DNA from: an uncultured Phycisphaerales bacterium
GTDB taxonomy: Bacteria > Planctomycetota > Phycisphaerae > Phycisphaerales > UBA1924
Length of the DNA stretch: 64,000 nucleotides
Direction: 5' to 3'
Assembly: GCA_937974035.1 (NCBI GenBank)
Contig: CALJIV010000049.1
Coordinates: 10,638-74,637, forward strand
Shown: piece by piece, positions 1 to 64,000 of the stretch
How the letters are laid out: every line of letters begins with the position of its first letter
Numbering within the stretch: the first letter of the stretch is position 1
The notes under the pieces: model-generated
What the model saw: only the letters and a program-made list of their open reading frames with translations
What the model was told of the DNA's origin: nothing
Database searches by the model: none
Made by a program: the position numbers and the translations under genes

Positions 1-1
1 G

Positions 2-2809
2 ACGGGTCTGGACGCGGAGTTCAAGGCCCTCGATGAGCTGGTCAATGAGATCCGCTCTCGCCCCGCCCCCAAGGACCAGGCCGAAGTCCGGTCGCTGCGC
101 AACGCCATGAACGATGCGGAAGCGAAGCTCGCCGCCCTCGATAAGAAGGTGGCGGAGCTGGACGCCGCGATCGTGGTGATCGACCCGGAGAAGGACCCGC
201 GGCCGGACAAGTGGATGGAAGCGCCGATCGCCGAGCTGGCGGGGCTTCTCAGCGCGGTACTCAAGGACTGCCCCTCCGGCGTGACGATCGAGGGGGCACC
301 CGATCCGGTCGCCCTCCAGATTGAGGTGGACGAGTTCATCGCGCAGGTCAACGAGATTCGCGCGCGGCCGTGGGAGCAGCCCGACCTTACCCCCGTCGAG
401 CAGAAGGCCGCGCAGGCGGAGCTGCACCGTGCGGTGAAGGACGCGATTCTGCGCCAGCGCACCTTGAAGGCGTCGCTGACCAAGGCCAAGGCCGAGGCGC
501 GCGACGTCCTCACCCGGTACGTGCGCTCTCTTGAGCAGCAGAACAAGGACGCGGCGATCGTCCAGTCGGTCCCGCTGCGCGAGGCCTTCGCGATCGGCAT
601 CCGCGCCGCGGACCCGGAGCGGTATCAGGAGCTGGACTGGGCGGGGGTGAAGTCCAAGGTTGAGGCGCTGACGGGGTGGCTCAAGGGGCTGGAGGAGCAG
701 TTCGCGGTTTCGCTGGATGTTTCCCCCATGCCCGGCTCGGCGGTCGCCGTGGACGCCGCGGTGCGTGCCGTGGACGCCCGGCGCGAGCGGGCCCTGGCGA
801 GCAGCGTCGAACCGATGACCTCCAGCGGGAAGATGCCGGGCGATGATCCGGCGTATGCCGAGGCCACGGCGAGGCTGAAGGCGGAGCTGACGGCGTACAT
901 CGAAGGGGTGAAGCGCGTGCTCGCCGACGCGGTGGAGGTCGAGCGGCTGCTATCGCTTGGGTACGCCTACGAGGAAGCCGCGGGCGACAAGTCGATCAAG
1001 TCGCTGCATGAGTCGGTGAACAGCGCGGTGACCGACGGCGGCGCGTACGCGGACATCCGCGCCTCGGTGGAGAGCGTGCTGGGACGCGCGGCGGACCTGC
1101 AGCAGGTCGCCACCGTCACAGACGGCGTGCGCCTGATCAACCTCATCGCCCGCGCCGGGCAGGGGCCCGGAGGGGTGTCGCCCGCGATGGCCGCGTGGAA
1201 CAAGCTGCCGGAGATCGGTTTCCCCGCCGTGCCCGCGGACCTGGACGGGGCGCTGCGCATCCTGAATGAGCAGCTCATTCCCGCGCTGGCGCAGGTCTCC
1301 GACGCGGCCCGCCGCGCGGCTCTTGAGAGCCGCGCGAAAGAAGTGCTCAAGCGGATGTGGACGGTCTACGTGCTGGAGCGCAGCGCGGGCAACTTCGAGG
1401 CCGTGAACGCCGCGTTCTCCGGGCGTGCGAAGTACGGTGTGGCGGACGCGGACATCGCGCAGCTCCCCGCCTGGGCCCGGTACAACTTCGAGCGCTGGAA
1501 GCTCCTGCAGGATGTCGCGGCGGTGAACGTTCCCGACCCCAAGGAGCAGATCAAGCAGCTTCAATCACGGGTGCTGGCCTTCAACCAGGCCGTGGCCGGG
1601 CTGGGGCTGGATGGCCTGGAGGCGGTCAACACGATGGGCGCGCGGCTCAAGCCTTTCGCCGAGGGCAAGGACCTGGACCTGACGCGCGAGGGGCCGGGGC
1701 GGCTGTCGTGGACGACCACCGTCAACGACGCCGACGGGTACTCGGTGACGTACTCGTGGAAGGGGCCGAGCGGGCGTTCGTACTCGCTCGAGTTCCGGCG
1801 CGTCCATGAGAGCGCCGACGCGGCGAGCTATCTCTGCACGACGGAGGTTTCCGCCGGGCTTTTCATCGACCTTGTGGACGCCTACGGGAAGTGGGACGAG
1901 CTGAAGACGCTGACGAACGTCCTGGAGCCGCCGAACGACAACCGCGGGCCGCGGGTGGTGCGGTGGACGCTCGACGGGAAGCTGGACATCAGCCGTCCGA
2001 CGGACCCGGACAAGACGGGGAAGGGGTGGCACCGCTCGCTGGCGGTGGACGACATGCTCCGCAACCCGTACTACCCGCCGGGCGGCGAGCCGGAGCGCGG
2101 GCCGGACTACGTGGACCCCGTGGACTACATCTCTCCCAGTGCCGCGATTTACGTCTCGCGGCTGCTGGGGTGCCGTCTGCCGAGCTCGGAGGAGTGGAAG
2201 GCGGCGCTGGCGAAGTTCCCCGCGCGGACGGCCAACCTGCGGGACGCGGCCTACGCGGCGCAGCACGCGCACATTTCGCGCATCTTCGCCCAGGCGAACA
2301 AGCAGCCCGAGTACCCCAACTACGGCATGCTCAAGCCGACGCCCGCGGCGCTGGAGGCCCTGAAGGTCACCATCCCGCCCGCGGAGCAGGACGGCCAACC
2401 CGCGGTGGAGGGGACCGACGGCTATCTGTTCTTCGCGCCGGTGGACTTCGGCGAGCCCGGCGACGTCTTCCGCAACTTGATCGGCAACGTCTGGGAGTTC
2501 GTCTACGAGGCTCCCGCGGAGCTGGACGCCTTGGCCGTGCCCGCGTCTCCCGCGGACGTGACGGCCCTGACCCGCACCAGGGAGCAGCGCGACAAGGTGC
2601 GGGCCATCGGCGGCTCGGCGCTTTCGCCGAAGGAGCTGCCGATCGATCGCCCGATCGAGTTCAACTTCCTTGCCTCCCGGGCCGGCTTTACGGACGCCGG
2701 CTTCCGCCTCGCGTTTTCGACCGGCGCCGGCACGGGCGGGACGGGGAAGCCCGCCGAACGGCTCGCCAAGATCCTCTCTGTGGACTACCTCCCGGGGGCG
2801 AACCCCTGA
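2..2809 (+). CDS. 5-prime-truncated large protein with C-terminal FGE/SUMF1-like (C-type-lectin-fold) domain; paralog of the periplasmic part of the TagF fusion at 11086..14739
   Basis: The frame is open from base 2 with no stop before the ATG at 107, so the gene probably starts left of the window. The C-terminal ~330 aa carry FGE-family motifs: TTEVSAGLF, GCRLPSSEEWKAA, NLIGNVWEFV, GGSAL, GFRLAFS. These align motif for motif with 11086..14739. An Ala/Glu-rich helical region precedes the domain. Confidence 0.75.
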   Translation, partial: TGLDAEFKALDELVNEIRSRPAPKDQAEVRSLRNAMNDAEAKLAALDKKVAELDAAIVVIDPEKDPRPDKWMEAPIAELAGLLSAVLKDCPSGVTIEGAPDPVALQIEVDEFIAQVNEIRARPWEQPDLTPVEQKAAQAELHRAVKDAILRQRTLKASLTKAKAEARDVLTRYVRSLEQQNKDAAIVQSVPLREAFAIGIRAADPERYQELDWAGVKSKVEALTGWLKGLEEQFAVSLDVSPMPGSAVAVDAAVRAVDARRERALASSVEPMTSSGKMPGDDPAYAEATARLKAELTAYIEGVKRVLADAVEVERLLSLGYAYEEAAGDKSIKSLHESVNSAVTDGGAYADIRASVESVLGRAADLQQVATVTDGVRLINLIARAGQGPGGVSPAMAAWNKLPEIGFPAVPADLDGALRILNEQLIPALAQVSDAARRAALESRAKEVLKRMWTVYVLERSAGNFEAVNAAFSGRAKYGVADADIAQLPAWARYNFERWKLLQDVAAVNVPDPKEQIKQLQSRVLAFNQAVAGLGLDGLEAVNTMGARLKPFAEGKDLDLTREGPGRLSWTTTVNDADGYSVTYSWKGPSGRSYSLEFRRVHESADAASYLCTTEVSAGLFIDLVDAYGKWDELKTLTNVLEPPNDNRGPRVVRWTLDGKLDISRPTDPDKTGKGWHRSLAVDDMLRNPYYPPGGEPERGPDYVDPVDYISPSAAIYVSRLLGCRLPSSEEWKAALAKFPARTANLRDAAYAAQHAHISRIFAQANKQPEYPNYGMLKPTPAALEALKVTIPPAEQDGQPAVEGTDGYLFFAPVDFGEPGDVFRNLIGNVWEFVYEAPAELDALAVPASPADVTALTRTREQRDKVRAIGGSALSPKELPIDRPIEFNFLASRAGFTDAGFRLAFSTGAGTGGTGKPAERLAKILSVDYLPGANP

Positions 2810-2812
2810 GAA

Positions 2813-3031
2813 TCAGTCGTTGGTCGGCACGAACGCCGTCGTGTGCGGCACGAAGGCGGTCTGCACCTGGTCATGGAGGGCAAGATTGCACCCCAGCGCA
2901 TCGCTCGCGGCGATATTGCCGCCGTCCTGCTGGGAAAAGGTGTAGGTGCCGGAGGAGGCAGTTTGGCTGGAGCAGCCGCCGACGACAAGAGCAAACGCGG
3001 CACACGCAGAGAGGCAGAGCAGACGACGCAT
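2813..3031 (-). CDS. small lipoprotein (72 aa), convergent with the FGE-like gene
   Basis: ATG at 3031 is preceded by GGGAG with a 6-nt spacer. The N-terminus MRRLLCLSACAAFALVVGGC has a signal peptide and lipobox. Third-position G/C is high in this frame. Stop TGA lies 3 nt from the stop of the convergent gene. Confidence 0.5.
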   Translation of the reverse strand: MRRLLCLSACAAFALVVGGCSSQTASSGTYTFSQQDGGNIAASDALGCNLALHDQVQTAFVPHTTAFVPTND

Positions 3032-3414
3032 GGTCGAACTCCCGTTGGCCCGTGGTTGCAGGCCTGCGGGAAAGGTCGGCAACTTTCGCCGATCTCCCGA
3101 GCTCGCGACCATGCGAGGGGCGTGTTCGCTCGGGTCTGCGACGATGGGGGGGAGCGGGGCGTGCGGGGGGGACGTGGGGGTGCTGACGGCTGGGAAGGGC
3201 GTGCGGGCGCGGTGGAACCCATGGTTCGGGGCCGAGCGGGCCCAGCGGCGTGGGAGACCTGTTGTTTACGGACCCCGCGATCTGTCTCAAACATCGGACC
3301 TGGGGGAAGTTGTGCGGGGGGGTAAGCCCGATATCATGGGCCCCGGCGGCCGCGCACGGGTGCGCGGCGGTTGTGACTTGATAGCCGCGCCTTTGGCGCA
3401 CGGAGTTGTCCAGC

Positions 3415-4347
3415 GTGATTGAACCGACCTCGGAACGCGGGAGGAAGCTGGCGGCGCTGTCCGCGCGCCTGCGAGTTCTGCACAGCGAGCTGGCCGATCA
3501 GCCCGCGGAGATCCGCGCCGAGCAGCTTCGGGACGAAGTCCAGAGGGCCACGGCGAGCATCGCCCCCGGCGAGCGGGAGGCCTTCCTGACCGGTCTTCTT
3601 GAGCAGTTCCCCACCTGGGCGGACGGGGGCCCGAGCGCCGCGCCTTCGCCCGCGCCTGCCACTGCCGCGGCTGCTCCCCCGCCGGAAATCAAAGACCCCA
3701 AGGTGCTGGCGGAGAAGCTCATCGAGAACTCCCACAACCTGAGCGACGCCGAGCGGGCGGACATCGCCTCTCGCCTCGCGGGGGCGGGCTTCTCGCTGGT
3801 GCAGGTGAAGGAGGCCCCGGGCGGGCTGCCCACGGCGCAGGTCACGGAGTTCAAGAAGGTGGTGGGGCTGCCGCCGGAGACGGAGGTCAATCCCGTCCGC
3901 CTGGTGGAGATCGCGTCCCTGCTCGCGGAGTTCACGCTGAAGCTCGAGCCCTGGGCGTGCAGCTATTGGCGCGACCTGGCTCCCGACGCGAAGAACCAGA
4001 TTTACCAGATCCTGAACAAGGATCTGCCGCGGTACGCGGCGGGGGACGACAAGCTGACGAAGGAGGGGATGCACAAGAACGTGTACAAGCTGCGCAGCCT
4101 GGTCTCGCTGCTGATGAAGGGCGTGATCGAGGCGGGCAAGCAGTTCTCGCGGGATCACCTTGCGAGGTACTCGATCGAGGCCATCCGCGAGGCGGCCCCG
4201 CGCGAGACGTTCAAGAGCGACGAGTACCGCTGCTGGAAGCAGTACGAGCGTCTGATGGAGGGGGTGGACGCGGCGGCGATCGAGAAGCGGCTCAAGCAGG
4301 TGATCGCCAGGGACGTGGACGCCGGGTTGAGCCAGGTGATCCGGTAG
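3415..4347 (+). CDS. hypothetical T6SS-associated protein in the fha/tagH position, with no FHA domain visible
   Basis: Good coding frame directly upstream of tssK. GTG at 3415 has a GGAG 9 nt upstream. The longest ORF starts at TTG 3406, but that codon abuts the GGAG. The protein has a helical N-terminus, a Pro/Ala-rich linker (SAAPSPAPATAAAAPPPE) and a ~200-aa C-terminal domain of unknown family. Confidence 0.7.
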   Translation: MIEPTSERGRKLAALSARLRVLHSELADQPAEIRAEQLRDEVQRATASIAPGEREAFLTGLLEQFPTWADGGPSAAPSPAPATAAAAPPPEIKDPKVLAEKLIENSHNLSDAERADIASRLAGAGFSLVQVKEAPGGLPTAQVTEFKKVVGLPPETEVNPVRLVEIASLLAEFTLKLEPWACSYWRDLAPDAKNQIYQILNKDLPRYAAGDDKLTKEGMHKNVYKLRSLVSLLMKGVIEAGKQFSRDHLARYSIEAIREAAPRETFKSDEYRCWKQYERLMEGVDAAAIEKRLKQVIARDVDAGLSQVIR

Positions 4348-4408
4348 GGATAGATAAGTTCAAGGCCACACGCCGCGGGTTTGGGCCCCGGCGCAACATG
4401 GGGGCATC

Positions 4409-5824
4409 ATGTCGCAGATCGGACAGATCCATTGGCACGAGGGGTTGTTCCTCCAGCCCCACCATCTCCAGACAATGCAGCGGGACCTGGCGGAGACCAG
4501 CGCGCGGGAGCGGCGGCTCTCGTGGCCCTACCCGTACGGCCTGATCGACCTGCGCATCTCGACCGATGCGCTTGAGAACATGCTGGTGCGGATCGACCGT
4601 CTTCGGGCGATCATGCCCAGCGGTCTGGAGATCGACGTTCCGGGCAACGCGGACATTCCGGCGCTGGACATCAAGCGTGTGTTCCAGGCCAGCAGCGGGT
4701 CGTTCACGGTGAGCCTGGCGGTGCCTCTGTGGCAGGCGCAGCGGGCCAACACCGTCGAGCCCACGCCCGCGCAGGGCGGCGGCGGCGCGGCTCACCGTGC
4801 CGTGGCGGAAGAGGCCCGCATCAAGCGGCTCTACCGCGTGGCCGAGATCACCCGTCCCGACGAGAACACGGGCGAAAACCCCCAGCCGGTGATCGTGCGC
4901 CGCTACAACGCGCGCCTGGTGGTGGAGGGGGACGACACCAGCGACATGGAAGTCCTGCCGCTGGTGCGCATCATCCACGCGGCGCAGGAGAGCACTGTTC
5001 CGCGTCCTGACCCCTCCTTCGTGCCGCCCTGCCTCGTGATCGGCGGCTCGCCGACGCTGCGCAACCTGCTCCGCGACCTGGGCGCGGCGGTGGAGGCCTC
5101 GCGCAAGGAGCTGGTGAACCAGATGACCCGCGGCGGGTTCGTCCCCGAGAACCTGCGCGGGCCGCAGCTCATGCAGCTGCTGCGTCTGCGCACGCTCAAC
5201 AAGTTCGCGGCGCGCCTGCCGGTGCTTGTGGCCGGGGGCACGACCGGCGGCGGCTCGATCACGCCCTATCAGGCGTACCTGGAGCTGCGCGAGCTGCAGG
5301 GCGAGCTGGCCGCGCTCTCGCCCGACCGCGATCCCTTCGAGGCTCCCCGCTACGACCACGACAATCCGGGCGTGGTGTTCGAGGAGCTGGACCGGCGCAT
5401 CCGGCCGCTGCTCCGCGGCGACATCCAGAAGAAGTTCCTGCAGGTGCCCTTCACGCGCCAGGACGGCGTCCTGGCGGCGACGCTCACCGACGAGCACCTC
5501 ACGCAGCCCAACGGCTACTTCATCGGCATCCGCACGAAGATGGACCCGACGCAGCTCGGCAAGCTGGTGGAGGATCAGGACCGCTTCAAGCTCATGCCGC
5601 GGAGCATGATCAAGCTCAACATCTACGGCATCAAGCTGGTGGAGGAGCGGCACCCGCCGATGGAGATGCCCAGCAGCATCGACCTGCACTACTTCCGCGT
5701 GGACATCGGCGAGAGCAAGAAGATGTGGGAGCGGATGACGGGCGAGAAGGCCATGGCCATCCGCTGGCCGGAGAACGAGAACTTCGAATACCAGGACGTG
5801 TCGCTGTACATGACGGTGCCGTGA
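4409..5824 (+). CDS. tssK: T6SS baseplate protein TssK
   Basis: 471 aa. The N-terminus IHWHEGLFLQPHHLQ matches the conserved TssK start. Position is before tssL-tssM. Confidence 0.9.
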   Translation: MSQIGQIHWHEGLFLQPHHLQTMQRDLAETSARERRLSWPYPYGLIDLRISTDALENMLVRIDRLRAIMPSGLEIDVPGNADIPALDIKRVFQASSGSFTVSLAVPLWQAQRANTVEPTPAQGGGGAAHRAVAEEARIKRLYRVAEITRPDENTGENPQPVIVRRYNARLVVEGDDTSDMEVLPLVRIIHAAQESTVPRPDPSFVPPCLVIGGSPTLRNLLRDLGAAVEASRKELVNQMTRGGFVPENLRGPQLMQLLRLRTLNKFAARLPVLVAGGTTGGGSITPYQAYLELRELQGELAALSPDRDPFEAPRYDHDNPGVVFEELDRRIRPLLRGDIQKKFLQVPFTRQDGVLAATLTDEHLTQPNGYFIGIRTKMDPTQLGKLVEDQDRFKLMPRSMIKLNIYGIKLVEERHPPMEMPSSIDLHYFRVDIGESKKMWERMTGEKAMAIRWPENENFEYQDVSLYMTVP

Positions 5825-5843
5825 GCGCCGAGCGAGGAATCCG

Positions 5844-6536
5844 ATGACGCTTGTCGAGATCTGCGAACCGCTGCTGGAGTACGTGTGCCGCCTCAACCGC
5901 CTCGGGCGCAAGGGCGGGCGCGCGGACTTCGGGGTCATCCGCGGCGAGATCAAGAGCCTGTTCGCGGAGATGCGGGCCAAGGCCGACGCCACGCCGGGCA
6001 TGAGCGGGCCCTACACCGAGATCGAGCTGGTCCTGATGTTCTTCGTGGACTCGATGATCCTCAACAGCAACCTCGGCGGGGGCTGGAAGCCGCTCTCGCA
6101 CGAGCGGGGCGAGCTGGGCTTCGAGGAGAAGTTCTGGGATCTGCTGGAGGACGCGCTCAAGGACCCGAGCGACTCGGCCACGCAGCGGCTGGCGGTGTTC
6201 TACGTGTGCATCGGCCTGGGCTTCACCGGGCTGTACACGGGGCAGTACGACTACATCCGCCGCAAGATGCTGGAGATCTCGGCGCGTCTGCGCGGGTTCA
6301 TCGACGCGGACCAGGCGGCGCGCATCTGCCCCGACGCCTACGAGAACGTGGACACGCGCAACCTGACGCAGCCTCCCAACCGCAGCCTGACGGCGATGGT
6401 CATCGCGCTGGTGGCGATCACGGGCGTGCTGCTGGTGGCCTACGTGCAGATGTTCCGCCATGCCGCGGGGGAACTCAGCGGCTCGCTGGGGGCGATCCAG
6501 CAGAGCCACGAGCAGAGCGGCAAGGCCGGGACCTGA
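5844..6536 (+). CDS. tssL: T6SS membrane-complex protein TssL (DotU family), with no peptidoglycan-binding extension
   Basis: 230 aa. DotU-like core (LAVFYVCIGLGFTGLY) and a single C-terminal TM helix (LTAMVIALVAITGVLLVAYV) with only a short tail. GAGGAA lies upstream of the ATG. Confidence 0.9.
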   Translation: MTLVEICEPLLEYVCRLNRLGRKGGRADFGVIRGEIKSLFAEMRAKADATPGMSGPYTEIELVLMFFVDSMILNSNLGGGWKPLSHERGELGFEEKFWDLLEDALKDPSDSATQRLAVFYVCIGLGFTGLYTGQYDYIRRKMLEISARLRGFIDADQAARICPDAYENVDTRNLTQPPNRSLTAMVIALVAITGVLLVAYVQMFRHAAGELSGSLGAIQQSHEQSGKAGT

Positions 6537-6560
6537 ACTCGAACGACTGGAGACCGAACG

Positions 6561-9500
6561 ATGCTGTGGTCAGGATTCACGAACCTCCCACGTCCGATTC
6601 AGGCCCTGGCGCTGCTGGCGAGCGGGGTCTGCGTCGTCTCGGTGGCGATGTCCTTCTTCGACACGAGCAACCCGTTCTGGCGGTGGCTGGCGATCGGGTT
6701 CGTCGCCGTGTTCGTGCTGGTCGCGCTGTACCTGCTGGTGATGAAGCTGCGCGACAAGGCCAAGAGCGGCCCCTTCGCCTCGCTCATCGCCAAGGCCGGC
6801 GTCGGGCGCGCGGCGGTGGACCCCGCGCAGAAGGCCCGCATGGACGACCTGCGGAAAAAGTTTGAGGAGGGCGTCAACGCCTTCAAGAGCGCGGGCAAGG
6901 ACCTCTACAGCCTTCCCTGGTTCCTGCTCGTCGGCCCCAGCGGCTCGGGCAAGACCGAGGCGATGCGCCACTGCAACGTGGGCTTCCCCCCCGGCCTGCA
7001 GGACTGCCTGCAGGGCACCGGCGGCACGATGAACATGCACTGGTGGTTCACCAACCACGCGGTGGTGCTCGACACCGCGGGCCGCATGTTCATGGAGGAG
7101 GCGGCGGACGGCCAGGCGACGGAGTGGAAGGAGTTCCTCAAGCTCCTGAAGGACTGCCGCCCCAACGCACCCATCAACGGGCTGCTGCTGGTGATCTCCG
7201 CCGAGAGCCTGCTCAAGGACACCGCGGACAAGATCGAGAAGACCGCCAGCGCCATCGCCCGCCAGCTCGACGTGGTGCAGCGCACGCTCGACGTCCGCTT
7301 CCCGGTGTTCGTCATCGTCACCAAGTGCGACAAGATCGTGGGCTTCCGCGACTTCTTCGAGACGCTCAACGATCCCGCGCTGCAGCACCAGATCCTGGGG
7401 TGGAGCAACCCCGCCCCGCTGGACGAGCCCTTCAAGCCCGAGCAGGTGGATCAGCACCTCGCCAGCGTGCGCGCCCGCCTCATGAAGCGGCGCATGGGCC
7501 TGCTGCAGAACCCCATCCACACCAGCGACCCCAGCGCCCGCCGCACTGACCAGGTGGACGAGCTGTTCGAGCTTCCCGACAACCTGATGCGCATCGCCCC
7601 GCGCCTGCGCCGCTATCTGGAGATGATCTTCGTCGCGGGCGAGTGGAGCCCCAAGCCGCTCTTCCTCCGCGGCATCTACTTCACCAGCTCCATGCGTGAG
7701 GGCCAGGCCCTCGACGTCAGCCTCGCCGAGGCCCTGGGCATCGACGTGGAGTCCATCCCCGGCGGCAAGGAGTGGGACAAGGACAAGGCCTACTTCCTCC
7801 GCGACGTCTTCATGAACAAGGTGTTCAAGGAGAAGGGGCTGGTCACCCGCGCGGCGAACGTCAGCAAGGCGCTGGCGAAGCAGCGGCGGCTGATCCTGGG
7901 CATCTCCACCGCCACGGTGGTGGTGGTGACGGGCGTCGCCGTGCTGGGTTGGTTCCAGTTCAAGAGCTCGCTGGGCCCGCCGAGCCGGTTCTGGTCCCAG
8001 GTGCGCCTGGCCTACGCCGGTGATCCCGACGGCGAGCGCGACCCGCTCGACATCGAGGTCATCAAGAGCGAGGACGGCAAGACGTGGACCTATGTGGGCG
8101 GGCGCGAGTGGGGCCCGCGCGAGGCGCTCGACGATGATCGGCTCGCCACGCCGACGGAGCTGGTGCTTGAGTCCGCGGCGCAGACGCGCCGGCAGATCAA
8201 GCCGCCGCTGATCGCCGCGCCGATCGTCGGCTGGAGCTCGACGTGGAGCGAGGAGCAGGTGCGGGCGCACCGGGCGGTGGCCGAGCGTGCGGTGATCGTT
8301 CCGCTGGTGCAGGCCGCCCGCAGCAAGCTGATGGTGGAGAAGAAGTGGGGGCCCGACGCCGTGGGCGCCCTCGCCCAGCTTCTGCGCCTGCAGACCTACG
8401 CCCTGGGCGCCAAGCCCGCGGACAACGACCCCGGGACCAAGCCGGTGAAGGGTATCGACGCGGACGTGCTGTTCCGCTACGTGCTGGGCGCGGAGTACAA
8501 CACGCGCACCGGCTTCGGCGCGGACCGCGAGAAGCTGGTGAAGGCCGTCGCCGACGCCTACCCCGAGGACTGGGACCCGAAGCGCAACAAGCCCGCGGAG
8601 GTTCTGGGCGGGGCGGACCGCGACTCCATCATGACGATGAACCTCGCGGTGGATGAGCTGGTCAAGCACCTGACCGCTCTGGGCGCCAGCGAAGGCAGCA
8701 AGATGGCGCACCTGACGGACCTGCTCGACGGTCTGTCCACCTTCCGCGATGAGGAGACCAAGCTGCTGAGCCTGGAGTGGTTCCGCTCCGGGCCGGAGGC
8801 GAAGCTGCCGCAGACGCTGGCCGAGTACACGCTCTTCGAGGCGGCGTTCCTCAACAGCGCCGACAAGATCGCGGACAGCCGCGCGAAGATCGACGCCGTC
8901 GCCAAGGCCCTGGGCCCGGCGATGAACGACGTGCCCAGCCTGCTCAAGACGGCGGGCGATGAGCTGCAGAAGGAGATGGCCCAGTACTTCGCGATGCTGC
9001 GGGCCCAGCTCCCCGAGGTGCCCGAGAGCGAGCGCGACTCCTCCAAGATTCACAGGGAGCTTGTGGACCTTCGCGCCAAGCTCGACGAGCAGTCCAAGAC
9101 GGTGGACGCCGCCGTCCGCGCCAAGCTCGAGCAGATGGCGGGCCTGGTGAAGGAGCTGGCCCCGATGGTGGCTCCGGGCCACGCCGACCGCACCGACGCC
9201 CGCGCCTACGTGGCGCGTGCCGAGGCGTACCGCATCGCGGCGGAGGACGTGAAGAACGCCACGGCCCCCCTGACGCCGCCCGTGGACCCCGCGGTGCCCG
9301 TCAGCGACGTGCCGCCTTCGCTCGCCTCGCAGGTCGAGCTTGTGGACAAGAACGTGGCGCAGCTTTCCGCGGCGATCGCCGCGTGGGGCGCGTGGGTTCC
9401 CGATTCGGGCCAGCAGCCCGTGCTCGCGTCGGCGCGGGACGCCTCCGTCAGCCTGGCGCGCCGGGCGCTTGAGGTGGCGCGTTCGCGCCGCCTGGGCGAG

Positions 9501-11060
9501 CTGGCGAGCAAGACCATCGCGGGCTGGCCGCAGACGCCCGCCGCGGTGGCGAATCGCGTGCAGACCGTCGGCACGGGCCGGATCAACGAGGGCACGTTCA
9601 AGAAGGTGATGCGTCCGCGCGTCCCGCTGAGCGAGATGGAGTCGGGCGGGGAGTTCTCGCGCGAGTACCACCCGGACGCGGCCCGCGAGGTGCTGGGCGA
9701 CTGGGCCAAGCTGCGCGAGCTGATCGAGCCGACCTCCAGCGGGGCGCAGCGCGCGGTGATCGGGCGTGAGGAGCTTCGGGCCGATCGCGCCTACCGCATC
9801 AGCGCCGACGCCACCGCCGAGTTCGTCCGCGACTACATCCGCTACTGGCGCGCCCAGGCCCTGGAGGCCAGCCGCCCGAACAAGGCCACGTGGGCCGAGT
9901 TTGGCGAGAAGCTCAAGTCCGCGCCTCACTTCGAGATCAAGAGCGAGCTTCAGGCCCTGTACGACACCGTCAAGCAGGCCCTGAGCGCCGTGCCGCCCTC
10001 CGCGGCGTGGGACGACGTGCTCAACTCCGCCAACGGCGAGTTCGAGGCCGCCTTCACCGGCCTGTCGAAGCCCGCGTTCATGGACGAGACCAAGGTCAGC
10101 CTGAGCGCGTGGAACAAGCTGGTGGATATGGGCCCGGCCAAGGCCCGCGACACGCTGCTGGATTCGATGCGGCGCGAGAAGATCCGCGACGAGTACTTCA
10201 GCGTCTACCGCGCCGACTCGCTGGGTCTGAAGTACTGGAATGACCTGCTCGTCAACGGCCTGACCTGCCTGGTCCGCGAGACCCAGGGCGAACTGGAGGC
10301 GGCGCGCGACGGGCTGGTGAAGGACGCCAAGGGCGTGCCTCTGGCCTTCGGCCCCTCGGACCTGCGCGACCTCAGCCCCGCCGCGGTCGCAAAGATCAAG
10401 GGCTGGGCGGACAAGCTCGAGGCTCTGGCCGGCAACAACCGCAGCGCCGCCGCGGCGGAGTCGCTCGCGCCGGAAATCAAGACCCTCATGCTGCGGCTGG
10501 CGGGAGCGGACATCTTCCCCGACCCGCTCAGCCGTCAGTGGTTCTCGAGGCTGCGCGCCGTGGTCAACGTCGTCGGCCAGGACAAGCCGCTGGGCGTGAT
10601 GATCAACTACCCGGTGGAATACGACCGGCCCCGCAAGCCGGGTCTGGTGGACGACGTCCGCGACAACTTCCGCTACGCGGCCCTGCGCGTGGGCGGGCTG
10701 GCCCGCGGCCCGGTCTTCAGCCTCATCAACCCGATCGAGGAGGCCAAGCTCAAGGAGCTGCGCATCGAGCTGCCTCTGCCCGACGGGCAGACCAGCGAGG
10801 TGTACCTGTACAAGCAGGACCCCGGCCTGGGCGGCATGAACCAGCCCGACGCGAAGATCGTGCTGCCCGGCAACTGGAGCTTCCTGCGCCAGATGCTGAT
10901 CGAGTCGGGCGAGGCTCAGCGTGATGAGAAGACCGGTCAGTGGAAGGTGCTTCTGACCACCACCGACGGATCGATGTACCTGTGGTTGACGCTGACGTTC
11001 GACCAGGAGCTCCCGCTGCCCAGCGAGTGGCCCCGCGTCGAGCAATGGCCCGTGCCGTGA
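6561..11060 (+). CDS. tssM: T6SS membrane-complex protein TssM (IcmF family), unusually long at 1499 aa
   Basis: Two N-terminal TM helices, Walker A GPSGSGKT, and a third TM near residue 445-465 (LILGISTATVVVVTGVAVLGWF). A very large C-terminal region follows. Gene sits between tssL and tagF. Confidence 0.92.
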   Translation: MLWSGFTNLPRPIQALALLASGVCVVSVAMSFFDTSNPFWRWLAIGFVAVFVLVALYLLVMKLRDKAKSGPFASLIAKAGVGRAAVDPAQKARMDDLRKKFEEGVNAFKSAGKDLYSLPWFLLVGPSGSGKTEAMRHCNVGFPPGLQDCLQGTGGTMNMHWWFTNHAVVLDTAGRMFMEEAADGQATEWKEFLKLLKDCRPNAPINGLLLVISAESLLKDTADKIEKTASAIARQLDVVQRTLDVRFPVFVIVTKCDKIVGFRDFFETLNDPALQHQILGWSNPAPLDEPFKPEQVDQHLASVRARLMKRRMGLLQNPIHTSDPSARRTDQVDELFELPDNLMRIAPRLRRYLEMIFVAGEWSPKPLFLRGIYFTSSMREGQALDVSLAEALGIDVESIPGGKEWDKDKAYFLRDVFMNKVFKEKGLVTRAANVSKALAKQRRLILGISTATVVVVTGVAVLGWFQFKSSLGPPSRFWSQVRLAYAGDPDGERDPLDIEVIKSEDGKTWTYVGGREWGPREALDDDRLATPTELVLESAAQTRRQIKPPLIAAPIVGWSSTWSEEQVRAHRAVAERAVIVPLVQAARSKLMVEKKWGPDAVGALAQLLRLQTYALGAKPADNDPGTKPVKGIDADVLFRYVLGAEYNTRTGFGADREKLVKAVADAYPEDWDPKRNKPAEVLGGADRDSIMTMNLAVDELVKHLTALGASEGSKMAHLTDLLDGLSTFRDEETKLLSLEWFRSGPEAKLPQTLAEYTLFEAAFLNSADKIADSRAKIDAVAKALGPAMNDVPSLLKTAGDELQKEMAQYFAMLRAQLPEVPESERDSSKIHRELVDLRAKLDEQSKTVDAAVRAKLEQMAGLVKELAPMVAPGHADRTDARAYVARAEAYRIAAEDVKNATAPLTPPVDPAVPVSDVPPSLASQVELVDKNVAQLSAAIAAWGAWVPDSGQQPVLASARDASVSLARRALEVARSRRLGELASKTIAGWPQTPAAVANRVQTVGTGRINEGTFKKVMRPRVPLSEMESGGEFSREYHPDAAREVLGDWAKLRELIEPTSSGAQRAVIGREELRADRAYRISADATAEFVRDYIRYWRAQALEASRPNKATWAEFGEKLKSAPHFEIKSELQALYDTVKQALSAVPPSAAWDDVLNSANGEFEAAFTGLSKPAFMDETKVSLSAWNKLVDMGPAKARDTLLDSMRREKIRDEYFSVYRADSLGLKYWNDLLVNGLTCLVRETQGELEAARDGLVKDAKGVPLAFGPSDLRDLSPAAVAKIKGWADKLEALAGNNRSAAAAESLAPEIKTLMLRLAGADIFPDPLSRQWFSRLRAVVNVVGQDKPLGVMINYPVEYDRPRKPGLVDDVRDNFRYAALRVGGLARGPVFSLINPIEEAKLKELRIELPLPDGQTSEVYLYKQDPGLGGMNQPDAKIVLPGNWSFLRQMLIESGEAQRDEKTGQWKVLLTTTDGSMYLWLTLTFDQELPLPSEWPRVEQWPVP

Positions 11061-11085
11061 TGCAGGCAACCAGGAGGGCCCTCGG

Positions 11086-14000
11086 GTGAGCCAGGCAAGG
11101 ACCAAGGACGGGATCGGCAAAGGCGTGCGGGTGCATGTCGCCGCGTTCGGCAAGCATCCCGGCTGGGACGACCACATCGAGGAGATCGGCCTCGATACCT
11201 CGATGCTGGTCAACGCCAAGCGGCTTCTGTACACCGAGTGCATCGGCGGGTGCATCGACTCGGGCGAGTGGGAAAAGCTCGACGAGGACCGCCGCATCCC
11301 CTTCCGGCACCAGTTCTACTGGCGCACCCCCGAAGGGCTGCTGATCGGCCGCATGTGGGCCAGCCGCGACGGCAAGGGCCGCACCAAGTATCCGATGGTC
11401 GTCTGCGCCGTGATCCACGGCGTGCCGGACTCGTGGGCCGTGGAGCAGGTGCTGCCGCGGCTCGCCGTCGTGGAGGAAAAGTGCGGGCAGACCAGCTCCG
11501 CGGAGCTGGTGCGGCTGGCCATCGGCGAGTGCCGCTCCAGCCTCGAAGCCGCCGCCGCGGCGTACGACGGCTCGCCGGGCGAGTCTCCCGCGCAGCGTCT
11601 CTCGCGCCTCGTGCAGAGCCCCGAGCTTTCGGCCAACAACGGCGAGGGCCTCAAGCGCGTGCTCTACGAGATGTCGCGCGAGTTCGTGGACTTCCGTCCC
11701 AGCGGCAACGCCGCCCTCCGCTCGCGCAACGCCGTGCTCCCGGCCCAGCAGATCCGCGTGCCCAAGGGCCTGACCGCGCCGGGCGAGGCCGCCCTCGCTT
11801 GGATGACGCTGCTGGATCAGGAAATCTCTCGCTCCATCCCGCTGCTGCTCGTGGAACCCGTGGACGGGCGGTACATCGACCTCATCGTCGGTGACATCAA
11901 GCCCAAGCAGTTCTACTGCGTCCGCGCGGGCGAGAAGGCGCTGGGCCTCACCAGCGACGTGCCTTACACGATGGACGCCGCGGCTGTTCAGGAAGCGCAG
12001 GACAAGATCGACGCGTGGTCCCAGGGGCGCACCGTCGCGGGCGCGGAGCCCATCACCAGCGGCGCGGCACCGCTCCGCTCGAAGAAGGCGCTGCGGTTCG
12101 CGCTGCTCGCAGGCGCGGGTTTGGCGGTGATCGCGGTTGTGTTCCTCTTGACGCGCGCCGGCACGCCCGACCCGGCCAACGCCGAGCCGCCCGAGCCCCC
12201 GCGTCCGCAGGTGCGCCGCGCTCCGGCTCCGCAGCCGGAAGAGCCCATCGCGAAGGAAACCGAAGAGCCCGCCGAGCCTGCCGCGCAGGACCCCACCGAC
12301 CCGCGCGTGAACTGGACGTATGACCAGGCCGCCGCTCATGCACGGGAAACGCTGGCCCGCCTGAACCGGGAGCTCGCGGCGGAAAACAGCCCTCCGCGCG
12401 CGGGCGAGCGTCAGCATCTGGAAGACATCGAAAAACGCGCCGCGATCATCCGCAACAAGCCCTGGCGGCCCGCGACGCGGGAGGCGCTGGTGCGCGACAT
12501 GGCCGCGGTGGACGCGGAACTCAAGAACGTGCAGATCGCGCTGGATGAAGCGCTCGCGGGCGTCGCGGCGAGGATCGATGCGTTCCTGATTCAGCGAGCC
12601 GCCACGACGCCGGTTCAGAACCGCATCCTGGCCGCGGCGTGGGGGGCGGGGCTGGCCGCGATCGACCGCTCCGCCGGTTGGAAGGAGGCCCGCGCGCGGG
12701 TCAGCGCGCTGGAGACGAACCTCAAGGCCGCGGAGGCCGCCGTCGCGGGCGTGGCGCTCGTCCAGCCTCCCGAAGACTCGATGCTGAACGCGGAGGTGTT
12801 CAAGACGGCTTCCGCGGCTCGGCGCGACGCGGCCCTGCGTGCCGCGGGCGATGCCGCCGCCGCGGGCGATCGCGAGCGAATCGATGCCGTGGCCAAGGAA
12901 CTGCGGGATTGGAACGGGTACGCGGTCTCGCTGCTGGACCAGGGTGTGCAGCTCGCTGCGATGGTGCAGTCGGGCGGCGTGCTCGATCCTCAGGCCAAGC
13001 CCTCGGCGTCGCAGATCATCGCTTCGATGCAGTCCTCGCCCGCTTACAACGACCTGAGCGAAGCGTTCCGGCCGGTGCTCGATCAGGTGGAGGCGGTCCG
13101 CGCGGTGGGAAGCCTCAACGACGCAGAAGCGTTGATCGACGTGATCAAGGGCGCGGCGAACGACGCCTCGGGGCGTCGCACGCCCGCCGCGGTCGCCGCT
13201 TGGCAGCGTCTGTGCGATCTTGGCTGGCCCTCGCTTCCGGCGGAACTCTCGGAGGCCGCCGCGATCCGCAGCGGGGCCCTCGGCCGCGCTCTGGCCGCGG
13301 TTCCGGACAGCGCTCAGCGCGAAAGCCTGGAGAAGCTCACGCAGGCTCCCTCCCGCGAGATGTGGCGACGTTTCACGGCGAAGGGGGGCGTCAACGAGGC
13401 GGGGCTGGAAGCGGCCGTCGCCGCCCGCGACGTGCTCACCACTGGCGACGCGGCGTCGTCTCTGCCTGCGACGATCCGGTACAACCTGCTGCGCAAGGAA
13501 CTGGCCGACGCACTGAAAGCCGCCGATGCGGAGCCGCTGTCCAGGCGGAGAGAGGCGCGTCTCGCGGCGGTGGAGTCTTTCCGTCGGCAGGTCGCGGCTT
13601 TGGGGCCGGAGATCGCGGCGAAGCCGAAGGTCGCATCGTTCATCGCCGCGGTGAACAAGGCGGCCGAGTCGATGGCCGCGCCGGACGTCAGCAACCTCGG
13701 GCCGGGCAGCGTGGGCTGGAAGGCTGGGCCGATGACCGACGACGGCACGGTCACCTACACGCACGACAAGGCCGGACAGCTCACCTTCCGCCGCATCTCC
13801 GGCACGGAGAGCGTGGCGTTCATGAGCACCACGGAGGTTTCCGTGGGGCAGTTCATCGAGGCGATCTCCAGCGCGGGCAAGTGGGACGAGGTGCGCCAGC
13901 TCCTCATCAACTATCCCGCCGGAGGCGACGATCCCCGGCGCGGCCCGCGCACCTGGGAGTGGACCACCAACCCCGACGCTCCGATGGCCGTCGCGGCTCC

Positions 14001-14739
14001 CGGCGAGGGGGACACCAGCAGCGGCTGGCTCCGCGTCAAGACCTCCATGGCGGGCAAGGCGTACTACCCCGAGGGGCTATCGGTGGAGCCACCCTCGGCC
14101 GATCACCCGATCCAGTACATCTCGCCAGCCGCGGCGGTGCTCGCCGCGCGCACGCTCGGGTGCCGCCTCCCGACAACCGCGGAGTGGCAGGCGGCCGCTG
14201 CTGCGACCAACACAACAGCGCAGAACTTGCGCGATGCCACGTGGCGTCGTCAGTTCGAGCGCTGCAAGGAGCTGCTCTCGTCGAGCCCGGACTTCCCCTC
14301 CGGGGGCGTGTTCCGGCCCGCCGATGCTCCTCGCGTTCAGCCGTTGCAGGATGGGTTCCCCGCCGTGGAAACCGACGACCAGACCCTCTGGTTCTCGAAA
14401 GTCGGCGGTGGACCGAACTTCCAGCACCTGATCGGCAACGTAGCGGAGTTTGTTTGGGAGGACAGCGCGGGGATGGAGGCGCTCCCGGCCGTGGCGGGGC
14501 CGATCAAGTCTGCGCTGGGGCGGTGGGAAAAGTTGCGCGTGGTGGGGGGGTCTGCCCTGTCGGCGAAGGACATTCCGACCAACGTCCCGCAGGCGCCGGC
14601 CTTTACTCAGTCGCCGGAGGGTTGGTCGGACGTCGGTTTCAGGCTCGCGTTCACCGCGCCGGCGGGCGCGGGGGAAGGCGGGGCGGCGGATCTCGAAGCG
14701 GCGCTGGCCTCCAGCGGCTACCTCCTGAGCGACGAGTGA
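11086..14739 (+). CDS. tagF: TagF-like N-terminal domain / single TM helix / long helical region / C-terminal FGE-SUMF1-like domain fusion (1217 aa)
   Basis: GTG start with AGGAGG 8 nt upstream. The N-terminus VHVAAFGKHPGWDDHI resembles the TagF (DUF2094) G-x-F/Y-G-K-x-P-x-x-x-D motif, and the gene sits in the tagF position after tssM. TM helix FALLAGAGLAVIAVVFLL is at ~12097..12150. The C-terminus has FGE motifs: STTEVSVGQF, GCRLPTTAEWQAA, HLIGNVAEFVWE, GGSAL, GFRLAFT. Confidence 0.7.
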   Translation: MSQARTKDGIGKGVRVHVAAFGKHPGWDDHIEEIGLDTSMLVNAKRLLYTECIGGCIDSGEWEKLDEDRRIPFRHQFYWRTPEGLLIGRMWASRDGKGRTKYPMVVCAVIHGVPDSWAVEQVLPRLAVVEEKCGQTSSAELVRLAIGECRSSLEAAAAAYDGSPGESPAQRLSRLVQSPELSANNGEGLKRVLYEMSREFVDFRPSGNAALRSRNAVLPAQQIRVPKGLTAPGEAALAWMTLLDQEISRSIPLLLVEPVDGRYIDLIVGDIKPKQFYCVRAGEKALGLTSDVPYTMDAAAVQEAQDKIDAWSQGRTVAGAEPITSGAAPLRSKKALRFALLAGAGLAVIAVVFLLTRAGTPDPANAEPPEPPRPQVRRAPAPQPEEPIAKETEEPAEPAAQDPTDPRVNWTYDQAAAHARETLARLNRELAAENSPPRAGERQHLEDIEKRAAIIRNKPWRPATREALVRDMAAVDAELKNVQIALDEALAGVAARIDAFLIQRAATTPVQNRILAAAWGAGLAAIDRSAGWKEARARVSALETNLKAAEAAVAGVALVQPPEDSMLNAEVFKTASAARRDAALRAAGDAAAAGDRERIDAVAKELRDWNGYAVSLLDQGVQLAAMVQSGGVLDPQAKPSASQIIASMQSSPAYNDLSEAFRPVLDQVEAVRAVGSLNDAEALIDVIKGAANDASGRRTPAAVAAWQRLCDLGWPSLPAELSEAAAIRSGALGRALAAVPDSAQRESLEKLTQAPSREMWRRFTAKGGVNEAGLEAAVAARDVLTTGDAASSLPATIRYNLLRKELADALKAADAEPLSRRREARLAAVESFRRQVAALGPEIAAKPKVASFIAAVNKAAESMAAPDVSNLGPGSVGWKAGPMTDDGTVTYTHDKAGQLTFRRISGTESVAFMSTTEVSVGQFIEAISSAGKWDEVRQLLINYPAGGDDPRRGPRTWEWTTNPDAPMAVAAPGEGDTSSGWLRVKTSMAGKAYYPEGLSVEPPSADHPIQYISPAAAVLAARTLGCRLPTTAEWQAAAAATNTTAQNLRDATWRRQFERCKELLSSSPDFPSGGVFRPADAPRVQPLQDGFPAVETDDQTLWFSKVGGGPNFQHLIGNVAEFVWEDSAGMEALPAVAGPIKSALGRWEKLRVVGGSALSAKDIPTNVPQAPAFTQSPEGWSDVGFRLAFTAPAGAGEGGAADLEAALASSGYLLSDE

Positions 14740-14762
14740 GCAAGTGGAGAATCAGGGCCGAC

Positions 14763-14791
14763 TTGACGACGCGCCGAGGTGCTCGTAGGTT
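14763..14791 (+). promoter_or_regulatory. candidate sigma70-like promoter upstream of tpsB
   Basis: TTGACG (14763..14768), a 17-nt spacer, then TAGGTT (14786..14791), inside the 190-bp gap between tagF and tpsB. This is motif resemblance only, and promoter rules for this lineage are unknown. Confidence 0.2.
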
Positions 14792-14928
14792 TGACCCCTC
14801 ATGCCGGTGACGTCCGCCGGCAGGTAGCAGGCCGCGCCCGGTCTGCCTGGCCGGTTCTCCGTGCGCCAGGGGGGACAAAGATCGGAGGGGGTCTGGCGGT
14901 GAGCCAAGGAAGCAGAAAAGGAACTGAG

Positions 14929-17007
14929 ATGAGGGTCCCAGCATTCCGTCCGCGGGTGTGGCGTGCTCCACGATCCGGCGCCACGTGCCGATGGCTGCGC
15001 GAACGCAGCGTGCTGACCGCGCTCGGCGCGGCGGCCTTGCTCTCTTCCCAGGCTCTGGCGCAGGGGACGCCCGAAGATGCGCGCAAGCCTGCGATCGACA
15101 TCAACGCGGTGCAGCCCGCGCCCGGCCAGCCTCCCGCTGAGCCCGCTCCGGGCGAGTCCCTCGACGCGCCTCCGGGCACGGCGACCGAGCGCGACGGCGG
15201 ACGCTACCCCGTCTCCCGCTTCCTCATTGAGTATCACAGCGAGCACCCCGAGCACCCGTCCATCGACGATCTCATGGAGGCGGTGGTGCGCCTGGGCGTC
15301 ACGCCCGACGGCTACGTCGCGTACCGCGAGGGGATGCCCTCGGCGGAGCTGCGCATCGCGGACGTGGTGGAGGGCACCGGCGGCGTGTTCTATCGCAGCG
15401 CGCTCAACTCTGTGGCCCGCGCCATCGTCGAGCGGCTGAACAGGAAGGGCTTCATCGGCATCTTCGTGCAGCTCCACCCCGACGACATCGACGAGACCAA
15501 CGGGGCGGACCTGCGCGCGGGCAAGCGCCCCGAGCTGCGGCTGGTCGTGTGGACGGGCGTCGTGAAGAACGTCCGCACCATCACCTCCGGCGACCGCCTG
15601 AAGAAGGAGGTGGACGCGGGGCTGGTCGATCGCGTCAACACCGATGACCCGGTGCTGAACCGCATCCGCGATCAATCGCCGCTGCAGGTGGACAACCTGC
15701 TGCGCAAGGACCTGATGGACGACTTCGTCTTCCGCCTCAACCGCCACCCCGGCCGGCGCGTGGACGTGGCGATCTCCCCCGGCGAGAACCCGGAGGAGGT
15801 GGTGGTGGACTACCTCGTCTCCGAGGCCAAGCCCTGGTCCATCTATGCCCAGCTCTCCAACACGGGCACCAAGGCCACGAACCAGTGGCGCGAGCGCTTC
15901 GGCTTCGTGCACAACCAGCTCACCGGGCACGACGACGTGCTTCGCGTGGACTACATCACCGGCGGCTTCCAGGACTCGCACTCGGTGGCCGTGAACTACG
16001 AGTTCCCGCTGCTCTCCGACCGTCTGCGGTTGCGGACCTACGGCGCGTTCGCGACGTTCGAGGCGTCCGAGGTCGGCCTGTCCGACGAGTCCTTCTCGGG
16101 GACGACGTTCTCCGCGGGCGCGGAGCTGTCGGGCACCATCTTCCAGCACCGCGAGCTGTTCATCGACGCCGTCGGCGGCATCCGCTGGGAGAACATCCAC
16201 GTCGAGAACGAGACGTTCGTGACCGAGGCGAGGGAGAACTTCGTGATTCCCTACGTGGGCCTGCGGCTCGACCGCGCCACCGAGGCCGCGACGACCTACG
16301 CCACCGTCACGATGGAGTTCCAGGTGCCCGAGCTCGCGGGCACCGACGAGGACGAGATCGACTTCCTCGGACGTCCCGAGGTGGACGACCACTGGCAGGT
16401 GCTCAAGTTCTCCTTCGAGCAGTCCTTCTACCTCGAGCCGCTGTTCAACCCCGGCGGCTACAGCGGACGCAGCGCCCGCGGCCCGCTCACGCTCGCGCAC
16501 GAGATCGCCTTCTCCGCGCGCGGCCAGTGGGCCTTCGGCGCGCGTCTGATCCCCAATGAAGAGGAAGTCGCCGGCGGCTTCTTCTCCGTCCGCGGCTACC
16601 CCGAGTCGGTGGTGGCGGGCGACAACACCGTGATCGCCTCGCTCGAGTACCGCTTCCACCTTCCCCGGGTCTTCCCCGTGAGCGACCCGGGCACGCTGTT
16701 CGGAAGGGAAGTGGGTTTCCTTGGGAAAGACTTCCGATACGCCCCGCAGCAGCCCTTCGGGCGTGCCGACTGGGACCTGGTCTTCAAGGCGTTCATCGAC
16801 GCGGCGCGGACGGAGAACAACGACCCGCAACCCGGCGAGAACGACCACACCCTTGTTGGCGCGGGACTCGGAATCGAGTATCAGTTCAAGCGCAACGTCA
16901 GTGCTCGGCTGGAGTACGGGTTCCCGTTCGAAGTCGTTCGGGATGAATCGGAGAACGTGGACGTCGGCGACGGCCGCTGGCACTTCTCCCTGACGCTTCT
17001 GTACTGA
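14929..17007 (+). CDS. tpsB: two-partner secretion outer-membrane transporter (TpsB; ShlB/FhaC/HecB family)
   Basis: 692 aa from the ATG at 14929, with AAGGAA motifs upstream. Signal peptide ends ...SSQALAQG. Length and beta-barrel-like C-terminus ending in an aromatic residue (SLTLLY) fit the family. It lies immediately upstream of a TPS-domain giant protein. Confidence 0.8.
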   Translation: MRVPAFRPRVWRAPRSGATCRWLRERSVLTALGAAALLSSQALAQGTPEDARKPAIDINAVQPAPGQPPAEPAPGESLDAPPGTATERDGGRYPVSRFLIEYHSEHPEHPSIDDLMEAVVRLGVTPDGYVAYREGMPSAELRIADVVEGTGGVFYRSALNSVARAIVERLNRKGFIGIFVQLHPDDIDETNGADLRAGKRPELRLVVWTGVVKNVRTITSGDRLKKEVDAGLVDRVNTDDPVLNRIRDQSPLQVDNLLRKDLMDDFVFRLNRHPGRRVDVAISPGENPEEVVVDYLVSEAKPWSIYAQLSNTGTKATNQWRERFGFVHNQLTGHDDVLRVDYITGGFQDSHSVAVNYEFPLLSDRLRLRTYGAFATFEASEVGLSDESFSGTTFSAGAELSGTIFQHRELFIDAVGGIRWENIHVENETFVTEARENFVIPYVGLRLDRATEAATTYATVTMEFQVPELAGTDEDEIDFLGRPEVDDHWQVLKFSFEQSFYLEPLFNPGGYSGRSARGPLTLAHEIAFSARGQWAFGARLIPNEEEVAGGFFSVRGYPESVVAGDNTVIASLEYRFHLPRVFPVSDPGTLFGREVGFLGKDFRYAPQQPFGRADWDLVFKAFIDAARTENNDPQPGENDHTLVGAGLGIEYQFKRNVSARLEYGFPFEVVRDESENVDVGDGRWHFSLTLLY

Positions 17008-17094
17008 GCGGCGATAGAGGTACGAACAGGCATCAATCGTCCCGCGCGGGCCAGGAAGGGCCCCCGGGGCTGAACGAGACACGAGGGCAGGGTT

Positions 17095-20000
17095 ATGGCG
17101 AACGGCACGAACCGGACAAGCAACAGGACCGAGCGGGCGGCGTCGCTGGTGCGCGCGGCGGAATGGGTCAGCCGCGGCAGCCTCCTTGGCATCGGGCGCG
17201 GGGCGGGCTGGACGGGCGCGCTCGGCGGCGCGCTGATCGCCGCGGTCTGCTCGCACGCCCTCGCCGGCCCCGAGGGGGCGCAGGTCGTCCGGGGGCAGGT
17301 GGACATCACCCGCAACGGCTCCGAGACCATCATCCGGGCGGGCCACAACAGCATCATCAACTACCGGAGCTTCGACATCGCCGGGCATGAGTCCGTGCGG
17401 TTCATCCAGCCCAACTCCTCCTCGCGCGTCCTCAACCGCATCAACAGCGCCGCGCCCACGCGCATCGACGGGGCCCTCACCGCCAACGGTCGCGTGTACA
17501 TCGTCAACCCCGCGGGCGTGATCTTCGGCAACGGCGCGCGCGTCAACGTCGCCGGGCTGTATGCCGCGGGCGGCAAGCTCAGCAACGCCGACTTCGTCGC
17601 GGGTCGCAACCGGTTCACCGATCTGACGGGCGAGGTGGTCAACCACGGCTCGATCACCGCGGACTTCGCGGGGCTGATCGGCCATCGCGTGTACAACTCC
17701 GGGAGCATCGTCGCGCCCGAGGGCACGGTCGTCATGGCCGCGGGCCCGGAGGTCATGGTCGGCGAGCGCACCGGCAACATCTTCGTGAAGGTCACCGGGC
17801 CGTCGAAGAAGGCGGACGGGACGGCCATCGACAATGCGGGCCTCGTGGAAGCCGCGGGCGGGCGCGTGATGATGGGCGCCGGCGACATGTACTCGCTGGC
17901 GGTGCGCACCACCGGGCACGTGAAGGCGAAGGAGATCGACGTCGGTCTGGGCAAGGGCCACGTCGCGGTCTCCGGCGTGCTCGACGCCTCGAACCAGGGC
18001 CAGGGCGGGACCGGCGGTCGCGTCCACGTGCTGGGCGAGACCATCGCGCTGACCGGCGCCACGATCGACGCCTCCGGTGAGCAGGGCGGAGGACAGGTCC
18101 GCGTGGGCGGCGACTTCCAGGGTCGGGGGGACCTGCCCCACGCCGGCGTCGTCACGGTGGACAAGGAGAGTTCCATCAACGTCTCCGCCCAGCGCCAGGG
18201 CGACGGCGGCACGGCCATCGTCTGGTCCGACCACTTCACCGCCTACTACGGCCAGGCCGAGGCCCGCGGCGGGTCCGAGGGCGGCAACGGCGGTCTCATC
18301 GAGACGTCCAGCAAGAACGTCGTTGATCTGGCTCCCACCTTCATCGATGCCTCCGCGGCCAAGGGCAAGGGCGGCAACTGGCTGATCGATCCTCGCAACG
18401 TCACCATCAGCGATGCCGCGCCGAGTCACGTCGGCGCCGGCCCCAACTTCGCTCCGGACAACAGTGGCCCTCCTGGTGAGTCGTCGAACGTCCAGGTCTC
18501 GACCATCGAAGCGGCCCTCAACGCAGGCACCAGCGTCACGGTCACGACAGCGGGCAGCGGTACGGGGCAACCCGGTCATATCACGGTCCTCGACAGCATC
18601 GAGAAGACCGGCGGCGCCGACGCCACGCTCACGCTCACCGCGATGGGCAACATCACGATCAACGAGCTCGACACGGGCGGCGACCCGCTCGTGATTTCCT
18701 CTTCGGCGGGAGCGCTGGGGGTCATTCTGCAGGCCAACGCCGACGGCGGCGCGGGTCATGCCGCCACCGGCTCGGGCTCGGTCTTCCTCAACGGCAGCAT
18801 CGTCACCAACGGCGGCGTGTTCACCAGCTCGGGCGTGAACTTCACGTCCACATCGACAGGCACGGTGGACACCACCGGCGCGACCAACGGCGCCATCACC
18901 CTCAACCACACCGGCGCGGTCTCGATCGGCGGGACCATGACCGGCGGGGCCATCGACATCGATGCGGGCTCGACGATCAGCCTCGGCGCTGACCTCATCA
19001 CGAGCGCGGGGACGGTCCGCTTCCGTGATCCGGTGATCCTCACCGACGATGTGATCATCGACACCACCGACGGCGGCAACGCCGCCGCCGGCGCGAGCAT
19101 CTCCTTCGACAGCACGCTCGACGGCACGACCGCGAACGAGGAGGACCTGCAGCTCAACGCGGGCACGGGCGGGAACATCACCATCGCCGGCGCGGCGGGC
19201 GGCACGACCCGGCTCGGTCTGCTGAACATCGTCAACGCGAACGACGTGACCACCGGCGCGCTCACGCTCGGCGGCCTGGTGCAGAATGACGGTCAGGGCC
19301 TCAGCACTTTCGACGGTGCGGTGAACACCAACGCCGGCGGCGTGGTGGTGACGGGCAACAACTTCACCTTCACCGGCACGGTGACCACCGGCGCGGGCGG
19401 TGAGCTCTTCTCCACCAACGCCGGTGCGCTGGTCCTTGGTGCGGGCGCGAACCTCGACGGCAGTCTTGTGCAGGCCGGCGGCGGGAGCATCACCGTTACC
19501 GGCAACATCACGACCACCAACGACAACATCGGCATCGCGGGCGACCTGATCCTCACCGGCTCTTCGACCTTCGACGCGGGCACGGGCACCATCGCCCTGA
19601 GCGGCGCCGCGGACCTGGGCACGGGCACCGTCATCTTCAACGCGGACTCGATCAACTTCAACGGCGGCGCGAACTCCGTCTCCGGCACGGGCACGCTGAC
19701 GCTGCGCCCCAGCACCAACGGAGCGAGCATCAGCGTCGGCACGGGGGGCGGCGATCTCGAGCTGACCGCAGCGGACATGGCCGCGCTCGCCGACGGCTTC
19801 ACGCAGATCAACATCGGGCGCGCGGGCACGGGCGAGCACGAGATCACGATCGGCACGCTGGCGATCCGCGACCCGATGGTCTTCCACGCCTCCGCGGCGG
19901 GCGGCTCCGTGGTCGTCAACGGCAACATCACGGGAACGACCAACGGCTCGGTCACGATCAACGGCAGCGGCAACTCGACTACGCTGAACGGGAACATCGT

Positions 20001-23000
20001 CACCGCGGGCGGCGCCATCGCCATCAACGACGGTGTGACCCTGGGCACGAACGTGCAGCTGGACACCACCAACGGCGGCGCGGTCGCCGCGGGCGCGAAC
20101 ATCAGCATCACCGGCGCGGTGAACGCCACGACCAGCGGGACGGAGGGGCTGACGCTCCGCGCGGGCACGGGCGGGGACATCTCGCTCGGCACGGTGGGCG
20201 GCACCACGCGCGTGGGCGCGTTCACCATCACCAGCGCCGATGACGTGAGCGCGGGCGCCATTACCGCGTCCACCATCACCCAGACGGCCGCGACGTCGGC
20301 CACCTACAGCGGGGCGCTGAACACCAACGCCGGGGGCGGCATCAGCCTCACGGGCGGTTCGATCAGCCTCGCGGGCGCGACCACCACCAACGGCGGCGGC
20401 CTGACCATCAACAACAGCGCCGCGCTGAGCATCGACGGGGCGCTGAACCTGGACGGGGCGCTCAGCCAGACCGGCACCGGCACGGTCACGATCTCCAACA
20501 ACATCACCACCACCAACGACGCGGTGTCCTTCGCCTCGAACGTGATTCTCGGCACGGACATCTCGATCGACACCAACTCGGGCACGGGCGCGAACGTCAC
20601 CTTCGGCGGCACGCTCAACGGCACCACCGCGGGTGCGGACAACCTCACCATCAACGCCGGCTCGGGCGACGTGACCTTCACGGGCGCGATCGGCGGATCG
20701 ACCCCGCTGGGCATCCTGACGATCACTTCGGCCGATGACGTCTCCGCCGCCGCGGCGACCTTCCTGCGCATGGTGCAGTCCGCGGGCACGGGCACCACGA
20801 GCTTCAGCGGCGCGGTGAACGCCACCAACGGCGGCCTGAGCCTGACGGGCACGAACTTCACCTTCGGCAGCACGGTCAACACCACGAGCACCTCCGGCCT
20901 GACCGTCGTCGCCACCGGCGCGCTGACCCTCAACGGCGCGGTGAGTCTCGACGGCAGCCTGGTCTTCTCCGGCGGCGGCACCGTCGCCATCAACGCCGAC
21001 GTCACGACCACCAACGACAACATCAGCATCACCGGCAACGCGACCATCGGCGACAGCGTGGAGCTGAGCGTGGGCACGGGCATTATCGCCTTCAGCGGCA
21101 CGCTGGACATGGGCGCCAACGACGTCACCTTCACGGGCGACGAGATCAACTTCAACGGCGGCGCGGACAGTGTGTCGGGCACGGGCGCCATCGTGCTTCA
21201 GCCCGCGACCAGCGGCCTCACGGTCAACGTCGGCAACTCCACCAACAACGCCAACCAGCTCGACCTGCAGATCGGCGACATCAACGCGCTGGCCGACGGC
21301 TTCAGCTCGATCACCATCGGGCGGGCCACCGGCGCGCAGACGATGAACATCAGCGCCTCGCTCTTCAAGGACCCGGTCACCTTCCGCACCGGCAGCGGCG
21401 GGACGGCCACCGTGGCGGGCGCGCTCGCGGGCACCGGCGACGCCTCCTTCACCTTCGATGGCGGCTCGGCGGTCGCGATCAACGCCGCCGTCTCCACCGA
21501 GGGCGGAGCGTTCAGCTCCTCCGGCACCACCTTCACGTCCAGCGCGGCGGGGATCATCAGCACCGGCGGCGGGGCCGTCACCATCGCGCACACCGGCGCG
21601 GTGACCATCAACGGCAACATCTTCGGCGGCGCGCTGGACGTGGACTCCGGGTCCACCATCACCCTGGCGGGCAACGTCACCACCGAGGGCGGCGCCGTCC
21701 GCTTCCGCGACGGGGTGATCCTCACCGACGACGTGGCCATCAACACCACCGCCGACGGCAACACGGCCGGCGCGAACATCACCTTTGACAGCACCGTGAC
21801 CGGCAACTCCGCCGGGAACGAGGACCTGATCCTCATCGCGGGCACGGACGGGGACGTCTCCTTCGGCGGCGCGGTGGGCGGCGCGGCCCGCCTGGGCCAG
21901 CTCTACATCGTCAGCGCGGACATCGTGACCGGCACGAGCGTGAACGCGGTGACCATCCGCCAGGACGAAGGCACGACCAGCACGACCTTCACCGGCGCGC
22001 TGAACACCAACGGCGCGGGCGGCATCACGCTCACGGGCAACGCCTTCTCTCTCAATACGGTGACGACCACCGGCGGCGGCGCGGTCACGATCGACAACTT
22101 GGGCACGCTGACCCTCGGCGGCGCGCTCTCGCTGGACGGGGCGTTCTCTCAGATCGGCCCGGGTTCGACGCAGCTCAACGCCGCGCTCACGACCACCAAC
22201 GACGCCATCAGCTTCGCGGGCGACGTGACGGTGGGGGCCGGCGTGAGCGGCCTGGACGCGGGCACCGCGGGCCTGACCTTCGGCGGCCTGCTCAGCCTGG
22301 GCGCGAACAACTTCACCCTCACCGCCAACTCGCTTGCGTTCAACGGCGGGGCGAACAGCGTCTCCGGCACGGGCACGCTGACCATCCGCGGCGCCACGCC
22401 GGGCACCAACATCGGCGTCGTCGTCACCCCCGCCGGGACCGGCCTCCACATCACCAGCGCCACCTGGGAGGCGCTGGCGGACGGCTTCGCCACGATCATC
22501 GTCGGTCGCCCCGACGGCAGCGGCAACCTCAGCCTGGATTCGATCACCGTGAACGACTCCACGGTGTTCCAGATGCCCAACGGCACCATCAATGTCTACG
22601 GCGTCATCGAAGGCATGGCGGGCGCGTCGCTCACGCTGGTGGGCCACACCCTCTTCGAGACGGGCTCGGGTCTGCATACGCAGGACGAGCAGATCATCAT
22701 CGACGGCGACGTGGTCCTGGACCCCGGCCTCGTCATCATCAGCACCGTCGGCGCGGGGCTCACCGGGGCGGACATCAACATCACCGGCCCCGTCACCGCC
22801 ACCAGCGCCGACACCGCCGCGCTTGCGCTCGACGCGGGCACCAACGGCGACATCGTCATCGCGGGCGACGTAGGCGAGAACGCCGTGCCTCTGCTGTCCT
22901 TCAACGTCGTCAGCGCCAACGACGTGGTGACCGAGGACGTGTACGCCGGCACCATCCTTCAGAGCGTTGGTCTGGGCACGTCCACCTTCGGCCTGCTCCG

Positions 23001-26000
23001 CTCCGGCGCAGGCGGCATCAGCCTCACCGGCACCAACTTCATCCTCAACCAGGGCGCGGCGAGCCTCGGCGGCGGCACGATGACCGTGGACAACTCCGGC
23101 ACGCTGACGCTGAACGGATCGGTCGCCCTGACGGGTTCGTTCACCCAGTCCAACGGCTCCGTCGTCCTCAACGCCAACATCAGCACCACGAACGACGACA
23201 TCACGATCGGCGGCGCGACTACCGCGGGCGGCTTGTTCGCCGCGCTCAACGCGGGCACCGGGACCATCACCCTCGGCAGCACCTTCGATCTGGGCGCGCT
23301 CAACGGCACCTTCACCGCCAACGACATGGCCTTCCTGGGCGGGGCCAACTCCATCACCGGCACCGGCCAGATCACGCTCCAGCCCGGCGCGGCGAACACG
23401 TCGATCGGCATCGCGGGCGGCGCCGGCACGTTCCAGCTCAGCACCGCGGACCTGGCGGCCTTCGCCGACGGCTTCTCGCTCATGACCATCGGCCGCGCCG
23501 ACGGTCAGCACGTCATCAACATCGGCGCGGTCGACTTCCGCGACGCCGTCGTCATCCGCACGCCCTCGGGCGGTTCGATCACCGTCAACGGTGAAATCTT
23601 CGGCGCGGACGACGCCTCCATCACCCTCACCAGCGGCGGCACGATCACCCTCGGCAACGACATCATCACCGAGGGCAACGAGATCTCCGTCAGCGGCCCG
23701 ATGGTGCTCTCCGCCTCCGTGCTGCTGGACACCACCGACGGCGGCAACTTCGCGGGCGCCGACCTGACGCTCGACGGCGACATCCAGGGCACGACCGCGG
23801 GCGCTCAGGCGCTCACGCTTGCCTCCGGCAATGGCGACATCTCGCTGGGCGGGAACATCGGCACCACCACGCGCCTTGGATTCCTGACGGTTGACGGCGA
23901 CGTGCAGTACGCCCCGGCGACCGTCATCCGTTCCGCCGGCGCGACCTTCAACGGCTCCATCACCGGCAACGACGACATCACCATCGACGCCGGTGCGTTC
24001 GCCCTCACCCTCAACGATGACCTGAACGCAGGCGCGGGCGACGTCACCCTCTCCGGCTCGACGATCACTCAGAACGGTGCGGTGACGGGCGCGAGCTATG
24101 CCGTCCAGGCGCAGAGCGACCTCCACGTCTCCGGCGACATCACGGCGACCGGCGCGGGCGGCGTCCTGCTCAACGCGGGCGTCTCGGGCGCGGGCGACCT
24201 CACCTTCGGTGCGGGCGTTGAGATCCACGCCAACGCCATGACGCTCTCGGCGGGCAACGGCACCGGCGCCTCCATTGTGGACGTGATCACCAACAGCCCG
24301 GTCTTCCGCGGCGCGGCGGGCGGGACGACTTCGCCGACCTTCTTCCAGTTCCGCCAGGACGTGGACATCGACTCGTCCGTGCTGCCCTCGGTCGCCACGC
24401 AGTTCGGCAACGGCATCGCGGGGATGGACTACCGCATCAACGCCCGCAACGGCGCGATCACGATCGACACCGCCGCGAGCGTGGCCGACAGCGCCCTGCG
24501 GCTCACCGCCTCGGACTGGATCGTCATCAGCGACGACCTGCAGCTGGCGTCCCTCCGCGCCACAACGGCGATCGCCTACAACGGCTCCGTCACCACCAGC
24601 GGCGGGGACATCCGTCACGACGCCGCGGTGCAGACCCTCGGCAACGCCCTGCTGGACGCCAACGGCGGCCTGATCTCCTTCTTCAGCACGCTCGCCGTGG
24701 ACGGCCCCTCGCTCACCCTCATCGCGGGCGACATCGACTTCGCGGGCACAGTCACGCCGGGCGCCGCGGCCACGCTCTCCATCCAGCCCTCCGACCCCAC
24801 CAAGGACATCTACCTCGGCGGCACGGGCTCGGAAGGCTCGGGCGACATGCACCTCACCGCGGCTGAAATCGCCCGTCTGGGCGACGGCTTCGCCGACATC
24901 AACATCGGCCGCAGCGACAGCAGCGGGACCATCTACGTCCGCTCCGCCGTCTCCTTCCAGGACCCCGTCACGCTGGTTGCTTCCGAGCCCGGCGCGGCGA
25001 TCCGCGTCGAGGCCCTGCTCGAGGGCACCGACGACGCCTCCATCACGCTCGACGGCTCCGGCGCCACCACGTACCTGCTGGCCGATATCCGCACCGCGGG
25101 CCAGGCCATCACCATCAACGACAACGTGATCGTCGGGGCGGACGTCACGCTCGACGCCACGAACAGCGGCGCGGTCTCCTCCGGCGCTGACATCACCATC
25201 AACGGCGACATCAACGCCGACTCCGAGGCGCAGGACCGCCAGCTCGCCCTCAACGCGGGCGATGCGGGCTTCATCTTCATCCAGAACGTCGGCCTCGACG
25301 AGCGCCTCGGCTCCTTCTCCGCGCTCGCGGACCGCACGTTCGTGCAGAGCGTCCAGACGCTCCACGAGCAGACCTTCACCGGCGATGTCTCGCTCGAGGG
25401 CGACCTCAACTCCAGCGTCTCCGGCGACATCGCCATCAACGGCGACCTCTTCCTCGTCTCCGACGTGTCCATCGACACCGCGGGCGGGGCGGGCGACAAC
25501 ATTCACGTGACCGGCGTGATCGACAGCGACGGAACGGCCCGGAACCTCACGATGAACGCCGGCGCGGGCAGAGTCATCGTGGAGGGGGACATCGGGCAGG
25601 TTCTCGAGATCAACAACCTGAACGTGACGGGCGCAAACAACTCGTTCGCGTCGGTCGCCACCACCGGCGTCCAGAGCTACACCGGCGACACCTCGGTCGG
25701 CGGCGTCCTCAGCGGAACGGCGATCACCTTCAACAACCTGCTCACGCTCACCGAGTCCACCACGCTGGCCGGCAGCGTCTCCGTGAACCTGAACGAGGTC
25801 CTCTCCCAAAATGGCGAGGCCAACGACCTGACCATCGAGTCGCCCGTCACCGTGTTCGGCGGCAACATCGGCAACACCACGGGCGGCGCACTGGGTGAGA
25901 TCACGACCGACGCGGGCGGCACGCTCACGGTCAACGCGTCGCAGGTCCGCTCGATGGGCTCGCAGACCTACGGCGACGCCGTGCTCCTGGGCAGCAACGT

Positions 26001-28707
26001 CACGTTCATCAGCAACGGCGACGTGATCTTCGGGTCCACGGTGGATTCGGCGAGCGGCAACCGCAACCTGACGGTGAACACCGCCGCGGGCAAGTCCACG
26101 ATCTTCGCCGCGGGCGTCGGCCAGACCACGGCCCTGGGCTCGCTGACGACCAACGCGGGCGGCATCGCGTTCTTCGTGGGCAACGTCCGCACCACCGGCG
26201 CTCAGAACATCAACGACGCGGTGATCCTCAACAACAACGTCACCTTCCAGGGCGCGTCGCTCTCCTTCGGCTCCACGATCGATTCGGACGCCACCGCCCG
26301 GGCGCTCACCTTCATCGCCACCGGCGGGCAGGTGACCGTCGCCGACGCGATCGGCAAGGCCAGCCCGCTGGCGAGCCTCACCTCCACCAGCAGCACGGTC
26401 TCGCTCCGCGACGTGGTCACGACCACGGGCCAGAGCATCACCGGCGCGCTGACGCTCAACGGCGACCTGATCTCCACCACCGCCGGGACCATCGACATCA
26501 CCGGCACGCTCACCCTCGACGGCGATTCGTCCATCATCACCGCGGGCGGGTCGAACAACCACGTCACCGTCACCGGCGCGGTGGACGCGACCTCCGGCGG
26601 CCTCACCGTCAACGCCGGCGCGGGCAACGTCAACTTCATCAGCGACGTCGGCCAGAACAACCGACTCGCCTACTTCATCATCAACGCCACCAACATCTCC
26701 GCGCACAAGGTGGCCACCACCGGCGACCAGACCTACAACGGCATCCTGGCCACCGACGGCCAGATGAACGCCTCCGTGGACGGCGACATCACCTTCGGCG
26801 GGAACATCATCCTCAGCGGCGACGTGATCGTCTCCACCGCCTCGGGCGACATCATCTACAACGGCACCGTGAACGGCGCCCACAACCTCATCTCCGCGGC
26901 GACCGGCGGGGCGTCCATCTTCAACGGCGAGGTCGGCGGTCTCACCCGCCTCGCGGGCTTCACCTCCAACGGCCAGACCCGGCTCAACGCTTCCATCGGC
27001 ACCACCGGCGATCAGGTCTACAACGCCGGCGTCGTGCTCGGTGAAGACGTCACGATCGAGGCCAAGAACATCACCTTCAACGGCACGATCAACAGCGACG
27101 ATCCGAGCACGCCCCGCGCCCTCACGGTCAACAGCAGCGGCTCCGGCGAGACCCGCTTCTTCGGCACCGTGGGCGGCACAGCCCCGCTGGCCAGCATCAC
27201 CACCAACACCGACGGCGTCACCAAGATCGGCGCCTCGATGGCCACCACCTCCGGCATGACCTTCGGCGACCCTGTCCGCCTCACCGCCGACGCCACGCTC
27301 AACGGCGGCACGGGCAGCCTCTTCTTCCGCAACGCCATCGACGCCGACGCCACCGCCACCGACCCGGTGCTCATCCTGCTCAGCGACGCCGCGGCGGACG
27401 GCGACAACACCCCCTTCATGTTCAACGCGAGCATCGGCGCGACCCGTCAGCTCGGCGGCCTGACGCTGGGCGCGGACCGCTCTGCCCCCCGCGGCGCGAC
27501 CGCCGTCTTCAGCGACGGCTTCCAGGCCGACGGGACCATCCTCGCCTCCAGCTTCCACAGCGGCGACACCTTCACCATCCGAACCGGCGACGGCGGCTTC
27601 ACGATGGGCCGCGGCCAGAAGCTCACCGCCTTCGGCTCGCTCAACATCACCACGACCGGCACGGCCACGCTCGGCGACCTCACGGCTCTCACGAACATCC
27701 GCGTCGTCGCCGACGCCATCCGCATCCAGCTCCGCCCCGGCGCTCCGGTGCTCGACAACGTGTTCGAGACGCCGACGGACGTGCTCCACAACGACGCGGG
27801 CGTGGACTTCATCGCCGCGGGCACGATCGACTTCAGCGTCGTGCCGACCACGATCGGCTCCGGCGCTCAACCGACGTTCTCGACCGACACCGGCCGCGCT
27901 GACCCGCAGCTCATCAACTTCGGCCACCGCCAGTTCACCGACGGCGTGCGGATCGGTCTTTTCCAGGATCCGCGAGCCGGGCGCGAGGGCCAGCTGATGA
28001 AGCTCGACCTCAAGGGCGAGGGCCCCTCGATCACCAACACCGCGACCACGCTCGCCGGGGCCATCCCGCGCGACAGCGAGACCCGCCAGGTCGCCACGCC
28101 GGTCACCGTCGGCAAGGCCCTCCGCGACCCGCTCCAGGAGATGGGCGTGGCCACCAAGGACCTCTCGGTGGACGACCTCGTGGAGTTCATGGTGGGCCGC
28201 TCGATGTACCGCGACCTGCCGCTCAAGGCGCGTCCGACCATCGCCGGCGGCGACTACCAGGTCACGGTCAACCGCCTCTCCATGAGCACGGTGGAAGCCG
28301 CGGTGGACGCCTACCGCCGCCTGGTGTTCGTCGAAGCGGTGGACGAGAACGGCCGCCCGCAGCTCGACGCCGAGGGTCGGGTGGTGCTCGTGAACCGCAC
28401 CGAGACCATCCGCGACACCCTGGCCGAGGCGTGGGACAACTACAGCATGCAGACCGAAGAGGCCGACGGGGCGGGTTTCCGTGCCTACCTCGAGGAGCGG
28501 TCCACCAGCGGCACGCAGGCCGAGCGCGAGTCCCTGGAGTTCCTGCGGGCCGTCCACGAGGTGCTCCTGCGGCTGGATGCCCTGGGCCTCTCGCCCTTCG
28601 AAACCTCCATCCCGAAGCGCAAGCTTCTGAACGAAATCCGGCCCCCGGCCATGACCGAGGAGCAACTGCACGTGGCCGTCGGCGGCGTCCAGCTTTCCCG
28701 CCGCTAA
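17095..28707 (+). CDS. tpsA: giant TpsA-type exoprotein / filamentous-haemagglutinin-like adhesin (3870 aa)
   Basis: Extended signal region followed by a haemagglutination-activity (TPS) domain: QVVRGQVDITRNGSETIIRAGHNSIINYRSFDIAGHESVRFIQPNSSSRVLNRI...ANGRVYIVNPAGVIFG. About 3000 aa of Gly/Thr/Asn/Ala-rich beta-helix repeats follow. The last ~400 aa are non-repetitive. Confidence 0.9.
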   Translation: MANGTNRTSNRTERAASLVRAAEWVSRGSLLGIGRGAGWTGALGGALIAAVCSHALAGPEGAQVVRGQVDITRNGSETIIRAGHNSIINYRSFDIAGHESVRFIQPNSSSRVLNRINSAAPTRIDGALTANGRVYIVNPAGVIFGNGARVNVAGLYAAGGKLSNADFVAGRNRFTDLTGEVVNHGSITADFAGLIGHRVYNSGSIVAPEGTVVMAAGPEVMVGERTGNIFVKVTGPSKKADGTAIDNAGLVEAAGGRVMMGAGDMYSLAVRTTGHVKAKEIDVGLGKGHVAVSGVLDASNQGQGGTGGRVHVLGETIALTGATIDASGEQGGGQVRVGGDFQGRGDLPHAGVVTVDKESSINVSAQRQGDGGTAIVWSDHFTAYYGQAEARGGSEGGNGGLIETSSKNVVDLAPTFIDASAAKGKGGNWLIDPRNVTISDAAPSHVGAGPNFAPDNSGPPGESSNVQVSTIEAALNAGTSVTVTTAGSGTGQPGHITVLDSIEKTGGADATLTLTAMGNITINELDTGGDPLVISSSAGALGVILQANADGGAGHAATGSGSVFLNGSIVTNGGVFTSSGVNFTSTSTGTVDTTGATNGAITLNHTGAVSIGGTMTGGAIDIDAGSTISLGADLITSAGTVRFRDPVILTDDVIIDTTDGGNAAAGASISFDSTLDGTTANEEDLQLNAGTGGNITIAGAAGGTTRLGLLNIVNANDVTTGALTLGGLVQNDGQGLSTFDGAVNTNAGGVVVTGNNFTFTGTVTTGAGGELFSTNAGALVLGAGANLDGSLVQAGGGSITVTGNITTTNDNIGIAGDLILTGSSTFDAGTGTIALSGAADLGTGTVIFNADSINFNGGANSVSGTGTLTLRPSTNGASISVGTGGGDLELTAADMAALADGFTQINIGRAGTGEHEITIGTLAIRDPMVFHASAAGGSVVVNGNITGTTNGSVTINGSGNSTTLNGNIVTAGGAIAINDGVTLGTNVQLDTTNGGAVAAGANISITGAVNATTSGTEGLTLRAGTGGDISLGTVGGTTRVGAFTITSADDVSAGAITASTITQTAATSATYSGALNTNAGGGISLTGGSISLAGATTTNGGGLTINNSAALSIDGALNLDGALSQTGTGTVTISNNITTTNDAVSFASNVILGTDISIDTNSGTGANVTFGGTLNGTTAGADNLTINAGSGDVTFTGAIGGSTPLGILTITSADDVSAAAATFLRMVQSAGTGTTSFSGAVNATNGGLSLTGTNFTFGSTVNTTSTSGLTVVATGALTLNGAVSLDGSLVFSGGGTVAINADVTTTNDNISITGNATIGDSVELSVGTGIIAFSGTLDMGANDVTFTGDEINFNGGADSVSGTGAIVLQPATSGLTVNVGNSTNNANQLDLQIGDINALADGFSSITIGRATGAQTMNISASLFKDPVTFRTGSGGTATVAGALAGTGDASFTFDGGSAVAINAAVSTEGGAFSSSGTTFTSSAAGIISTGGGAVTIAHTGAVTINGNIFGGALDVDSGSTITLAGNVTTEGGAVRFRDGVILTDDVAINTTADGNTAGANITFDSTVTGNSAGNEDLILIAGTDGDVSFGGAVGGAARLGQLYIVSADIVTGTSVNAVTIRQDEGTTSTTFTGALNTNGAGGITLTGNAFSLNTVTTTGGGAVTIDNLGTLTLGGALSLDGAFSQIGPGSTQLNAALTTTNDAISFAGDVTVGAGVSGLDAGTAGLTFGGLLSLGANNFTLTANSLAFNGGANSVSGTGTLTIRGATPGTNIGVVVTPAGTGLHITSATWEALADGFATIIVGRPDGSGNLSLDSITVNDSTVFQMPNGTINVYGVIEGMAGASLTLVGHTLFETGSGLHTQDEQIIIDGDVVLDPGLVIISTVGAGLTGADINITGPVTATSADTAALALDAGTNGDIVIAGDVGENAVPLLSFNVVSANDVVTEDVYAGTILQSVGLGTSTFGLLRSGAGGISLTGTNFILNQGAASLGGGTMTVDNSGTLTLNGSVALTGSFTQSNGSVVLNANISTTNDDITIGGATTAGGLFAALNAGTGTITLGSTFDLGALNGTFTANDMAFLGGANSITGTGQITLQPGAANTSIGIAGGAGTFQLSTADLAAFADGFSLMTIGRADGQHVINIGAVDFRDAVVIRTPSGGSITVNGEIFGADDASITLTSGGTITLGNDIITEGNEISVSGPMVLSASVLLDTTDGGNFAGADLTLDGDIQGTTAGAQALTLASGNGDISLGGNIGTTTRLGFLTVDGDVQYAPATVIRSAGATFNGSITGNDDITIDAGAFALTLNDDLNAGAGDVTLSGSTITQNGAVTGASYAVQAQSDLHVSGDITATGAGGVLLNAGVSGAGDLTFGAGVEIHANAMTLSAGNGTGASIVDVITNSPVFRGAAGGTTSPTFFQFRQDVDIDSSVLPSVATQFGNGIAGMDYRINARNGAITIDTAASVADSALRLTASDWIVISDDLQLASLRATTAIAYNGSVTTSGGDIRHDAAVQTLGNALLDANGGLISFFSTLAVDGPSLTLIAGDIDFAGTVTPGAAATLSIQPSDPTKDIYLGGTGSEGSGDMHLTAAEIARLGDGFADINIGRSDSSGTIYVRSAVSFQDPVTLVASEPGAAIRVEALLEGTDDASITLDGSGATTYLLADIRTAGQAITINDNVIVGADVTLDATNSGAVSSGADITINGDINADSEAQDRQLALNAGDAGFIFIQNVGLDERLGSFSALADRTFVQSVQTLHEQTFTGDVSLEGDLNSSVSGDIAINGDLFLVSDVSIDTAGGAGDNIHVTGVIDSDGTARNLTMNAGAGRVIVEGDIGQVLEINNLNVTGANNSFASVATTGVQSYTGDTSVGGVLSGTAITFNNLLTLTESTTLAGSVSVNLNEVLSQNGEANDLTIESPVTVFGGNIGNTTGGALGEITTDAGGTLTVNASQVRSMGSQTYGDAVLLGSNVTFISNGDVIFGSTVDSASGNRNLTVNTAAGKSTIFAAGVGQTTALGSLTTNAGGIAFFVGNVRTTGAQNINDAVILNNNVTFQGASLSFGSTIDSDATARALTFIATGGQVTVADAIGKASPLASLTSTSSTVSLRDVVTTTGQSITGALTLNGDLISTTAGTIDITGTLTLDGDSSIITAGGSNNHVTVTGAVDATSGGLTVNAGAGNVNFISDVGQNNRLAYFIINATNISAHKVATTGDQTYNGILATDGQMNASVDGDITFGGNIILSGDVIVSTASGDIIYNGTVNGAHNLISAATGGASIFNGEVGGLTRLAGFTSNGQTRLNASIGTTGDQVYNAGVVLGEDVTIEAKNITFNGTINSDDPSTPRALTVNSSGSGETRFFGTVGGTAPLASITTNTDGVTKIGASMATTSGMTFGDPVRLTADATLNGGTGSLFFRNAIDADATATDPVLILLSDAAADGDNTPFMFNASIGATRQLGGLTLGADRSAPRGATAVFSDGFQADGTILASSFHSGDTFTIRTGDGGFTMGRGQKLTAFGSLNITTTGTATLGDLTALTNIRVVADAIRIQLRPGAPVLDNVFETPTDVLHNDAGVDFIAAGTIDFSVVPTTIGSGAQPTFSTDTGRADPQLINFGHRQFTDGVRIGLFQDPRAGREGQLMKLDLKGEGPSITNTATTLAGAIPRDSETRQVATPVTVGKALRDPLQEMGVATKDLSVDDLVEFMVGRSMYRDLPLKARPTIAGGDYQVTVNRLSMSTVEAAVDAYRRLVFVEAVDENGRPQLDAEGRVVLVNRTETIRDTLAEAWDNYSMQTEEADGAGFRAYLEERSTSGTQAERESLEFLRAVHEVLLRLDALGLSPFETSIPKRKLLNEIRPPAMTEEQLHVAVGGVQLSRR
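18700..27450 (+). repeat. degenerate in-frame super-repeats inside tpsA (approximate bounds)
   Basis: The motif A/G-D-G-F-x-x-I-x-I/V-G-R recurs in frame at 19789, 21292, 22477, 23464 and 24880 (residues 899, 1400, 1795, 2124, 2596). ITTTNDxI and FNGGANSVSGTG motifs recur alongside it. Units are ~330-500 aa. Confidence 0.7.
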
Positions 28708-28718
28708 GCTGATGTCCT

Positions 28719-28754
28719 TCCGGTGCAGGGGGCGAGGGCCCCCTGCCCGGTTTT
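28719..28754 (+). terminator. rho-independent terminator after tpsA
   Basis: A 9-bp GC stem GCAGGGGGC (28724..28732) pairs with GCCCCCTGC (28737..28745) around a 4-nt loop. Outer CCGG/CCGG pairs extend it, and TTTT follows at 28750..28753. Confidence 0.7.
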
Positions 28755-28781
28755 CAACACTCGTCCCCTGGGGGAGTATCG

Positions 28782-29843
28782 GTGGCTGTAGTCAACGTTG
28801 AAAGCCTGCTCAAGCCTCTCTCCGAAGAGAACCCGACCGGCGAGAACCTGCGCTGGGACCGCCGATACCTCGAGATCGAGCGTCTCGCCGAGGGCAAGGA
28901 GGAGACACAGTTCTCCGCCGCGGAAGAGCCCGATTGGCGCGAAGTCCGCGACGGGTGCGTCGAGCTCTTCGCCCGCGGCAAGCACCTCCGCGTCGCGGTG
29001 CTGCTCACCCTCGCCGCGGTCCGGCTGGAGGGTTATCCGGGCCTTCGTGACGGCCTGAAGCTCATCCACGGCCTGCTGACCGAGTACTGGGATCAGGTCT
29101 ACCCGCAGCTCGACGTCGAGGACAACAACGACCCCACCGAGCGCGTCAACTCCCTTTCCGCCCTCGTCACCCCCCCGGCGACCTACGGCGACAAGATCAA
29201 GTTCCTCGACCGCGTGATGGAAGCGCCCATCTGCGAGTCGCGGCAGCTCGGCCGCTTCTCCATGCGGGACGTCGCCATCGCCGGCGGCACCCTCCAGGTC
29301 CCGGAAGACCCTGACAGACCCAAACCGACGCTCCAGATCATCGACGCGGCGTTCGAGGAGACCGATCCGCAGGTGCTCGAGGAGATCGCCACGGCGATCG
29401 AGGAAGCCTCGGGGTACCTGGACGGGATCGAGGCGATCTTCGACGAGAAGTGCGGTCCGGGTATCGGACCCAGCCCCCAGATCTTCAAGACCATGCTCCG
29501 GGACGCGGGCATTCAGGTCCGGCGGCACATGGCCGGGTGCGAAGCCCTGGCGGAGGAAGAGGGGGGGGCCGAAGAAGCCGATGAAGGGGGCGGCGGCGGC
29601 GGGGGGGGGAAGGGACGCGCGCTGTCCGGGGAAGTCAACTCCCCGCAAGATGCGCTCTTGGCAATGGAGAAGATTTCCCGATATTATGCCGCACACGAGC
29701 CATCCAGTCCGGTGGCGCTGATCATCGCCGCCGCGCAGCAGATGGTCGGGAAGAGTTTCCTGGAGATTTCAAAGGTCCTGACGCCCGATTACGTGTCGAT
29801 GCTTGTTAACATCAGCACCCCGCCGGACGAGTCGAACGACTGA
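28782..29843 (+). CDS. tssA: T6SS protein TssA (ImpA N-terminal domain family)
   Basis: 353 aa with GTG start and GGGGGAG upstream. The N-terminus LLKPLSEENPTGENLRWDRRYLEIE is typical of ImpA_N. An acidic/Gly linker precedes the C-terminal domain. Gene lies directly before tssB-tssC. Confidence 0.88.
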   Translation: MAVVNVESLLKPLSEENPTGENLRWDRRYLEIERLAEGKEETQFSAAEEPDWREVRDGCVELFARGKHLRVAVLLTLAAVRLEGYPGLRDGLKLIHGLLTEYWDQVYPQLDVEDNNDPTERVNSLSALVTPPATYGDKIKFLDRVMEAPICESRQLGRFSMRDVAIAGGTLQVPEDPDRPKPTLQIIDAAFEETDPQVLEEIATAIEEASGYLDGIEAIFDEKCGPGIGPSPQIFKTMLRDAGIQVRRHMAGCEALAEEEGGAEEADEGGGGGGGGKGRALSGEVNSPQDALLAMEKISRYYAAHEPSSPVALIIAAAQQMVGKSFLEISKVLTPDYVSMLVNISTPPDESND

Positions 29844-29891
29844 GTCGTGCGACCGGCGCGGATCGAGCGGGTAGTTTGAAGGGAGTAAGGG

Positions 29892-30389
29892 ATGGCAAAG
29901 GCCAGCAGCCAAAAGTTCATCGCACGGAACCGGGCGCCTCGGGTGCAGATCGAGTATGACCTGGAGCTGTACGGCGCCGAGAAGAAGGTGAACCTGCCCT
30001 TCGTCATGGGCGTGATGGCCGACCTTTCGGGCAAGCCCTCCGAGCCGCTGCCTCCCGTGGCCGATCGCAAGTTCCTTGAGATCGATGTCGATAACTTTGA
30101 CGAGCGGCTGAAGAGCATGAAGCCGCGCGTCGCGTTCCAGGTTCCGAACACCCTGACCGGCGAGGGCAACCTCTCCGTGGACATCACCTTCGAGAGCATG
30201 GCGGACTTCTCCCCCGGGGCGATCGCGAAGAAGATCGAGCCCCTGGCCAAGCTGCTGGAAGCCCGCACGCAGCTCGCCAACCTGCTGACCTACATGGACG
30301 GCAAGGGCGGTGCCGAGCAGCTTCTGAACAAGGTGCTCTCCGATCAGGAACTGCTCAAGAGCCTCGCCTCCGCCCCCAAGCCGAGCTGA
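29892..30389 (+). CDS. tssB: T6SS contractile sheath small subunit TssB (VipA)
   Basis: 165 aa. RVQIEYDLELYGAEKKVNLPFVMGVMADLSG is the conserved TssB core. Confidence 0.95.
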   Translation: MAKASSQKFIARNRAPRVQIEYDLELYGAEKKVNLPFVMGVMADLSGKPSEPLPPVADRKFLEIDVDNFDERLKSMKPRVAFQVPNTLTGEGNLSVDITFESMADFSPGAIAKKIEPLAKLLEARTQLANLLTYMDGKGGAEQLLNKVLSDQELLKSLASAPKPS

Positions 30390-30472
30390 TCCGCCGGTAA
30401 CGCCCCGTGGGGGGACGCCGGCCCCCCGTCCGAGTCGCCTGTTTCCGCCGCACACGCGGGAGGTAGTTCACG

Positions 30473-31966
30473 ATGTCCGAAGCGCAATCTCAATCCGCGG
30501 TCGCCGGCCTTCAACTGGAAGGCAACGACCTCGAGGCCCTGCTCAAGAAAGAGTTCAAGCCCAAGACCAGCAACGCCAAGGAGGCCATCGAGGCCGCGGT
30601 GAAGACCCTCGCCGCCCAGGCCCTGGAGGGCGTCGCGCTCATCTCCGATGATGCGGTCAAGACCATCGAGGCCATCATCGCGGGGATCGACCAGAAGCTC
30701 AGCCAGCAGATCAACCTGATCCTCCACCACGAGGACTTCCAGGCGCTCGAGGGCACCTGGCGCGGCCTGTCCTACCTGGTCAACAACACCGAGACCGACG
30801 AGACGCTCAAGATCCGCGTCCTGAACATCTCCAAGAAGGATCTGGGCAAGACGATCGCCAAGTTCAAGGGCACCGCCTGGGACCAGAGCCCGCTCTTCAA
30901 GAAGATCTACGAAGAAGAGTTCGGCATGCCCGGCGGCCAGCCCTTCGGCGCCATCATCGGCGATTACTACTTCGACCACACGCCGCCGGACGTCGAGATC
31001 CTCAGCGGCATGGCGCAGATCGCCGCGGCTGCCCACGCCCCCTTCATCACCGCTCCCAAGCCCAGCCTCTTCAACATGGAGTCGTGGCAGGAGCTGGCCA
31101 ACCCCCGCGACCTCACCAAGATCTTCCAGTCCGCCGAGTACGCCCCGTGGCGCAGCCTCCGCGAGAGCGAGGACTCCCGCTACATCGGCCTGGCGATGCC
31201 GCGCGTGCTCTCCCGTCTGCCCTACGGCGCCAACACCTCGCCGGTCGAGGAGTTCGCCTTCGAGGAGGACACCGGCTCGGCGGATCACAACAAGTACACC
31301 TGGATGAACTCCGCCTACGCGATGGGCACCAACATCACCCGCGCCTTCAAGCTCTACGGGTGGTGCAGCCGCATCCGCGGCGTGGAGTCCGGCGGTATGG
31401 TCGAGGGCCTGCCCGTCCACACCTTCCCCACCGACGACGGCGGCGTGGACATGAAGTGCCCCACCGAGATCGCCATCACCGACCGTCGCGAGGCGGAGCT
31501 GGCCAAGAACGGCTTCATGCCGCTCAGCCACTGGAAGAACACCGACTACTCCGTGTTCGTCGGCGCTCAGAGCCTTCACAAGCCCGCCGAATACGACGAT
31601 CCGGACGCGACCGCCAACGCCAATCTCGGCGCGCGGCTGCCGTATCTCTTCGCGACCTGCCGCTTCGCGCACTACCTCAAGTGCATGGTGCGCGACAAGA
31701 TCGGCTCCTTCAAGGAGCGCGATTCGCTGGAGAACTGGCTCAACGACTGGATCAAGCAGTACGTGGACGGCGATCCCGCGAACTCCTCCGAGGAGACCAA
31801 GGCCCGCCGTCCGCTCGCCGCGGCGGAGGTCATCGTCGAGGAAATTCCCGGGAACCCGGGCTACTACTCTTCGAAGTTTTTCCTGCGTCCGCACTACCAG
31901 CTCGAGGGCCTCACCGTGTCCCTCCGGCTGGTCTCCAAGCTGCCGTCGGCGAAGTCCGGCGGCTGA
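30473..31966 (+). CDS. tssC: T6SS contractile sheath large subunit TssC (VipB)
   Basis: 497 aa in the typical TssC length range, adjacent to tssB. Conserved-looking segments include WRGLSYLV and PYGANTSPVEEF. Confidence 0.95.
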   Translation: MSEAQSQSAVAGLQLEGNDLEALLKKEFKPKTSNAKEAIEAAVKTLAAQALEGVALISDDAVKTIEAIIAGIDQKLSQQINLILHHEDFQALEGTWRGLSYLVNNTETDETLKIRVLNISKKDLGKTIAKFKGTAWDQSPLFKKIYEEEFGMPGGQPFGAIIGDYYFDHTPPDVEILSGMAQIAAAAHAPFITAPKPSLFNMESWQELANPRDLTKIFQSAEYAPWRSLRESEDSRYIGLAMPRVLSRLPYGANTSPVEEFAFEEDTGSADHNKYTWMNSAYAMGTNITRAFKLYGWCSRIRGVESGGMVEGLPVHTFPTDDGGVDMKCPTEIAITDRREAELAKNGFMPLSHWKNTDYSVFVGAQSLHKPAEYDDPDATANANLGARLPYLFATCRFAHYLKCMVRDKIGSFKERDSLENWLNDWIKQYVDGDPANSSEETKARRPLAAAEVIVEEIPGNPGYYSSKFFLRPHYQLEGLTVSLRLVSKLPSAKSGG

Positions 31967-32059
31967 TGAGGTTCGAACTGTCCGAGGGTCCGGCGATGGG
32001 CTTGCCCCTCTGGAAAGAATGGGACAGGGTTCCCGCGTTAGTAGGAAGGAGTGTTGGCT

Positions 32060-32545
32060 ATGCCTTTTGATGGATTCCTCAAGATTTCCGGTATCCAGGG
32101 CGAGTCGAAGGACGAGAAGCACCGTAATGAAATCGACGTGCAGTCCTTCAGCTATGGCGTGACGCAGTCCACCTCCGTCTCCACCGGTGGTGGTCTGACG
32201 GCGGGTAAGTCTTCGCTCGGCGCCTTCAGCTTCATTCAGCAGTACCACAAGGGCTCGATCCCGCTGTTCGTCGCCGCGGCCACCGGTAAGCACATCGACG
32301 AGGTGGTCTTCACCGCCCGCAAGTCCGCCGGCGAGCAGCAGCTCGAGTACCTGGTCGTCACCTTCAAGCACTGCCTCGTCACCAGCGTTCAGGTGAGCGG
32401 CGGCACCGAGAACGAGATCCCGACGGAGACCGTCGAGATCCAGTACTCCGAGGTCCGGTTCAAGTACAAGGAGCAGAACGACAAGGGCGGCGTGCTCTCC
32501 GAGGTCGAGGGCGGCTACGACCAGAAGCTCAACAAGAAGCTCTGA
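32060..32545 (+). CDS. hcp: Hcp (TssD) tube protein, copy 1
   Basis: 161 aa from the ATG at 32060, with GGAAGGA 9 nt upstream. The Hcp start is FDGFLKISGIQGESKDEKHRNEIDVQSFSYGV. Confidence 0.92.
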   Translation: MPFDGFLKISGIQGESKDEKHRNEIDVQSFSYGVTQSTSVSTGGGLTAGKSSLGAFSFIQQYHKGSIPLFVAAATGKHIDEVVFTARKSAGEQQLEYLVVTFKHCLVTSVQVSGGTENEIPTETVEIQYSEVRFKYKEQNDKGGVLSEVEGGYDQKLNKKL

Positions 32546-32578
32546 TCGAATCCCTTTTCGTTGGTGTTTGAATCAATA

Positions 32579-32606
32579 CCCCCGCGGCGGTCTTCCGCCG
32601 CGGGGG
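32579..32606 (+). terminator. strong GC hairpin after hcp copy 1 (terminator, attenuator or RNA stabiliser)
   Basis: Perfect 12-bp stem CCCCCGCGGCGG / CCGCCGCGGGGG with loop TCTT. The downstream tail is only TTCATT, so it is not a canonical U-tract. Confidence 0.55.
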
Positions 32607-32649
32607 TTCATTGACCAATGGACGGCCTTGGCCGCGTGGGAAACGACCC

Positions 32650-33144
32650 ATGCCCGACAATTTTGACGGATTCCTCTGGATTGATGGCGTCAAAAGCGAA
32701 TCCAAGGACCCCGACCATAAGCACTGGATCGATGTCGAAGGCTTCACCTACGGCTGCGAGGTGAACGACTTCGCTATCGGCGAGGGCGGCAAGCTCGTTG
32801 CCGACGATCCCTCCGTCAAGCCCTTCACCTTCACCCAGGGTATCCACAAGGGCTCGCCCACGCTCTTCCAGTACTGCGTCACGGGGAGGCCGATCCCCAC
32901 GGCTGAGTTCCACGCCCGCACCGCGGGCGGCGAAAAGCCGCACATCTACTTCAGGGCCTACTTCACCGACTGCCTGATCACCAACGTCTCCGTCACCACG
33001 ATGGACGACAACCCTTACCCCGTCGAAACGATCACGCTGGCCTACCGCAAGGTCCGGATGGTCTACCACGAGCAGAACACGGTCACCGGAGGCGCGTTCG
33101 GCGGCGAGGTTGAGACGGAGTACGACCAGGCGGCCCACGCCTGA
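32650..33144 (+). CDS. hcp: Hcp (TssD) family protein, divergent copy 2
   Basis: 164 aa. FDGFLWIDGVKSESKDPDHKHWIDVEGFTYGC matches the Hcp N-terminal pattern. The rest of the protein is diverged from copy 1. Confidence 0.85.
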   Translation: MPDNFDGFLWIDGVKSESKDPDHKHWIDVEGFTYGCEVNDFAIGEGGKLVADDPSVKPFTFTQGIHKGSPTLFQYCVTGRPIPTAEFHARTAGGEKPHIYFRAYFTDCLITNVSVTTMDDNPYPVETITLAYRKVRMVYHEQNTVTGGAFGGEVETEYDQAAHA

Positions 33145-33166
33145 TCGCGGAGGGATCCCTGGCGTG

Positions 33167-33583
33167 ATGACAGGCTTCCTCAAGGTGGAGGGCATCGAGG
33201 GCGAGAGCAAAGACGCAACGCACCGCCGCTGGATCGATGTCTCCAACGTGAGCTGGGGGATGTCCCAGGAAGCCGTTCCCGCGGTCGATGGGGGTCTGGC
33301 GCCGGGCGCCGCGGAAGTTCAGGCGCTTTCCTTCACCCATCGTTACGACCGGGCTTCGGTTCGACTCTTCGAGGCCTGCGCGACCGGCCGGATGATCGGC
33401 TCCATGATCTTCGAAGCCGTCGTGCCGTTCAGGGAGGACGAGCTTTACGTGTACCTCCGGGCCGAGTTCCAGGATTGTCTGGTGACCAGCGTCCAGACCT
33501 CCAGCGTCGGCGAGCACGTCATGGAGACGGTGGAGGTCGTCTTCCGCTCCGTCCAAGTCGAATCCTTTGATAAGCCCCTGTAG
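33167..33583 (+). CDS. hcp: Hcp (TssD) family protein, divergent short copy 3
   Basis: 138 aa. MTGFLKVEGIEGESKDATHRRWIDVSNVSWGM fits the Hcp start. It is ~25 aa shorter at the C-terminus than copies 1 and 2. Confidence 0.75.
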   Translation: MTGFLKVEGIEGESKDATHRRWIDVSNVSWGMSQEAVPAVDGGLAPGAAEVQALSFTHRYDRASVRLFEACATGRMIGSMIFEAVVPFREDELYVYLRAEFQDCLVTSVQTSSVGEHVMETVEVVFRSVQVESFDKPL

Positions 33584-33686
33584 CCTGGGGCGGTTGTGCG
33601 CTCCCGTGAATCGGGTATCGTGGGGCGCGTAAAAAACAGGACCCTTGACCAAGCCCGGGCTCTGGCCGGCGTGGGGCGCGTAACAA

Positions 33687-34583
33687 ATGACACCGGAAGA
33701 ACTTCTGCGTCAGGGAAAGCTCGACGAGTGCCTCAAGGCCGTGGAGGCCAAGGTCCGTTCCGATCCGGCGGACGCCAAGCTCCGCGTGCTGCTCTTCCAG
33801 GTCCTCGCCGTGATGGGCCAGTGGGACCGCGCCCAGACGCAGCTCCAGACCGCCGCGCAGCTGGACGCGGGCAACAACCTCATGGCGCAGGTCTGCAAGC
33901 AGGCGATCCTGTGCGAGCACCTGCGCGCGGAGGTGTGGGCCGGCAAGCGCACGCCCTTGGTGCTCGGCGAGCCCGAGGATTGGGTGAGCTGGATCATCCA
34001 GGCCGCGGCGATGACCGCCGCGGGTCAGCACGCCGCCGCGGAGGAGCTTCGCGCCCGCGCCTTCGACGCCGCCCCCGCTGTGGCCGGGAAGATCGTGGTG
34101 GGGGATGAGGAGTCCGAGCCGATCTCCTTTGAGTGGATCGCCGACGCCGACGAGCGCCTGGGCCCGATGCTCGAGGCGATGGTGGACGGCAAGTACTACT
34201 GGATCCCGTGGCAGCGCATCGCGCTGGTCAAGATCGACCGGCCCACCGATCTGCGCGACGTGGTCTGGCTCCCCGCCGAGTTCATCTGGACCGCGGGGGG
34301 GCGCTCCGTGGGCCTGATCCCCGTCCGTTACCCCGGCTCCGAGGATCCGCGCCACGAGGGCTTGGTGCGCCTCGCGCGCAAGACCGACTTCCTGGAAGAC
34401 AACGGTTTCCAATACCCCATCGGTCAGCGCCTGCTCGCGACCGACGGGGGCGAGTACCCGATCATGGAGGTGCGATCCGTGCGCCTGGGCGATGCGCCGC
34501 TGAACCCGATCGCCGCGCAGCCCGGCAGCACCGCATCGCTCGCCATCGACAGTTCGCTGAAGCCGGAGGGAGGCAATGGCTGA
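33687..34583 (+). CDS. tagJ: T6SS accessory protein TagJ (ImpE family)
   Basis: 298 aa. The N-terminus MTPEELLRQGKLDECLKAVEAKVRSDPADAKLRVLLFQVLAVMGQWDRA resembles TagJ/ImpE starts. Position between hcp and tssE matches H1-type loci. Confidence 0.85.
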   Translation: MTPEELLRQGKLDECLKAVEAKVRSDPADAKLRVLLFQVLAVMGQWDRAQTQLQTAAQLDAGNNLMAQVCKQAILCEHLRAEVWAGKRTPLVLGEPEDWVSWIIQAAAMTAAGQHAAAEELRARAFDAAPAVAGKIVVGDEESEPISFEWIADADERLGPMLEAMVDGKYYWIPWQRIALVKIDRPTDLRDVVWLPAEFIWTAGGRSVGLIPVRYPGSEDPRHEGLVRLARKTDFLEDNGFQYPIGQRLLATDGGEYPIMEVRSVRLGDAPLNPIAAQPGSTASLAIDSSLKPEGGNG

Positions 34584-35088
34584 ACTGACGACCACAGACA
34601 AACTCCAGCCATCATTGCTCGACCGTCTGCGGGACGACGAGCCCAAGCAGACGCAGGAGAGCCGCGACCGGCGCGTGATGTCCATGCGGCAGCTCCGCGA
34701 GGCCGTGCTGCGCGACCTCTCGTGGCTGCTCAACGCGGGCTGCCACCCGCTGGACGATGAGATCTATGAGTTCCCGCTGGTGGCGAAGAGCACCGTGAAC
34801 TTCGGCATGCCCGACCTGACGGGCCGCACGGCGTCCAACATCAGCCCCACCCGCCTGGAGCAGATGGTTCTGGAGGCCGTCGCCGCGTTCGAGCCGCGGA
34901 TCACGCGCAAGACGCTCAGCGTCCGCGCGGTCTCGTTCGGAAGCCGACGCGACATCCGCGGCAACACCGTGGGCTTCGAAATTTCCGGCGAACTCTGCCC
35001 GCTCCCCATGCCCGAGCCCCTGCTGCTGCGCACGCAGCTGGACCTGGAGACCGGGCGCTGCGAAGTGAAGTCGGGCACCGCCCGTTGA
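34576..35088 (+). CDS. tssE: T6SS baseplate protein TssE (gp25-like)
   Basis: 170 aa. LQPSLLDRLRDDEP is the typical TssE start. It overlaps the tagJ stop by 8 nt (ATGGCTGA). Confidence 0.9.
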   Translation: MAELTTTDKLQPSLLDRLRDDEPKQTQESRDRRVMSMRQLREAVLRDLSWLLNAGCHPLDDEIYEFPLVAKSTVNFGMPDLTGRTASNISPTRLEQMVLEAVAAFEPRITRKTLSVRAVSFGSRRDIRGNTVGFEISGELCPLPMPEPLLLRTQLDLETGRCEVKSGTAR

Positions 35089-35098
35089 CGGAGAGACC

Positions 35099-37042
35099 AT
35101 GGACCGGCGACTCCTCCGCTATTACGACCGCGAGCTTCGGCACCTCCAGTCCACCGCCAGGGAGTTTGCACGCGAGTTCCCCAAGATCGCGGGTCGTCTG
35201 GCTCTTGAGGACTTCCCCTGCGTCGATCCCTACGTCGAACGACTGCTCGAGGGCTTCGCCTTCCTCACCGCCCGCGTGCAGCTCAAGCTGGACGCCGAGT
35301 TCCCGCGCTTCACCCAGAACCTCCTCGAAACCGTCTACCCCACCTACCTCGCCCCGACGCCCAGCATGTGCGTCGTCCAGTTCAACCAGGATCCCGGCGA
35401 GGCGGGGTTGGCCGACGGCTACCACATCCCCCGCGGCACGGTCCTGCGCAGCCCCGCCACGCGCGACCTGGGCTCATGCGAGTTCCGCACCGCCCACGAC
35501 CTCTACCTGTGGTCGATGAAGGTGGAGGACGCTCAGTACTACACCCGCAACGTCGGGCTGCTCGATCTTGCCCGGCCCTGGGGCGGGCAGGCGGCGCTCG
35601 GCCAGCTTCAGATCGGGCGCGGGCCTATCCGCGCCGCCGTCCGCATCCGCTTCCGGACCACCGGCGCGGTTCCCTTCAGCAAGGTCAAGCTCGACGATCT
35701 GCGCCTGTTCCTCCGCGGCGGGGACTCCACCCCCGGCCGCCTTTACGAGCAGCTCTTCGCCCACGCCCGCTCCATCATCGTCCGACCCGCCATGCCCGGC
35801 AACGCCGTGGGGCCTTGGCAGGAGACGTTCGCGCCGGACATCATCCATCGCGCGGGCTACCGCGCCACCGAAGCGCTGCTGCCGTATGACGCCCGCGGGT
35901 TCCAGGGCTACCGACTGCTGCACGAGTACTTCGCGTTCCCGCAGCGGTTCATGTTCGTGGACTTCAAGGGCATCGGCGCGGCGATGCGCCGCTGCGAGGG
36001 CATGGCCCTCGACGTCATCATCACCTTCACGCAGGAAATGCCCGAGCTGGAAGGGGCGGTGGACGCGAACTCCTTCGCGCTGCACTGCACCCCCGCCGTG
36101 AACCTCTTCCCCAAGCGAGCCGACCGCATCTTCGTGAGCGACCGCGCCAGCGAGTTCCACGTCATCCCCGACCGGACCCGCCCGCTGGACTACGAGGTGT
36201 ACAAGGTCACGCGCCTGGTGGGCTACGGCGCGGGCACCAACGAAGAGACGGTGTTCCGTCCCTTCTATTCCGCGTCCGACAGCGACTCCAGCGCCCCGGC
36301 CTACTACGCCACGCACCGCGTTCCGCGCGTGCTCTCCGAGCGTGAGCGCCGCCAGGGCTCCCGCTCCAGCTACGCTGGCAGCGAGGTGTACGTGGCGCTG
36401 GTGGACGCCGCGAACGCCCCGTACAGCACCGACCTCAAGCAGCTCTCGGTCGAGACGCTCTGCACCAACCGCGACCTGCCCCTGCAGATGCCGGTGGGCA
36501 AGAGCAAGACCGACTTCACGATGGAGATCGGCGCGCCCGTGGAGTCCGTCCGCGTCGTCGCCGGCCCCACGCCCCCGCGTCCCAGCCACGTCGAGGGCGA
36601 GACGAGCTGGCGGCTCATCAGCCACCTCAAGCTCAACTACTTGTCGCTGATGGACGAGGACCTCGACGGCGACGGGAATATCACCCTCGAGGAGCGCCAG
36701 GGCGCCGCCGCGCTCCGCGACCTGCTCCGGCTCTACGGCAACACCGCCGACGCCGCGACGCGCAAGCAGATCGAGGGGCTCAAGTCCATCTCCACGCACC
36801 CCATCACCCGGCGCGTGCCCACCCCCGGCGTCGTCGCCTTCGCCCGCGGTCTGGAGGTCAACATCACCTTCGAGGAAGCCCTCTTCGAAGGCACCGGAGT
36901 CTTCGTGCTCGGCTCCGTGCTCGAGCAGTTCTTCGCCCGTTACGTGTCCATGAACTCGTTCACTGAAACTGTCATCAGTACGGTCGAACGAGGGGAGATC
37001 ATGCGTTGGAGTCCAAAGGTCGGACAACGCCCGGTCCTCTGA
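35099..37042 (+). CDS. tssF: T6SS baseplate protein TssF
   Basis: 647 aa. MDRRLLRYYDRELRHLQSTAREFAREFPKIAGRL is the conserved TssF N-terminus. Confidence 0.93.
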   Translation: MDRRLLRYYDRELRHLQSTAREFAREFPKIAGRLALEDFPCVDPYVERLLEGFAFLTARVQLKLDAEFPRFTQNLLETVYPTYLAPTPSMCVVQFNQDPGEAGLADGYHIPRGTVLRSPATRDLGSCEFRTAHDLYLWSMKVEDAQYYTRNVGLLDLARPWGGQAALGQLQIGRGPIRAAVRIRFRTTGAVPFSKVKLDDLRLFLRGGDSTPGRLYEQLFAHARSIIVRPAMPGNAVGPWQETFAPDIIHRAGYRATEALLPYDARGFQGYRLLHEYFAFPQRFMFVDFKGIGAAMRRCEGMALDVIITFTQEMPELEGAVDANSFALHCTPAVNLFPKRADRIFVSDRASEFHVIPDRTRPLDYEVYKVTRLVGYGAGTNEETVFRPFYSASDSDSSAPAYYATHRVPRVLSERERRQGSRSSYAGSEVYVALVDAANAPYSTDLKQLSVETLCTNRDLPLQMPVGKSKTDFTMEIGAPVESVRVVAGPTPPRPSHVEGETSWRLISHLKLNYLSLMDEDLDGDGNITLEERQGAAALRDLLRLYGNTADAATRKQIEGLKSISTHPITRRVPTPGVVAFARGLEVNITFEEALFEGTGVFVLGSVLEQFFARYVSMNSFTETVISTVERGEIMRWSPKVGQRPVL

Positions 37043-37092
37043 CCCCCGGCGCACGCCCGCCGGCGCAAGACCTCGACCCGCTCGAGGCGGTG

Positions 37093-38280
37093 ATGTCCAG
37101 CGCGCACAACGGGCAGGGCTCCGTGGCCGAAACGCCGCCCGAGCGCACCGAGGGCCAGGCCAGGGTCCGCAAGATCAGCCAGCGCAAGGCCGACCCCAAG
37201 GACCTTGAGGAGTTTTTGAGCGAGCTCGCGTACGAGACCTGGAACTACGACTTCTTCCAGGCGGTACGCCGCCTCGACGCCCTCCACCCGCACCTGCAGG
37301 GCATCGGCCGCTCGGATCGCGTCGAGGACGACCCCATCCGCTTCTGCCAGCAGCCATCGCTGGCCTTCCCCCAGAACACCCTCAACCGCTACGACCCGCC
37401 CGCCAGCAACAGGCCGGGGCGGCTCTTCGTCGCCTTCATGGGCATGCTCGGCCCCCACGGCCCGCTGCCCCTGCACCTCACCGAGTACGCCCACGAGCGC
37501 GAGCTGCACGTCAAGGACTTCACCTTCTCGCGCTTCCTCGACGTCTTCAACCACAGGCTCATCAGCCTGTTCTATCGCGCCTGGGCCGTCAACCAGATGC
37601 CCGCGAGCTACGACCGCTCGATGGCCGCGGCGGGCTACGACCCCAACACGATCACCGACGAGCTGCGGGAACGCGCCCTCCTCGAAGACGAGGACCCCTA
37701 CGCGATCTACATCGGCTCGCTCATCGGCCTGGGGATGGACTCCCTCCGCCTGCGCGACCGGGTGCCCGACACGGCGAAGCTGCACTACGCCGGACGTCTG
37801 AGCGCCGGGGCCCCCGGCCCCGAGGGCCTGCGCGCGATCCTGCAGGACTACTTCGGCGTCCCGGTCATGATCGAGGAGTTCGCCGGCCACTGGCTGGACC
37901 TGCCTCCCTCGGCGTACTGCGTGCTCGGGGGCGACCCCGTGGACAAGACGCCCTCCTCCCTGGGCGGGCCGCTCGGCGGGGCCGTCGTGGGCAAGAGGGT
38001 GTGGGATTGCCAGGGCAAGTTCCGCATCCGCCTGGGGCCCATGAGCTACGAGGATTACCAGCGCTTCCTTCCCGTCACCCGGACCGCCAGGCGGCTGGAA
38101 GCCTGGATTCGCAACTACGTGGGCGACGAGTTCGCCTGGGAGGCGCAGGTCATCCTCAGGCGGGACGAGGTTCCCCCCGTGCGTCTGGGAGGCGGCGCGG
38201 CCCTGGGGTGGACGACGTGGAGCTACAGCGGTTCTGCCGAAGAGGACCGCGCCGACCTGACCATCAGGAGCCGGAACTAA
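37093..38280 (+). CDS. tssG: T6SS baseplate protein TssG
   Basis: WNYDFFQAVRRLDAL is the conserved TssG motif. Start is uncertain: ATG at 37093 is used here, but the frame is open from TTG 37006, which would overlap tssF by 37 nt. Confidence 0.88.
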   Translation: MSSAHNGQGSVAETPPERTEGQARVRKISQRKADPKDLEEFLSELAYETWNYDFFQAVRRLDALHPHLQGIGRSDRVEDDPIRFCQQPSLAFPQNTLNRYDPPASNRPGRLFVAFMGMLGPHGPLPLHLTEYAHERELHVKDFTFSRFLDVFNHRLISLFYRAWAVNQMPASYDRSMAAAGYDPNTITDELRERALLEDEDPYAIYIGSLIGLGMDSLRLRDRVPDTAKLHYAGRLSAGAPGPEGLRAILQDYFGVPVMIEEFAGHWLDLPPSAYCVLGGDPVDKTPSSLGGPLGGAVVGKRVWDCQGKFRIRLGPMSYEDYQRFLPVTRTARRLEAWIRNYVGDEFAWEAQVILRRDEVPPVRLGGGAALGWTTWSYSGSAEEDRADLTIRSRN

Positions 38281-38329
38281 ACTAGGTGACGTCAAAAACC
38301 CGCGTTCCGCGGGGACTGGGGAGTGCGTG

Positions 38330-41074
38330 ATGGGCGAAGGTATTTCACGTTCGTCGCTGTTCGGCAAGCTCAACAGCATCGGCTACAAGGCCCTTGAGGG
38401 GGCGACCGTCTTCTGCAAGCTGCGGGGCAACCCCTACGTCGAGCTTGTCCACTGGCTCCACCAGATCATGCAGGCTCAGGACAGCGACCTGCACCGCATC
38501 ATCAAGGCCTGCGGCATCGACGCCGCCCAGCTCGTCGCCGACACCCAGAACGCCCTCGAGAAGCTCCCCAGGGGCGCGAACTCCATCTCCGACATCTCCG
38601 CCTCCCTCTGCGACGCTGTGGAGCGTGCGTGGGTCTACGCCAGCCTGAAGTGGGGCGAGACCAGCATCCGCACGGGGCACGTCATCTACGCCCTCATCAA
38701 CGAGACGAACCTCAAGCCCCACCTCCACCGCATCAGCCACCAGTACACCAAGATCATGCCCGAGCAGCTGGGCAGCCAGTTCCTCAAGATCACAGACGGC
38801 AGCCCCGAGGCGGTGCTCGCCGCGGCGGATCAGCGCGGCATCAGCGGCGCGCCCGGCGAGGCCAGCGGCGCCATGGCGCCCGCGCAGCTCGGCAAGCAGG
38901 AGGCGCTGAACAAGTACTGCAAGGACCTCACCGAGGCCGCCCGGAGCGGCAAGATGGATCCCATCGTCGGACGCGACGAGGAAATCCGTCAGTGCATCGA
39001 CGTCCTCATGCGCCGCCGTCAGAACAACCCCATCCTCACCGGTGAGGCGGGCGTGGGCAAGACCGCCGTGGTCGAGGGCTTCGCCCAGCGCATCGTGAAG
39101 GGCGACGTGCCGCCCCAGCTCAAGGACGTCCGCGTGCTGGAACTGGACCTGGGCCTGCTCCAGGCCGGCGCGAGCATGAAGGGCGAGTTCGAGAACCGCC
39201 TGCGCCAGGTGATCGACGAGGTTCAGGCCAGCCCCCGTCCCATCATCCTCTTCATCGACGAGGCCCACACCCTCATGGGCGCGGGCGGCGCGGCGGGCAC
39301 CAACGACGCCGCGCAGCTCCTCAAGCCCGCCCTCGCCCGCGGCACGCTCCGCACCATCGCCGCCACCACCCAGAGCGAGTACAAGCAGCACTTCGAGAAA
39401 GACCCGGCGATGACCCGCCGCTTCCAGGTCATCAAGGTGGACGAGCCGGACGAGAAGAAGTGTCTCCTCATGATCCGCGGCCTGGCCTCCGTCATGGAGA
39501 AGCACTTCAAGGTGCAGGTGCTCGACGAGGCGCTCGAGGCCGCCGTCAAGCTCAGCAAGCGGTACATCCAGGGCCGCCAGCTCCCTGACAAGGCCGTCAG
39601 CCTCATCGACACCGCCTGCGCCCGCGTCGCCGTGAGCCTGCACGCGGTGCCCGCCGAGATCGACGACACGCGCAAGCGCATCGACGGCCTCAAGACCGAG
39701 CTGGACATCATCGACCGCGAAATTTCCACAGGCAGCGACCACACCCGCCGCCGCGCAGACATCGTCTCCGAGCTTCAGGCCGCCGAGGCGCGCCTCAAGG
39801 AGCTTGAGGATCACTACGCGAAGGAAAAGGCGCTGGTCGAGAAGATTCTCGAGCTTCGCGCCAAGCTCCGCGCCGGCTCCGACCAGCCCATCGACTCCGA
39901 CGCCTCGGCGAACGGACACGCGAGCGGGCAGGCCGCTCCCGCGCCGGAATCCCGGAACGGCACGGCCAAGCTCTCCGAGGAGGAGCGCCTCAAGTACGTG
40001 GAGGAGCTGCGGACGCTCCAGAAGCAGCTCACCGAGATGCAGGGCGAGAACCCGCTGATTCTCCCCAGCGTCGATGCGCAGGCTGTCTCGGCGGTGGTGT
40101 CGGACTGGACCGGCATCCCGCTGGGCCGCATGGTGAAGAACGAGATCGAGGGCGTGCTGAAGCTCGCCGACACGCTCGAGAAGCGCGTCATCGGCCAGCG
40201 CCACGCGCTGGAGGCCATCGCGCAGCGCATCCAGCTCTCCCGCGCGAAGCTCGACAACCCCGGCCGGCCCGTCGGCGTGTTCCTGCTCGTCGGCCCCTCC
40301 GGCGTGGGCAAGACGGAGACGGCAATTGCTCTGGCCGAGGCGCTCTACGGCGGCACGCAGGGCCTCATCACCATCAACATGAGCGAGTACCAGGAGGCCC
40401 ACAAGGTCAGCCTCCTGATGGGCTCTCCCCCCGGCTATGTCGGCTACGGCAAGGGCGGCGTGATGACCGAGGCCGTCCGCCGCCGTCCCTACAGCGTGCT
40501 GCTGCTCGACGAGGTTGAGAAGGCCCACCCCGACGTCCACGAGATCTTCTTCCAGGTCTTCGACAAGGGCATGATGAAGGACAGCGAGGGTGTGGACATC
40601 AACTTCAAGGACACCATCATCCTGCTGACCAGCAACGTCGGCACGGATCTGGTGATGAACATGTGCAAGGACCCGGCCCTGCGGCCCGACCCCGAGGGGC
40701 TGGTCAAGGCGATCCGCGAGCCGCTGCTCAAGGTCTTCCCGCCCGCGCTGCTGGGCCGCCTCAACATCGTGCCCTACTACCCCATCAGCGACGAGATGAT
40801 GCGGAGCATCATCAAGCTCCAGCTCTCCCGCGTCGCGCAGCGCGTGCAGGAGGGCCACAAGGTGCCCTTCAGCTACGACCCCGCCGTGGAGGACACGATC
40901 GTCAGCCGCGTGACGGAGCTGGACAGCGGCGCCCGCGCGATCGACGCCATCATCACCCGTCAGGTGCTGCCCGCCGTGGGCCGCGAGCTGCTGGAGCGGC
41001 TCATGTCCGAGCAGCCCGTCAACCGGGTGCACATCGGCGTCAAGGACAGCGAGTTCGTCTACAGCTTTGAGTAG
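38330..41074 (+). CDS. clpV: T6SS AAA+ ATPase ClpV (TssH)
   Basis: ~914 aa with two Walker A boxes (GEAGVGKT and GPSGVGKT) and a Clp N-domain-like start. Gene sits between tssG and vgrG. A GTG at 38327 is an alternative start. Confidence 0.95.
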   Translation: MGEGISRSSLFGKLNSIGYKALEGATVFCKLRGNPYVELVHWLHQIMQAQDSDLHRIIKACGIDAAQLVADTQNALEKLPRGANSISDISASLCDAVERAWVYASLKWGETSIRTGHVIYALINETNLKPHLHRISHQYTKIMPEQLGSQFLKITDGSPEAVLAAADQRGISGAPGEASGAMAPAQLGKQEALNKYCKDLTEAARSGKMDPIVGRDEEIRQCIDVLMRRRQNNPILTGEAGVGKTAVVEGFAQRIVKGDVPPQLKDVRVLELDLGLLQAGASMKGEFENRLRQVIDEVQASPRPIILFIDEAHTLMGAGGAAGTNDAAQLLKPALARGTLRTIAATTQSEYKQHFEKDPAMTRRFQVIKVDEPDEKKCLLMIRGLASVMEKHFKVQVLDEALEAAVKLSKRYIQGRQLPDKAVSLIDTACARVAVSLHAVPAEIDDTRKRIDGLKTELDIIDREISTGSDHTRRRADIVSELQAAEARLKELEDHYAKEKALVEKILELRAKLRAGSDQPIDSDASANGHASGQAAPAPESRNGTAKLSEEERLKYVEELRTLQKQLTEMQGENPLILPSVDAQAVSAVVSDWTGIPLGRMVKNEIEGVLKLADTLEKRVIGQRHALEAIAQRIQLSRAKLDNPGRPVGVFLLVGPSGVGKTETAIALAEALYGGTQGLITINMSEYQEAHKVSLLMGSPPGYVGYGKGGVMTEAVRRRPYSVLLLDEVEKAHPDVHEIFFQVFDKGMMKDSEGVDINFKDTIILLTSNVGTDLVMNMCKDPALRPDPEGLVKAIREPLLKVFPPALLGRLNIVPYYPISDEMMRSIIKLQLSRVAQRVQEGHKVPFSYDPAVEDTIVSRVTELDSGARAIDAIITRQVLPAVGRELLERLMSEQPVNRVHIGVKDSEFVYSFE

Positions 41075-41088
41075 AGGAGGAGGGGAGG

Positions 41089-41613
41089 GTGGCAACCCAG
41101 CGCATACCCGGAGTTCTCGGCATCCTCGACGACGGCTTCCCGTCGTCGCTGGGGCCGTGGCCCTCCGGCTCCGCGGCTCCGCCCCTGCCCAACGGCCCCG
41201 CCGCGAGCGCCCTGCACCCCGTCTGCACGGCGGGGCTCGAGACCCCCGCGCACGCGGGGCTGGTCGGCGTGGAGTACGACGCCAACGGCTCGGCCGTGGC
41301 GACCCCGGAAGAGTTCGAGGGGTACACCATCCCCGACCGCTACCGCCCCTTCGAGATTCAGGGGGAGGTCGTCATGATCCGCTGCAACCCGCGCTGGCTC
41401 ACGATGGCCAGGGTGATCGCCGAGGTGGGCGACCCCGAAGGCAGCCAGACCGCGGAGTTCCTTCACATGATGCGCCACAGGCCGCAAGACTCGCGATCCG
41501 CCATCGCCGGCGTCCTCATTCCCTACTTCCGCTCATGGAAGAAGGATGACGTCGCCGACGCGCTCGAGCAGCTCGTCCGCCAGAAGAACCGCAGTCAGAG
41601 AATCGTCGCGTAG
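41089..41613 (+). CDS. hypothetical protein (174 aa) between clpV and vgrG
   Basis: Third-position G/C is high throughout. GTG start lies 14 nt after the clpV stop and the gene ends 20 nt before vgrG. No family was recognised, and there is no signal peptide or TM helix. Confidence 0.65.
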   Translation: MATQRIPGVLGILDDGFPSSLGPWPSGSAAPPLPNGPAASALHPVCTAGLETPAHAGLVGVEYDANGSAVATPEEFEGYTIPDRYRPFEIQGEVVMIRCNPRWLTMARVIAEVGDPEGSQTAEFLHMMRHRPQDSRSAIAGVLIPYFRSWKKDDVADALEQLVRQKNRSQRIVA

Positions 41614-41633
41614 CAGAGAAAGCAGGTTCCGCC

Positions 41634-43718
41634 ATGCCCAGCTGGACTCAAGCATCCCGCAAAATCGCCATCGCCACCCCCCTGGGCGACGACGTGCTCA
41701 TCCTCCAGAGCTTCAAGCTGGTGGAGGAGATCAGCCGCCCATTCGTGGTCGAGGCCAAGCTCTACAGCGAGGAAGTCGATCTCGAGTTCGAAGCCATCGT
41801 CGGCGAGAACGTCACCATCCGCATGGAGACGGATCAGGGCGACACGCGCTTCATCAACGGCTACGTATCCCGCTTCGCGCAGGGCAGCGGCGATTCCGCG
41901 AACATCTACTACGCCACCATCGTCCCCTGGCTCTGGTTCCTGACCCGCTCCGCCGACTGCCGCATCTTCCAGAACAAGTCGATCCCCGAAATCATCAAGG
42001 AGGTCTTCGCCGACTTCGGCTGCAGCGAGATGGTCGAAGACGCCCTCACCGGCGACTACCAGAAGCTTGAGTACGTCGTCCAGTACCGGGAGACCGCCTT
42101 CAACTTCGTCTCCCGCCTCATGGAGCACGAGGGCATTTACTACTTCTTCCAGCACGAGGACGGCAAGCACAAGCTCGTCCTCGCCGACTCCCCCAGCGCC
42201 CACACCGAGGTCGAGAACTACGAGACGGTGCCTTGTCAAGCCGGCGACCACATGGACCTGCAGGGCATCACCGAGTGGTCGCTGGAGAAGCGGGTCATGC
42301 CCGGCCGCCACGCCCTCCTCGACTTTGACTTCAAGGTTCCCGGCAAGGACCTCAACGCGGAGAAGGAGCTGAAGGCCAAGCACGCCTTCGCCGACATGGA
42401 AGTCTTCGACTATCCCGGCGACTACATCGAGAAGGTGCAGGGCGACGCCCGTGCCGCCGTGCGCATCGAAGAGCTGGCGATGCACCACTGCATCGGCCGG
42501 GCCAAGTCCGACGCCCGCGGCCTGACCGTCGGCTGCAAGTTCACCCTCTCCAACCCGCCCCGGCCGGATCATGAGGGCGATTACGTCATCACCTCCATGG
42601 TCTGCGAGGTCACCGAGGACTCCTTCGGCCAGCGCACCAACATTCCCACCGAGCTGTTCAAGAGCCGGTTCACCTGCATCCCGGCCGACGTGCAGATCCG
42701 TCCCCGCCGCATCACGCCGAAGCCCATCATCAACGGGCCGCAGACCGCGATCGTCACCGCGCCCGACGGCGAGGAGATCATGACCGACGAGTTCGGTCGC
42801 GTGAAGGTGAAGTTCCACTGGGACCGCTTCAGCGCCTCCGACGACACCAGCTCATGCTGGATTCGCGTCGCGCAGCTCTGGGCCGGGAAGAAGTGGGGGG
42901 CCATGTTCATCCCCCGCAAGGATCAGGAGGTCATCGTCGAGTTCCTCGAGGGCGACCCGGACCGGCCCATCATCACGGGGCGCGTCTACAACGGCGAGTG
43001 CATGCCGCCCTACCCCCTGCCCGAGAGCAAGACCATCTCCACCATCAAGAGCAACACCAGCAAGGGCGGCGAGGGCTTCAACGAGCTGCGCTTCGAGGAC
43101 AAGCAGGGCAGCGAGCAGATCTACATCCATGCCCAGAAGGACATGGAGATCGAGGTCAAGAACGACCGCAAGGTCAAGATCGGCAACGATCACCACGAGA
43201 TCATCGTCAACGACAGCCACACCGAGATTCAGCACAACCGCTCGATCAAAGTCGACAACGACCACATGGAGGAGATCGGCAACGATCGCAACCTCAAGGT
43301 CAACGGCAAGGAGGCGGTGAAGATCATCGGCAGCCAGTCGGTGCAGGTGGACGGCGACGTGCACCAGGAGATCGGCGGCGATCATAACGTGCAGTGCGCG
43401 AAACAGATCTCCATCAAGGCCGACACGCTCGTGATCGAGTGCAACTCAAACATCACGCTGAAGGTCGGAAACTCCTACATCGCCATCGACAGCAGCGGCA
43501 TCAACATCAGCACCGGCGACTTCACGGTTGAGACCTCCAAAGCGACCAAGATCAAGGCGAGCATGGATTGCAAGATCGAGGCCGCCTCGGCCTTCGAGGC
43601 CAAGGGCGGCACGGTCAAGGTCGAGTCCGACGGCCCCGCAGACTTCAAGGGTTCGGTCGCCACGTTCGAGGGCTCGGGCACCTGCCTCGTCAAGGGCGGT
43701 TCGGTCATGATCGGGTAA
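41634..43718 (+). CDS. vgrG: T6SS spike protein VgrG (TssI)
   Basis: 694 aa. The gp27-like N-terminus is SFKLVEEISRPFVVEAKLYS. A gp5-like OB fold and repeats follow (GRVYNGECMPPYPLPE; repeated HxEIxxD/N beta-helix rungs). The protein ends KGGSVMIG. Confidence 0.95.
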   Translation: MPSWTQASRKIAIATPLGDDVLILQSFKLVEEISRPFVVEAKLYSEEVDLEFEAIVGENVTIRMETDQGDTRFINGYVSRFAQGSGDSANIYYATIVPWLWFLTRSADCRIFQNKSIPEIIKEVFADFGCSEMVEDALTGDYQKLEYVVQYRETAFNFVSRLMEHEGIYYFFQHEDGKHKLVLADSPSAHTEVENYETVPCQAGDHMDLQGITEWSLEKRVMPGRHALLDFDFKVPGKDLNAEKELKAKHAFADMEVFDYPGDYIEKVQGDARAAVRIEELAMHHCIGRAKSDARGLTVGCKFTLSNPPRPDHEGDYVITSMVCEVTEDSFGQRTNIPTELFKSRFTCIPADVQIRPRRITPKPIINGPQTAIVTAPDGEEIMTDEFGRVKVKFHWDRFSASDDTSSCWIRVAQLWAGKKWGAMFIPRKDQEVIVEFLEGDPDRPIITGRVYNGECMPPYPLPESKTISTIKSNTSKGGEGFNELRFEDKQGSEQIYIHAQKDMEIEVKNDRKVKIGNDHHEIIVNDSHTEIQHNRSIKVDNDHMEEIGNDRNLKVNGKEAVKIIGSQSVQVDGDVHQEIGGDHNVQCAKQISIKADTLVIECNSNITLKVGNSYIAIDSSGINISTGDFTVETSKATKIKASMDCKIEAASAFEAKGGTVKVESDGPADFKGSVATFEGSGTCLVKGGSVMIG

Positions 43719-43733
43719 CAGGAGGGAGAAGCC

Positions 43734-44138
43734 ATGGCAAGCCCGAAGTCTGTCAAGGAACCCTCCATCGTCGCGCCGGCGGAGCCCGTCGCGCCCGAGG
43801 AGCCGGTGGTCGCCGATCCCGGCGAAGCCGCGAAGATCCAGATGGCCAAGGCCGAGCGCCAGGCCGCGTCCCTCACAGAGCAGAAGGTCAAGCCCTTCAA
43901 GCCCCGCGAGCAGCCCGAGTCCGGCGAAGAGGTCAAGACGACCTGGATCGAGATCGAGCTTGTGGACATGGACGACAAGCCCATCCCCGGCGAGCCATAC
44001 CGCATCACCATGCCCGACGGCAGCGTCCACACCGGAACGCTCGACGACAAGGGCTTCGCCCGTGTCGAAGGCCTCGAGCCCGGAAGCGTGAAGGTCACCT
44101 TCCCCAAGCTCGACAAAGACGCCTGGGAGCCCGCCTGA
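43734..44138 (+). CDS. hypothetical VgrG-adjacent protein (134 aa): disordered N-terminus plus ~55-aa prealbumin/CarboxypepD_reg-like beta-sandwich module
   Basis: The C-terminus WIEIELVDMDDKPIPGEPYRITMPDGSVHTGTLDDKGFARVEGLEPGSVKVTF has the x-D-x-x-G-x-P...G...TD-x-x-G-x-F...L-x-P-G pattern. Gene starts 15 nt after vgrG. Confidence 0.6.
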   Translation: MASPKSVKEPSIVAPAEPVAPEEPVVADPGEAAKIQMAKAERQAASLTEQKVKPFKPREQPESGEEVKTTWIEIELVDMDDKPIPGEPYRITMPDGSVHTGTLDDKGFARVEGLEPGSVKVTFPKLDKDAWEPA

Positions 44139-44141
44139 GCC

Positions 44142-44753
44142 ATGCCTACGCACCGCGTCAGCCAGGGCGAGTGCGCGTTAAGCATCGCCGACCAATACGG
44201 GTTCTTCTGGAAGACCGTCTGGGATCGTCCGGAGAACGAGCAGCTCCGCCGCCTCCGCGGCGATCCCAACGTCCTGCAGGAAGGCGACGAAATCTTCATT
44301 CCCGAAAAGGAGATCAAGGAAGTCTCCTGCGCCACCGAGCAGAAGCACCGCTTCCGCCGCAAGGGCGTCCCCGGCAAGCTTCGCCTCCGCGTGCTCGTGG
44401 ACGACGAGGCCCAGGCCAACACCGACTACGTCCTCATCATCGACGGCCGCTCGCGCAACGGCAAAACCGACTCCGACGGCTTCCTTGAGGAGTCCATCCC
44501 CGCGGGGGCCGTCGAGGGCGAGCTGCGCATCAAGACCAAGGGCGTCGAGCGCCGCTTCTACCTCGCCCTGGGCGCTCTCAACCCCATCGACACCGACATC
44601 GGCGTCCGCCAGCGCCTGCAGCAGCTCGGCTACAACGTCGATGCCGACTTCGAAGGCGCGGTGAAGCGCTTCCAGACCCTCCATGATCTTGAAGTGAGCG
44701 GCCGGGTGGACGACGCCTTCCGCCAGAAGCTCAAGGAGGTCTTCGGCCAATGA
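44142..44753 (+). CDS. LysM-like / beta-sandwich / PG_binding_1-like three-module protein with no signal peptide (203 aa)
   Basis: N-terminus HRVSQGECALSIADQYGFFWKTVWDRPENEQLRRLRGDPNVLQEGDEIFIP is LysM or phage tail-X-like. The C-terminus RQRLQQLGYNVDADFEGAVKRFQTLHDLEVSGRVDDAFRQKL is PG_binding_1-like. Confidence 0.7.
   Translation: MPTHRVSQGECALSIADQYGFFWKTVWDRPENEQLRRLRGDPNVLQEGDEIFIPEKEIKEVSCATEQKHRFRRKGVPGKLRLRVLVDDEAQANTDYVLIIDGRSRNGKTDSDGFLEESIPAGAVEGELRIKTKGVERRFYLALGALNPIDTDIGVRQRLQQLGYNVDADFEGAVKRFQTLHDLEVSGRVDDAFRQKLKEVFGQ
44312..44368 (+). repeat. 57-nt perfect direct repeat, copy A
   Basis: gatcaaggaagtctcctgcgccaccgagcagaagcaccgcttccgccgcaagggcgt is identical base for base to 47526..47582. 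The flanking coding sequence of the two paralogs is clearly diverged. Confidence 0.9.
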
Positions 44754-45277
44754 TCTTCGAGCACATCGCCAGGCTCTTCCACGGAGCCAGCGCGCACAAC
44801 ACCCTCAACATCCGCACGATGGAGCTTTACTTTCAGAAGTCTCCGGGCGTGCCCGAGGGTGATTCCCGCGGCATCAGCGGCCTGGAATACCGCGTCCTTA
44901 CCGACGGCCGTGAGACCCAGTCCGGCACCACCGAGGAAGACGGCCTCATCGCCGTCCAGTGCCGCCCCAACACCGAGACCGTTCTGGAGCTGCTCGTCTC
45001 CGGTTCTCCCGTCGCTCAGTACCGCCTTACCTTCCGCGACGAGCCTTTCGAGCCCGCCGGCGAGCTCATCGGCGTGCAGCGCCGCCTGCGCACGCTCGGC
45101 TATCAGCTCGGCACCAGCGGGCCCACCCGCGACGGCGTGGACGGCACGATGGGCCGCCGCACCGACAAGGCCATCCAGGACTTCCAGATCGACGCCGGGC
45201 TCTCGTTTGATTCCGTGGTGGGCGATCAGACCCGGAGGGCCCTGAACGACGCCGTGGGAGGGAGTGCGCAGTCATGA
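44750..45277 (+). CDS. beta-sandwich / PG_binding_1-like protein (175 aa)
   Basis: C-terminus QRRLRTLGYQLGTSGPTRDGVDGTMGRRTDKAIQDFQIDAGLSFDSVVGDQTRRAL is a typical putative peptidoglycan-binding domain pattern. ATGA overlaps link it to both neighbours. Confidence 0.7.
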   Translation: MIFEHIARLFHGASAHNTLNIRTMELYFQKSPGVPEGDSRGISGLEYRVLTDGRETQSGTTEEDGLIAVQCRPNTETVLELLVSGSPVAQYRLTFRDEPFEPAGELIGVQRRLRTLGYQLGTSGPTRDGVDGTMGRRTDKAIQDFQIDAGLSFDSVVGDQTRRALNDAVGGSAQS

Positions 45278-46434
45278 TCGACGTTGTCGCCACCGACGAA
45301 TGGCGGATCGTTGTCCCCCTCAGGTTTCGCCGCTGGAACCACGGCCAGCTTCCGCACATCGACTCTCCGGAAATCGACGACCGCGGCTACAAGATGGGCA
45401 CGCGCCCGTCCTCCTGGGGATCCACCGACGTCCGCGGCCCGACCTTCGGCGTGGTCAAGGGTGATTCCGTCCGCGTCGCCGTCGTCGCCGAGGACATCGA
45501 CGAAAGCGCCCCGCTCTACGCCAGCAGCTCCAGCCCCTCCATTCTCAAGGTGAACGCGACCAACGGCGGCCCGCTCCCGTCCAGCGGTGAGCTTTGGGTC
45601 ACCGGCATGGCGCAGGGCACCGCCGCGCTGCGCATCCACCTCGGCTCGGCGAGCGGGCCGATCCTCGCCGAGGCCGACGTCCGCGTGCACCGGCTGCTGC
45701 GCGTCACCCTCACGCCCCACATCGTGCGGATCGACTCGACCACCACGACGGGTGTGAACCCGGCCATGCCCATCGACGACATGGTGCGCCGCCTGCGGGC
45801 GATCTGGCGGCCCTGCGGCATCGACTTCCGCATCGCGCCCACGGTCGCCGACAGCGTCCGCCTGCCCAGCAACCGCGTGAACTTCATGGACATCAACACA
45901 GGCACGTGGCTCCAGGAGGTCCGCACCCTGCTGGGCCTCCAGCGCACGCGCCTGAGCCTGCCCGCGGGCACGCGCGACGAGTCCATCAACTGGTACATCA
46001 TCCAGGAGTTTGCTCCCAACGCCAACGGCAACACGGTCGTGGGACTGGGCATCTCGCGTCAGACCGCCGACCAGTGGGGCGTTGACGACACCGGCATCAT
46101 CGTCGCCGCCCAGGCGCACGGCTCGCCGCGAGATCCCGAGTTCACAGCCCGCACGCTCGCCCACGAGGTCGGCCACTTCTTCCGGCTCGCGCATGTGCAG
46201 CGACGCAACGCCGACAACCCTGTCAAGGACACCTACGGCCGCCGTCAGCTCATGTACCCGCTGTCCAATATCACCGGCGGCACCAACGGCATCGCCGTTC
46301 CCCGCTTCAACGACGTGGGCTACGGCGACACCGTCCGCGGCTGCCTGCTCACCATGAAGAACCACGCGCGCCACAGCAGCGACGGCGAGTGCGCCACCGC
46401 ACGCAACGCCATCCACTCCAACAACTGGTTCTGA
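45274..46434 (+). CDS. metzincin-type zinc metalloprotease with N-terminal Big_2-like Ig domain (386 aa); candidate T6SS effector
   Basis: HEVGHFFRLAH gives the H-E-x-x-H-x-x-x-x-x-H spacing of metzincins. A Met-turn-like QLMYP lies 19 residues later. ILKVNATNGG...WVTGMAQGTAALRIHLG resembles a Big_2 domain. No signal peptide. Confidence 0.7.
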   Translation: MIDVVATDEWRIVVPLRFRRWNHGQLPHIDSPEIDDRGYKMGTRPSSWGSTDVRGPTFGVVKGDSVRVAVVAEDIDESAPLYASSSSPSILKVNATNGGPLPSSGELWVTGMAQGTAALRIHLGSASGPILAEADVRVHRLLRVTLTPHIVRIDSTTTTGVNPAMPIDDMVRRLRAIWRPCGIDFRIAPTVADSVRLPSNRVNFMDINTGTWLQEVRTLLGLQRTRLSLPAGTRDESINWYIIQEFAPNANGNTVVGLGISRQTADQWGVDDTGIIVAAQAHGSPRDPEFTARTLAHEVGHFFRLAHVQRRNADNPVKDTYGRRQLMYPLSNITGGTNGIAVPRFNDVGYGDTVRGCLLTMKNHARHSSDGECATARNAIHSNNWF

Positions 46435-47307
46435 ATGCTTCTCGCCGCCCTCTTCATCCCCCTTGTCGCACTTGCTCAGCCTCAGTCCGCACCGCCTCCC
46501 CACAGGAATACACCCGCCCAGAGGGCTACGCCCATGACCCCAGAAACTCTCACGGCACAGGTCCAAAGCGGAGCCTCCGACGCCATCGCCACCGCGTCCA
46601 AGATGGGCGCGTCCGCCGTGCCCACCCTCAAGAAGCTGCTCGAGGACCCCGACCCCGACGTGCGCCTCATGACCATCCGCTGCTTCGATGCCGTCGGCGG
46701 CGACGACGCCATCGAGGCGGGCGTGCGCTCCCTGCTCGACGAAGACTCGCAGGTCGCCTCCCGCGCCGCGGTCCTGCTCCACAACCACCCGCCCCGCGGC
46801 CAGGGCGCCAAGCTCTTCGCGGCGTTCAACCACTCGACCGAGGTCGCCGTGCGCGTGGAAATCCCCAAGATCGCCGGCCGCATCGGCGATGAAAACGACA
46901 TCCGCCTCTGGACCACCGCGCTGCCGCTGGTGAAGGAGCCCGAAGTCCGCGACGGCGTCCAGATCGGCCTCGCGAAGATGGGGCACGAGCCCTCGCGCGA
47001 CTGGTTCAAGCTGCAGCTCGCCGCGGCGGACGGCCCGCCCGCGCTGCCTTGGCTCGAAGCCGCGGAGTACATGGCCGATCCGTGGGTCGTCCCCACGCTG
47101 GCGAAGCTCCTGGACAAGCGCTCGGAGGTCTACACCGCGGCGGCGGACTTTGAGCCGGTGCAGGTGCGCGTCTGTGATATTGCCGCGTACGTCATCTTCA
47201 CCATCACCAAGCACAAGGTTGAGTTCCGCGTCTCCAAGCGCCGTTACCTGGAGACGGAGATCGACGAGGCCCGCAAAGCCGCGGCGCAGCCGCCCGCGGC
47301 ACCCTGA
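46435..47307 (+). CDS. secreted HEAT-repeat protein (290 aa); candidate immunity protein
   Basis: Signal peptide MLLAALFIPLVALAQPQ. HEAT-like repeats are visible (DPDPDVRLMTIRCFDAVG, DEDSQVASRAAVLL, EPEVRDGVQIGLAKMG). The ATG abuts the stop of the metzincin gene (TGAATG). Confidence 0.65.
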   Translation: MLLAALFIPLVALAQPQSAPPPHRNTPAQRATPMTPETLTAQVQSGASDAIATASKMGASAVPTLKKLLEDPDPDVRLMTIRCFDAVGGDDAIEAGVRSLLDEDSQVASRAAVLLHNHPPRGQGAKLFAAFNHSTEVAVRVEIPKIAGRIGDENDIRLWTTALPLVKEPEVRDGVQIGLAKMGHEPSRDWFKLQLAAADGPPALPWLEAAEYMADPWVVPTLAKLLDKRSEVYTAAADFEPVQVRVCDIAAYVIFTITKHKVEFRVSKRRYLETEIDEARKAAAQPPAAP

Positions 47308-47310
47308 GCC

Positions 47311-48015
47311 ATGCCCGACACCAACGCTTCATCCAACCCCCGCGCCCCCGTCGGCGAGGGCAACTACGTTGTCGCCCACGGCGATTGCATGGCCAGCATC
47401 GCCGAGGCCCACGGCCACTTCTGGGAAAAGCTCTGGAACCTTCCCGAGAACCGCACGCTCAAGAACACACGCAAGGACCCCAACGTCCTGCTCCCCGGCG
47501 ACAAGGTCACGATCCCCGATATCGTGATCAAGGAAGTCTCCTGCGCCACCGAGCAGAAGCACCGCTTCCGCCGCAAGGGCGTGCCCTCGAAGCTCCGCCT
47601 GACGATCCTGGAGTTCAACGAGCCGCTCAAGAACCAGCCCTTCCGCCTCATCCTCGAGAACGGCAGCACGAAGAAGGGCCACACCGACAGCGAAGGCAAG
47701 CTGGAGGTTGCCATCCCGCCCCGGGCACGACGCGCCAAGCTCATCGTCGGCCCCGCGGACCGCGAGCGCCACTACGACCTTGATCTGGGCGGCCTCGATC
47801 CGGTGACCACCATCCGCGGCCAGAAGCAGCGGCTCAACGCCCTCGGCTTCGCCGCGGGCAGCGAGGATGACTATTCCAGCGAGGAGTTCATCGAAGCTGT
47901 GCGCAAGTTCCTCGCCGAAGCGGAGCTTGAAGTGAAGGACGAGCTCGACGACGCCGCCCAGGACAAGCTCGAAGACTGGTACCGCAAGTCGAACGTGGGG
48001 GAGCGCCGTGGGTGA
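47311..48015 (+). CDS. second LysM-like / beta-sandwich / PG_binding_1-like protein (234 aa), paralog of 44142..44753
   Basis: NYVVAHGDCMASIAEAHGHFWEKLWNLPENRTLKNTRKDPNVLLPGDKVTIP parallels the first copy. It shares the segment KEVSCATEQKHRFRRKGVP. The C-terminus is QKQRLNALGFAAGSEDDYSSEEFIEAVRKF. No signal peptide. Confidence 0.7.
   Translation: MPDTNASSNPRAPVGEGNYVVAHGDCMASIAEAHGHFWEKLWNLPENRTLKNTRKDPNVLLPGDKVTIPDIVIKEVSCATEQKHRFRRKGVPSKLRLTILEFNEPLKNQPFRLILENGSTKKGHTDSEGKLEVAIPPRARRAKLIVGPADRERHYDLDLGGLDPVTTIRGQKQRLNALGFAAGSEDDYSSEEFIEAVRKFLAEAELEVKDELDDAAQDKLEDWYRKSNVGERRG
47526..47582 (+). repeat. 57-nt perfect direct repeat, copy B
   Basis: Identical to 44312..44368 and in the same reading frame, encoding IKEVSCATEQKHRFRRKGV. 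Confidence 0.9.
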
Positions 48016-50185
48016 CGTTGCGGTCGGTAAAGGTGACGCGGGCGGTTCGAACACGCTGAACACGCGCCTGCAGCTTCCATGCGTGGACGGGCACTGCCAC
48101 CTCTTCGGCTCAAGCCTCACCACCGCGGACCGCTTCCATGAGTGGTCGCAGGACGGGCAGGTGGTGATCGTGCTCGAAGGGACGAACGGTGCGACGAGCC
48201 AGACCTTCCCCCCCAGCACGCGCGTGAAGACCTGGAAGTTCGTCACGAACCGCGCCTACGGGGGCTGGGTTCCCAACTATCACACGCTCAAGGCCCGGTC
48301 CGTGGCGCAGTGCTCGCAGAAGACCTGGCCGCCGGCGATCGGCAAGGACAACGCCATCGATCTCGGCGTCGGACAGGGCGTGATACTCGACATCGGCCTT
48401 GCCCGCTCCGACACGAAGCTGGCCCGCCTGAGCAGTTTCGCATCGAAGTACAAGGGCCTGGCCCACGCGGCGGGCATCGACGGCGACAACGCCGACGTCT
48501 GCCTGCGGGACGTCTGGCGGCAGGACGCCCGCGCATGCGTCTCGCTGCTGCTGGACCTGGGCTATACGCCGCTGCCGCTGCCGAATGTCAACGCCGTGCT
48601 CTGGGCCGCGGGTCTCACGCCGCGGTGCATGCCCGACCCCGACGGGTTTTATCCGCCGGGCAAGAACTACTTCTGGGGCAAGCGCGAGGGTCTTCAGTAC
48701 ACCGTCGAAGCGCTGGCCGAGGTCGCCGCGCGCTTCCCCGGCGAGGTCTGGGCCTTCGTTCCCTTCGATCCGCGCCGGGCCGTCTGCCCGCCCAAGGGTG
48801 AATCTCGTACGCCGCTTCAGGTCGTGCAGTACGCGCTGGAGCACCTGGGCTTCGCGGGCGTCAAGCTCTACACCCGCTGCGGCTGGATGCCCATGGGCAA
48901 CAGGCTCCTGTACCCCGACAAGGGCGACCAGCTCGACGCCAAGCTCCACGAGCTGTACCGCTACCTCTGCGACAAGGACGTGCCCGTCCTCAACCACACC
49001 AGCCCCACGGGCTTCCCGCCCGCCTTCGCGTTCGAGCTTCCGCTCATCTACCACCAGGGCCACCCCGATATCCCGAGCATGCCCGCCCGTCTTCGCCCCG
49101 GCGAGTACACGGGGAGCATGCAGGCCGAATACTTCGCCGAGACCGCGGCGTGGCTCGCCTGCATCGCCGCCGCGAACTACTGCCATTACATTCAGAACAC
49201 CGTATCTCCCTACGCCTGGGAGCCGGTCCTGAAGGACTACCCCAAGCTCCGCCTCTGCTTTGCGCACAGCGGCGGGCGCGTCAGCGCCGTTGCCAAGTTC
49301 GTCGAGAGCAAGTTCGACCCTGCTCTCTGGGACGAGCTGCAGGCAGAGTGGGGACGCAAGGCCTACGCCTGGGACAACGTCGAGAAGGACTGGACCCGCG
49401 AAACTGGCGGCCCCATCTACGACCTCTACACCAACCCCTGCGTCGCCTCGGGCAAGTGGTTCAAGGACGAGCTCTTCCGCCGCTGCTGCCACTCCTTCGC
49501 CGACGACCTGCTCCAGGGCAAGCTGGATGTCATGAAGCCCGATTGGAGCTACTGGAACAGGTCGACCAGAAGCTACGAGATGCTGTTCGCGGGCGTCGAG
49601 CGCCACTCCATCCTCGGCTACAGCTTCACCAGCGCCAACGAGCTCGTCTCCGTCGGCAAGTTCGAGATGCGCGTCAAGGTGCTTGAGCACATCAACGCCC
49701 TGCTCAAGAACGAATGGGCCCCGTGGCTCAACCAGTGGGCCGCGCGCTACCCCCTCGACTGGTACTCCAAGATCATCGAGCTCTACAAGAACCCCAAGTA
49801 CCCCAACCTCTACAGCGACATCGCCTACTACTCCGGCGAAGAGGAGAAGTGGTTCACGCGCCTGCTCAAGCCCTTCGTGGAGCACGCCCGCAAGGACCCC
49901 AAGGTCGCAGAGCGCACCATCTTCGGCACCGACTGGTGGATGACCGAGATGGACGGCATCAGCCCGCGGACTTTCTGGCGGTGGGTGGAGAAGGTCCTCG
50001 ACGACAAGGAGCCGATGTGGACCACCTGGACGACCTACGCCCCGCTCAACTACCTGAACCTTGAGCCGCGCATGCCCACGATGGAGTCGTGGTTCAAGAA
50101 GTGCAACCCCTCCGCGCAGCTTCCCGTCTGGTGGAGCAGCGTGAAGAAGTACTACGAGCAGAAGCGGGCGAAGTCGCAGAACTGA
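48008..50185 (+). CDS. large amidohydrolase-fold (metal-dependent TIM-barrel hydrolase) protein, 725 aa; candidate T6SS effector
   Basis: An H-x-H motif in CVDGHCHLF lies near the N-terminus. CFAHSGG and FGTDWWM (late His and Asp) follow in the order expected for amidohydrolase-superfamily metal ligands. GTG start overlaps the upstream stop by 8 nt. No signal peptide. Confidence 0.6.
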   Translation: MGDVAVGKGDAGGSNTLNTRLQLPCVDGHCHLFGSSLTTADRFHEWSQDGQVVIVLEGTNGATSQTFPPSTRVKTWKFVTNRAYGGWVPNYHTLKARSVAQCSQKTWPPAIGKDNAIDLGVGQGVILDIGLARSDTKLARLSSFASKYKGLAHAAGIDGDNADVCLRDVWRQDARACVSLLLDLGYTPLPLPNVNAVLWAAGLTPRCMPDPDGFYPPGKNYFWGKREGLQYTVEALAEVAARFPGEVWAFVPFDPRRAVCPPKGESRTPLQVVQYALEHLGFAGVKLYTRCGWMPMGNRLLYPDKGDQLDAKLHELYRYLCDKDVPVLNHTSPTGFPPAFAFELPLIYHQGHPDIPSMPARLRPGEYTGSMQAEYFAETAAWLACIAAANYCHYIQNTVSPYAWEPVLKDYPKLRLCFAHSGGRVSAVAKFVESKFDPALWDELQAEWGRKAYAWDNVEKDWTRETGGPIYDLYTNPCVASGKWFKDELFRRCCHSFADDLLQGKLDVMKPDWSYWNRSTRSYEMLFAGVERHSILGYSFTSANELVSVGKFEMRVKVLEHINALLKNEWAPWLNQWAARYPLDWYSKIIELYKNPKYPNLYSDIAYYSGEEEKWFTRLLKPFVEHARKDPKVAERTIFGTDWWMTEMDGISPRTFWRWVEKVLDDKEPMWTTWTTYAPLNYLNLEPRMPTMESWFKKCNPSAQLPVWWSSVKKYYEQKRAKSQN

Positions 50186-50212
50186 CCCGCGCGGCTTGTC
50201 CGCGCTCTCGCG

Positions 50213-51574
50213 TCAGTACGCCTTCACGATCTCCGCGCCGGGATAGAAGGCTTCCATCATCGAGCGCCAGTCCATCCCCTGGTCGGCCATGCCCTTGGCG
50301 CACCACTGGCACATGCCCACGCCGTGGCCCCAGCCGCGCCCGATGAACCGCACCTGGTCCGCCCACACCTCCGCCTCGAAGTCGCCGCTGTGAACGCGGT
50401 TTTCCTTCGTGATCGGCGGCAGGCCGTTCACCGGGTGGTTCAGCCCGTTGCGGAGCTCCTCGGCCTTGAGCACGAAGGTCCGGCCGCGGTCGTCCGTCAG
50501 CTTGTAGCGGTTCGGCCGCTCCGCCGCGTTGCGCTCCAGCACTTCGATCGCGCGGACGCGCGTGATGCCCGCCACCGGGTGCTCGTTGGCCTTGCCCCAC
50601 GCCCGCAGCCGCTGGTTCACGTCGTCCAGCCGGCGCGTCACTTCCCACCGGTAGAGGCTGGAGCGCTGGCAGTACGCCTGCCGCGGCTGGCCCTGCAGCG
50701 GGCGCGCCTTGTTGAAGGAGTACTCGACGGGCCACACGTCCGCCGCGGAGGCCGGACGCCCGCCGCACTGGCTGCTGTAGTACGCCCGCAGCACCTTGCC
50801 CTCGTAGGTCAGGATCATCCCGCGCGTGGCCTGCACGGCATCCACCGCCACCCGCGCGGTGTAGGAGCCGTACACCTGGTCCGCGGTGGTCGCTTCCACG
50901 TCGAAGGGACGCCGCTCGGCGCGGGCGCGCCCGCGCTCGTGCAGCGCGTACGTGCGCGCCGCCACTGCCTGCGCTTCATTCGTCTGACGCGGCCAGTTGG
51001 GCAGCAGCTCGTGCGTCACCACCCCCGGCAGGTACGCCTCGATGGGCATGGTCACGATCACGTCGAACCGCGAGGGGTTCTCGTTCCACAGCGGGCGGAA
51101 GGTGACGAAGCCGGGGAACTTCGCCCCGTCCACCACCAGCGGCTGCGCCACCGGCGTCAGCGGGTCCGCCTCCGTCGTCATCACTTCAAGCTCGCTCCCG
51201 AAGGGCCACACCTCCCGCTCCCCGGAGCCGTCCAGCACCACCAGCCCGGCGCTCCCGCTCGTCACCGTCAGCGGCGTCCGCAACACCACCGTCTTGCCCG
51301 CCGTTCCAACCTGGCGCGCCACCACACGCTCCGGGCCCGACACCCGCTTCTTCGACGCCCCGCGCTCGACGCGAACGCGCATCTCCGGCTCCTGCCGGAA
51401 GGTCACCGGCGTGGGCGCGGCTTCCTTGCGCACTTCAGGGCCCGCGACCGGCGCGGTCATCTGGCACCCCGGCGTGCCCGCCAGCACGCCCGCAAGCACC
51501 ATCGCCGGCGCCATCCACGCCCAGGGACGGATCACCGAACTCACGCGCTGCACCAGGCCTGTTTCGTTCATCAC
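50213..51574 (-). CDS. spoIID: SpoIID/LytB-domain protein (peptidoglycan-remodelling factor)
   Basis: 453 aa with a signal or lipoprotein-like N-terminus. SpoIID signatures are YYSSQCGGRPASAADVW and GRGWGHGVGMCQWCAKGMA. Confidence 0.85.
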   Translation of the reverse strand: MMNETGLVQRVSSVIRPWAWMAPAMVLAGVLAGTPGCQMTAPVAGPEVRKEAAPTPVTFRQEPEMRVRVERGASKKRVSGPERVVARQVGTAGKTVVLRTPLTVTSGSAGLVVLDGSGEREVWPFGSELEVMTTEADPLTPVAQPLVVDGAKFPGFVTFRPLWNENPSRFDVIVTMPIEAYLPGVVTHELLPNWPRQTNEAQAVAARTYALHERGRARAERRPFDVEATTADQVYGSYTARVAVDAVQATRGMILTYEGKVLRAYYSSQCGGRPASAADVWPVEYSFNKARPLQGQPRQAYCQRSSLYRWEVTRRLDDVNQRLRAWGKANEHPVAGITRVRAIEVLERNAAERPNRYKLTDDRGRTFVLKAEELRNGLNHPVNGLPPITKENRVHSGDFEAEVWADQVRFIGRGWGHGVGMCQWCAKGMADQGMDWRSMMEAFYPGAEIVKAY

Positions 51575-51622
51575 GGCTCTCGAACTTTCCCAGTATGCTC
51601 ACCCTTCGGAAAGGGATTGCCC

Positions 51623-52039
51623 ATGATTCGTCGTCTCTCCGCCGTTGTCTTCATCGCGGCACTGCTCCTTGCTCTGATCGGCTGCCAGAGCCGTCCATCT
51701 CTACCGGAGACAACTTCCGACCCTTACCGCGGCCCGACGCTCACGCTCGACGCCTCCAAGCCCGAGTACGACGTCGTCGTCCAGGCTCCCACGCCGGGAT
51801 GGGTCGTCTCCCTCGACCGCGTCGCCGAGCAGTACCGCCACCACGCCGTCTTCATCTCGCTCCGCCGCCCGAACCCCGGATTCCTCTACCCGCAGGTCGT
51901 CGTCGAGCAGCGCGTCGCCACCACCGTACCAACAACCGGCGCGATCAGGGTCTACGCCCGCATCCTCGACCCAGACGACCGCAGCTCCTCCCGACCCTAC
52001 AGCACCGCCGCCCGCAACGACACCCTCGACGCCCGTTGA
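51623..52039 (+). CDS. lipoprotein (138 aa), unknown function
   Basis: MIRRLSAVVFIAALLLALIGC has a signal peptide and lipobox. The frame is part of the longer track ORF 50324..52039, whose upstream part is antisense shadow of spoIID. Confidence 0.65.
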   Translation: MIRRLSAVVFIAALLLALIGCQSRPSLPETTSDPYRGPTLTLDASKPEYDVVVQAPTPGWVVSLDRVAEQYRHHAVFISLRRPNPGFLYPQVVVEQRVATTVPTTGAIRVYARILDPDDRSSSRPYSTAARNDTLDAR

Positions 52040-52088
52040 TCATTCCCCTGGGCTGGGTGCTGCCGGTGGGGTTCTGTAAGATATCGGC

Positions 52089-53264
52089 GTGGACCCCCGC
52101 ACCTTCGACCTGCTGCGTCTGACGCTGACGCCCGGCCTGGGGCCCATCCTCATCGCGCGCCTGCTCGACCGCTTCGGCAGCCCCTCCGAAGTTTTGCGCA
52201 CAAGCCCCGCCGACCTCGAATCCATCAAGGGTATAGGCCGCGGCAGCGCCGCCAAGATCGCCCAGGGCCTGCGCGCTTCCGAAGCCCTTGCCGCCGAGGA
52301 AGCTGAGCACGCCGCGAAGCTCGGCGTCGAGATCCTCACCATCGATCAGCCCGGCTATCCATCGCTCCTCGCCGAAATCCCTGACGCGCCCCCGATCCTT
52401 TATGTTAAAGGCTCGCTCCAACCCGCCGGCCCCGACCAGTACAGCGTCGGGATCGTGGGCTCACGCCAGTGCTCCGCCTACGGCCTGGAGCAGGCTTCGC
52501 GATTCGGCGGCGTCCTCGCCCGTGCGGGCCTGACCATCATCTCCGGCGGCGCCCGCGGCATCGACACCGCCGCGCACCGCGGCGCGCTCCAGAGCGGCGG
52601 CCGCACCATCGCCGTCCTCGGCTGCGGCCTCGCCCATTGCTACCCACCGGAGAACGAGCTGCTCTTTCAGCAGATTGCCGCGAACGGAGCGGTCATCTCC
52701 GAGCTTCCCCTCAACACCGCCCCCTCGCCGGACAACTTCCCCGCGCGCAACCGCATCATCTCCGGCCTCAGCCTGGGCGTTCTGGTCATCGAGGCCGGCC
52801 ACCGCTCCGGGGCGCTCATCACCGCACGCCTCGCCGCGGAGGAGCACGGGCGTGAGGTCATGGCCCTGCCCGGGCGCGTCGATTCGCCTTACAGCCGCGG
52901 CACGCTGGAGCTGATCAAGATGGGCGGGGCGGCTCTCGTCACCGACCCCGGCGATGTCATCCACGCCCTGGAGTCGCAGGCCCGTCACCAGCACGCCGGC
53001 ACCCACGCCGCGCGCTACACCCCGCCCTCCGACGATGGGCTGTTTGAAAACCCCGACGTCCCCGCGCCTGAACTACCCCCGCCCCCGCCTCCGCTCCCGG
53101 AGCATCACCAACTCATCCTGAACGCCCTCGTCGAACCTAAGACCGTGGAAGAGCTGTGCTTAGAAACGGGTCTCGACCCCGCCCGGCTGAGGATGGAAAT
53201 CACCCTTCTGGAAGTGCAGAAGCGCATCGCCCGGGCGGGCACACGCCTGAAGAGGGTTCGATAA
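52089..53264 (+). CDS. dprA: DNA-processing protein DprA (Smf)
   Basis: 391 aa. VGIVGSRQCSAYGLEQASRFGGVLARAGLTIISGGARGIDTAAHRGAL is the DprA Rossmann core. Confidence 0.92.
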   Translation: MDPRTFDLLRLTLTPGLGPILIARLLDRFGSPSEVLRTSPADLESIKGIGRGSAAKIAQGLRASEALAAEEAEHAAKLGVEILTIDQPGYPSLLAEIPDAPPILYVKGSLQPAGPDQYSVGIVGSRQCSAYGLEQASRFGGVLARAGLTIISGGARGIDTAAHRGALQSGGRTIAVLGCGLAHCYPPENELLFQQIAANGAVISELPLNTAPSPDNFPARNRIISGLSLGVLVIEAGHRSGALITARLAAEEHGREVMALPGRVDSPYSRGTLELIKMGGAALVTDPGDVIHALESQARHQHAGTHAARYTPPSDDGLFENPDVPAPELPPPPPPLPEHHQLILNALVEPKTVEELCLETGLDPARLRMEITLLEVQKRIARAGTRLKRVR

Positions 53265-53389
53265 ACCACCCCTGAGAAGGGCGTGAAGGCACTTCCTGCG
53301 ATTTTGAGGGAACCGAAGGGTCTCCCCACAAGAATCCCAACATAGCCCTTGCAGTGAGGGGCTTGGTATGCTACTGTTACCCGAACAAA

Positions 53390-53409
53390 CCGATCAGAAT
53401 TCTGATCGG
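53390..53409. promoter_or_regulatory. perfect 20-bp palindrome nested inside a second inverted repeat, in the dprA-lexA gap
   Basis: CCGATCAGAATTCTGATCGG is its own reverse complement. It is flanked by ACTGTTA (53373..53379) and TAACAGT (53429..53435). Function is unknown; it could be an operator or an RNA hairpin. Confidence 0.4.
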
Positions 53410-53852
53410 GTCGTCGCCGGAGGCACGATAACAGTGGAGTCAGGTCAGCCCGTGGCGTTCGGGCCCCGCCTGAAGGTTTCTCAGGAAACCAACCATGACG
53501 ATGCTCTCTGCCATCCTGCGACTTGGTCCCGGCGGCGACTACGTGAGCGAGTTTGCCCCCCTGTCGGCGAACTCCTCCAAGCTGGTCCGGTCCATCGCCC
53601 GGGTGTTCACCCCTTCAGCTTCCGTCCCCGCGCCGGCGGACGCGCGCATGCAGCTCGCCCAGCAGGTGGGGCTGCTCGCGGTGCTCGAACGCCGGTTGTC
53701 GAATCAGCGCGCGGCTCTCGCATCGGCGCTCGCACGTCCGCGCCGCTTCCTTTGGAATACCCCCGCTTCGGCGGGCGCAACCTTCGATGCCGGACCCGGG
53801 ACCGGTCCGGTCACACCGCAGACATGGACGTCGCTTCTCGAAAGGCCTTGCC

Positions 53853-54473
53853 ATGAACCTGACACCCAAGCAGCTCCGCATTCTTCAACTGATTCGCGAT
53901 TGGCGCGTGCGCAAGGGGTATTCCCCGACCATGCAAGAACTCGCGGACGAGATCGGGGTCAGCAAGGTAACCGTGTTCGAGCACGTCGAGGCGCTCATCA
54001 AGAAGCAGGCGCTGGTGCGGGAGCCCAACAAGGCTCGCTCTTTGTCCATTGCTGAGGGCATCGCCGTCCCGGACGAGGCCCGCCCGCTCCGCTTCCCGCT
54101 TGTCGGCAAGATCGCCGCGGGCAACCCCATCGAGCGCGTTGCCAACGAGGACGAGATCGACCTCGCCGAGGTCCTCTGCCCGCCCAACCGCGGCACCAAC
54201 TCCACCTTCGCCCTCAAGGTCGAGGGGGACTCCATGCGGGACGAGGGCATCCTCGACGGTGACTTCGTCCTCATCGAGCGCACCCAGGTCGCCAACAACG
54301 GCGACAAGGTGGTGGCGCTCCTGCCCGACGGCTCCACGACCCTCAAGACCTTCTATAAGGAAGAGGATCACATCCGCCTGCAGCCCGCCAACCCTCAGTT
54401 CGAGCCCATCCGGGTCAAGTTCTGCCAGGTGCAGGGCATCGTGAAGGGCGTCGTCCGCCGCTACGGCCGCTGA
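53853..54473 (+). CDS. lexA: LexA repressor
   Basis: 206 aa. MNLTPKQLRILQLIRDW forms the winged-helix N-terminus. VGKIAAGNP marks the cleavage-site region. GDSMRDEGILDGDFV and a later Lys (LKTF) form the S24 peptidase Ser/Lys dyad region. Confidence 0.95.
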   Translation: MNLTPKQLRILQLIRDWRVRKGYSPTMQELADEIGVSKVTVFEHVEALIKKQALVREPNKARSLSIAEGIAVPDEARPLRFPLVGKIAAGNPIERVANEDEIDLAEVLCPPNRGTNSTFALKVEGDSMRDEGILDGDFVLIERTQVANNGDKVVALLPDGSTTLKTFYKEEDHIRLQPANPQFEPIRVKFCQVQGIVKGVVRRYGR

Positions 54474-54502
54474 CGAGTAAACAGACTCAAGTCTTTGAAG
54501 GG

Positions 54503-54535
54503 GGCGGGCTTGAAGGCCCGCCCTTTCTCTTTTTG
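54503..54535 (+). terminator. rho-independent terminator after lexA
   Basis: Stem GGGCGGGC (54503..54510) pairs with GCCCGCCC (54517..54524) around a 6-nt loop, followed by TTTCTCTTTTT. Confidence 0.8.
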
Positions 54536-54590
54536 AAAGCCCTGTTTCCGGGAAGGAAGGCTTTCGGCACGCCATCCAATATCCTCCACC

Positions 54591-55712
54591 GTGCTTCCGA
54601 CCGCCGAGCTGGACTTCGATCTCCCGTCCGATCTCATCGCGGCGACGCCCGCCGAGCCGCGGGACGCCGCGCGCCTGCTTGTGGTCAGCCGCACCGATCC
54701 TTCTCTCCTTGAGCACTGCATCGTCCGCGACCTGCCCCGGTTTCTCCGTCGTGGCGACCTGCTCGTCCTCAACACCTCCCGCGTCATCCCCGCCCGGTTC
54801 GAGGGCCGTCGCAAGGAAACCCACGGCAGACTTCCCGGTCTGTACCTCGGCCCCGCGCCAGCAGCTTCTGATTCCCGCCGCTGGCTGATCTATCTCAAGG
54901 GCGGCCATCTCCGCCCCGGTGTGCGGGTGGTGGTGGGGGATATTGAGTTGGAGTTGCTGGAGCGGTCGGCAGATGAGCCGGGGGCGTGGGTCGCGGCGGT
55001 CCACGGCCCGAGCGCCGACGAGCCCGACGCCGCGGTTCTGGCCCGCGTCGGCATGACCCCGCTGCCGCCCTACATCCTCTCCGCGCGCAAGGCGAAAGGG
55101 CTGGATATCCAGGACGCCTACGACCGCGAGCGATACCAGACGACCTTCGCACACCCGGACGTCACGGTCGGTGGCGGTCCCGGTTCCGTAGCCGCTCCCA
55201 CCGCTGGCCTGCACTTCACCCCGGAGCTGCTCGAACAGCTCCTTGCCCAGGGCGTGGAGCGGGCAACGGTCACGCTTCACGTGGGCTCTGGCACCTTCAA
55301 GCCCATCGAGACGGAGTTCGTCCAGCAGCACAACATCCACGCGGAGCGCTGCGCCATGCCTCCGACAACCGCCGAGGCGATCGTCCGCACCCGGGCCTCC
55401 GGCGGGCGCACCATCGCCGTGGGAACGACCGCCGCCCGCGTGGTGGAGAGCTACGCCGCGTTCGCGGCGGCGAACCAGCCTCTCCCGGCGTCGCTGGACA
55501 CCCGCATTTTCATCACCCCCGGCTATGAGTGGAAGTGGGTGGACGGGATGCTGACCAACTTCCACCTGCCGCGTTCAACGCTGCTGGCGATGGTGGGGTC
55601 GCTGTTTGAGTCCTCTGGCGGGCTCGACCGGCTGAAGGCGATTTATGCGGAGGCGATCCGCGAGCGCTACCGCTTCTTCAGCTACGGAGACGCCATGCTG
55701 ATCCTGCCCTGA
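54591..55712 (+). CDS. queA: S-adenosylmethionine:tRNA ribosyltransferase-isomerase QueA
   Basis: 373 aa with GTG start. Motifs: LDFDLPSDLIAATPAEPRDAARLLV, LLVLNTSRVIPARF, PTAGLHFT, VTLHVGSGTFKPI. Confidence 0.93.
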   Translation: MLPTAELDFDLPSDLIAATPAEPRDAARLLVVSRTDPSLLEHCIVRDLPRFLRRGDLLVLNTSRVIPARFEGRRKETHGRLPGLYLGPAPAASDSRRWLIYLKGGHLRPGVRVVVGDIELELLERSADEPGAWVAAVHGPSADEPDAAVLARVGMTPLPPYILSARKAKGLDIQDAYDRERYQTTFAHPDVTVGGGPGSVAAPTAGLHFTPELLEQLLAQGVERATVTLHVGSGTFKPIETEFVQQHNIHAERCAMPPTTAEAIVRTRASGGRTIAVGTTAARVVESYAAFAAANQPLPASLDTRIFITPGYEWKWVDGMLTNFHLPRSTLLAMVGSLFESSGGLDRLKAIYAEAIRERYRFFSYGDAMLILP

Positions 55713-55796
55713 CCCGGCCGGGGTGGGGCCAGCAACCCGATTGATCCCTCGCGTACGCTTGTGCCGATCTTTGGGGCACGGAGGGCCGTCCGGGTC

Positions 55797-57461
55797 ATGA
55801 TGCTGGAGGAGCTGATCGCGGGGCTGGACGTGCGCGTGGTCGCGGGCAAGCCCGCGGGCGTGCGCGTCTGCGACCTCACCGAGGACAGCCGCACCGTAGT
55901 GCCCGGCTCGCTGTTCATCGCCCGCTCGGGCGCGAACGCCGACGGCAAGGCCTTTGTCGAATCCGCCCTGCGGGCCGGGGCCGTCGCCGTCCTGACCGAC
56001 GATCCGGCATTCACCTGCCCTCCGGGCTTTTCCGCCCCCGTCATAGCCGCGACGGACATCCTCCGCGTGTGCGGGCAGATCGCCGAGCGTTTCTACAACA
56101 ACCCCGCGTCAAAGCTGAAGCTCATCGGCGTCACCGGCACCAACGGAAAGACGACCACCGCCTATCTCGCCTGGCAGATGCTCAACACCGCGGGCGAGCG
56201 GTGCGGGCTCATTGGCACCGTGCTGGTGGACGACGGCGCGGAGGTCGCCCCCGCCTCGATGACCACGCCCCCGGCCATCGAGATCAGCCGCACCCTGAAC
56301 ATGATGGTTGAAGCAGGCTGCACCGCCGCGGCGCTGGAGGTTTCCAGCCACGCACTGGACCAGAAGCGGGCGGACGCGCTTCCCTTCGCCGCGGCGATCT
56401 TCACGAACCTCTCCGGCGACCACCTCGATTACCACGCGACGATGGAGCAGTATGCCGCCGCCAAGGCGCGGCTGTTCTCGTTGCTCGCGCCGGGCGGCGT
56501 GGCCATCGTCAACGCGCAGGATGCCTCATGGCAGCGCATCGCCGCGGATTGCAGGGGCCCGCTGCTCCGCTGCGCCGTAGGCGTGGAGACCGAGCCCTCC
56601 AACGCGGATTGCACCGCGGTCATTCTGGAAGAGTCGATCCACGGCATGCTGCTCCGTCTGAACGGCCCCTGGGGCTCGGTGCAGGCGAGCGTGCCGCTGA
56701 TCGGCCGGTACAACGCGATGAACGTGCTGCAGGCCGCGGCGGCGTGCCATGCGGTGGGGTTGTCCGAGACGGACCTTGCCCGCTGCCTGCATCGAGTGAG
56801 CGCCCCGCCGGGGCGTCTGGAGCGCGTGAGCGAGCCGGAAGACGGCATCAGCGTCTTCGTGGATTACGCGCACAGCGACGACTCTTTGCGCAATGTTCTG
56901 ACCGCGGTGGGCTCGGTGATGGACGGCCGTCGGCACGCGTGTGTGCATGTGCATGACGCCGCGGGAGCGCCGGTGGACGTGCCGCCCGGCCCGCGCCTGT
57001 GGGTGGTGTTCGGCTGCGGCGGCGAGCGCGACCGCACGAAGCGGCCGCGCATGGGCCTAGTCGCGGCGACGCTGGCCGACCGCGTCATCATCACCAACGA
57101 CAACCCACGCCGGGAAAAGCCGGGCGATATCGTGGACGAGGTGCTCGCGGGCATTCCATCCGAGCTGCGCCCCAAGGTCACGGTGCAGATCGACCGCGCG
57201 CGGGCCATCCGTGCCGCGATTGAGGGCGCCGCGCCGGGCGATGTCATCGTGATCGCCGGCAAGGGGCACGAGACGGAGCAGATTCTGCCCGACGGCGCCG
57301 GCGGCACCATCCGCACGCACTTCGACGATCGGGAAGTGGCGCGGGCCATCCTCGCCGAACGCCGCCCCGCGCCGCGCGCCGAAGCAGCGCAGGCCAAGGC
57401 GAGGCGCGTCCCCGGCGCACGGTCCCCTCGCCCGACACGCCCCCACAAGCACGGACGTTGA
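55797..57461 (+). CDS. murE: UDP-N-acetylmuramoyl-L-alanyl-D-glutamate--2,6-diaminopimelate ligase MurE
   Basis: P-loop GVTGTNGKTTTAY and the MurE-type DNPR motif (ITNDNPRREKP). ATG at 55797 has GGAGGG 11 nt upstream; the track ORF begins at GTG 55761. The protein has a basic Ala/Arg/Pro-rich C-terminal tail. Confidence 0.92.
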   Translation: MMLEELIAGLDVRVVAGKPAGVRVCDLTEDSRTVVPGSLFIARSGANADGKAFVESALRAGAVAVLTDDPAFTCPPGFSAPVIAATDILRVCGQIAERFYNNPASKLKLIGVTGTNGKTTTAYLAWQMLNTAGERCGLIGTVLVDDGAEVAPASMTTPPAIEISRTLNMMVEAGCTAAALEVSSHALDQKRADALPFAAAIFTNLSGDHLDYHATMEQYAAAKARLFSLLAPGGVAIVNAQDASWQRIAADCRGPLLRCAVGVETEPSNADCTAVILEESIHGMLLRLNGPWGSVQASVPLIGRYNAMNVLQAAAACHAVGLSETDLARCLHRVSAPPGRLERVSEPEDGISVFVDYAHSDDSLRNVLTAVGSVMDGRRHACVHVHDAAGAPVDVPPGPRLWVVFGCGGERDRTKRPRMGLVAATLADRVIITNDNPRREKPGDIVDEVLAGIPSELRPKVTVQIDRARAIRAAIEGAAPGDVIVIAGKGHETEQILPDGAGGTIRTHFDDREVARAILAERRPAPRAEAAQAKARRVPGARSPRPTRPHKHGR

Positions 57462-57464
57462 GAC

Positions 57465-58955
57465 ATGAGCTTCTGGACGGTGGACAACATCAAGACCGTG
57501 CTCGGTGGAAGCTGGCTCGCCCGCACCGCCGACGCACCCATCGACGGGATCTCCACCGATTCCCGTTCGCTGCGGCCCGGCCAGGCCTTCCTTGCCCTCC
57601 GCGGCGAGAACACCGACGGCCACCGCTACGTCGCGCAGGCGGCCGCCGCGGGCGCGGCGCTCATCATCGTGGATGATCCGACCTCCATCGCGGGCGTGGA
57701 GCGTCTGCCTTCGGTGCTCCATGTTCCGGAGACCGGCGCGGCGCTGCTCAAGCTCGCCGCGGCGTATCGCCGCACGCTGGAGCGCACGCGCGTCATCGCG
57801 GTGGGGGGGTCGAACGGCAAGACCACCACGGTGAGGCTGATTCACCAGGTGCTCGGGACGCGCCTCCGCGGCACGGCCTCGATCAAGAGCTTCAACAACG
57901 CCGTGGGCGTGCCGCTCACGATCCTCAGCGCGAAGCGCACGGATCAATACCTCGTGTGCGAGGTGGGCACCAACGCGCCGGGCGAAATCGCCCCGCTCAC
58001 CGCGTGCATCGAGCCGGATATCGCCGTGCTCACCAGCATCGGGCGCGAACACCTGGAGGGGCTGGGCTCGCTCCGCGGCGTGGTGCAGGAGGAAGCGAGC
58101 CTGCTCGCGGGCCTGCGGCCGGGCGGCGTTGCTGTGCTCAACGCCGACGCGGAGGGACTGCTCGAAACCGCGGCGCCGCTGGTCAGCGCGTTGGGCGGGC
58201 GGGGCGGCGAGGCCCGCAGCATCATCACGTTCGGATGGCACGAGCGGGCGGACCTGCGCCTCACGCGCTGCGAGGAGCGCTTCGAGGGGCTGCGCTTCTG
58301 CTTCAACGAGCGCGACTGCTACGACCTGCCGCTGCTGGGGGCGCACAATGCCTGCAACGCCGCCGCGGCGATCGCCGTCGCCCGTCGCCTGGGGCTGGAC
58401 AACGACGCCATCCGCGAGGGGCTTTCAAAGGCCGTGGGCGCGGACATGCGGCTGGAGCGCTGCGTCGTCGGCAGTGTTTCGGTCATCAACGACGCGTACA
58501 ACGCCAACCCAGAGTCGGTGCTGGCCGCGTTGCGCACTTTCTCGCAGGTCGCCTCCTGCGGGGACTTCCGCCGGAAGGTGCTGATCCTCGGCGACATGCT
58601 GGAACTGGGCGACCACGGGCCCGACCTGCACCGCGAGATCGGCGACGCCGCCGCGGCGGTGGGGGCGGACCTGGTGATCCTCGTGGGGCGGCTGTCGCTG
58701 TTCACGGGCGAACGGCTTGCGAAGGCGCAGCCGGGGGTAAGGCTCGCGACGTTCACGGATCTGGAGGAGGGGCGCGACGCCAACGCCGCGGAGCTGCTGC
58801 GGCCGGGGGATCTCGTGCTGCTCAAGGGGTCGCGGGGGATGCGGCTGGAAAGGATTTTGAAGACACTCCAGGCCGGCGCGGCGACGCGGATCGAACCCAC
58901 GACGAACACCAACAGCCACGACGGACTGTGGCTCGCCATCGAGGGCCGCGCGTAG
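57465..58955 (+). CDS. murF: UDP-N-acetylmuramoyl-tripeptide--D-alanyl-D-alanine ligase MurF
   Basis: 496 aa with GGSNGKTTT and DAYNANP motifs. Gene lies between murE and mraY. Confidence 0.93.
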   Translation: MSFWTVDNIKTVLGGSWLARTADAPIDGISTDSRSLRPGQAFLALRGENTDGHRYVAQAAAAGAALIIVDDPTSIAGVERLPSVLHVPETGAALLKLAAAYRRTLERTRVIAVGGSNGKTTTVRLIHQVLGTRLRGTASIKSFNNAVGVPLTILSAKRTDQYLVCEVGTNAPGEIAPLTACIEPDIAVLTSIGREHLEGLGSLRGVVQEEASLLAGLRPGGVAVLNADAEGLLETAAPLVSALGGRGGEARSIITFGWHERADLRLTRCEERFEGLRFCFNERDCYDLPLLGAHNACNAAAAIAVARRLGLDNDAIREGLSKAVGADMRLERCVVGSVSVINDAYNANPESVLAALRTFSQVASCGDFRRKVLILGDMLELGDHGPDLHREIGDAAAAVGADLVILVGRLSLFTGERLAKAQPGVRLATFTDLEEGRDANAAELLRPGDLVLLKGSRGMRLERILKTLQAGAATRIEPTTNTNSHDGLWLAIEGRA

Positions 58956-58968
58956 GACGCGCTCGCAC

Positions 58969-60120
58969 ATGCTGCTCAAGCTCGCCAGTTACTTTGACTT
59001 TCTCAGCGTGATGTACCAGCTCCAGTTCCGCGCGCTGGCCGCGGCGGGGCTGTCCTTCCTCATCGTCATCGTGCTGGGCCAGCCCGTCATCCGCTGGCTC
59101 GTTCAGCAGAAGATCGGCGACAGCGGGGCCACCGACGCCGAGGCCCTCCGCCACCACAACCAGAGCAAGGCCAACACGCCCACGATGGGCGGCATTCTCA
59201 TCGTCGGCTCCATCCTCGCGAGCGTCTTTCTGCTCGGCGACCTGAGCGTGTCGTACATGAAGTACGGCATCGTCGTGGTCGTGTGGCTTGCGGTGCTGGG
59301 CGGGATGGACGACTGGCTGAAGCTCACCGCCAAGAGCCGCGGGACGGGCAGCCGCCAGGGGCTTTACGCCTGGGAAAAGCTGATCTTCCAGCTGGGCCTG
59401 GGGGTGCTCATCAGCTGGTTTGTCTACGGGCAGGGCGTGGTGCAGGGCAGCGAGGGGGCGGAGGACCTGCGTCACGTGCTCAATATTCCGTTCCAGCGCA
59501 CCTTCGAGCCCGTGACGAAGGAGCACAACCCGGCGCTGATCTTCCTCTCCATGCCGATGTTCATCATCCTCGGCACGCTGATGATCGCGGGCATGAGCAA
59601 CGCGGTGAACATCACCGACGGCATGGACGGCCTTGCCGCGGGGATCAGCGCGGCGGTGATGTTCGGGCTTTTCGTGCTGGCGATGATCGCGGGCGACCTG
59701 GGCTTTGCGCAGTACCTGCTGGTGCCCTACATCGCCAACGCGGGGGAGCTGTCGGTGCTCTGCGGCGCGACGGCGGGGGCGTGCCTGGGGTTCCTGTGGT
59801 GGAACTGCTCGCCAGCGCGCGTGTTCATGGGGGACACCGGCGCGCTCTCGCTGGGCGGCATCATCGGCTACGTCGCGGTCGTGACGCGTCAGGAGTTCCT
59901 CATCCTGCTCATGAGCGGCGTGTTCCTTGCCGAGATCGGCTCGGTGGTGCTGCAGGTGGGGTACTTCAAGGCCACGGGCGGCAAGCGCATCTTCAAGGTC
60001 GCGCCCTATCACCACCACCTGCATCTGTGCGGGTGGCCGGAGCAGCAGGTCGTCGCCCGGCTGTGGATCGTCTCGGTGATTCTGGTCGTGCTCGCCCTGG
60101 CGCTCATCAAGGTGCGCTAG
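58969..60120 (+). CDS. mraY: phospho-N-acetylmuramoyl-pentapeptide transferase MraY
   Basis: 383 aa polytopic membrane protein with NAVNITDGMDGLAAG and PARVFMGDTGALSLGG. Confidence 0.95.
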   Translation: MLLKLASYFDFLSVMYQLQFRALAAAGLSFLIVIVLGQPVIRWLVQQKIGDSGATDAEALRHHNQSKANTPTMGGILIVGSILASVFLLGDLSVSYMKYGIVVVVWLAVLGGMDDWLKLTAKSRGTGSRQGLYAWEKLIFQLGLGVLISWFVYGQGVVQGSEGAEDLRHVLNIPFQRTFEPVTKEHNPALIFLSMPMFIILGTLMIAGMSNAVNITDGMDGLAAGISAAVMFGLFVLAMIAGDLGFAQYLLVPYIANAGELSVLCGATAGACLGFLWWNCSPARVFMGDTGALSLGGIIGYVAVVTRQEFLILLMSGVFLAEIGSVVLQVGYFKATGGKRIFKVAPYHHHLHLCGWPEQQVVARLWIVSVILVVLALALIKVR

Positions 60121-61387
60121 GCGTCAGCACGAGGCCCCGCCGCACCACGACGCGATCCTGAATGGGCCCGCTGGGGCCGGGGTCGATGGTGATGCGCAGG
60201 CGTGCCGCGCCGTTCAACGGGGTGTTGACGTGCGCCACGGGGCGGCCCTGGTTCAGAGGCTCGCGCGCCAGCGGTGCCGTGTTGCCGCTGGGGCCGACGG
60301 ACTCGATCACCGCTTCGCAGTCGCCCCACAGACGTGCCGAGGGGGGAAGCTCGAGCGTGGCGCTGAAGCGGGTGGCGTTCGGGGGCAGCGTCCATTCCAC
60401 GCGCATCGGGCCGGGCAGTTCGATGTCCGCCGCGCCCAGGGGCGTCAGGCCCGGCGTCACCACCGGCGGGCTCGTCCACCGGCGGGCGGATGTGTCGCGC
60501 AGCGGCCCGGCGGTCATGGGAAGCTCCGCCAGCGGACGCAGCACGCCCGCGTCAAAGCACACGCCCAGAACCTCCTCCGCGCTCGCGGTCGCCGTGGGCT
60601 GGCTGCTGGCGCCGGGGATGCGCCCCGCGATGGTGTATGTGCCGCCGGGCGTGAGCGTGATCTGCGAGACCGCCGCGGCGGTGTCCGCCGTCCACACCCA
60701 CGCGCCCGGCGCGGGCCGCACGGGGTTCGCCAGGCGCACGCCGTCGACGCGCGCCAGCGGGATGTTCGTGAGCTTGTCCCCCTGCTCCAGCTTGACCTCG
60801 GAGCCGAGGGAGGCGACGAAACCCTCGAGCCGGTCGCCGTTGGCGAGCAATACCGCGTCCTGTGTCGGGCTGATGCCGCGCATCGCCGCGTCGAAGCGGT
60901 CGGGCTGGATCACCACCGCGGCGACGACATCGAGCGGGACTTCCATCGGGCCCCACAGCGTGCTGCGCCACGAGATCGAGTCGCCGTTCGCGCCCGCCGT
61001 GAGCGTGCCGGGGAGCACCTGGCCGTCCGTCAGCTCCAGCCGTCCCTTCGGCGCGGGGGGCGGGGGCGGGGTGGGTTCCTGGATCGGCAGGCGGCCCCGC
61101 CGCGGCTGCTGGAGCGGCAGTTCCGGTGGCGTGGGCACGTGCGGCGGGTCGAGCCGGCTCAGCGGGGGCAGCAGCGCCAGCACCTGCGTCCGCGGCAGCA
61201 CGAGCGTCCGCCCGGTTGCATCGATCACGCGCACGCTCTCGCCGTCGATGGCCGAGAGCTTCACGTTCTGCTGGATCAGCTCGCGATCGATCAGCACGCG
61301 CTCCGCGGGCTCGGGCGGCGCCGTGGGCTCGGTGGGCTGATTCGCCAGCACGGCGGTCAGCAGCGGGATGGCGAGCAGAGGGTTCAC
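60107..61387 (-). CDS. secreted hypothetical protein (426 aa)
   Basis: The GTG at 61387 overlaps the upstream stop (GTGA) and yields a signal-peptide-like start NPLLAIPLLTAVLA. The longer track ORF (to 61531) would overlap the upstream gene by 148 nt. The 3-prime end overlaps mraY by 14 nt, convergently. Confidence 0.6.
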   Translation of the reverse strand: MNPLLAIPLLTAVLANQPTEPTAPPEPAERVLIDRELIQQNVKLSAIDGESVRVIDATGRTLVLPRTQVLALLPPLSRLDPPHVPTPPELPLQQPRRGRLPIQEPTPPPPPAPKGRLELTDGQVLPGTLTAGANGDSISWRSTLWGPMEVPLDVVAAVVIQPDRFDAAMRGISPTQDAVLLANGDRLEGFVASLGSEVKLEQGDKLTNIPLARVDGVRLANPVRPAPGAWVWTADTAAAVSQITLTPGGTYTIAGRIPGASSQPTATASAEEVLGVCFDAGVLRPLAELPMTAGPLRDTSARRWTSPPVVTPGLTPLGAADIELPGPMRVEWTLPPNATRFSATLELPPSARLWGDCEAVIESVGPSGNTAPLAREPLNQGRPVAHVNTPLNGAARLRITIDPGPSGPIQDRVVVRRGLVLTPSAP

Positions 61388-62544
61388 TTCTGGAAGATAG
61401 GGAGGTAGCGCTTGGGCATCTGCAGGATGATGAGGGCCATCGCGGTGCCGTACTCGGGCCCCACGCTGGTGTCGGGCCAGTGGCCCGAGGGCTGCTGGCT
61501 GCGGAGCAGTTCGGAGCGGATCGCGGGCCACCAGCGGGCCCAGGAGTCGCCGCCGGCGAGGAACATCGCCTGCACGGCGTAATACTGGCCGTAGAAGTAG
61601 TGGATGGCGTTGTTGTCCGCCGCGACGCCGGGCAGCGCGTTGTTCATCAGGTAGCGCAGGCCGCGGTCGATGCTGCGGTCCTCGTAGATGCCGGCGTAGA
61701 AGAGGCTGGCAACGCCCGCTGCGGAACGCGGCCAGGCGCTGGGGCCGGCCATCATCTGGTAGCGGAAGCCCCCGTCGGGGTTCTGACAGCCGCGGACGTA
61801 CTCCACGGCTTTGTCGATGGTGGCCTTGGGGATGTCGAGCCCGGCGTTGCGCGCGGAGCGCAGGGCCATGATCTGCGTGATGGTAACGGAGATGTCTGCG
61901 TCGAAGGGCACGGGGTTGTAGCGCCAGCCGCCCTCGTCGTTCTGCGTGGACTCGATGAGGCGGACGGACTTGACCAGCGCCTTATGGACGCGCTCGGCCA
62001 GGGCGGTGTCGCCGCCCCCCTGCGTCATGCCGTAGACCTCGCCGAGAAAGAGCGTCGCGAAGCCGTGGCCGTACATCGGGCTGTTGGCCTGGTCGGAGGC
62101 GATGAGCCCCGATTCGGCGCAGTTGTCGAGGATGTAGTTCAGGCCCCGCAGCACGTTCTCGCCGTAGGCCCCGCGTCCGGGCGTGTTGCCGTCGGCCATG
62201 AAGGCCAGGCACGCGAGGGCCGTCACCGCCACGCCGCGGCCGAACTGCGGCTCTCCGAAGGAGCCGTCGGGGTTCTGGCGGCGGGCGAGGTACGACAACC
62301 CGCGGGTCACGGCACGGTCCAGCTCGGGGGTGATCTCGTCATCGACAGGGTTGTTCGCGGCGGAGCGCGAAGAGCCGGGCTGCGCCGCGCTCGCTACGGT
62401 GGTCGTACGCACAAGCGTGTGAGGAATCTGGGCCTGGGCGTGAGCCTGATAGAACCCGTAGCCGACGGGGCCGATGCCCGCGGCGGCGGTGGAGGCGAGG
62501 GCGAGCGTCGCGCCCAGGAGCGGGATGGTGCGTTGATGGGTCAT
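61384..62544 (-). CDS. secreted prenyltransferase/squalene-oxidase-repeat (terpenoid-cyclase-fold) protein
   Basis: The ATG at 62544 overlaps the upstream stop (ATGA) and gives signal peptide MTHQRTIPLLGATLALASTAAA. Q-x-x-D/E-G-G/S-W/F repeats recur: QNPDGSFG, QNDEGGWRY, QNPDGGFRY, QQPSGHWP. Confidence 0.75.
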   Translation of the reverse strand: MTHQRTIPLLGATLALASTAAAGIGPVGYGFYQAHAQAQIPHTLVRTTTVASAAQPGSSRSAANNPVDDEITPELDRAVTRGLSYLARRQNPDGSFGEPQFGRGVAVTALACLAFMADGNTPGRGAYGENVLRGLNYILDNCAESGLIASDQANSPMYGHGFATLFLGEVYGMTQGGGDTALAERVHKALVKSVRLIESTQNDEGGWRYNPVPFDADISVTITQIMALRSARNAGLDIPKATIDKAVEYVRGCQNPDGGFRYQMMAGPSAWPRSAAGVASLFYAGIYEDRSIDRGLRYLMNNALPGVAADNNAIHYFYGQYYAVQAMFLAGGDSWARWWPAIRSELLRSQQPSGHWPDTSVGPEYGTAMALIILQMPKRYLPIFQK

Positions 62545-63260
62545 GGCTGGCGGGGAAGCTCGCCGGGCTTGGGCTCCTCGGCGAGACGCTTGTAGTACTT
62601 CTCGGTCAGCTGCTTGTACATGGAGCTGTACTGCTCGCTGCGGCCCTGGGAGAGAGCGTCGCGGATGTGCGCGGGCAGGTTGCCCCACGCGGCGGTGCCG
62701 CCGGGTGAGGCGTTGCGCGCGCCCTGCGTCATCGCGGGGCCGGGGCCATCGTTTTGGCTCTGGTTGCTGCGCTGCGCGGCCTGCTGGCTGGACTGCTGCG
62801 CCTGGTTCTGAGGCTGCTGCTGTTGCTGCTGGCTGGTCCTGCTGCGCTGCTTGCTGCGGCTCTGCCGCTTCTTGGCCTCGTCGATCAGCGTGTCGAGCTT
62901 GCGGATCACGTCCTCCTGCATGCGCTGGGTGTCGATGCCCGTATCGCGGGCGTCGGTGAGGCGCAGGGCGGTCTGATCCATCAACGTCACGGCCTGATTG
63001 AAGAGGTCGTTGACCTCGCCGGGCGAGAGCTGGCGTTCAAGCTCAGCGCGGGTGGGGTCCGTCGGACGCGGGGGCTCCGGCGCGTCGGGCTTCGCGGGCT
63101 CTCCGGGAGCCTTGGGAGGCTGGGGCAGGCCGAGCAGCTCGTCCAGCGTGGGTTCCGGCTGCGCGGGCTTGGCGGGCGCGGGCTGCGGCTTCTCGGCGGG
63201 TTGCGCCGGCGAGCCGGGCTGAGCGAGAGCGGCGAGCAGCGCCAGGAGGTGCATGGTCAT
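62541..63260 (-). CDS. secreted Pro/Gln-rich hypothetical protein (239 aa)
   Basis: Signal peptide MTMHLLALLAALAQPGS, a poly-Q stretch (SQQQQQQPQNQAQQSSQQ) and a conserved-looking tail WGNLPAHIRDAL...YSSMYKQLTEKYYKRLAEE. An ATGA overlap links it to the upstream gene. Confidence 0.65.
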   Translation of the reverse strand: MTMHLLALLAALAQPGSPAQPAEKPQPAPAKPAQPEPTLDELLGLPQPPKAPGEPAKPDAPEPPRPTDPTRAELERQLSPGEVNDLFNQAVTLMDQTALRLTDARDTGIDTQRMQEDVIRKLDTLIDEAKKRQSRSKQRSRTSQQQQQQPQNQAQQSSQQAAQRSNQSQNDGPGPAMTQGARNASPGGTAAWGNLPAHIRDALSQGRSEQYSSMYKQLTEKYYKRLAEEPKPGELPRQP

Positions 63261-64000
63261 TGCGGCGGCTCCGGTGCGGGTGTGGGGGCGGGAACCCGCG
63301 GCTGTTCCTCCTGCATGCGTTCCAGCAGCGCCTTGGCCTGGTCCGCCAATTCACGCTGCAGGCGCATTACGGTTTCGGCCAGTGCCGCGTCGGAGGATTC
63401 ATCCGCGGCGCGCGTCAGTTCCGCGGCTTCCACCTGCATGAAGCGGAGCAGCTTCAGCTCGGCGATGGGCGGGATCAGGGGCTGTTCGCCGCTGCCTCCG
63501 CCGCCTCCGCCCGCGTCTCCGCCTCCGCTTTCCTCTTCGCGGAAGTCGTCCTTCTTGCGCTGCATCTCTTCCACGGCGGCGACCAGCCCCTGGAGAATGC
63601 GGATGACCGATCCCTGGTCGCGCCCCACCGATTGGGGTGCGGAACCTTCGGAAAGCGTCTTGGCGATCTGTGCCGTGGTCGCGTCGAGACGCGCGTGGGC
63701 ATAGTCGAACATGCGCGCCTCGTCCATCTCCTGCGTCGAGGAACGCAGGGCGGCGAGGGACTGGCGGATGGCTTCCTGCCGCTCGGCGAGCAGGCGAGCG
63801 GTCTGTCGCTCGCGCCGGTCGAGCGTCTTGCCCAGCAGCGGCGCGGTCTCGGCACGCAGGGCGACCTCAAGCTCCAGCGCTTCCATGTAGGCCCGGCGCA
63901 GCTCCTCGCGCCGACGGTCGGCCTCGCGCTCTTCGGCCTCGTCCTCCAGCTTCTGCGCTTCGTTGCGGGCGTCTTTCAGGCGGGCGAGGCTGATGCGCTC
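63257..64000 (-). CDS. coiled-coil hypothetical protein, 5-prime end beyond the window
   Basis: By hand translation the frame stays open from 63886 to base 64000: ERISLARLKDARNEAQKLEDEAEEREADRRREELRRAYMEALELE. The true start is therefore probably right of the window. It is the first visible gene of a four-gene coupled operon. Confidence 0.6.
   Translation of the reverse strand, partial: ERISLARLKDARNEAQKLEDEAEEREADRRREELRRAYMEALELEVALRAETAPLLGKTLDRRERQTARLLAERQEAIRQSLAALRSSTQEMDEARMFDYAHARLDATTAQIAKTLSEGSAPQSVGRDQGSVIRILQGLVAAVEEMQRKKDDFREEESGGGDAGGGGGGSGEQPLIPPIAELKLLRFMQVEAAELTRAADESSDAALAETVMRLQRELADQAKALLERMQEEQPRVPAPTPAPEPPQ

Follow-up and report, generated by a model that had tools for sequence, protein, structure and literature searches.

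Paralogous FGE-like ectodomains on a predicted pseudokinase and a TagF fusion in a planctomycete type VI secretion locus

What is encoded by the long open frame at the edge of a planctomycete type VI secretion system (T6SS) locus, and does it belong to the secretion machine beside it? The question is raised by a stretch of 64,000 nucleotides from an uncultured Phycisphaerales bacterium (the window; part of contig C49), in which a frame open from base 2 runs to a stop codon at 2807-2809. A sequence-only reading of the window had proposed that this frame encodes a giant protein ending in the same FGE-like domain as a TagF fusion downstream, and that the two proteins form a dedicated pair of periplasmic modules for the T6SS. 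Post-translational control of T6SS firing is known mainly from the kinase-phosphatase relay of Pseudomonas, Agrobacterium and Serratia. In Pseudomonas, TagR, PpkA, Fha1 and TagF relay an envelope-damage signal to T6SS assembly via threonine phosphorylation; TagF is a cytoplasmic brake on assembly, and the FHA domain is a reader of phosphothreonine. To our knowledge, no T6SS accessory gene has been characterised in Planctomycetota or Verrucomicrobiota.

The contig sequence upstream of the window completes the gene, which starts at C49:9643, 994 nt to the left of the window, and encodes 1267 residues, a size that is giant only in relative terms. Hereafter, the left-edge gene is called A, the TagF fusion B, a 313-aa ORF between them X313 and a 652-aa protein encoded upstream X652. 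The features of the block that lie in the window are:

1..2809, + strand: 3' 2.8 kb of gene A, predicted pseudokinase-TM-helical-FGE-like protein of 1267 aa (ORF and full translation)
986..1681, + strand: helical, predicted periplasmic region of A (aa 661-892), common to the TagF fusion (BLASTP, hhalign)
1682..2725, + strand: expanded, predicted non-catalytic FGE-like domain of A (aa 893-1240; sub-threshold PF03781, profile against PDB FGEs)
2813..3031, - strand: small convergent lipoprotein gene (MRRLLCLSACAAFALVVGGC...), lying 3 nt past the A stop codon
3406..4347, + strand: X313, 313-aa protein in the "Fha position" (remote similarity to the Fha/TagH C-terminal domain)
4409..5824, + strand: tssK (PF05936, E 3e-69)
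5844..6536, + strand: tssL (DotU; PF09850, E 2e-17)
6561..11060, + strand: tssM (IcmF_N; PF14331, E 9e-56)
11086..14739, + strand: gene B, TagF-TM-helical-FGE-like fusion of 1217 aa, ectodomain paralog of A (AF2/Foldseek; PF03781, E 2e-9)

X313, tssK, tssL and tssM thus lie between A and B, in the flanking arrangement described before. Four parts were recognized in A: an N-terminus resembling Hanks-type kinases, one TM helix, a long helical periplasmic region and the FGE-like domain. The first two, the putative pseudokinase (aa 1-262) and the TM helix (about aa 266-290), are encoded outside the window. The sequence-only reading had asked whether the upstream sequence carries a TagF-like or other cytoplasmic domain and a TM helix; a kinase-like domain and the helix were found there, and a TagF-like domain is absent from A. 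The hydrophobic segment is the only one in the protein and is preceded on its N-terminal side by positive charges (KEPKK). From these features we infer a single-pass inner-membrane protein with a cytoplasmic N-terminus and the FGE-like end in the periplasm.

The proposed relationship between the two proteins was confirmed and extends further than had been claimed. BLASTP aligned A with B (the product of 11086-14739) at 33% identity over 588 residues (E 3e-66), starting at residue 329 of the left-edge ORF product (P0001), and the motif pairs YISPSAAIYVSRLLGCRLPSSEEWKAA/YISPAAAVLAARTLGCRLPTTAEWQAA and GFRLAFS/GFRLAFT fall within the alignment. The helical region before the FGE-like domain is shared, as had been noted (hhalign 99.9%, E 2e-32); in addition, the membrane-proximal periplasmic parts match each other (hhalign 98.7%, E 4.7e-16, 176 columns), so that homology in profile comparison spans most of both ectodomains. 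In a tree, the long A and B ectodomains group together with support 100, separate from the FGE domains of short-form TagF proteins. Within this clade, A is placed among its orthologs rather than beside the B encoded in its own genome, which indicates an old duplication; recent conversion between the two genes was considered and is ruled out by this tree. The length of A is correlated with that of B, with a Spearman coefficient of 0.69 that is uncorrected for phylogeny.

Membership of the FGE superfamily is clearer for B, where Pfam FGE-sulfatase (PF03781) matched above its cut-off (E 2.3e-9), than for A, where the match was below it (20.8 bits versus a cut-off of 23.3, E 3.4e-4; six-frame match at C49:12475-12900). 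A joint profile of both families matched the solved FGEs 6muj and 2q17 at E 5e-8. In the alignment with these structures, the catalytic pair of FGE, GGSYLCHDSYC, faces GGSALSPxx (GGSALSPKELP in A, with GGSALS at window positions 2609-2626); the first cysteine position is an invariant serine, and the second is variable. The earlier remark that catalytic cysteines are lacking therefore stands, with GGSALS in their place. Judged from the alignment, the FGE-like domains of A and B are non-enzymatic, and the missing cysteines suggest that such a domain has a binding role in place of an enzymatic one. Like FGE/SUMF1, EgtB and the FGE-like T6SS immunity proteins, the domains of A and B carry RLPTxxEW and GNVxEW...GFR motifs; unlike these, they have the cysteines replaced, are expanded to about 350 aa by insertions, are fused to signalling domains and have no effector gene adjoining.

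A binding role would also fit immunity or decoy modules that capture incoming or self T6SS effectors, with the cytoplasmic fusions being secondary. FGE-like proteins have been reported as a T6SS immunity family (bioRxiv 10.1101/2021.05.21.445229), and both ectodomains are predicted non-catalytic binding domains. However, neither A nor B adjoins an effector or vgrG gene: the neighbours in all loci read were a lipoprotein, the Fha-like ORF, tssK, tssL and tssM, with no effector gene among them. Immunity genes usually vary with their effectors, whereas the order of genes in this membrane-complex part of the cluster is fixed across distant taxa. With TagF and a kinase fold as their fusion partners, the ectodomains are more suggestive of signalling, and we regard an immunity function as very improbable. 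Effector binding could itself be the sensed signal, in which case this explanation would merge with the signalling role discussed below.

The N-termini of A and B were identified only through family profiles and a structure model; scans against Pfam and NCBIfam had yielded nothing useful. For A, a profile of 17 N-termini matched StkP (E 2e-10), PknA (6e-7) and PknB (5e-5) in the PDB. In the alignment to these kinases, HGxLKPxN of the A family faces HRDLKPxN. The position of the HRD aspartate, 145, is occupied by Ala (four), Asn (four), Glu (three), Gly (three), Arg, Ser or Lys among the 17 relatives, and by Asp in none. The glycine-rich ATP loop GxGxxG is degenerate, with G17 the sole conserved glycine in the relatives (ELASSGPFA), and the alpha-C glutamate is not conserved. 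The loss of the HRD aspartate and of the glycine loop indicates, at the level of sequence, that the N-terminus of A is a pseudokinase, with a kinase fold and no catalysis. Retention of the VAIK lysine K38 (16 of 17), the catalytic-loop N150 (17 of 17) and the DFG-like D167 (16 of 17, within TDP) makes nucleotide binding possible; the G024 ortholog has lost the catalytic-loop asparagine.

Could A nevertheless be an active, atypical PpkA-like kinase that uses Glu145 or another residue to phosphorylate TssL, X313 or TagF? In the source genome the position is Glu (HGELKPSN), and with the conserved K38, N150 and D167 residual activity of this particular protein is conceivable. PpkA-type control of the T6SS is, moreover, well established (PMC13584744). 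Against this, 14 of the 17 relatives have A, N, G, R, S or K at position 145, and neither the glycine-rich loop nor the alpha-C glutamate is conserved. The Pfam Pkinase model does not match A; in the relative P0022 it matches an extra N-terminal true-kinase domain and not the A-like one. Nor did the partners of such a kinase turn up: the cluster genes scanned contain no FHA, PP2C or Pkinase Pfam match. We therefore consider an active kinase quite improbable. Other Ser/Thr kinases are encoded elsewhere in the genome and could act in trans.

The N-terminus of B gave no match when its TagF family profile was compared with PDB sequences, but an AF2 model of residues 1-315 (pLDDT 88.5) had as its best Foldseek matches the TagF structures 9t0n (E 2e-8) and 6iz8/2qnu; as modelled, this part of B folds as TagF. 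One TM helix follows at about aa 338-358. The family has invariant GK...D and S.D...R..P motifs, corresponding to G8, K9, D15, S79, D81, R85 and P88 of PaTagF, residues that are required for Fha binding and repression (PMC5995506). B thus shares with the known TagF proteins (PA0076, ACIAD2683, TagF-PppA) the fold and the conserved GK/D/SDR/P loop residues. Elsewhere, TagF is recruited to the membrane by TagZ (ACIAD2683) or fused to PppA (A. tumefaciens). B differs in being itself anchored in the membrane with a putative periplasmic sensor, whose ectodomain is duplicated on A. In three genera (G024, G015 and G013), TagF stands alone as a protein of about 320 aa and has no periplasmic module, which indicates that pairing of the ectodomains is not the whole mechanism.

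The partner of TagF in the known pathway is Fha, and X313 occupies its position. X313 alone had no match in Pfam. Weak matches to PF20232 were obtained for 11 of 27 family members, the family consensus scored 21.1 bits (E 2.9e-4), below the Pfam cut-off, and hhalign against true planctomycete Fha_C gave 84.8% (E 6.6e-6) over only about 73 columns. X313 is probably an FHA-less relative of the Fha/TagH C-terminal domain. Searched in six frames with PF20232, the source genome gave no match and 25 relatives only sub-threshold ones, two of them in X313 orthologs (G013, G007); since control genomes reached this threshold as well, the search is no evidence by itself. Canonical Fha_C was found in 31 of 401 genomes of a phylum sample and in none of the seven among them with A and B. 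The genome has four FHA domains, all on other contigs. X652 was considered as a possible source of a kinase or phosphatase acting in trans. An AF2 model of it (pLDDT 83) had no Foldseek match at E below 0.02, and neither a PP2C domain nor canonical motifs were found; it weakly resembles kinase domains (JAK/TYK2 JH1, TM 0.5-0.56 on target) and small beta-barrels. An upstream ABC transporter of the branched-chain-amino-acid type was considered as a TagS/TagT analog and rejected, being absent beside the block in every distant locus.

The association of A with the T6SS was examined across genomes. Among 41 relatives, A was found in 15, and B in exactly the same 15; in the 401-genome sample A was present in seven and B in the same seven plus one. 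All 21 sampled genomes with A also carry B (21/21), at a distance of 10.5-14.3 kb where both are on one contig. Distant A homologs (26%-33% identity) keep the gene order beside tssK-tssL-tssM, and the block X652-lipoprotein-A-X313-tssK-tssL-tssM-B is conserved in distant relatives. A small convergent lipoprotein gene also lies 3' of the A homologs P0020 and P0023, with similarity confined to the signal peptide. Conservation next to T6SS loci, the absence of which had been named as a refuting case, is thus borne out. A pair of modules dedicated to this T6SS is supported by co-occurrence and synteny; the arrangement is common, but as a universal one it fails on the stand-alone TagF proteins of the three genera.

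These data bear directly on the notion that A is a general envelope-sensing, kinase-like protein and a neighbour of the T6SS by chance. Kinase-FGE fusions are frequent in Planctomycetota, the relative with a true kinase in tandem, P0022, lies outside any T6SS context, and between A and the tssK operon lie a convergent gene and an interval of about 380 bp. Constant company with a TagF protein, fixed synteny and an ectodomain specifically paralogous to that of TagF speak against it. Nor is A an unrelated kinase-FGE protein common in this genome, the case that had been named as refuting the pairing: its family is a small pseudokinase family, and the genome holds only three FGE-like regions, namely A, B and a 338-aa ORF on another contig. 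A chance neighbour is extremely improbable.

A more substantial alternative, although still an unlikely one, is that A serves the membrane complex as a structural component or anchor, its pseudokinase scaffolding TssL, TssM or the baseplate and its ectodomain spanning the periplasm or holding the cell wall. A lies beside tssK-tssL-tssM and the gene for a conserved lipoprotein, scans of the cluster detected no Pfam TssJ, and the very long, helical ectodomain is retained in A even where TagF has none. There is also a precedent in the pseudokinase-TM protein EssB/YukC of the type VIIb secretion core: its architecture, bitopic with a cytoplasmic pseudokinase used non-catalytically, resembles that predicted for A, although the secretion system, phylum and extracellular domain are different. 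The ectodomain is, however, common to TagF, a regulatory protein rather than a structural one. A core part should be present in every such machine, but the A family (at least 20 clusters) is far narrower than the T6SS type, for which the B and X652 families (more than 200 clusters, reaching Verrucomicrobiota) can be taken; these counts were scored among the 8000 candidates sharing most words per search. One genome of the 401 has TagF without A.

On the domain architecture, loss of catalytic residues, paralogy, co-occurrence and synteny computed here, we favor with reasonable confidence a sensor role, in which A is a pseudokinase dedicated to the T6SS and firing is gated without phosphotransfer, as a variant of the TagR-PpkA-Fha-TagF pathway. 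PpkA (TagE) of the P. aeruginosa H1 system, A. tumefaciens and S. marcescens crosses the inner membrane once, as predicted for A, and combines a kinase fold at its cytoplasmic N-terminus with a sensor part in the periplasm; its gene lies in a T6SS cluster with those for TagF and a Fha-type protein, for which the locus here offers only remote Fha_C similarity. A differs from PpkA in having lost the catalytic aspartate and the glycine loop and in having an FGE-like periplasmic part in place of PpkA's own domain, and its cluster differs in having no PppA phosphatase and a Fha-like neighbour without an FHA domain. The A and B ectodomains resemble TagR of the P. aeruginosa TagQRST system at the superfamily level only. 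Residues 127-359 of TagR belong to the FGE-sulfatase superfamily; TagR is periplasmic and non-enzymatic, acting upstream of the T6SS kinase via protein-protein contacts and dimerisation, and a model has PpkA dimerised by the TagQ/TagR complex (PMC13713981). There, however, TagR is a free protein that binds PpkA, whereas the FGE-like module of this locus is joined covalently, beyond a long helical stalk, to the pseudokinase and, as a second copy, to TagF. A literature search for a pseudokinase or TagF with an FGE-like ectodomain found no published description.

The signalling role, binding partners and direction of regulation in this sensor scheme are those that we infer. A would be a single-pass inner-membrane protein with a cytoplasmic dead kinase and a periplasmic helical stalk capped by the FGE-like domain, so that a TagR-like module would be fused directly to a PpkA-like pseudokinase in A and to TagF in B. 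Association of the two ectodomains, driven by a ligand or partner, would alter the way in which X313 (or Hcp or the baseplate) is retained or let go by the pseudokinase and TagF domains, and firing of the T6SS would thus be gated without phosphotransfer. A further version can be offered only tentatively and is itself doubtful: the locus may be a complete phosphorylation-free counterpart of TagQRST-PpkA-Fha-TagF, in which two TagR-like ectodomains, one on the dead kinase as activator arm and one on TagF as brake arm, respond to the same envelope cue, and their homo- or hetero-association decides whether the FHA-less Fha is held by TagF or passed to the baseplate. Damage, an outer-membrane lipoprotein or an incoming effector are candidate cues.

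If this further version is correct, the locus would provide a natural "Rosetta-stone" fusion, from which TagR-type FGE domains would signal by direct coupling, with kinase activity dispensable for this logic; the engagement of PpkA by TagR has so far only been modelled. Three things changed together here: a TagR-like module became fused to both arms, the kinase residues were lost, and the phosphothreonine reader is missing from the Fha-like neighbour. Should the proposed function hold, contacts would be the essential parts of the pathway and phosphotransfer the dispensable one. The fusions offer direct hypotheses on binding partners, and knowledge of T6SS accessory genes would extend to Planctomycetota and Verrucomicrobiota.

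The open frame at the left edge runs from window base 2 to a stop at 2807-2809. In the genome carrying the window (2.94 Mb, 68% G+C, 53 contigs), the full gene, termed A, codes for a 1267-aa protein from a start at position 9643 of contig CALJIV010000049.1 (C49), 994 nt left of the window. Its surroundings, including B, a second gene with an FGE-like C terminus, are as follows.

Features around A and B (locus L001)
C49 7026-8984: 652-aa protein, first gene of the conserved block, 1.65-3.6 kb left of the window
C49 9011-9547: lipoprotein of ~178 aa with an LAGGC lipobox, between the 652-aa gene and A
C49 9594-9617: strong terminator-like hairpin, 10 pairs then TTTTT, 26 nt before the A start codon; no space for a promoter in between
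window 1-2809: 3' part of A, with the helical and FGE-like regions; the pseudokinase and TM parts are encoded left of the window
window 2813-3031, minus strand: small convergent lipoprotein gene, 3 nt past the A stop
window 3406-4347: 313-aa ORF at the Fha position, before tssK
window 11086-14739: B, TagF, TM, helical and FGE-like parts, directly after tssM
window 14779-28707: two-partner secretion pair, a ShlB-type transporter and a 3870-aa protein, between B and tssA
window 44142-45277: two adjacent small PG_binding_1 proteins, then HEAT-repeat and amidohydrolase-like proteins, downstream of vgrG

Judged from these signals, expression of A may depend on read-through and be low relative to that of the two preceding genes. 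Small convergent lipoprotein ORFs also follow A homologs at two distant loci, with similarity confined to the signal peptides.

The sequence-only reading had proposed that the two giant proteins are paralogs with corresponding motifs. Indeed, the left-edge product and the product of window 11086-14739 align with 33% identity over 588 residues (E 3e-66), and the quoted motif pairs are present in this alignment. By tblastn, the whole genome holds two copies only of the module, A and B; a six-frame Pfam search recovered one more FGE-like region, in a 338-aa ORF on contig C40. The last 350 residues of A belong to the FGE-sulfatase superfamily (Pfam sub-threshold for A, significant for B), and the family profile matched structures of bacterial and human FGE, CalU17, EgtB and OvsA (best E 5e-8). 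In the alignment with Streptomyces FGE, GGSYLCHDSYC lies opposite GGSALSPxx; the first cysteine position is an invariant serine in the ectodomain family and the second is variable. With both cysteines replaced, the FGE-like part is a binding domain rather than an enzyme. [quoted passage not shown] The hhalign comparison of A and B covered the FGE-like part with the preceding helical part (99.9%) and a further 176 columns closer to the membrane (98.7%, E 4.7e-16); that the paralogy spans nearly all of the ectodomain is new here. The long ectodomains of A and B form a single clade (support 100), outside which fall the compact FGE domains of ~700-aa TagF fusions, mostly from Verrucomicrobiota. 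Because A of this genome clusters with A orthologs rather than with B, the duplication is an old one. Longer A proteins tend to come with longer fused B proteins (A/B lengths of 1267/1217, 1464/1528 and 2100/1945, among others; Spearman 0.69, uncorrected for phylogeny).

Residues 1-262 of A match no Pfam model. A profile of 17 homologous N termini matched Hanks-type kinases in the PDB, with StkP first (E 2e-10), then PknA, PknB and PknI, and HGxLKPxN of the A family was aligned onto their HRDLKPxN. The position of the HRD aspartate is occupied by A, N, E, G, R, S or K and by Asp in 0/17; a single Gly is left in the glycine loop, and the αC glutamate position is unconserved. K38 (16/17), N150 (17/17) and D167 (16/17) are retained. 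This residue pattern points to a pseudokinase, in which nucleotide binding may be retained; residual kinase activity is considered less likely. The sole predicted membrane helix of A, at ~aa 266-290, is preceded by KEPKK, which would place the N terminus in the cytoplasm and ~975 residues in the periplasm. The main rival to a signaling role is that such a membrane pseudokinase is a structural or anchoring part, like EssB/YukC of T7SSb.

The N-terminal 315 residues of B gave a confident AF2 model (pLDDT 88.5), which is structurally closest to TagF from A. baylyi (9t0n, E 2e-8) and from P. aeruginosa (6iz8, 2qnu); Pfam TagF_N matched weakly in 5 of 14 B-family members. The invariant GK...D and S.D...R..P of the family correspond to loop residues that P. 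aeruginosa TagF needs for Fha binding and repression (PMC5995506). In three relatives (G024, G015 and G013) TagF is free, at ~320 aa, and the A ectodomain is still present.

Free TagF after tssM, 317-329 aa, without TM or ectodomain
L010 (G024, contig C110) 17742-18695
L009 (G015, contig C27) 8355-9344

These TagF-only variants are new here. Since a TagF lacking the ectodomain occurs together with an FGE-bearing pseudokinase, the latter may be the membrane receptor for TagF in the free-TagF genera of the same family.

The 313-aa ORF has no Pfam match by itself and no FHA domain. Within its family (514 clusters), T6SS_FHA_C matched weakly in 11 of 27 members, and the consensus scored 21.1 bits. 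Against twelve genuine planctomycete Fha_C domains, hhalign gave 84.8% probability (E 6.6e-6), with LDPxEIE..A and AW..Y opposite FSPxEIE.AA and CW.KY. This profile evidence, new here, suggests that the ORF is probably an FHA-less relative of Fha. No FHA, PP2C or Pkinase match was found in the cluster genes scanned, and all four FHA domains that the genome encodes are on other contigs. Canonical Fha_C occurs in 31 of 401 phylum genomes and in none of the seven carrying the A-B pair. This mutual exclusion, also new, fits replacement of classical Fha by the FHA-less form.

Full-length A orthologs (E < 1e-25) were found in 15 of 41 relatives, and a TagF-type N terminus in exactly those 15. TssC was present in 12 of them; of the three genomes in which it was not found, two are 85-86% complete and one (G015) is 97% complete. 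Among the 401 genomes, drawn evenly from the phylum, A occurs in seven and B in those seven plus one. On a shared contig the two are 10.5-14.3 kb apart. Distant A-family loci (N terminus 26-33% identity) keep this gene order: an uncharacterized protein of ~650 aa, a lipoprotein of ~175 aa, A, an Fha-like ORF of ~315 aa, tssK, tssL, tssM and B. Beside these co-occurrence counts, which are new here, A as a mere neighbor of T6SS genes is a less likely reading. One family member is found elsewhere, among metabolic genes with no T6SS genes near.

L006/L007 3559-8895: P0022, 1778 aa, true Pkinase domain in tandem before the pseudokinase, ectodomain as in A

P0022 may reflect an older role of the family, or a different one.

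The remaining cluster makes up a complete T6SS-i set: tssA, tssB, tssC, three hcp genes, tagJ, tssE, tssF, tssG, clpV and vgrG. The listed genes downstream of vgrG are candidates for effectors or immunity proteins. At the distant locus L003, too, a ShlB-like gene comes next after the TagF fusion. Upstream, the 652-aa protein belongs to a family of >200 clusters, still ~40% identical in Verrucomicrobiota, and has no Pfam or PDB sequence match. Its AF2 model (pLDDT 83) gave only weak Foldseek matches (E >= 0.02), many to protein-kinase domains, including JAK/TYK2 JH1 (TM 0.5-0.56 on target), plus small β-barrels. It has a nearly invariant C-lobe-like motif, SPCDLYAxGVLAVRTLL. Possibly the block encodes in it another kinase-like protein, of very divergent sequence. 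The ~178-aa lipoprotein is 29% identical to its L003 counterpart (E 1e-18). Pfam found no TssJ in the cluster; this lipoprotein may stand in for TssJ or act as a partner like TagQ.

TagR of P. aeruginosa is periplasmic, with residues 127-359 in the FGE-sulfatase superfamily; upon membrane damage it assembles with TagQ, an outer-membrane lipoprotein, into a 2:2 complex (PMC13713981). According to the model, the complex makes PpkA dimerise through its periplasmic domains, whereupon the kinase phosphorylates Fha1; unphosphorylated Fha is sequestered by TagF (PMC13713981, PMC13584744). A. baylyi has neither Fha nor the kinase; its TagF binds Hcp, and TagZ recruits this TagF to the membrane (bioRxiv 10.64898/2025.12.08.692957). 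A TagF domain and likely counterparts of PpkA, TagR and Fha are recognizable in the present cluster but rearranged. The TagR-like module, a free protein in P. aeruginosa, is joined here to the kinase-like protein and, as a second copy, to TagF. The kinase-like domain, unlike PpkA, lacks the catalytic base, the 313-aa protein lacks the phosphothreonine reader of classical Fha, and no phosphatase was found among the cluster genes scanned. Full-text searches of the published literature gave no account of an FGE-like ectodomain fused to a pseudokinase or to TagF in a T6SS. The architecture is best read as a variant of the TagR-PpkA-Fha-TagF pathway, in which control of the T6SS would work by contacts and be free of phosphorylation.

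What the first reader, a model, noticed from the sequence alone, without database searches (positions are those of the whole stretch)
1..50185. H1-type T6SS gene order, but without recognisable TssJ, PAAR, FHA, PpkA/PppA or TagQRST
The transcription order X-tssK-tssL-tssM-tagF and tssA-tssB-tssC-hcp-tagJ-tssE-tssF-tssG-clpV-vgrG reproduces the P. aeruginosa H1-T6SS order. That order is fha1-tssJ1-tssK1-tssL1-tssM1-tagF1-pppA-ppkA-tagTSRQ plus tssA1...vgrG1. Three things differ: both blocks are co-directional, no TssJ-like lipoprotein gene sits before tssK, and no PAAR-like small ORF is visible near vgrG. TssM is ~1500 aa, and the extra mass lies in the periplasmic part after the third TM. TssL has no peptidoglycan-binding extension. 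The outer-membrane anchoring and spike-tip solutions in this lineage may therefore be different.
Basis: partly seen in the sequence, partly recalled or inferred. Interest (0 to 1): 0.6.

Follow-up and report, generated by a model that had tools for sequence, protein, structure and literature searches.

The report
H1-like T6SS with hidden TssJ and PAAR
This is a complete H1-like type VI secretion gene cluster from a Phycisphaerales (Planctomycetota) bacterium; the anchor lipoprotein (TssJ) and spike-tip protein (PAAR) that looked missing do exist, one as a diverged gene 1.1 kb outside the window and one on another contig.

Summary
The locus is H1/i3-like: TssC scores 832 bits against P. aeruginosa TssC1, and a short TssA and TagJ are present. 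No Pfam model for TssJ, PAAR or DUF4150 matches anywhere in the 98.5%-complete genome.

- **TssJ.** A conserved 178-aa lipoprotein lies 1.1 kb upstream of window base 1. Its model (pLDDT 87) has only TssJ/Lip/SciN/IglE structures as its top 12 PDB fold matches. It occurs in 16 of 28 T6SS-positive and 0 of 20 T6SS-negative Phycisphaerae genomes.
- **PAAR.** A PAAR-like DUF4280 protein (E 3e-27) sits on contig C22. Its orthologues in relatives lie directly after vgrG.
- **PpkA and TagR.** Gene "X" is a transmembrane pseudokinase in the PpkA slot. Both X and the TagF-like protein carry a periplasmic FGE-sulfatase domain, the fold of TagR.

Some features are unusual. The ~1040-aa periplasmic part of TssM matches no canonical TssM by sequence, profile or fold. 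A TpsB/TpsA pair sits between tagF and tssA in all related loci examined that cover that stretch. Fha and PppA are absent from the locus.

Verdict: a new variant of a known system, of moderate interest.

The parts
1..2809 (+). C-terminal 935 aa of X (full length 1267 aa, starting at window -994): cytoplasmic pseudokinase, one TM helix, long helical periplasmic stalk, FGE-sulfatase-like domain. Three parts of the system lie off the window and cannot be listed as rows: (a) the TssJ-like lipoprotein, 178 aa, at window -1626..-1090 (genome C49:9011-9547, +); (b) u652, a conserved 652-aa protein and first gene of the cluster, at window -3611..-1653 (C49:7026-8984, +); (c) the PAAR-like DUF4280 protein, 128 aa, at genome C22:50133-50519 (+).
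   Evidence: **X.** FGE-sulfatase E 3.4e-4, below the Pfam cut-off. Homologues P0149 and P0160 carry PF03781, and P0159 carries Pkinase. In the alignment VAIK is kept, HRD is replaced by HGE/HGG/HGA, and the DFG motif and activation loop are deleted. No kinase hit by Pfam or PDB sequence search.

**TssJ-like lipoprotein.** The G23-C24 lipobox is invariant in 23 homologues. AF2 pLDDT 87. The top 12 Foldseek PDB hits are all TssJ, Lip, SciN or IglE, with E 1e-6 to 1e-3. Present in 16/28 T6SS+ and 0/20 T6SS- Phycisphaerae genomes. PF12790 does not match.

**u652.** No Pfam hit. It lies between the DUF4280 gene and the TssJ-like gene in relatives.

**DUF4280.** PF14107 at 95 bits. Orthologues lie next to vgrG in relatives.
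2813..3031 (-). Small conserved lipoprotein (72-aa precursor, lipobox VVGGC), transcribed divergently.
   Evidence: The minus-strand translation has homologues in L001/L004 (49% identical, E 1e-8) and L005. A 65-aa minus-strand gene is called at the same spot in two relatives.
3406..4347 (+). u313: conserved 313-aa cytoplasmic protein directly upstream of tssK, in the fha/tssJ slot. Function unknown.
   Evidence: Upstream of tssK in L001/L004, L003, L005 and L007 (28-79% identical); L008 also holds a copy but gave no tssK hit. No family match. hhalign against a TagH sequence is not significant.
4409..5824 (+). tssK
   Evidence: PF05936 E 3e-69. PDB TssK hits.
5844..6536 (+). tssL (DotU only, no peptidoglycan-binding domain).
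   Evidence: PF09850 E 2e-17. TM helix at 179-197 of 230 aa.
6561..11060 (+). tssM, long form: canonical N-terminal 460 aa plus a ~1040-aa non-canonical periplasmic region.
   Evidence: PF14331 E 9e-56. TIGR03348 covers only model positions 31-450 of 1168. hhalign to a canonical TssM matches only the N-terminal part. The AF2 model of residues 470-1499 has pLDDT 90.4: helical, then a beta domain. No TssM among the fold hits and nothing at E<1e-3. The family comprises 114 clusters at 50% identity.
11086..14739 (+). TagF-like N-terminal domain, TM helix (334-352), helical stalk and periplasmic FGE-sulfatase domain.
   Evidence: PF03781 E 2e-9, above the cut-off. TagF likeness rests on position, the motifs FGKHPGWDD and SRDGKGRTKYP, and PF09867 as the only recurring weak hit (3/8 homologues, best E 0.12). 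It is not supported by Pfam or NCBIfam on this protein, by hhalign or by pairwise alignment.
14779..17007 (+). TpsB (ShlB/FhaC-type Omp85 transporter).
   Evidence: PF03865 E 5e-10. Conserved at this position in L001-L008.
17095..28707 (+). TpsA: 3870-aa filamentous-haemagglutinin-like exoprotein.
   Evidence: TPS domain PF05860 E 4e-26 at residues 59-284. Gly/Thr/Ala/Asn-rich composition with a distinct C-terminal ~270 aa. The N-terminus is 37% identical to the TpsA upstream of tssA in a Caballeronia T6SS cluster.
28782..29843 (+). tssA (short, TssA1-type).
   Evidence: PF06812; TIGR03363 at 198 bits, above the cut-off.
29892..31966 (+). tssB (29892-30389) and tssC (30473-31966).
   Evidence: PF05591, PF05943 and PF18945. 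The best PDB hit for TssC is 5n8n_B, P. aeruginosa TssC1, at 832 bits.
32051..33583 (+). Three tandem hcp genes (32051-32545, 32611-33144, 33110-33583).
   Evidence: PF05638 E 2e-35, 4e-27 and 2e-27.
33687..34583 (+). tagJ (ImpE)
   Evidence: PF07024 E 1e-37. The reading frame is confirmed by GC3.
34576..41074 (+). tssE (34576-35088), tssF (35099-37042), tssG (37006-38280), clpV (38327-41074).
   Evidence: PF04965, PF05947, PF06996 and the AAA_2/ClpB domains.
41089..41613 (+). u174: a real coding frame with no family match.
   Evidence: GC3 0.91. No Pfam or NCBIfam hit. Absent between clpV and vgrG in G014.
41634..43718 (+). vgrG, the only copy in the genome.
   Evidence: PF05954, PF04717 and PF22178. 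No second vgrG by tblastn.
43734..50185 (+). Post-vgrG cargo island: u134, two LysM-like/PG_binding_1 paralogues, a PG_binding_1 protein, an HExxH metalloprotease candidate, a signal-peptide HEAT-repeat protein and a 725-aa amidohydrolase-like protein.
   Evidence: Pfam. Sequences inspected. u134 is not PAAR-like: it gives only weak prealbumin-like hits at E>0.01.

Best explanation
The window holds most of a ~54-kb T6SS-i3 (H1-like) locus of a Phycisphaerales bacterium (genome C49:7026-60822). It most likely works as a canonical contractile injector.

**Machine (shown by family or fold matches).**
- TssL, TssM and a diverged TssJ-fold lipoprotein would form the envelope-spanning complex.
- TssE, F, G and K, with the single VgrG, form the baseplate and spike.
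- An unlinked PAAR-like DUF4280 protein caps the spike.
- Three Hcp paralogues form the tube, or the tube plus cargo carriers.
- TssBC forms the sheath, ClpV recycles it, and a short TssA with TagJ coordinates firing.

The "missing" parts are therefore present but diverged or displaced.

**What is really different (shown).**
- The periplasmic region of TssM is about 300 aa longer than a canonical one and is unrelated to it by sequence, profile or whole-chain fold search.
- Fha and PppA are absent from the cluster.
- The PpkA slot holds a transmembrane pseudokinase.
- The TagR-type FGE-sulfatase domain is fused, on long helical stalks, to the periplasmic ends of both the pseudokinase and the TagF-like protein.
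- A TpsB/TpsA pair sits between tagF and tssA in all related loci examined that cover that stretch.

**Inferred, not shown.**
- The two FGE-domain fusion proteins replace the TagQRST-PpkA-Fha phosphorylation cascade with a direct trans-envelope signal that gates assembly.
- The giant TpsA acts as a surface adhesin that holds target cells within reach.
For: - Core genes by Pfam/NCBIfam.
- i3 affinity: TssC 832 bits to P. aeruginosa TssC1, and 70-76% identity to proteobacterial TssC in clusters with the same gene order and tagJ.
- TssJ: invariant lipobox, confident model, top 12 fold hits all TssJ-family, strict co-occurrence with T6SS and mostly on the tssC contig.
- PAAR-like: DUF4280 at 95 bits over the full domain length, with six Cys. 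It is 46-55% identical to DUF4280 genes, five of the six sitting next to vgrG in relatives. It is found in 9/27 other T6SS+ genomes and 0/20 T6SS- genomes. DUF4280 is described as PAAR-like in PMC5349215.
- The genome has a single vgrG and a single tssC.
- Pseudokinase.
- TagR has an FGE-sulfatase domain that engages PpkA (PMC13713981).
- TPS.
Against: - No TssJ HMM hit at E<=1.
- The transthyretin-like fold is common, and the TM-scores normalised by query length are only 0.36-0.56.
- The TssM region that should bind TssJ shows no detectable similarity to the canonical TssJ-binding domain, so the interaction is unproven.
- DUF4280 is unlinked here and flanked by a TPR protein and an ATP-grasp protein.
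- The closest T6SS+ relative, G067, has neither DUF4280 nor PAAR.
- TagF homology is not statistically supported.
Confidence: 0.78

Rival explanations
1. One reading: the system truly lacks TssJ and PAAR function. Outer-membrane passage is provided by something else, for example the conserved Omp85-family TpsB or the long TssM alone, and VgrG fires without a tip protein.
For: - No TssJ or PAAR HMM hit.
- None of 27 other T6SS+ Phycisphaerae genomes has PF12790.
- The TssM periplasmic region is non-canonical and longer.
- TpsB is conserved inside the cluster.
- Five T6SS+ relatives have neither PAAR nor DUF4280.
- TssJ-less T6SSs are described in Acinetobacter, in Xanthomonas i3 and in Agrobacterium i5.
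Against: - The T6SS-linked lipoprotein has a TssJ fold and co-occurs only with T6SS.
- DUF4280 orthologues sit next to vgrG in relatives.
- TpsB has an adjacent cognate TpsA with a bona fide TPS domain, which explains its presence.
- The same pair occurs in a Caballeronia cluster that also has a canonical tssJ.
Confidence: 0.1
2. The lipoprotein has a TssJ-like transthyretin fold but serves another T6SS-associated role, such as an accessory lipoprotein like TagV/TagM/TagQ or an immunity protein. The real outer-membrane partner of the long TssM is still unidentified; one candidate is the small lipoprotein at 2813-3031.
For: - The gene is separated from tssK by X and u313 rather than adjacent to tssK as in canonical clusters.
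- 12 of 28 T6SS+ Phycisphaerae genomes lack this family.
- A second small lipoprotein is conserved in the cluster.
Against: - The best fold hits are specifically TssJ proteins, including chains taken from TssJ-TssM complexes (4y7o, 6ixh). Generic transthyretins score 3-4 orders of magnitude worse.
- The mature size of about 155 aa matches TssJ.
Confidence: 0.1
3. The locus is a decaying or inactive horizontally acquired T6SS. Loss of Fha and PppA, a dead kinase and displacement of the PAAR-like gene would then be signs of erosion.
For: - T6SS is patchy in the class (28/201 genomes) and rare in this family (2 of 10 sampled).
- TssB and TssC are 74-75% identical to proteobacterial ones, which is compatible with transfer.
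Against: - All core genes are intact open frames with host-like GC3 of 0.81-0.97.
- The accessory genes and their order are conserved down to 37% TssM identity across Phycisphaerae, which argues for long-term purifying selection.
Confidence: 0.05

Closest known systems
Pseudomonas aeruginosa H1-T6SS (subtype i3)
   Same: - The order tssA-B-C-hcp-tagJ-tssE-F-G-clpV-vgrG and tssK-L-M-tagF.
- TssC is most similar to TssC1 (832 bits).
- A short TssA together with TagJ.
- A TagR-type FGE-sulfatase domain is present.
   Different: - The two blocks are co-directional.
- tssJ is displaced upstream and diverged beyond HMM reach.
- There is no Fha, PppA or TagQST.
- The kinase is catalytically dead.
- The FGE domain is fused in cis to the pseudokinase and to the TagF-like protein instead of being the free TagR protein.
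- The TssM periplasmic domain is unrelated in sequence and about 300 aa longer.
- The tip protein is DUF4280 rather than PAAR.
- There are three hcp genes.
- A TPS pair is embedded.
T6SS cluster on a Caballeronia sp. M1242 plasmid (NZ_CP071131, locus L019)
   Same: - TssB 75%, TssC 74% and ClpV 58% identical.
- A ShlB-family transporter and a filamentous-haemagglutinin-type TpsA lie directly upstream of tssA. The TpsA N-terminus is 37% identical.
- A PAAR-like protein lies downstream of vgrG.
   Different: - It has canonical tssJ, a canonical 1208-aa tssM, tagF, an active-type Ser/Thr kinase, a PP2C phosphatase and tagH.
- Its membrane-complex block is divergently oriented.
- BLAST finds no similarity for TssJ, TssL, TagF or the TssM periplasmic part.
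Francisella IglG and the DUF4280 PAAR-like family (PF14107)
   Same: The C22 protein matches the full DUF4280 model at 95 bits and is Cys-rich. The family is proposed to cap VgrG as PAAR does (PMC5349215).
   Different: - It works here with an i3-type rather than a type-ii T6SS.
- It has no long N-terminal extension.
- It is unlinked to the cluster in this genome.
T6SSs annotated as TssJ-less (Acinetobacter with TsmK; Xanthomonas i3; Agrobacterium i5)
   Same: No tssJ is detectable by standard models.
   Different: A TssJ-fold lipoprotein is in fact encoded with this cluster. No compensating TsmK-type factor needs to be invoked.

Membership tests
T6SS-i, subtype i3 (H1-like) | Core genes tssA-M, hcp, vgrG and clpV are present. 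| tested here: met
   Pfam/NCBIfam hits for 12 core genes. TssJ is found only by fold.
T6SS-i, subtype i3 (H1-like) | The sheath protein groups with H1-type TssC. | tested here: met
   5n8n_B (TssC1) scores 832 bits; the next hits score 502 and 382 bits. This is a similarity ranking, not a phylogeny.
T6SS-i, subtype i3 (H1-like) | Threonine-phosphorylation pathway (PpkA, PppA, Fha). | tested here: not met
   No FHA domain in the cluster. The kinase domain lacks the HRD Asp and the DFG motif. No PP2C phosphatase among the cluster's Pfam hits.
TssJ (PF12790, T6SS-SciN) | Match to the family HMM. | tested here: not met
   No hit at E<=1 in the genome. hhalign to one canonical TssJ gives only E 8e-4 at 24% probability.
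TssJ (PF12790, T6SS-SciN) | Lipoprotein of about 150 aa with the TssJ transthyretin-like fold. | tested here: met
   Invariant G-C lipobox. pLDDT 87. The top 12 PDB hits are TssJ, Lip, SciN or IglE.
TssJ (PF12790, T6SS-SciN) | Encoded with, and co-occurring with, T6SS core genes. | tested here: met
   16/28 versus 0/20 genomes; 15 of the 16 copies lie on the tssC contig.
TssJ (PF12790, T6SS-SciN) | Binds the C-terminal domain of TssM. | not testable with these tools
PAAR (PF05488) and DUF4150 (PF13665) | Match to the family HMM anywhere in the genome. | tested here: not met
   no hit at E<=1.
PAAR-like DUF4280 (PF14107) | Match above the curated cut-off, with conserved cysteines. | tested here: met
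   95 bits against a cut-off of 26.3, model positions 1-109 of 109. Cys at 13, 20, 33, 54, 78 and 109. Which four correspond to the family's conserved Cys was not mapped.
PAAR-like DUF4280 (PF14107) | Genetic link to vgrG or the T6SS. | tested here: inconclusive
   Unlinked in this genome (C22). Orthologues at 46-53% identity lie directly after vgrG in G014, G024, G033, G049 and G191. The family is present only in T6SS+ genomes.
TssM (TIGR03348; PF14331, PF06761, PF06744) | N-terminal TM helices and the IcmF-related NTPase-like domain. | tested here: met
   PF14331 E 9e-56. TM helices at 11-29, 37-55 and 443-461.
TssM (TIGR03348; PF14331, PF06761, PF06744) | Canonical periplasmic IcmF-related and C-terminal domains. 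| tested here: not met
   No Pfam hit. TIGR03348 scores 273 bits against a cut-off of 388 and covers model positions 31-450 only. hhalign matches the N-terminal part only. No TssM among the Foldseek hits.
TagF (PF09867, TIGR03373) | Match to the family HMM or profile. | tested here: inconclusive
   No hit for the window protein. 3 of 8 homologues hit PF09867 weakly (best E 0.12). hhalign and pairwise alignment are not significant. The position after tssM and two short motifs fit.
Hanks-type Ser/Thr kinase (PpkA) | Catalytic residues: VAIK Lys, HRD Asp, DFG. | tested here: not met
   The Lys is kept. HRD is replaced by HGE/HGG/HGA. DFG and the activation loop are deleted across the family. No Pkinase hit.
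Two-partner secretion (type Vb) | A TpsA with an N-terminal TPS domain next to a ShlB/FhaC-type TpsB. | tested here: met
   PF05860 E 4e-26 and PF03865 E 5e-10.

The most novel reading that the evidence does not exclude
The envelope-facing half of an otherwise conserved i3 T6SS has been rebuilt for the planctomycete cell envelope.
- TssM has a new periplasmic domain about 300 aa longer than canonical, and TssJ is strongly diverged.
- Two signalling proteins, a pseudokinase and a TagF-like protein, each carry a TagR-type FGE domain on a helical stalk of about 500 aa. They may replace the TagQRST-PpkA-Fha phosphorylation cascade with direct trans-envelope gating.
- A conserved giant TpsA adhesin may act as an integral target-contact factor.
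Probability: 0.3. Interest if true: 0.6.

Novelty: new variant of a known kind. Interest (0 to 1): 0.4.

Why it matters
- **Annotation.** "TssJ-less" and "PAAR-less" calls made from HMM annotation can be artefacts of divergence or of the window edge. A fold-level search and a whole-genome search recovered both parts here. The same may apply to other clusters reported as TssJ-less.
- **Biology.** The locus describes a T6SS lineage in Phycisphaerae, present in 28 of 201 sampled genomes. Its cytoplasmic machine is about 75% identical to proteobacterial ones, while its periplasmic parts have diverged beyond recognition. That contrast offers a natural experiment on how the membrane complex adapts to a different envelope.
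- **Regulation.** The cis fusion of a TagR-type domain to a TagF-like protein and to a dead PpkA-like kinase gives a testable, simplified model of post-translational T6SS control.

Tried and rejected
  - 3406-4347 is cytoplasmic, has no family match and shows no significant TagH similarity.
  - 41089-41613 has no match at all.
  - 43734-44138 gives only weak prealbumin-like hits (E>0.01) and has a disordered N-terminal half, so it is not PAAR-like.
  - 2813-3031 is a small lipoprotein gene on the minus strand, with a mature part too short (about 50 aa) to be TssJ.
- **TpsB as the outer-membrane component of the T6SS.** Rejected as the main reading, because it has a cognate TpsA and the same pair co-exists with a canonical tssJ in Caballeronia.
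- **Sequence searches of PDB** with the TssM, TagF-like, X N-terminal and u313 profiles gave nothing useful.
- **Whole-chain Foldseek of the TssM periplasmic model** gave only generic helical-repeat hits.
- **Whole-protein Pfam scan of the 3870-aa protein** missed the TPS domain. Scanning the first 700 aa found it, and the other four pieces gave nothing.
- **Single-protein search of 301 Planctomycetota genomes** with the TssM periplasmic part found only one other genome and missed known relatives, so it is too insensitive to describe the distribution.
They are now described inside the first part.
Full report
**Source and gene calls.** The window is C49:10638-74637 of a 2.94-Mb, 98.5%-complete genome with about 69% G+C. 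Its relatives are MAGs of Planctomycetota, class Phycisphaerae, order Phycisphaerales. High G+C produces many spurious ORFs, so I fixed the reading frames by third-position G+C. ORFs 33596-34108 and 34133-34588 in the raw ORF list are wrong-frame artefacts. The real gene there is 33687-34583. ORFs 3406-4347, 41089-41613 and 43734-44138 are real coding frames.

**Checking the observation.** Pfam and NCBIfam confirm the following genes:
- tssK (4409-5824);
- tssL (5844-6536), DotU only, with one TM helix at 179-197 of 230 aa;
- tssM (6561-11060);
- tssA (28782-29843), short type, TIGR03363;
- tssB and tssC;
- three tandem hcp genes (32051-33583);
- tagJ/ImpE (33687-34583);
- tssE, tssF, tssG, clpV and vgrG (41634-43718).

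The order matches the description, and every gene is on the + strand except a small lipoprotein gene at 2813-3031. TssC scores 832 bits against P. aeruginosa TssC1 (5n8n_B). The next-best sheath protein scores 502 bits and V. cholerae VipB 382 bits. Proteobacterial plasmid clusters whose TssC is 72-76% identical show the same tssA-B-C-hcp-tagJ-tssE-F-G-clpV order. The H1/i3 label is therefore sound. Six-frame searches of the whole genome find no PF12790 (TssJ), PF05488 (PAAR) or PF13665 (DUF4150) at E<=1. The four FHA-domain proteins in the genome are unlinked. One is fused to a GspE-type ATPase, one to a GAF/histidine-kinase module, and two are small FHA-only proteins.

**TssJ.** The cluster does not begin at window base 1. 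Upstream on the contig, after a branched-chain amino acid ABC transporter operon, lie three genes:
- a 652-aa protein of unknown function;
- a 178-aa lipoprotein (C49:9011-9547, window -1626..-1090);
- the start of gene X, whose full length is 1267 aa.

The lipoprotein family has 22 members in a 5.8-billion-protein collection and none carries a Pfam domain. Residues G23 and C24 of the lipobox are invariant. The AlphaFold2 model has mean pLDDT 87, above 90 over most of the mature part. Foldseek against the PDB returns only T6SS lipoproteins as its 12 best hits:
- Serratia Lip (4a1r);
- P. aeruginosa TssJ1 (3zhn);
- EAEC TssJ/SciN (3rx9, 4y7o chains C and D, 6ixh chains A and F);
- Francisella IglE (5amt).

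Those hits have E 1e-6 to 1e-3, probability 1.0 and target-normalised TM 0.55-0.73. Generic transthyretins follow at E>1e-2. Among Phycisphaerae genomes, the family occurs in 16 of 28 that carry tssC and in none of 20 that lack it (Fisher p=1.3e-5). Of the 16 copies, 15 lie on the same contig as tssC. No canonical PF12790 hit exists in any of the 27 other T6SS+ Phycisphaerae genomes. Divergence of TssJ is therefore a trait of the lineage, not of this genome alone.

**PAAR.** PF14107 (DUF4280) matches one place in the genome, C22:50133-50519. The protein is 128 aa, scores 95 bits over the full model length and has six cysteines. DUF4280 is the PAAR-like family defined from Francisella IglG (PMC5349215). 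The gene is flanked here by a TPR protein and an ATP-grasp protein. However, it is 46-55% identical to DUF4280 genes in relatives. In G014, G024, G033, G049 and G191 those genes lie directly after vgrG; in four of these the u652 gene follows, and in G014 u652 and then the TssJ-like lipoprotein gene are seen. DUF4280 is found in 9 of 27 other T6SS+ genomes and 0 of 20 T6SS- genomes. Classical PAAR is found in 14 of the 27, in three of them on the contig that also carries the TssJ-like gene. This genome has one vgrG, one tssC and no orphan hcp or vgrG. The DUF4280 protein is therefore the obvious tip for this spike. Five T6SS+ relatives have neither family, including G067, the closest one. This is unexplained.

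**Regulatory genes.** X has no Pfam kinase hit. Its N-terminal 300 aa do retrieve a homologue, P0159, that carries Pkinase domains. In the alignment the VAIK lysine is kept. The HRD motif is replaced by HGE, HGG or HGA across the family. The DFG motif and the activation loop are deleted. X is therefore a transmembrane pseudokinase in the PpkA position. It has one TM helix, a long helical periplasmic region and a C-terminal FGE-sulfatase-like domain.

The gene after tssM (11086-14739) has the same periplasmic layout, with a clear PF03781 hit (E 2e-9). Its 330-aa cytoplasmic head is TagF-like by position and by the motifs FGKHPGWDD and SRDGKGRTKYP. PF09867 is the only recurring weak hit among its homologues (3 of 8, best E 0.12). 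Formal tests of TagF homology failed.

TagR of the H1-T6SS is itself an FGE-sulfatase-superfamily protein, and its FGE domain is modelled to engage the periplasmic domain of PpkA (PMC13713981). The TagR-type domain is therefore present here twice, fused in cis. I infer, without direct evidence, that these two fusion proteins pass an envelope signal straight to the cytoplasmic assembly step. That would fit the absence of Fha, PppA and TagQST.

**TssM.** Only residues ~41-465 match TssM models (TIGR03348 positions 31-450 of 1168). hhalign against a canonical 1208-aa TssM aligns only the N-terminal part. The periplasmic part (462-1499) is about 300 aa longer than that of the canonical protein. 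It defines a family of 114 clusters at 50% identity. Seven distant members that I checked also carry only PF14331. The AF2 model of residues 470-1499 is confident (pLDDT 90.4). It is almost entirely helical and ends in a beta domain of about 140 residues. This layout resembles the canonical one in outline. Foldseek nevertheless finds no TssM chain and nothing at E<1e-3. Whether the C-terminal beta domain is a diverged TssJ-binding domain could not be tested.

**Embedded two-partner secretion system.** Gene 14779-17007 is a ShlB/FhaC-type transporter. Gene 17095-28707 encodes a 3870-aa Gly/Thr/Ala/Asn-rich protein with a TPS secretion domain (E 4e-26). The run tssL-tssM-tagF-like-tpsB-tpsA is conserved in all related loci examined that cover that stretch, down to 37% TssM identity, including Tepidisphaera and a Phycisphaera mikurensis-labelled MAG; u313 is present in all loci that reach that far upstream, and tssK in all but L008. 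A Caballeronia plasmid T6SS (TssC 74% identical) also has a ShlB-family gene and a haemagglutinin-type TpsA directly upstream of tssA. The TpsA N-termini are 37% identical. That cluster also has a canonical tssJ. The TPS pair therefore does not substitute for TssJ. More likely it is an adhesin module travelling with this T6SS lineage. A 2026 review of T6SS accessory factors does not mention two-partner secretion.

**Divergence pattern.** Identities to the Caballeronia cluster are:

| Protein | Identity |
|---|---|
| TssB | 75% |
| TssC | 74% |
| ClpV | 58% |
| TssE, TssF, VgrG, Hcp1 | 41-43% |
| TssG | 35% |
| TssM (N-terminal part only) | 31% |
| TssA | 29% |
| TssK | 25% |
| TssL, TssJ, TagF, TssM periplasmic part | no BLAST similarity |

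The cytoplasmic contractile machine is conserved, while everything in or across the envelope has diverged.

**Verdict.** What remains is a lineage-specific variant of the i3 T6SS with the following features:
- a diverged TssJ;
- a non-canonical long TssM;
- a DUF4280 tip protein;
- a dead kinase;
- cis-fused TagR-type sensor domains;
- an embedded TPS adhesin system.

I rate it a new variant of a known kind, with interest 0.4.

Noticed in passing
window 2813-3031 (-): A small conserved lipoprotein gene (72-aa precursor, lipobox VVGGC) is transcribed divergently between X and u313. Homologues lie at the same spot in L001/L004 and L005.
   Followed up: partly
window 45274-47307: A 386-aa protein carries an HEVGHFFRLAH zinc-metalloprotease motif. 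It is followed by a HEAT-repeat protein with a signal peptide. Together they look like an effector/immunity pair in the post-vgrG island.
   Followed up: no
genome C19:1000-5300: A second, unlinked TpsB/TpsA pair. The TpsB is 43% and the TpsA N-terminus 47% identical to the copies embedded in the T6SS cluster.
   Followed up: no
L019 (Caballeronia sp. M1242 plasmid NZ_CP071131) 10520-18336: A proteobacterial i3 T6SS cluster also carries a ShlB-family gene and a haemagglutinin-type TpsA immediately upstream of tssA. The TPS-T6SS linkage is therefore not confined to Phycisphaerae.
   Followed up: partly
G067 (same family, complete genome), L017: The closest T6SS+ relative has the TssJ-like lipoprotein but neither DUF4280 nor PAAR. 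No vgrG lies within 17 kb downstream of its clpV.
   Followed up: partly
window 17095-28707: Method note: hmmscan of the whole 3870-aa protein reported no family at E<=0.01, whereas the first 700 aa alone hit the TPS domain at E 4e-26.
   Followed up: yes
genome C49:7026-8984 (upstream of the window) and window 3406-4347: Two conserved T6SS-linked proteins (652 aa and 313 aa) have no detectable family. The 313-aa protein is directly upstream of tssK in L001/L004, L003, L005 and L007; L008 holds a copy but gave no tssK hit. The 652-aa protein follows the DUF4280 gene in relatives.
   Followed up: partly
window 50213-58955: The cluster ends at 50185. SpoIID-like (minus strand), DprA, LexA, QueA and Mur-ligase genes follow.
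   Followed up: no

Follow-up and report, generated by a model that had tools for sequence, protein, structure and literature searches.

The gene directly downstream of tssM in a T6SS cluster of an uncultured Phycisphaerales bacterium raises the question of whether a TagF-type brake can be built into the membrane as a single protein and, if so, what its periplasmic part might do there. The cue that lifts TagF repression is still unsettled, even for the best-studied T6SSs, and a recent study found that TagF requires membrane retention to work. We examined this gene in the 64,000-nucleotide stretch of DNA that contains it (hereafter, the window; Table 1), where an initial annotation had read it as a tagF in its usual slot, fused across the membrane to a large FGE-like domain.

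The open reading frame (11086–14739, + strand) begins with GTG, 25 nt after the tssM stop codon (11058–11060), and encodes 1217 aa; its position directly 3′ of tssM is thus the tagF slot, as annotated. In each 100-codon block, third-position GC was 0.83–0.94 in the frame of the gene versus 0.45–0.78 in the other two, and a frameshift is therefore not indicated anywhere along 11086–14739. Independent assemblies yielded the identical 1217-aa protein as well (38 + 6 contigs), and both results bear out that the sequence is one gene. Its product has a four-part layout, with a TagF domain, a transmembrane (TM) helix, a spacer and stalk, and an FGE domain in one chain, and we are highly confident in this architecture and in the topology described below.

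Table 1. Coordinates of the gene, the parts of its product and neighbouring T6SS features within the window.
Feature	Position	Strand	Basis
Partner protein P0262, C-terminal 935 aa of 1267 aa	2..2809	+	Cut by window edge; full length read beyond the window
Conserved ~310-aa gene between the partner gene and tssK	3406..4347	+	No Pfam match
tssK	4409..5824	+	Pfam T6SS_VasE, E 3e-69
tssL	5844..6536	+	Pfam DotU, E 2e-17
tssM	6561..11060	+	Pfam IcmF-related_N, E 9e-56; TIGR03348 VI_IcmF, E 5e-81
Shine–Dalgarno-like AGGAGG, 8 nt 5′ of the GTG start	11072..11077	+	Direct sequence reading
Whole gene, bitopic TagF-TM-stalk-FGE-like protein, 1217 aa	11086..14739	+	ORF; uniform GC3; identical copies on 44 contigs
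Two-domain TagF-like module, predicted cytoplasmic, residues ~12–320	11119..12045	+	AF2/Foldseek; invariant columns; weak TagF_N matches in relatives
Single TM helix, residues 338–356, RSKKALR just before	12097..12153	+	Kyte–Doolittle; TM in relatives
Pro/Glu-rich juxtamembrane spacer, residues 357–405, periplasmic side	12154..12300	+	Sequence composition
Ala-rich helical stalk, residues ~406–860	12301..13665	+	23% Ala; profile matches; paralogy
FGE-sulfatase-family domain, residues ~880–1190 (Pfam 912–1187), without catalytic Cys pair	13723..14655	+	Pfam PF03781; Cys analysis

Assignment of the N-terminal region to TagF depended on the kind of evidence considered. Neither Pfam TagF_N (PF09867) nor NCBIfam TagF matched the window protein, even at E ≤ 10, and no TagF sequence model was significant for it, a result that formally counts against the annotated TagF domain. 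Weak TagF_N matches were present in 14 of 44 relatives (best E = 0.011), and those inspected individually scored 13–15 bits against a 27-bit cutoff and were colinear and in register. By contrast with the profile search, an AF2 model of the module (pLDDT 90.5) retrieved TagF structures as five of the seven top Foldseek matches in the PDB, all with probabilities of 0.99–1.0: Acinetobacter baylyi TagF (9t0n; best match, E = 5.8e-9, probability 1.0), three chains of 6iz8 (best E = 5e-5) and 2qnu. The alignment to 9t0n spanned 335 columns and covered both TagF domains at 13% identity. Family-invariant residues were concentrated in two N-terminal motifs, FGKHPGW-DH (residues 21–30, within the stretch AAFGKHPGWDDHI, residues 19–31, which had been quoted as TagF-like) and S-DGKGR--YP (part of W-S-DGKGR--YP, 91–103). 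We take these to correspond to G-K-x-P...D and S-x-D-x-x-G-R...P, presumably the canonical TagF consensus. Both fall where the weak TagF_N matches of relatives align (profile positions 3–112), and their clustering agrees with the two conserved N-terminal TagF loops, alpha and beta in PaTagF1 (bioRxiv 10.64898/2025.12.08.692957). With TagF sequence models below significance, it is fold, motifs and synteny that carry the assignment; judged by predicted structure, the first ~320 aa form a TagF-type domain. It shares its N-terminal fold, tssM neighbour and, presumably, two loop motifs with TagF of the Pseudomonas aeruginosa H1-T6SS (PaTagF1; PA0076; 2qnu, 6iz8), but it falls below the Pfam TagF_N threshold. 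PaTagF1 itself, of ~230 aa, is soluble and binds Fha1, whereas the window cluster has no detectable FHA protein. The closer comparison is A. baylyi TagF, not only the best structural match but likewise part of a T6SS cluster without Fha and the threonine-phosphorylation pathway.

The segment FALLAGAGLAVIAVVFLL (residues 338–355; nt 12097–12150) is a hydrophobic helix and the sole segment with a Kyte–Doolittle 19-residue mean above 1.6 (peak 2.59); an N-terminal signal peptide is absent from the 1217-aa protein. Four K/R residues lie within the 15 residues before the helix and one after it, and a TM helix occupies the equivalent position in 50 relatives, although the family as a whole shows only a slight positive-inside bias (2.76 versus 2.08 K/R). 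With a single TM helix, the TagF half and the FGE half are therefore placed on opposite sides of the membrane, upholding the membrane-spanning fusion that had been proposed. Membrane recruitment of TagF has a precedent in A. baylyi, where TagF function needs TagZ, a single-pass protein with a periplasmic domain that holds TagF at the inner membrane. TagZ binds TagF via an N-terminal peptide, whereas the window protein carries tether and periplasmic domain in the same chain, fused C-terminal to TagF. The periplasmic domain of TagZ is variable and predicted to be disordered, in contrast to the conserved stalk and FGE-like fold of the window protein, and it is dispensable for TagF-mediated inhibition in A. 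baylyi, which weakens the analogy as regards a sensing role for the window ectodomain. Agrobacterium tumefaciens TagF-PppA also joins a TagF module to a C-terminal second domain for T6SS control, but there the partner is a cytoplasmic PP2C phosphatase, whereas the window protein has a TM helix and periplasmic module and no phosphatase.

FGE-family membership of the C-terminal domain was confirmed by Pfam FGE-sulfatase (PF03781), which matched residues 912–1187 when the whole protein was scanned (E = 2.3e-9; 37.7 bits against a 23.3-bit cutoff) and more strongly when the domain was scanned by itself (E = 9.2e-11, 42.3 bits). The family profile picked up human FGE among PDB entries (E = 7e-16), and all of the motifs cited in the initial annotation were present (TTEVSVGQF, RLPTTAEW, GNVAEF and GFRLAF). 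Its further claim, that the catalytic Cys pair is missing, also stood: no Cys lies between GGS and GFR, the site of the two copper-binding cysteines of FGE, whose positions are filled by other residues in the alignment to human FGE. The only Cys residues of the domain are C1026 and C1060 (none in 1150–1190), and no Cys-rich column occurs between GGS and GFR in 39 relatives. Proteins of the FGE-sulfatase fold that likewise lack the copper-binding Cys pair include pFGE/SUMF2, PvdO, PorK/GldK and Tsi3, which use the fold extracytoplasmically for binding or scaffolding; none of these is fused via a TM helix to TagF or a kinase-fold cytoplasmic domain. We infer that the periplasmic stalk and FGE-like domain form a binding module without an enzymatic role.

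The surroundings of the gene matched the initial annotation in part. No Pkinase, PP2C or FHA Pfam match was found among the 28 cluster proteins scanned, but the statement that the locus lacks PpkA finds no support in view of the first gene of the window, which encodes a kinase-fold membrane protein, P0262. This gene lies 8.3 kb upstream of the TagF-FGE gene, with the kinase-like domain and TM helix encoded upstream of the window. P0262 consists of an N-terminal Hanks-kinase fold (modelled with moderate confidence from a five-sequence alignment, pLDDT 69.3; best structural match, Xanthomonas citri PknS, PDB 9eed), one TM helix and a periplasmic domain, whose stalk and FGE-like module are paralogous to residues 634–1190 of the TagF-FGE protein (BLASTP, 33% identity over 587 aa, E = 2e-70), such that the stalk is common to both proteins from residue 634 on. 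This order of kinase fold, TM helix and periplasmic domain is that of PpkA-type Hanks kinases (P. aeruginosa PpkA and PknS). Unlike them, P0262 lacks the HRD Asp and DFG, and the Fha substrate is absent from the cluster. Across five P0262 homologues the HRD Asp is replaced (E/E/G/N/R) and the DFG motif is absent; the protein is therefore predicted to be inactive, that is, a pseudokinase. The ectodomains also differ, being composed of TPR repeats in PknS and of a stalk and FGE-like domain in P0262; PpkA, unlike P0262, carries a vWA domain.

The fusion is not peculiar to this locus. Among the best 150 family representatives, 78 are at least 1000 aa long, and an FGE domain was found in 33 of the 39 long members tested. 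The TagF-TM-FGE form occurs in 42 of 80 GTDB loci, all from PVC bacteria and nearly always directly after tssM, and is both the usual form of the family in Phycisphaerae and widespread across PVC bacteria. The window and almost all of the 80 loci share the gene order tssK-tssL-tssM-X; where a locus extends far enough, a TssM match nearly always precedes the tagF-like gene on its own strand, and a gene of 301–310 aa occupies the position matching 3406..4347 in other loci. TagF forms in PVC bacteria range from soluble to TM-only to TM-plus-FGE (or PEGA); because 22 of the 80 relatives are short and soluble and another 4 possess the TM helix alone, the periplasmic module is dispensable for the core role of the family. 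In the literature library searched, we found no description of the TagF-TM-stalk-FGE architecture, in agreement with the earlier remark that no described T6SS regulator is known to have this layout. On balance, the window protein appears to belong to a branch of the TagF family that is specific to PVC bacteria, and within it to be anchored in the membrane.

By analogy with characterised TagF proteins, the window protein is probably a T6SS regulator that acts via its TagF module, which, like its counterparts in Pseudomonas and Acinetobacter, would act post-translationally as a brake on T6SS assembly, either at the baseplate or at the membrane complex. The TM helix would do in cis what TagZ does in trans, keeping TagF at the inner membrane beside TssL/TssM, while the stalk and FGE-like domain would link some envelope component to the brake. 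We suggest only tentatively that this periplasmic module passes on a signal that gates T6SS firing. The likeliest partner of the ectodomain would be the paralogous ectodomain of the co-encoded P0262, in which case the two proteins might work as a transmembrane switch that needs no phosphorylation, TagF supplying the repressor arm and the pseudokinase opposing it. Ligand-dependent pairing in the periplasm (a shared envelope ligand might be an incoming effector, a contact cue or a fragment of the cell wall) would draw the pseudokinase to TagF on the cytoplasmic side, and the brake would come off. In this full form, in which PVC T6SS firing is controlled by two bitopic proteins whose paralogous ectodomains bind each other or a shared ligand so that the pseudokinase frees TagF, the model is speculative and unlikely to be right in every part.

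A structural role is possible, if also somewhat doubtful. Here, both proteins with a stalk and FGE-like ectodomain would belong to the PVC T6SS membrane complex as components that span the envelope, take the place of TssJ and anchor the complex to, or space it from, the peptidoglycan or outer membrane, with the TagF fold as a cytoplasmic baseplate adaptor. Consistent with such a role, no TssJ (T6SS-SciN) match was found by Pfam among the cluster proteins, and the Acinetobacter T6SS, likewise TssJ-less, employs an additional membrane-complex protein. The FGE-fold PorK/GldK proteins, also matched by the family profile (E = 3e-9), are periplasmic scaffolds of the type IX system, and the post-tssM position is conserved in nearly all loci. 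The stalk has profile matches to TolA domain II, a periplasm-spanning helical domain (E = 2e-5), but also to other long helices, and the likeness may be compositional only. Moreover, the 22 soluble TagF-like relatives lack any periplasmic part in otherwise similar clusters, making an essential structural element unlikely, and characterised TagF proteins are dispensable, with T6SS assembly proceeding without them.

The initial annotation had instead proposed a self-sufficient, one-protein replacement for PpkA/PppA/Fha/TagQRST sensing, which we now regard as quite improbable. Such a scheme would fit the lack of FHA, PP2C and canonical Pkinase Pfam matches in the cluster, the presence, in a single chain, of a periplasmic fold of binding type alongside a TagF module, and one long relative (L086) that has the fusion and no partner gene nearby. 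However, with a kinase-fold TM protein bearing a paralogous module encoded in the same cluster, the fusion is probably not a one-protein replacement, and P0262-type proteins recur in T6SS clusters of other genomes. An FGE-module ORF, of the kinase type or otherwise, also lies upstream of tssK/tssL/tssM where TagF is short; if these ORFs are of the pseudokinase type, an ectodomain-bearing partner exists independently of the fusion. The TagF-FGE fusion is more likely one half of a pair with P0262.

Less probable still is an immunity function, in which the FGE-like ectodomain would bind effectors in the manner of Tsi3, neutralising or detecting incoming periplasmic T6SS toxins: non-enzymatic FGE-like proteins make up an established family of T6SS immunity factors that bind their effectors (Lopez et al., bioRxiv 10.1101/2021.05.21.445229), but the gene sits among core genes after tssM in nearly all loci, outside effector–immunity pairs, and its ectodomain is fused to a cytoplasmic regulator fold and retained across hundreds of species, whereas immunity genes evolve fast. 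Joining of a tagF and an FGE-domain gene by a sequencing frameshift, suggested by the apparent lack of a C-terminal part in P0001 (420 aa), the nearest relative retrieved at first, is refuted by the uniform GC3, the identical copies in independent assemblies and 42 GTDB genomes with an uninterrupted TagF-TM-FGE ORF, the P0001 assembly being full of frameshifts (tssK, tssL and tssM are all fragmented) with FGE fragments just downstream in the same orientation.

Together, these results present a natural, widely conserved TagF that is itself a transmembrane protein with a predicted folded periplasmic binding domain, offering a handle on the cue that releases the brake: the ligand of the ectodomain should be the controller of TagF. 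If the pairing of the TagF-FGE protein with P0262 does act as a two-protein switch, it would explain how Fha-less systems lift TagF repression and would provide the first TagF that reads the periplasm directly. The T6SSs of Planctomycetota and Verrucomicrobiota have hardly been studied, and our analysis gives a first outline of their accessory logic, with no detectable Fha, PppA or TssJ, variable TagF forms and a pseudokinase partner with a paralogous ectodomain. In addition, the FGE fold can be added to the periplasmic domains, sensors or scaffolds, that T6SS regulators carry.

The gene following tssM is a single ORF at 11086-14739(+) (GTG start, with AGGAGG 8 nt and the tssM stop codon 25 nt 5' of it) encoding a 1217-aa protein that joins a TagF-like domain, a transmembrane (TM) helix, a stalk and an FGE-like domain. 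Because the high G+C content of the window (63-72%) gives many long spurious ORFs, the frame was checked by third-position GC (GC3), which in each of twelve 100-codon blocks was 0.83-0.94 in the coding frame versus 0.45-0.78 in the other frames, with no frame switch at the domain boundaries by this measure. Three antisense ORFs opposite real genes (6570-11297(-), 1575 aa; 10750-13764(-), 1004 aa; and 14752-28671(-), 4639 aa) were rejected on their codon-position GC pattern as by-products of high G+C. The identical protein occurs on 38 + 6 contigs, and a 1217-aa product after a 1499-aa TssM was called alike on two independent assemblies. A frameshift join of two genes, an idea prompted by the closest relative first retrieved (P0001, 420 aa), was rejected because the assembly carrying P0001 has every neighbouring T6SS gene in fragments: in this locus (L001, contig_124751_np1212), tssK, tssL, tssM and the TagF fusion are each broken up into a number of short ORFs, seemingly through indel errors, and the FGE fragments of the 420-aa relative come next in the same orientation, so that protein lengths from this record are unreliable. 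With GC3 uniform and the same protein in independent assemblies, the fusion described in the initial annotation stands as one gene, all motifs quoted there are present where they were placed, and its domain calls (TagF fold, one TM helix, and an FGE-sulfatase match without the catalytic cysteine pair) were right.

The N-terminal domain was reached by structure and not by sequence. Pfam and NCBIfam gave no TagF match to residues 1-330 even at E <= 10, and neither phmmer with the N-domain nor hmmsearch with a 44-sequence family profile reached the TagF entries among PDB sequences, which were recovered by fold comparison only. A word-index search returned 262 relatives of the domain, and when 1.84 billion cluster representatives were searched exhaustively with a profile, 1021 proteins came up at E <= 1e-3 (718 of them at E <= 1e-30); the invariant residues of the family fall in two motifs, F21-G-K-H-P-G-W-x-D-H30 and W91-x-S-x-D-G-K-G-R-x-x-Y-P103. 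Weak matches to Pfam TagF_N were found in 14 of the 44 relatives (best E 0.011) and were colinear with the model where inspected (in one case pairing residues 24-130 with positions 3-112 of the 135-position profile). An AlphaFold2 model built from the 44-sequence alignment (mean pLDDT 90.5, pTM 0.88) had Acinetobacter baylyi TagF as its top PDB match (9t0n; E 5.8e-9, probability 1.0), over 335 aligned columns spanning both domains, with P. aeruginosa TagF (6iz8 and 2qnu) also among the best matches. Although the sequence models failed to recognize it, we conclude from predicted fold, motif position and synteny that this domain is a divergent TagF.

Topology was assessed from hydropathy, flanking charges and the lack of a signal peptide. 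Residues 338-356 are the sole segment hydrophobic enough for a TM helix (Kyte-Doolittle 19-residue mean 2.59, no other segment exceeding 1.6), and this one helix places the two halves of the protein on opposite sides of the membrane. As no N-terminal signal peptide is present, the 337-residue N-terminal domain is expected to stay cytoplasmic. The 15 residues leading up to the helix include four Lys/Arg, against one following it. The helix lies at the same place in 50 relatives, where the charge difference is modest and in the same direction (mean K/R 2.76 before versus 2.08 after; favouring the N-terminal side in 26, neither side in 14 and the C-terminal side in 10).

Beyond the helix, a segment rich in Pro and Glu (residues 357-405) leads into residues ~406-860, with an Ala content of 23%. 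In the family profile this region has weak matches to TolA domain II (E 2e-5) and other long helical proteins, which fits an extended helical stalk, though composition may account for the matches. Residues 912-1187 exceed the threshold for Pfam FGE-sulfatase, as the initial annotation had anticipated for the C terminus; the family profile aligned with the whole domain of human FGE (E 7e-16) and also matches FGE-fold domains of non-catalytic pFGE (SUMF2), PorK/GldK and others. FGE catalysis uses two cysteines located between the GGS and GFR motifs. The fusion protein has no cysteine in this interval, its 39 aligned relatives show no cysteine-rich column there, and the conserved residues (RLPT-x-x-EW, GNV-x-E and GFR) are structural ones; because of both features, the domain appears to be an FGE-fold binding or scaffold domain rather than an FGE enzyme.

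The TagF-TM-FGE fusion is real, old and widespread. An N-terminal TagF domain in a protein of 1000 aa or more is found in 78 of the best 150 cluster representatives, and 33 of the 39 long members aligned match FGE-sulfatase (best E 1.5e-47). PEGA domains in 4 of the 39 long TagF-TM relatives and CarboxypepD_reg in one (relatives P0121-P0259) indicate that this TagF branch can exchange its periplasmic module. With each GTDB species represented by a single genome, a scan returned 370 loci, of which the best 80 were all from PVC lineages (Phycisphaerae, Planctomycetia, Verrucomicrobiota and Kiritimatiellae) but for two bins, one labelled Leptolyngbya and one unclassified. These 80 comprised 42 TM plus FGE proteins no shorter than 1000 aa, 5 TM plus FGE-like proteins of ~700 aa, 4 with TagF and TM only, 22 short soluble TagF-like proteins and 7 cut by contig ends; where a locus extended far enough, TssM was almost always matched upstream of the gene and on its own strand. 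The Leptolyngbya-labelled locus (L006, QWIH01000005.1, titled 'Leptolyngbya sp. PLA1') has a TagF-TM-FGE gene that shares 55% identity with ours, in a typical PVC T6SS context, and is probably a planctomycete bin under a misleading name.

The surrounding T6SS cluster begins with a partial gene, a ~313-aa gene, tssK, tssL, tssM, the fusion gene, a TpsB-like gene and a gene for a 3870-aa protein, followed by tssA, tssB, tssC, two hcp genes, tagJ/impE, tssE, tssF, tssG, clpV, vgrG and further genes. Across 28 proteins scanned over the whole cluster (107-51600), no Pfam match was obtained to FHA, PP2C, Pkinase or TssJ (T6SS-SciN) models. Two small unassigned genes (41089-41613 and 43719-44138) could conceal a divergent TssJ or PAAR. 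The slot before tssK is taken by fha or tssJ in some proteobacterial clusters; here it holds the ~310-313-aa gene, which recurs at this point in PVC loci unrelated to ours (L084, 301 aa; L086, 304 aa; L087, 308 aa), and a 310-aa version adjoins P0266, a homologue of the partner P0262 in another metagenome. The TpsB-like gene and the 3870-aa gene look like a two-partner secretion pair inside the T6SS locus: a fragment of the giant protein in the related locus L001 matches a TPS domain, and a ShlB-like gene comes after the TagF fusion in another relative. The genes 3' of vgrG are candidates for effector, immunity or accessory functions, and a similar set precedes P0266.

Features of the T6SS cluster around the TagF-TM-FGE gene (window positions)
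Feature	Position	Strand	Remarks
C-terminal 935 aa of P0262 (1267 aa)	2-2809, continues upstream of window	+	100% identical over window part
~310-313-aa gene	3406-4347	+	just 5' of tssK; no Pfam match
ShlB/FhaC-type (TpsB-like) outer-membrane protein	14779-17007	+	between fusion gene and tssA
3870-aa protein	17095-28707	+	between fusion gene and tssA; no Pfam match
First of tandem hcp genes	32051-32545	+	Pfam T6SS_HCP E 2e-35
Second of tandem hcp genes	32611-33144	+	Pfam T6SS_HCP E 4e-27; ~20-residue N-terminal extension
Two small PG_binding_1 proteins, HEAT-repeat protein, 725-aa amidohydrolase-like match	44142-45277 and 48008-50185	+	3' of vgrG

The partial gene at the window edge encodes a protein paralogous to the periplasmic part of the fusion (33% identity over 587 aa, E 2e-70), the match spanning the distal stalk and FGE-like domain. 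In full length (P0262), it has an N-terminal ~260-aa domain and TM helix encoded upstream of the window; the contigs retrieved by way of tssK all begin at the ~310-aa gene. This N-domain has no Pfam or PDB sequence match, and a word-index search with the first 290 aa of P0262 retrieved no protein, P0262 itself included. From strand 4 to helix F, hhalign weakly (E 0.0015, probability 17%) placed it colinear with the kinase domain of M. tuberculosis PknB, with HGELKPSNVL on HRDVKPANIM. Structure models were built for the cytoplasmic domains of the fusion protein and of P0262, the latter of moderate quality (AlphaFold2, five-sequence alignment, pLDDT 69.3), and Foldseek matched the P0262 model exclusively to Hanks kinases (579 matches at E <= 1e-3), led by X. 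citri PknS (9eed, E 8.6e-7), M. tuberculosis PknB and S. aureus Stk1. The kinase assignment thus draws on the weak hhalign match and the fold comparison of a moderate model. Because the catalytic HRD Asp position is E, E, G, N or R in five homologues, none of which has a DFG motif, the domain is a predicted pseudokinase. P0262 homologues adjoin T6SS genes in other genomes. A tblastn search of the 80 GTDB loci with the kinase-like domain of P0262 gave no match, their 8-kb flanks ending just short of the P0262-gene position. The distant relative L087 has a large protein ending in an FGE module, then the ~308-aa gene, tssK, tssL and, further on, TagF-TM-FGE; six loci have an FGE-module ORF upstream despite a short or TM-only TagF, and L086 has none nearby. 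The initial annotation had taken the locus to lack any PpkA-like component and the fusion to be a one-protein replacement for the PpkA/PppA/Fha pathway; both are wrong or unsupported, given this predicted pseudokinase-TM partner with its paralogous ectodomain.

Characterised TagF proteins are post-translational inhibitors of T6SS assembly, and in A. baylyi TagF works only once recruited to the membrane by the single-pass protein TagZ (bioRxiv 10.64898/2025.12.08.692957). The A. baylyi T6SS and the cluster described here are alike in being without Fha and the phosphorylation pathway. By analogy with these proteins, the observed anatomy, conservation and genomic company of the fusion would most simply be read as a TagF with a built-in tether, sited beside TssL/TssM, whose ectodomain may convey the state of the envelope or else pair up with the paralogous ectodomain of P0262. 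Any antagonism between P0262 and TagF would be by binding instead of phosphorylation, because P0262 has a kinase fold without catalytic residues. The main alternative, that the fusion is a structural part of a membrane complex without TssJ, seems to us less likely, as the periplasmic part is often lost among relatives and so can hardly be an essential structural element. This frequent loss also means that the ectodomain is an accessory refinement and not the core of the family's function.

A full-text literature search, from which subscription journals were largely absent, found no description of the TagF-TM-FGE architecture, and because the literature covered was incomplete, 'undescribed' is provisional. 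In the portion available, a 2025 phylogeny of 655 TagF homologues names no fusion other than TagF-PppA, besides noting divergent C-terminal domains. FGE, sulfatase, Planctomycetes and Verrucomicrobia all go unmentioned in a 2026 review of accessory factors, and the only FGE-like domains known from T6SS biology are those of Tsi3-type immunity proteins (bioRxiv 10.1101/2021.05.21.445229). The organisms bearing the fusion are hard to manipulate, and the finding, real and widespread, is yet an inference from comparative genomics, in which the sensor function is a proposal. Provisionally, what is new is a membrane-spanning format of a TagF-family regulator that may read the periplasm, together with a new type of partner; the fusion is also relevant to the question of how TagF repression is lifted.
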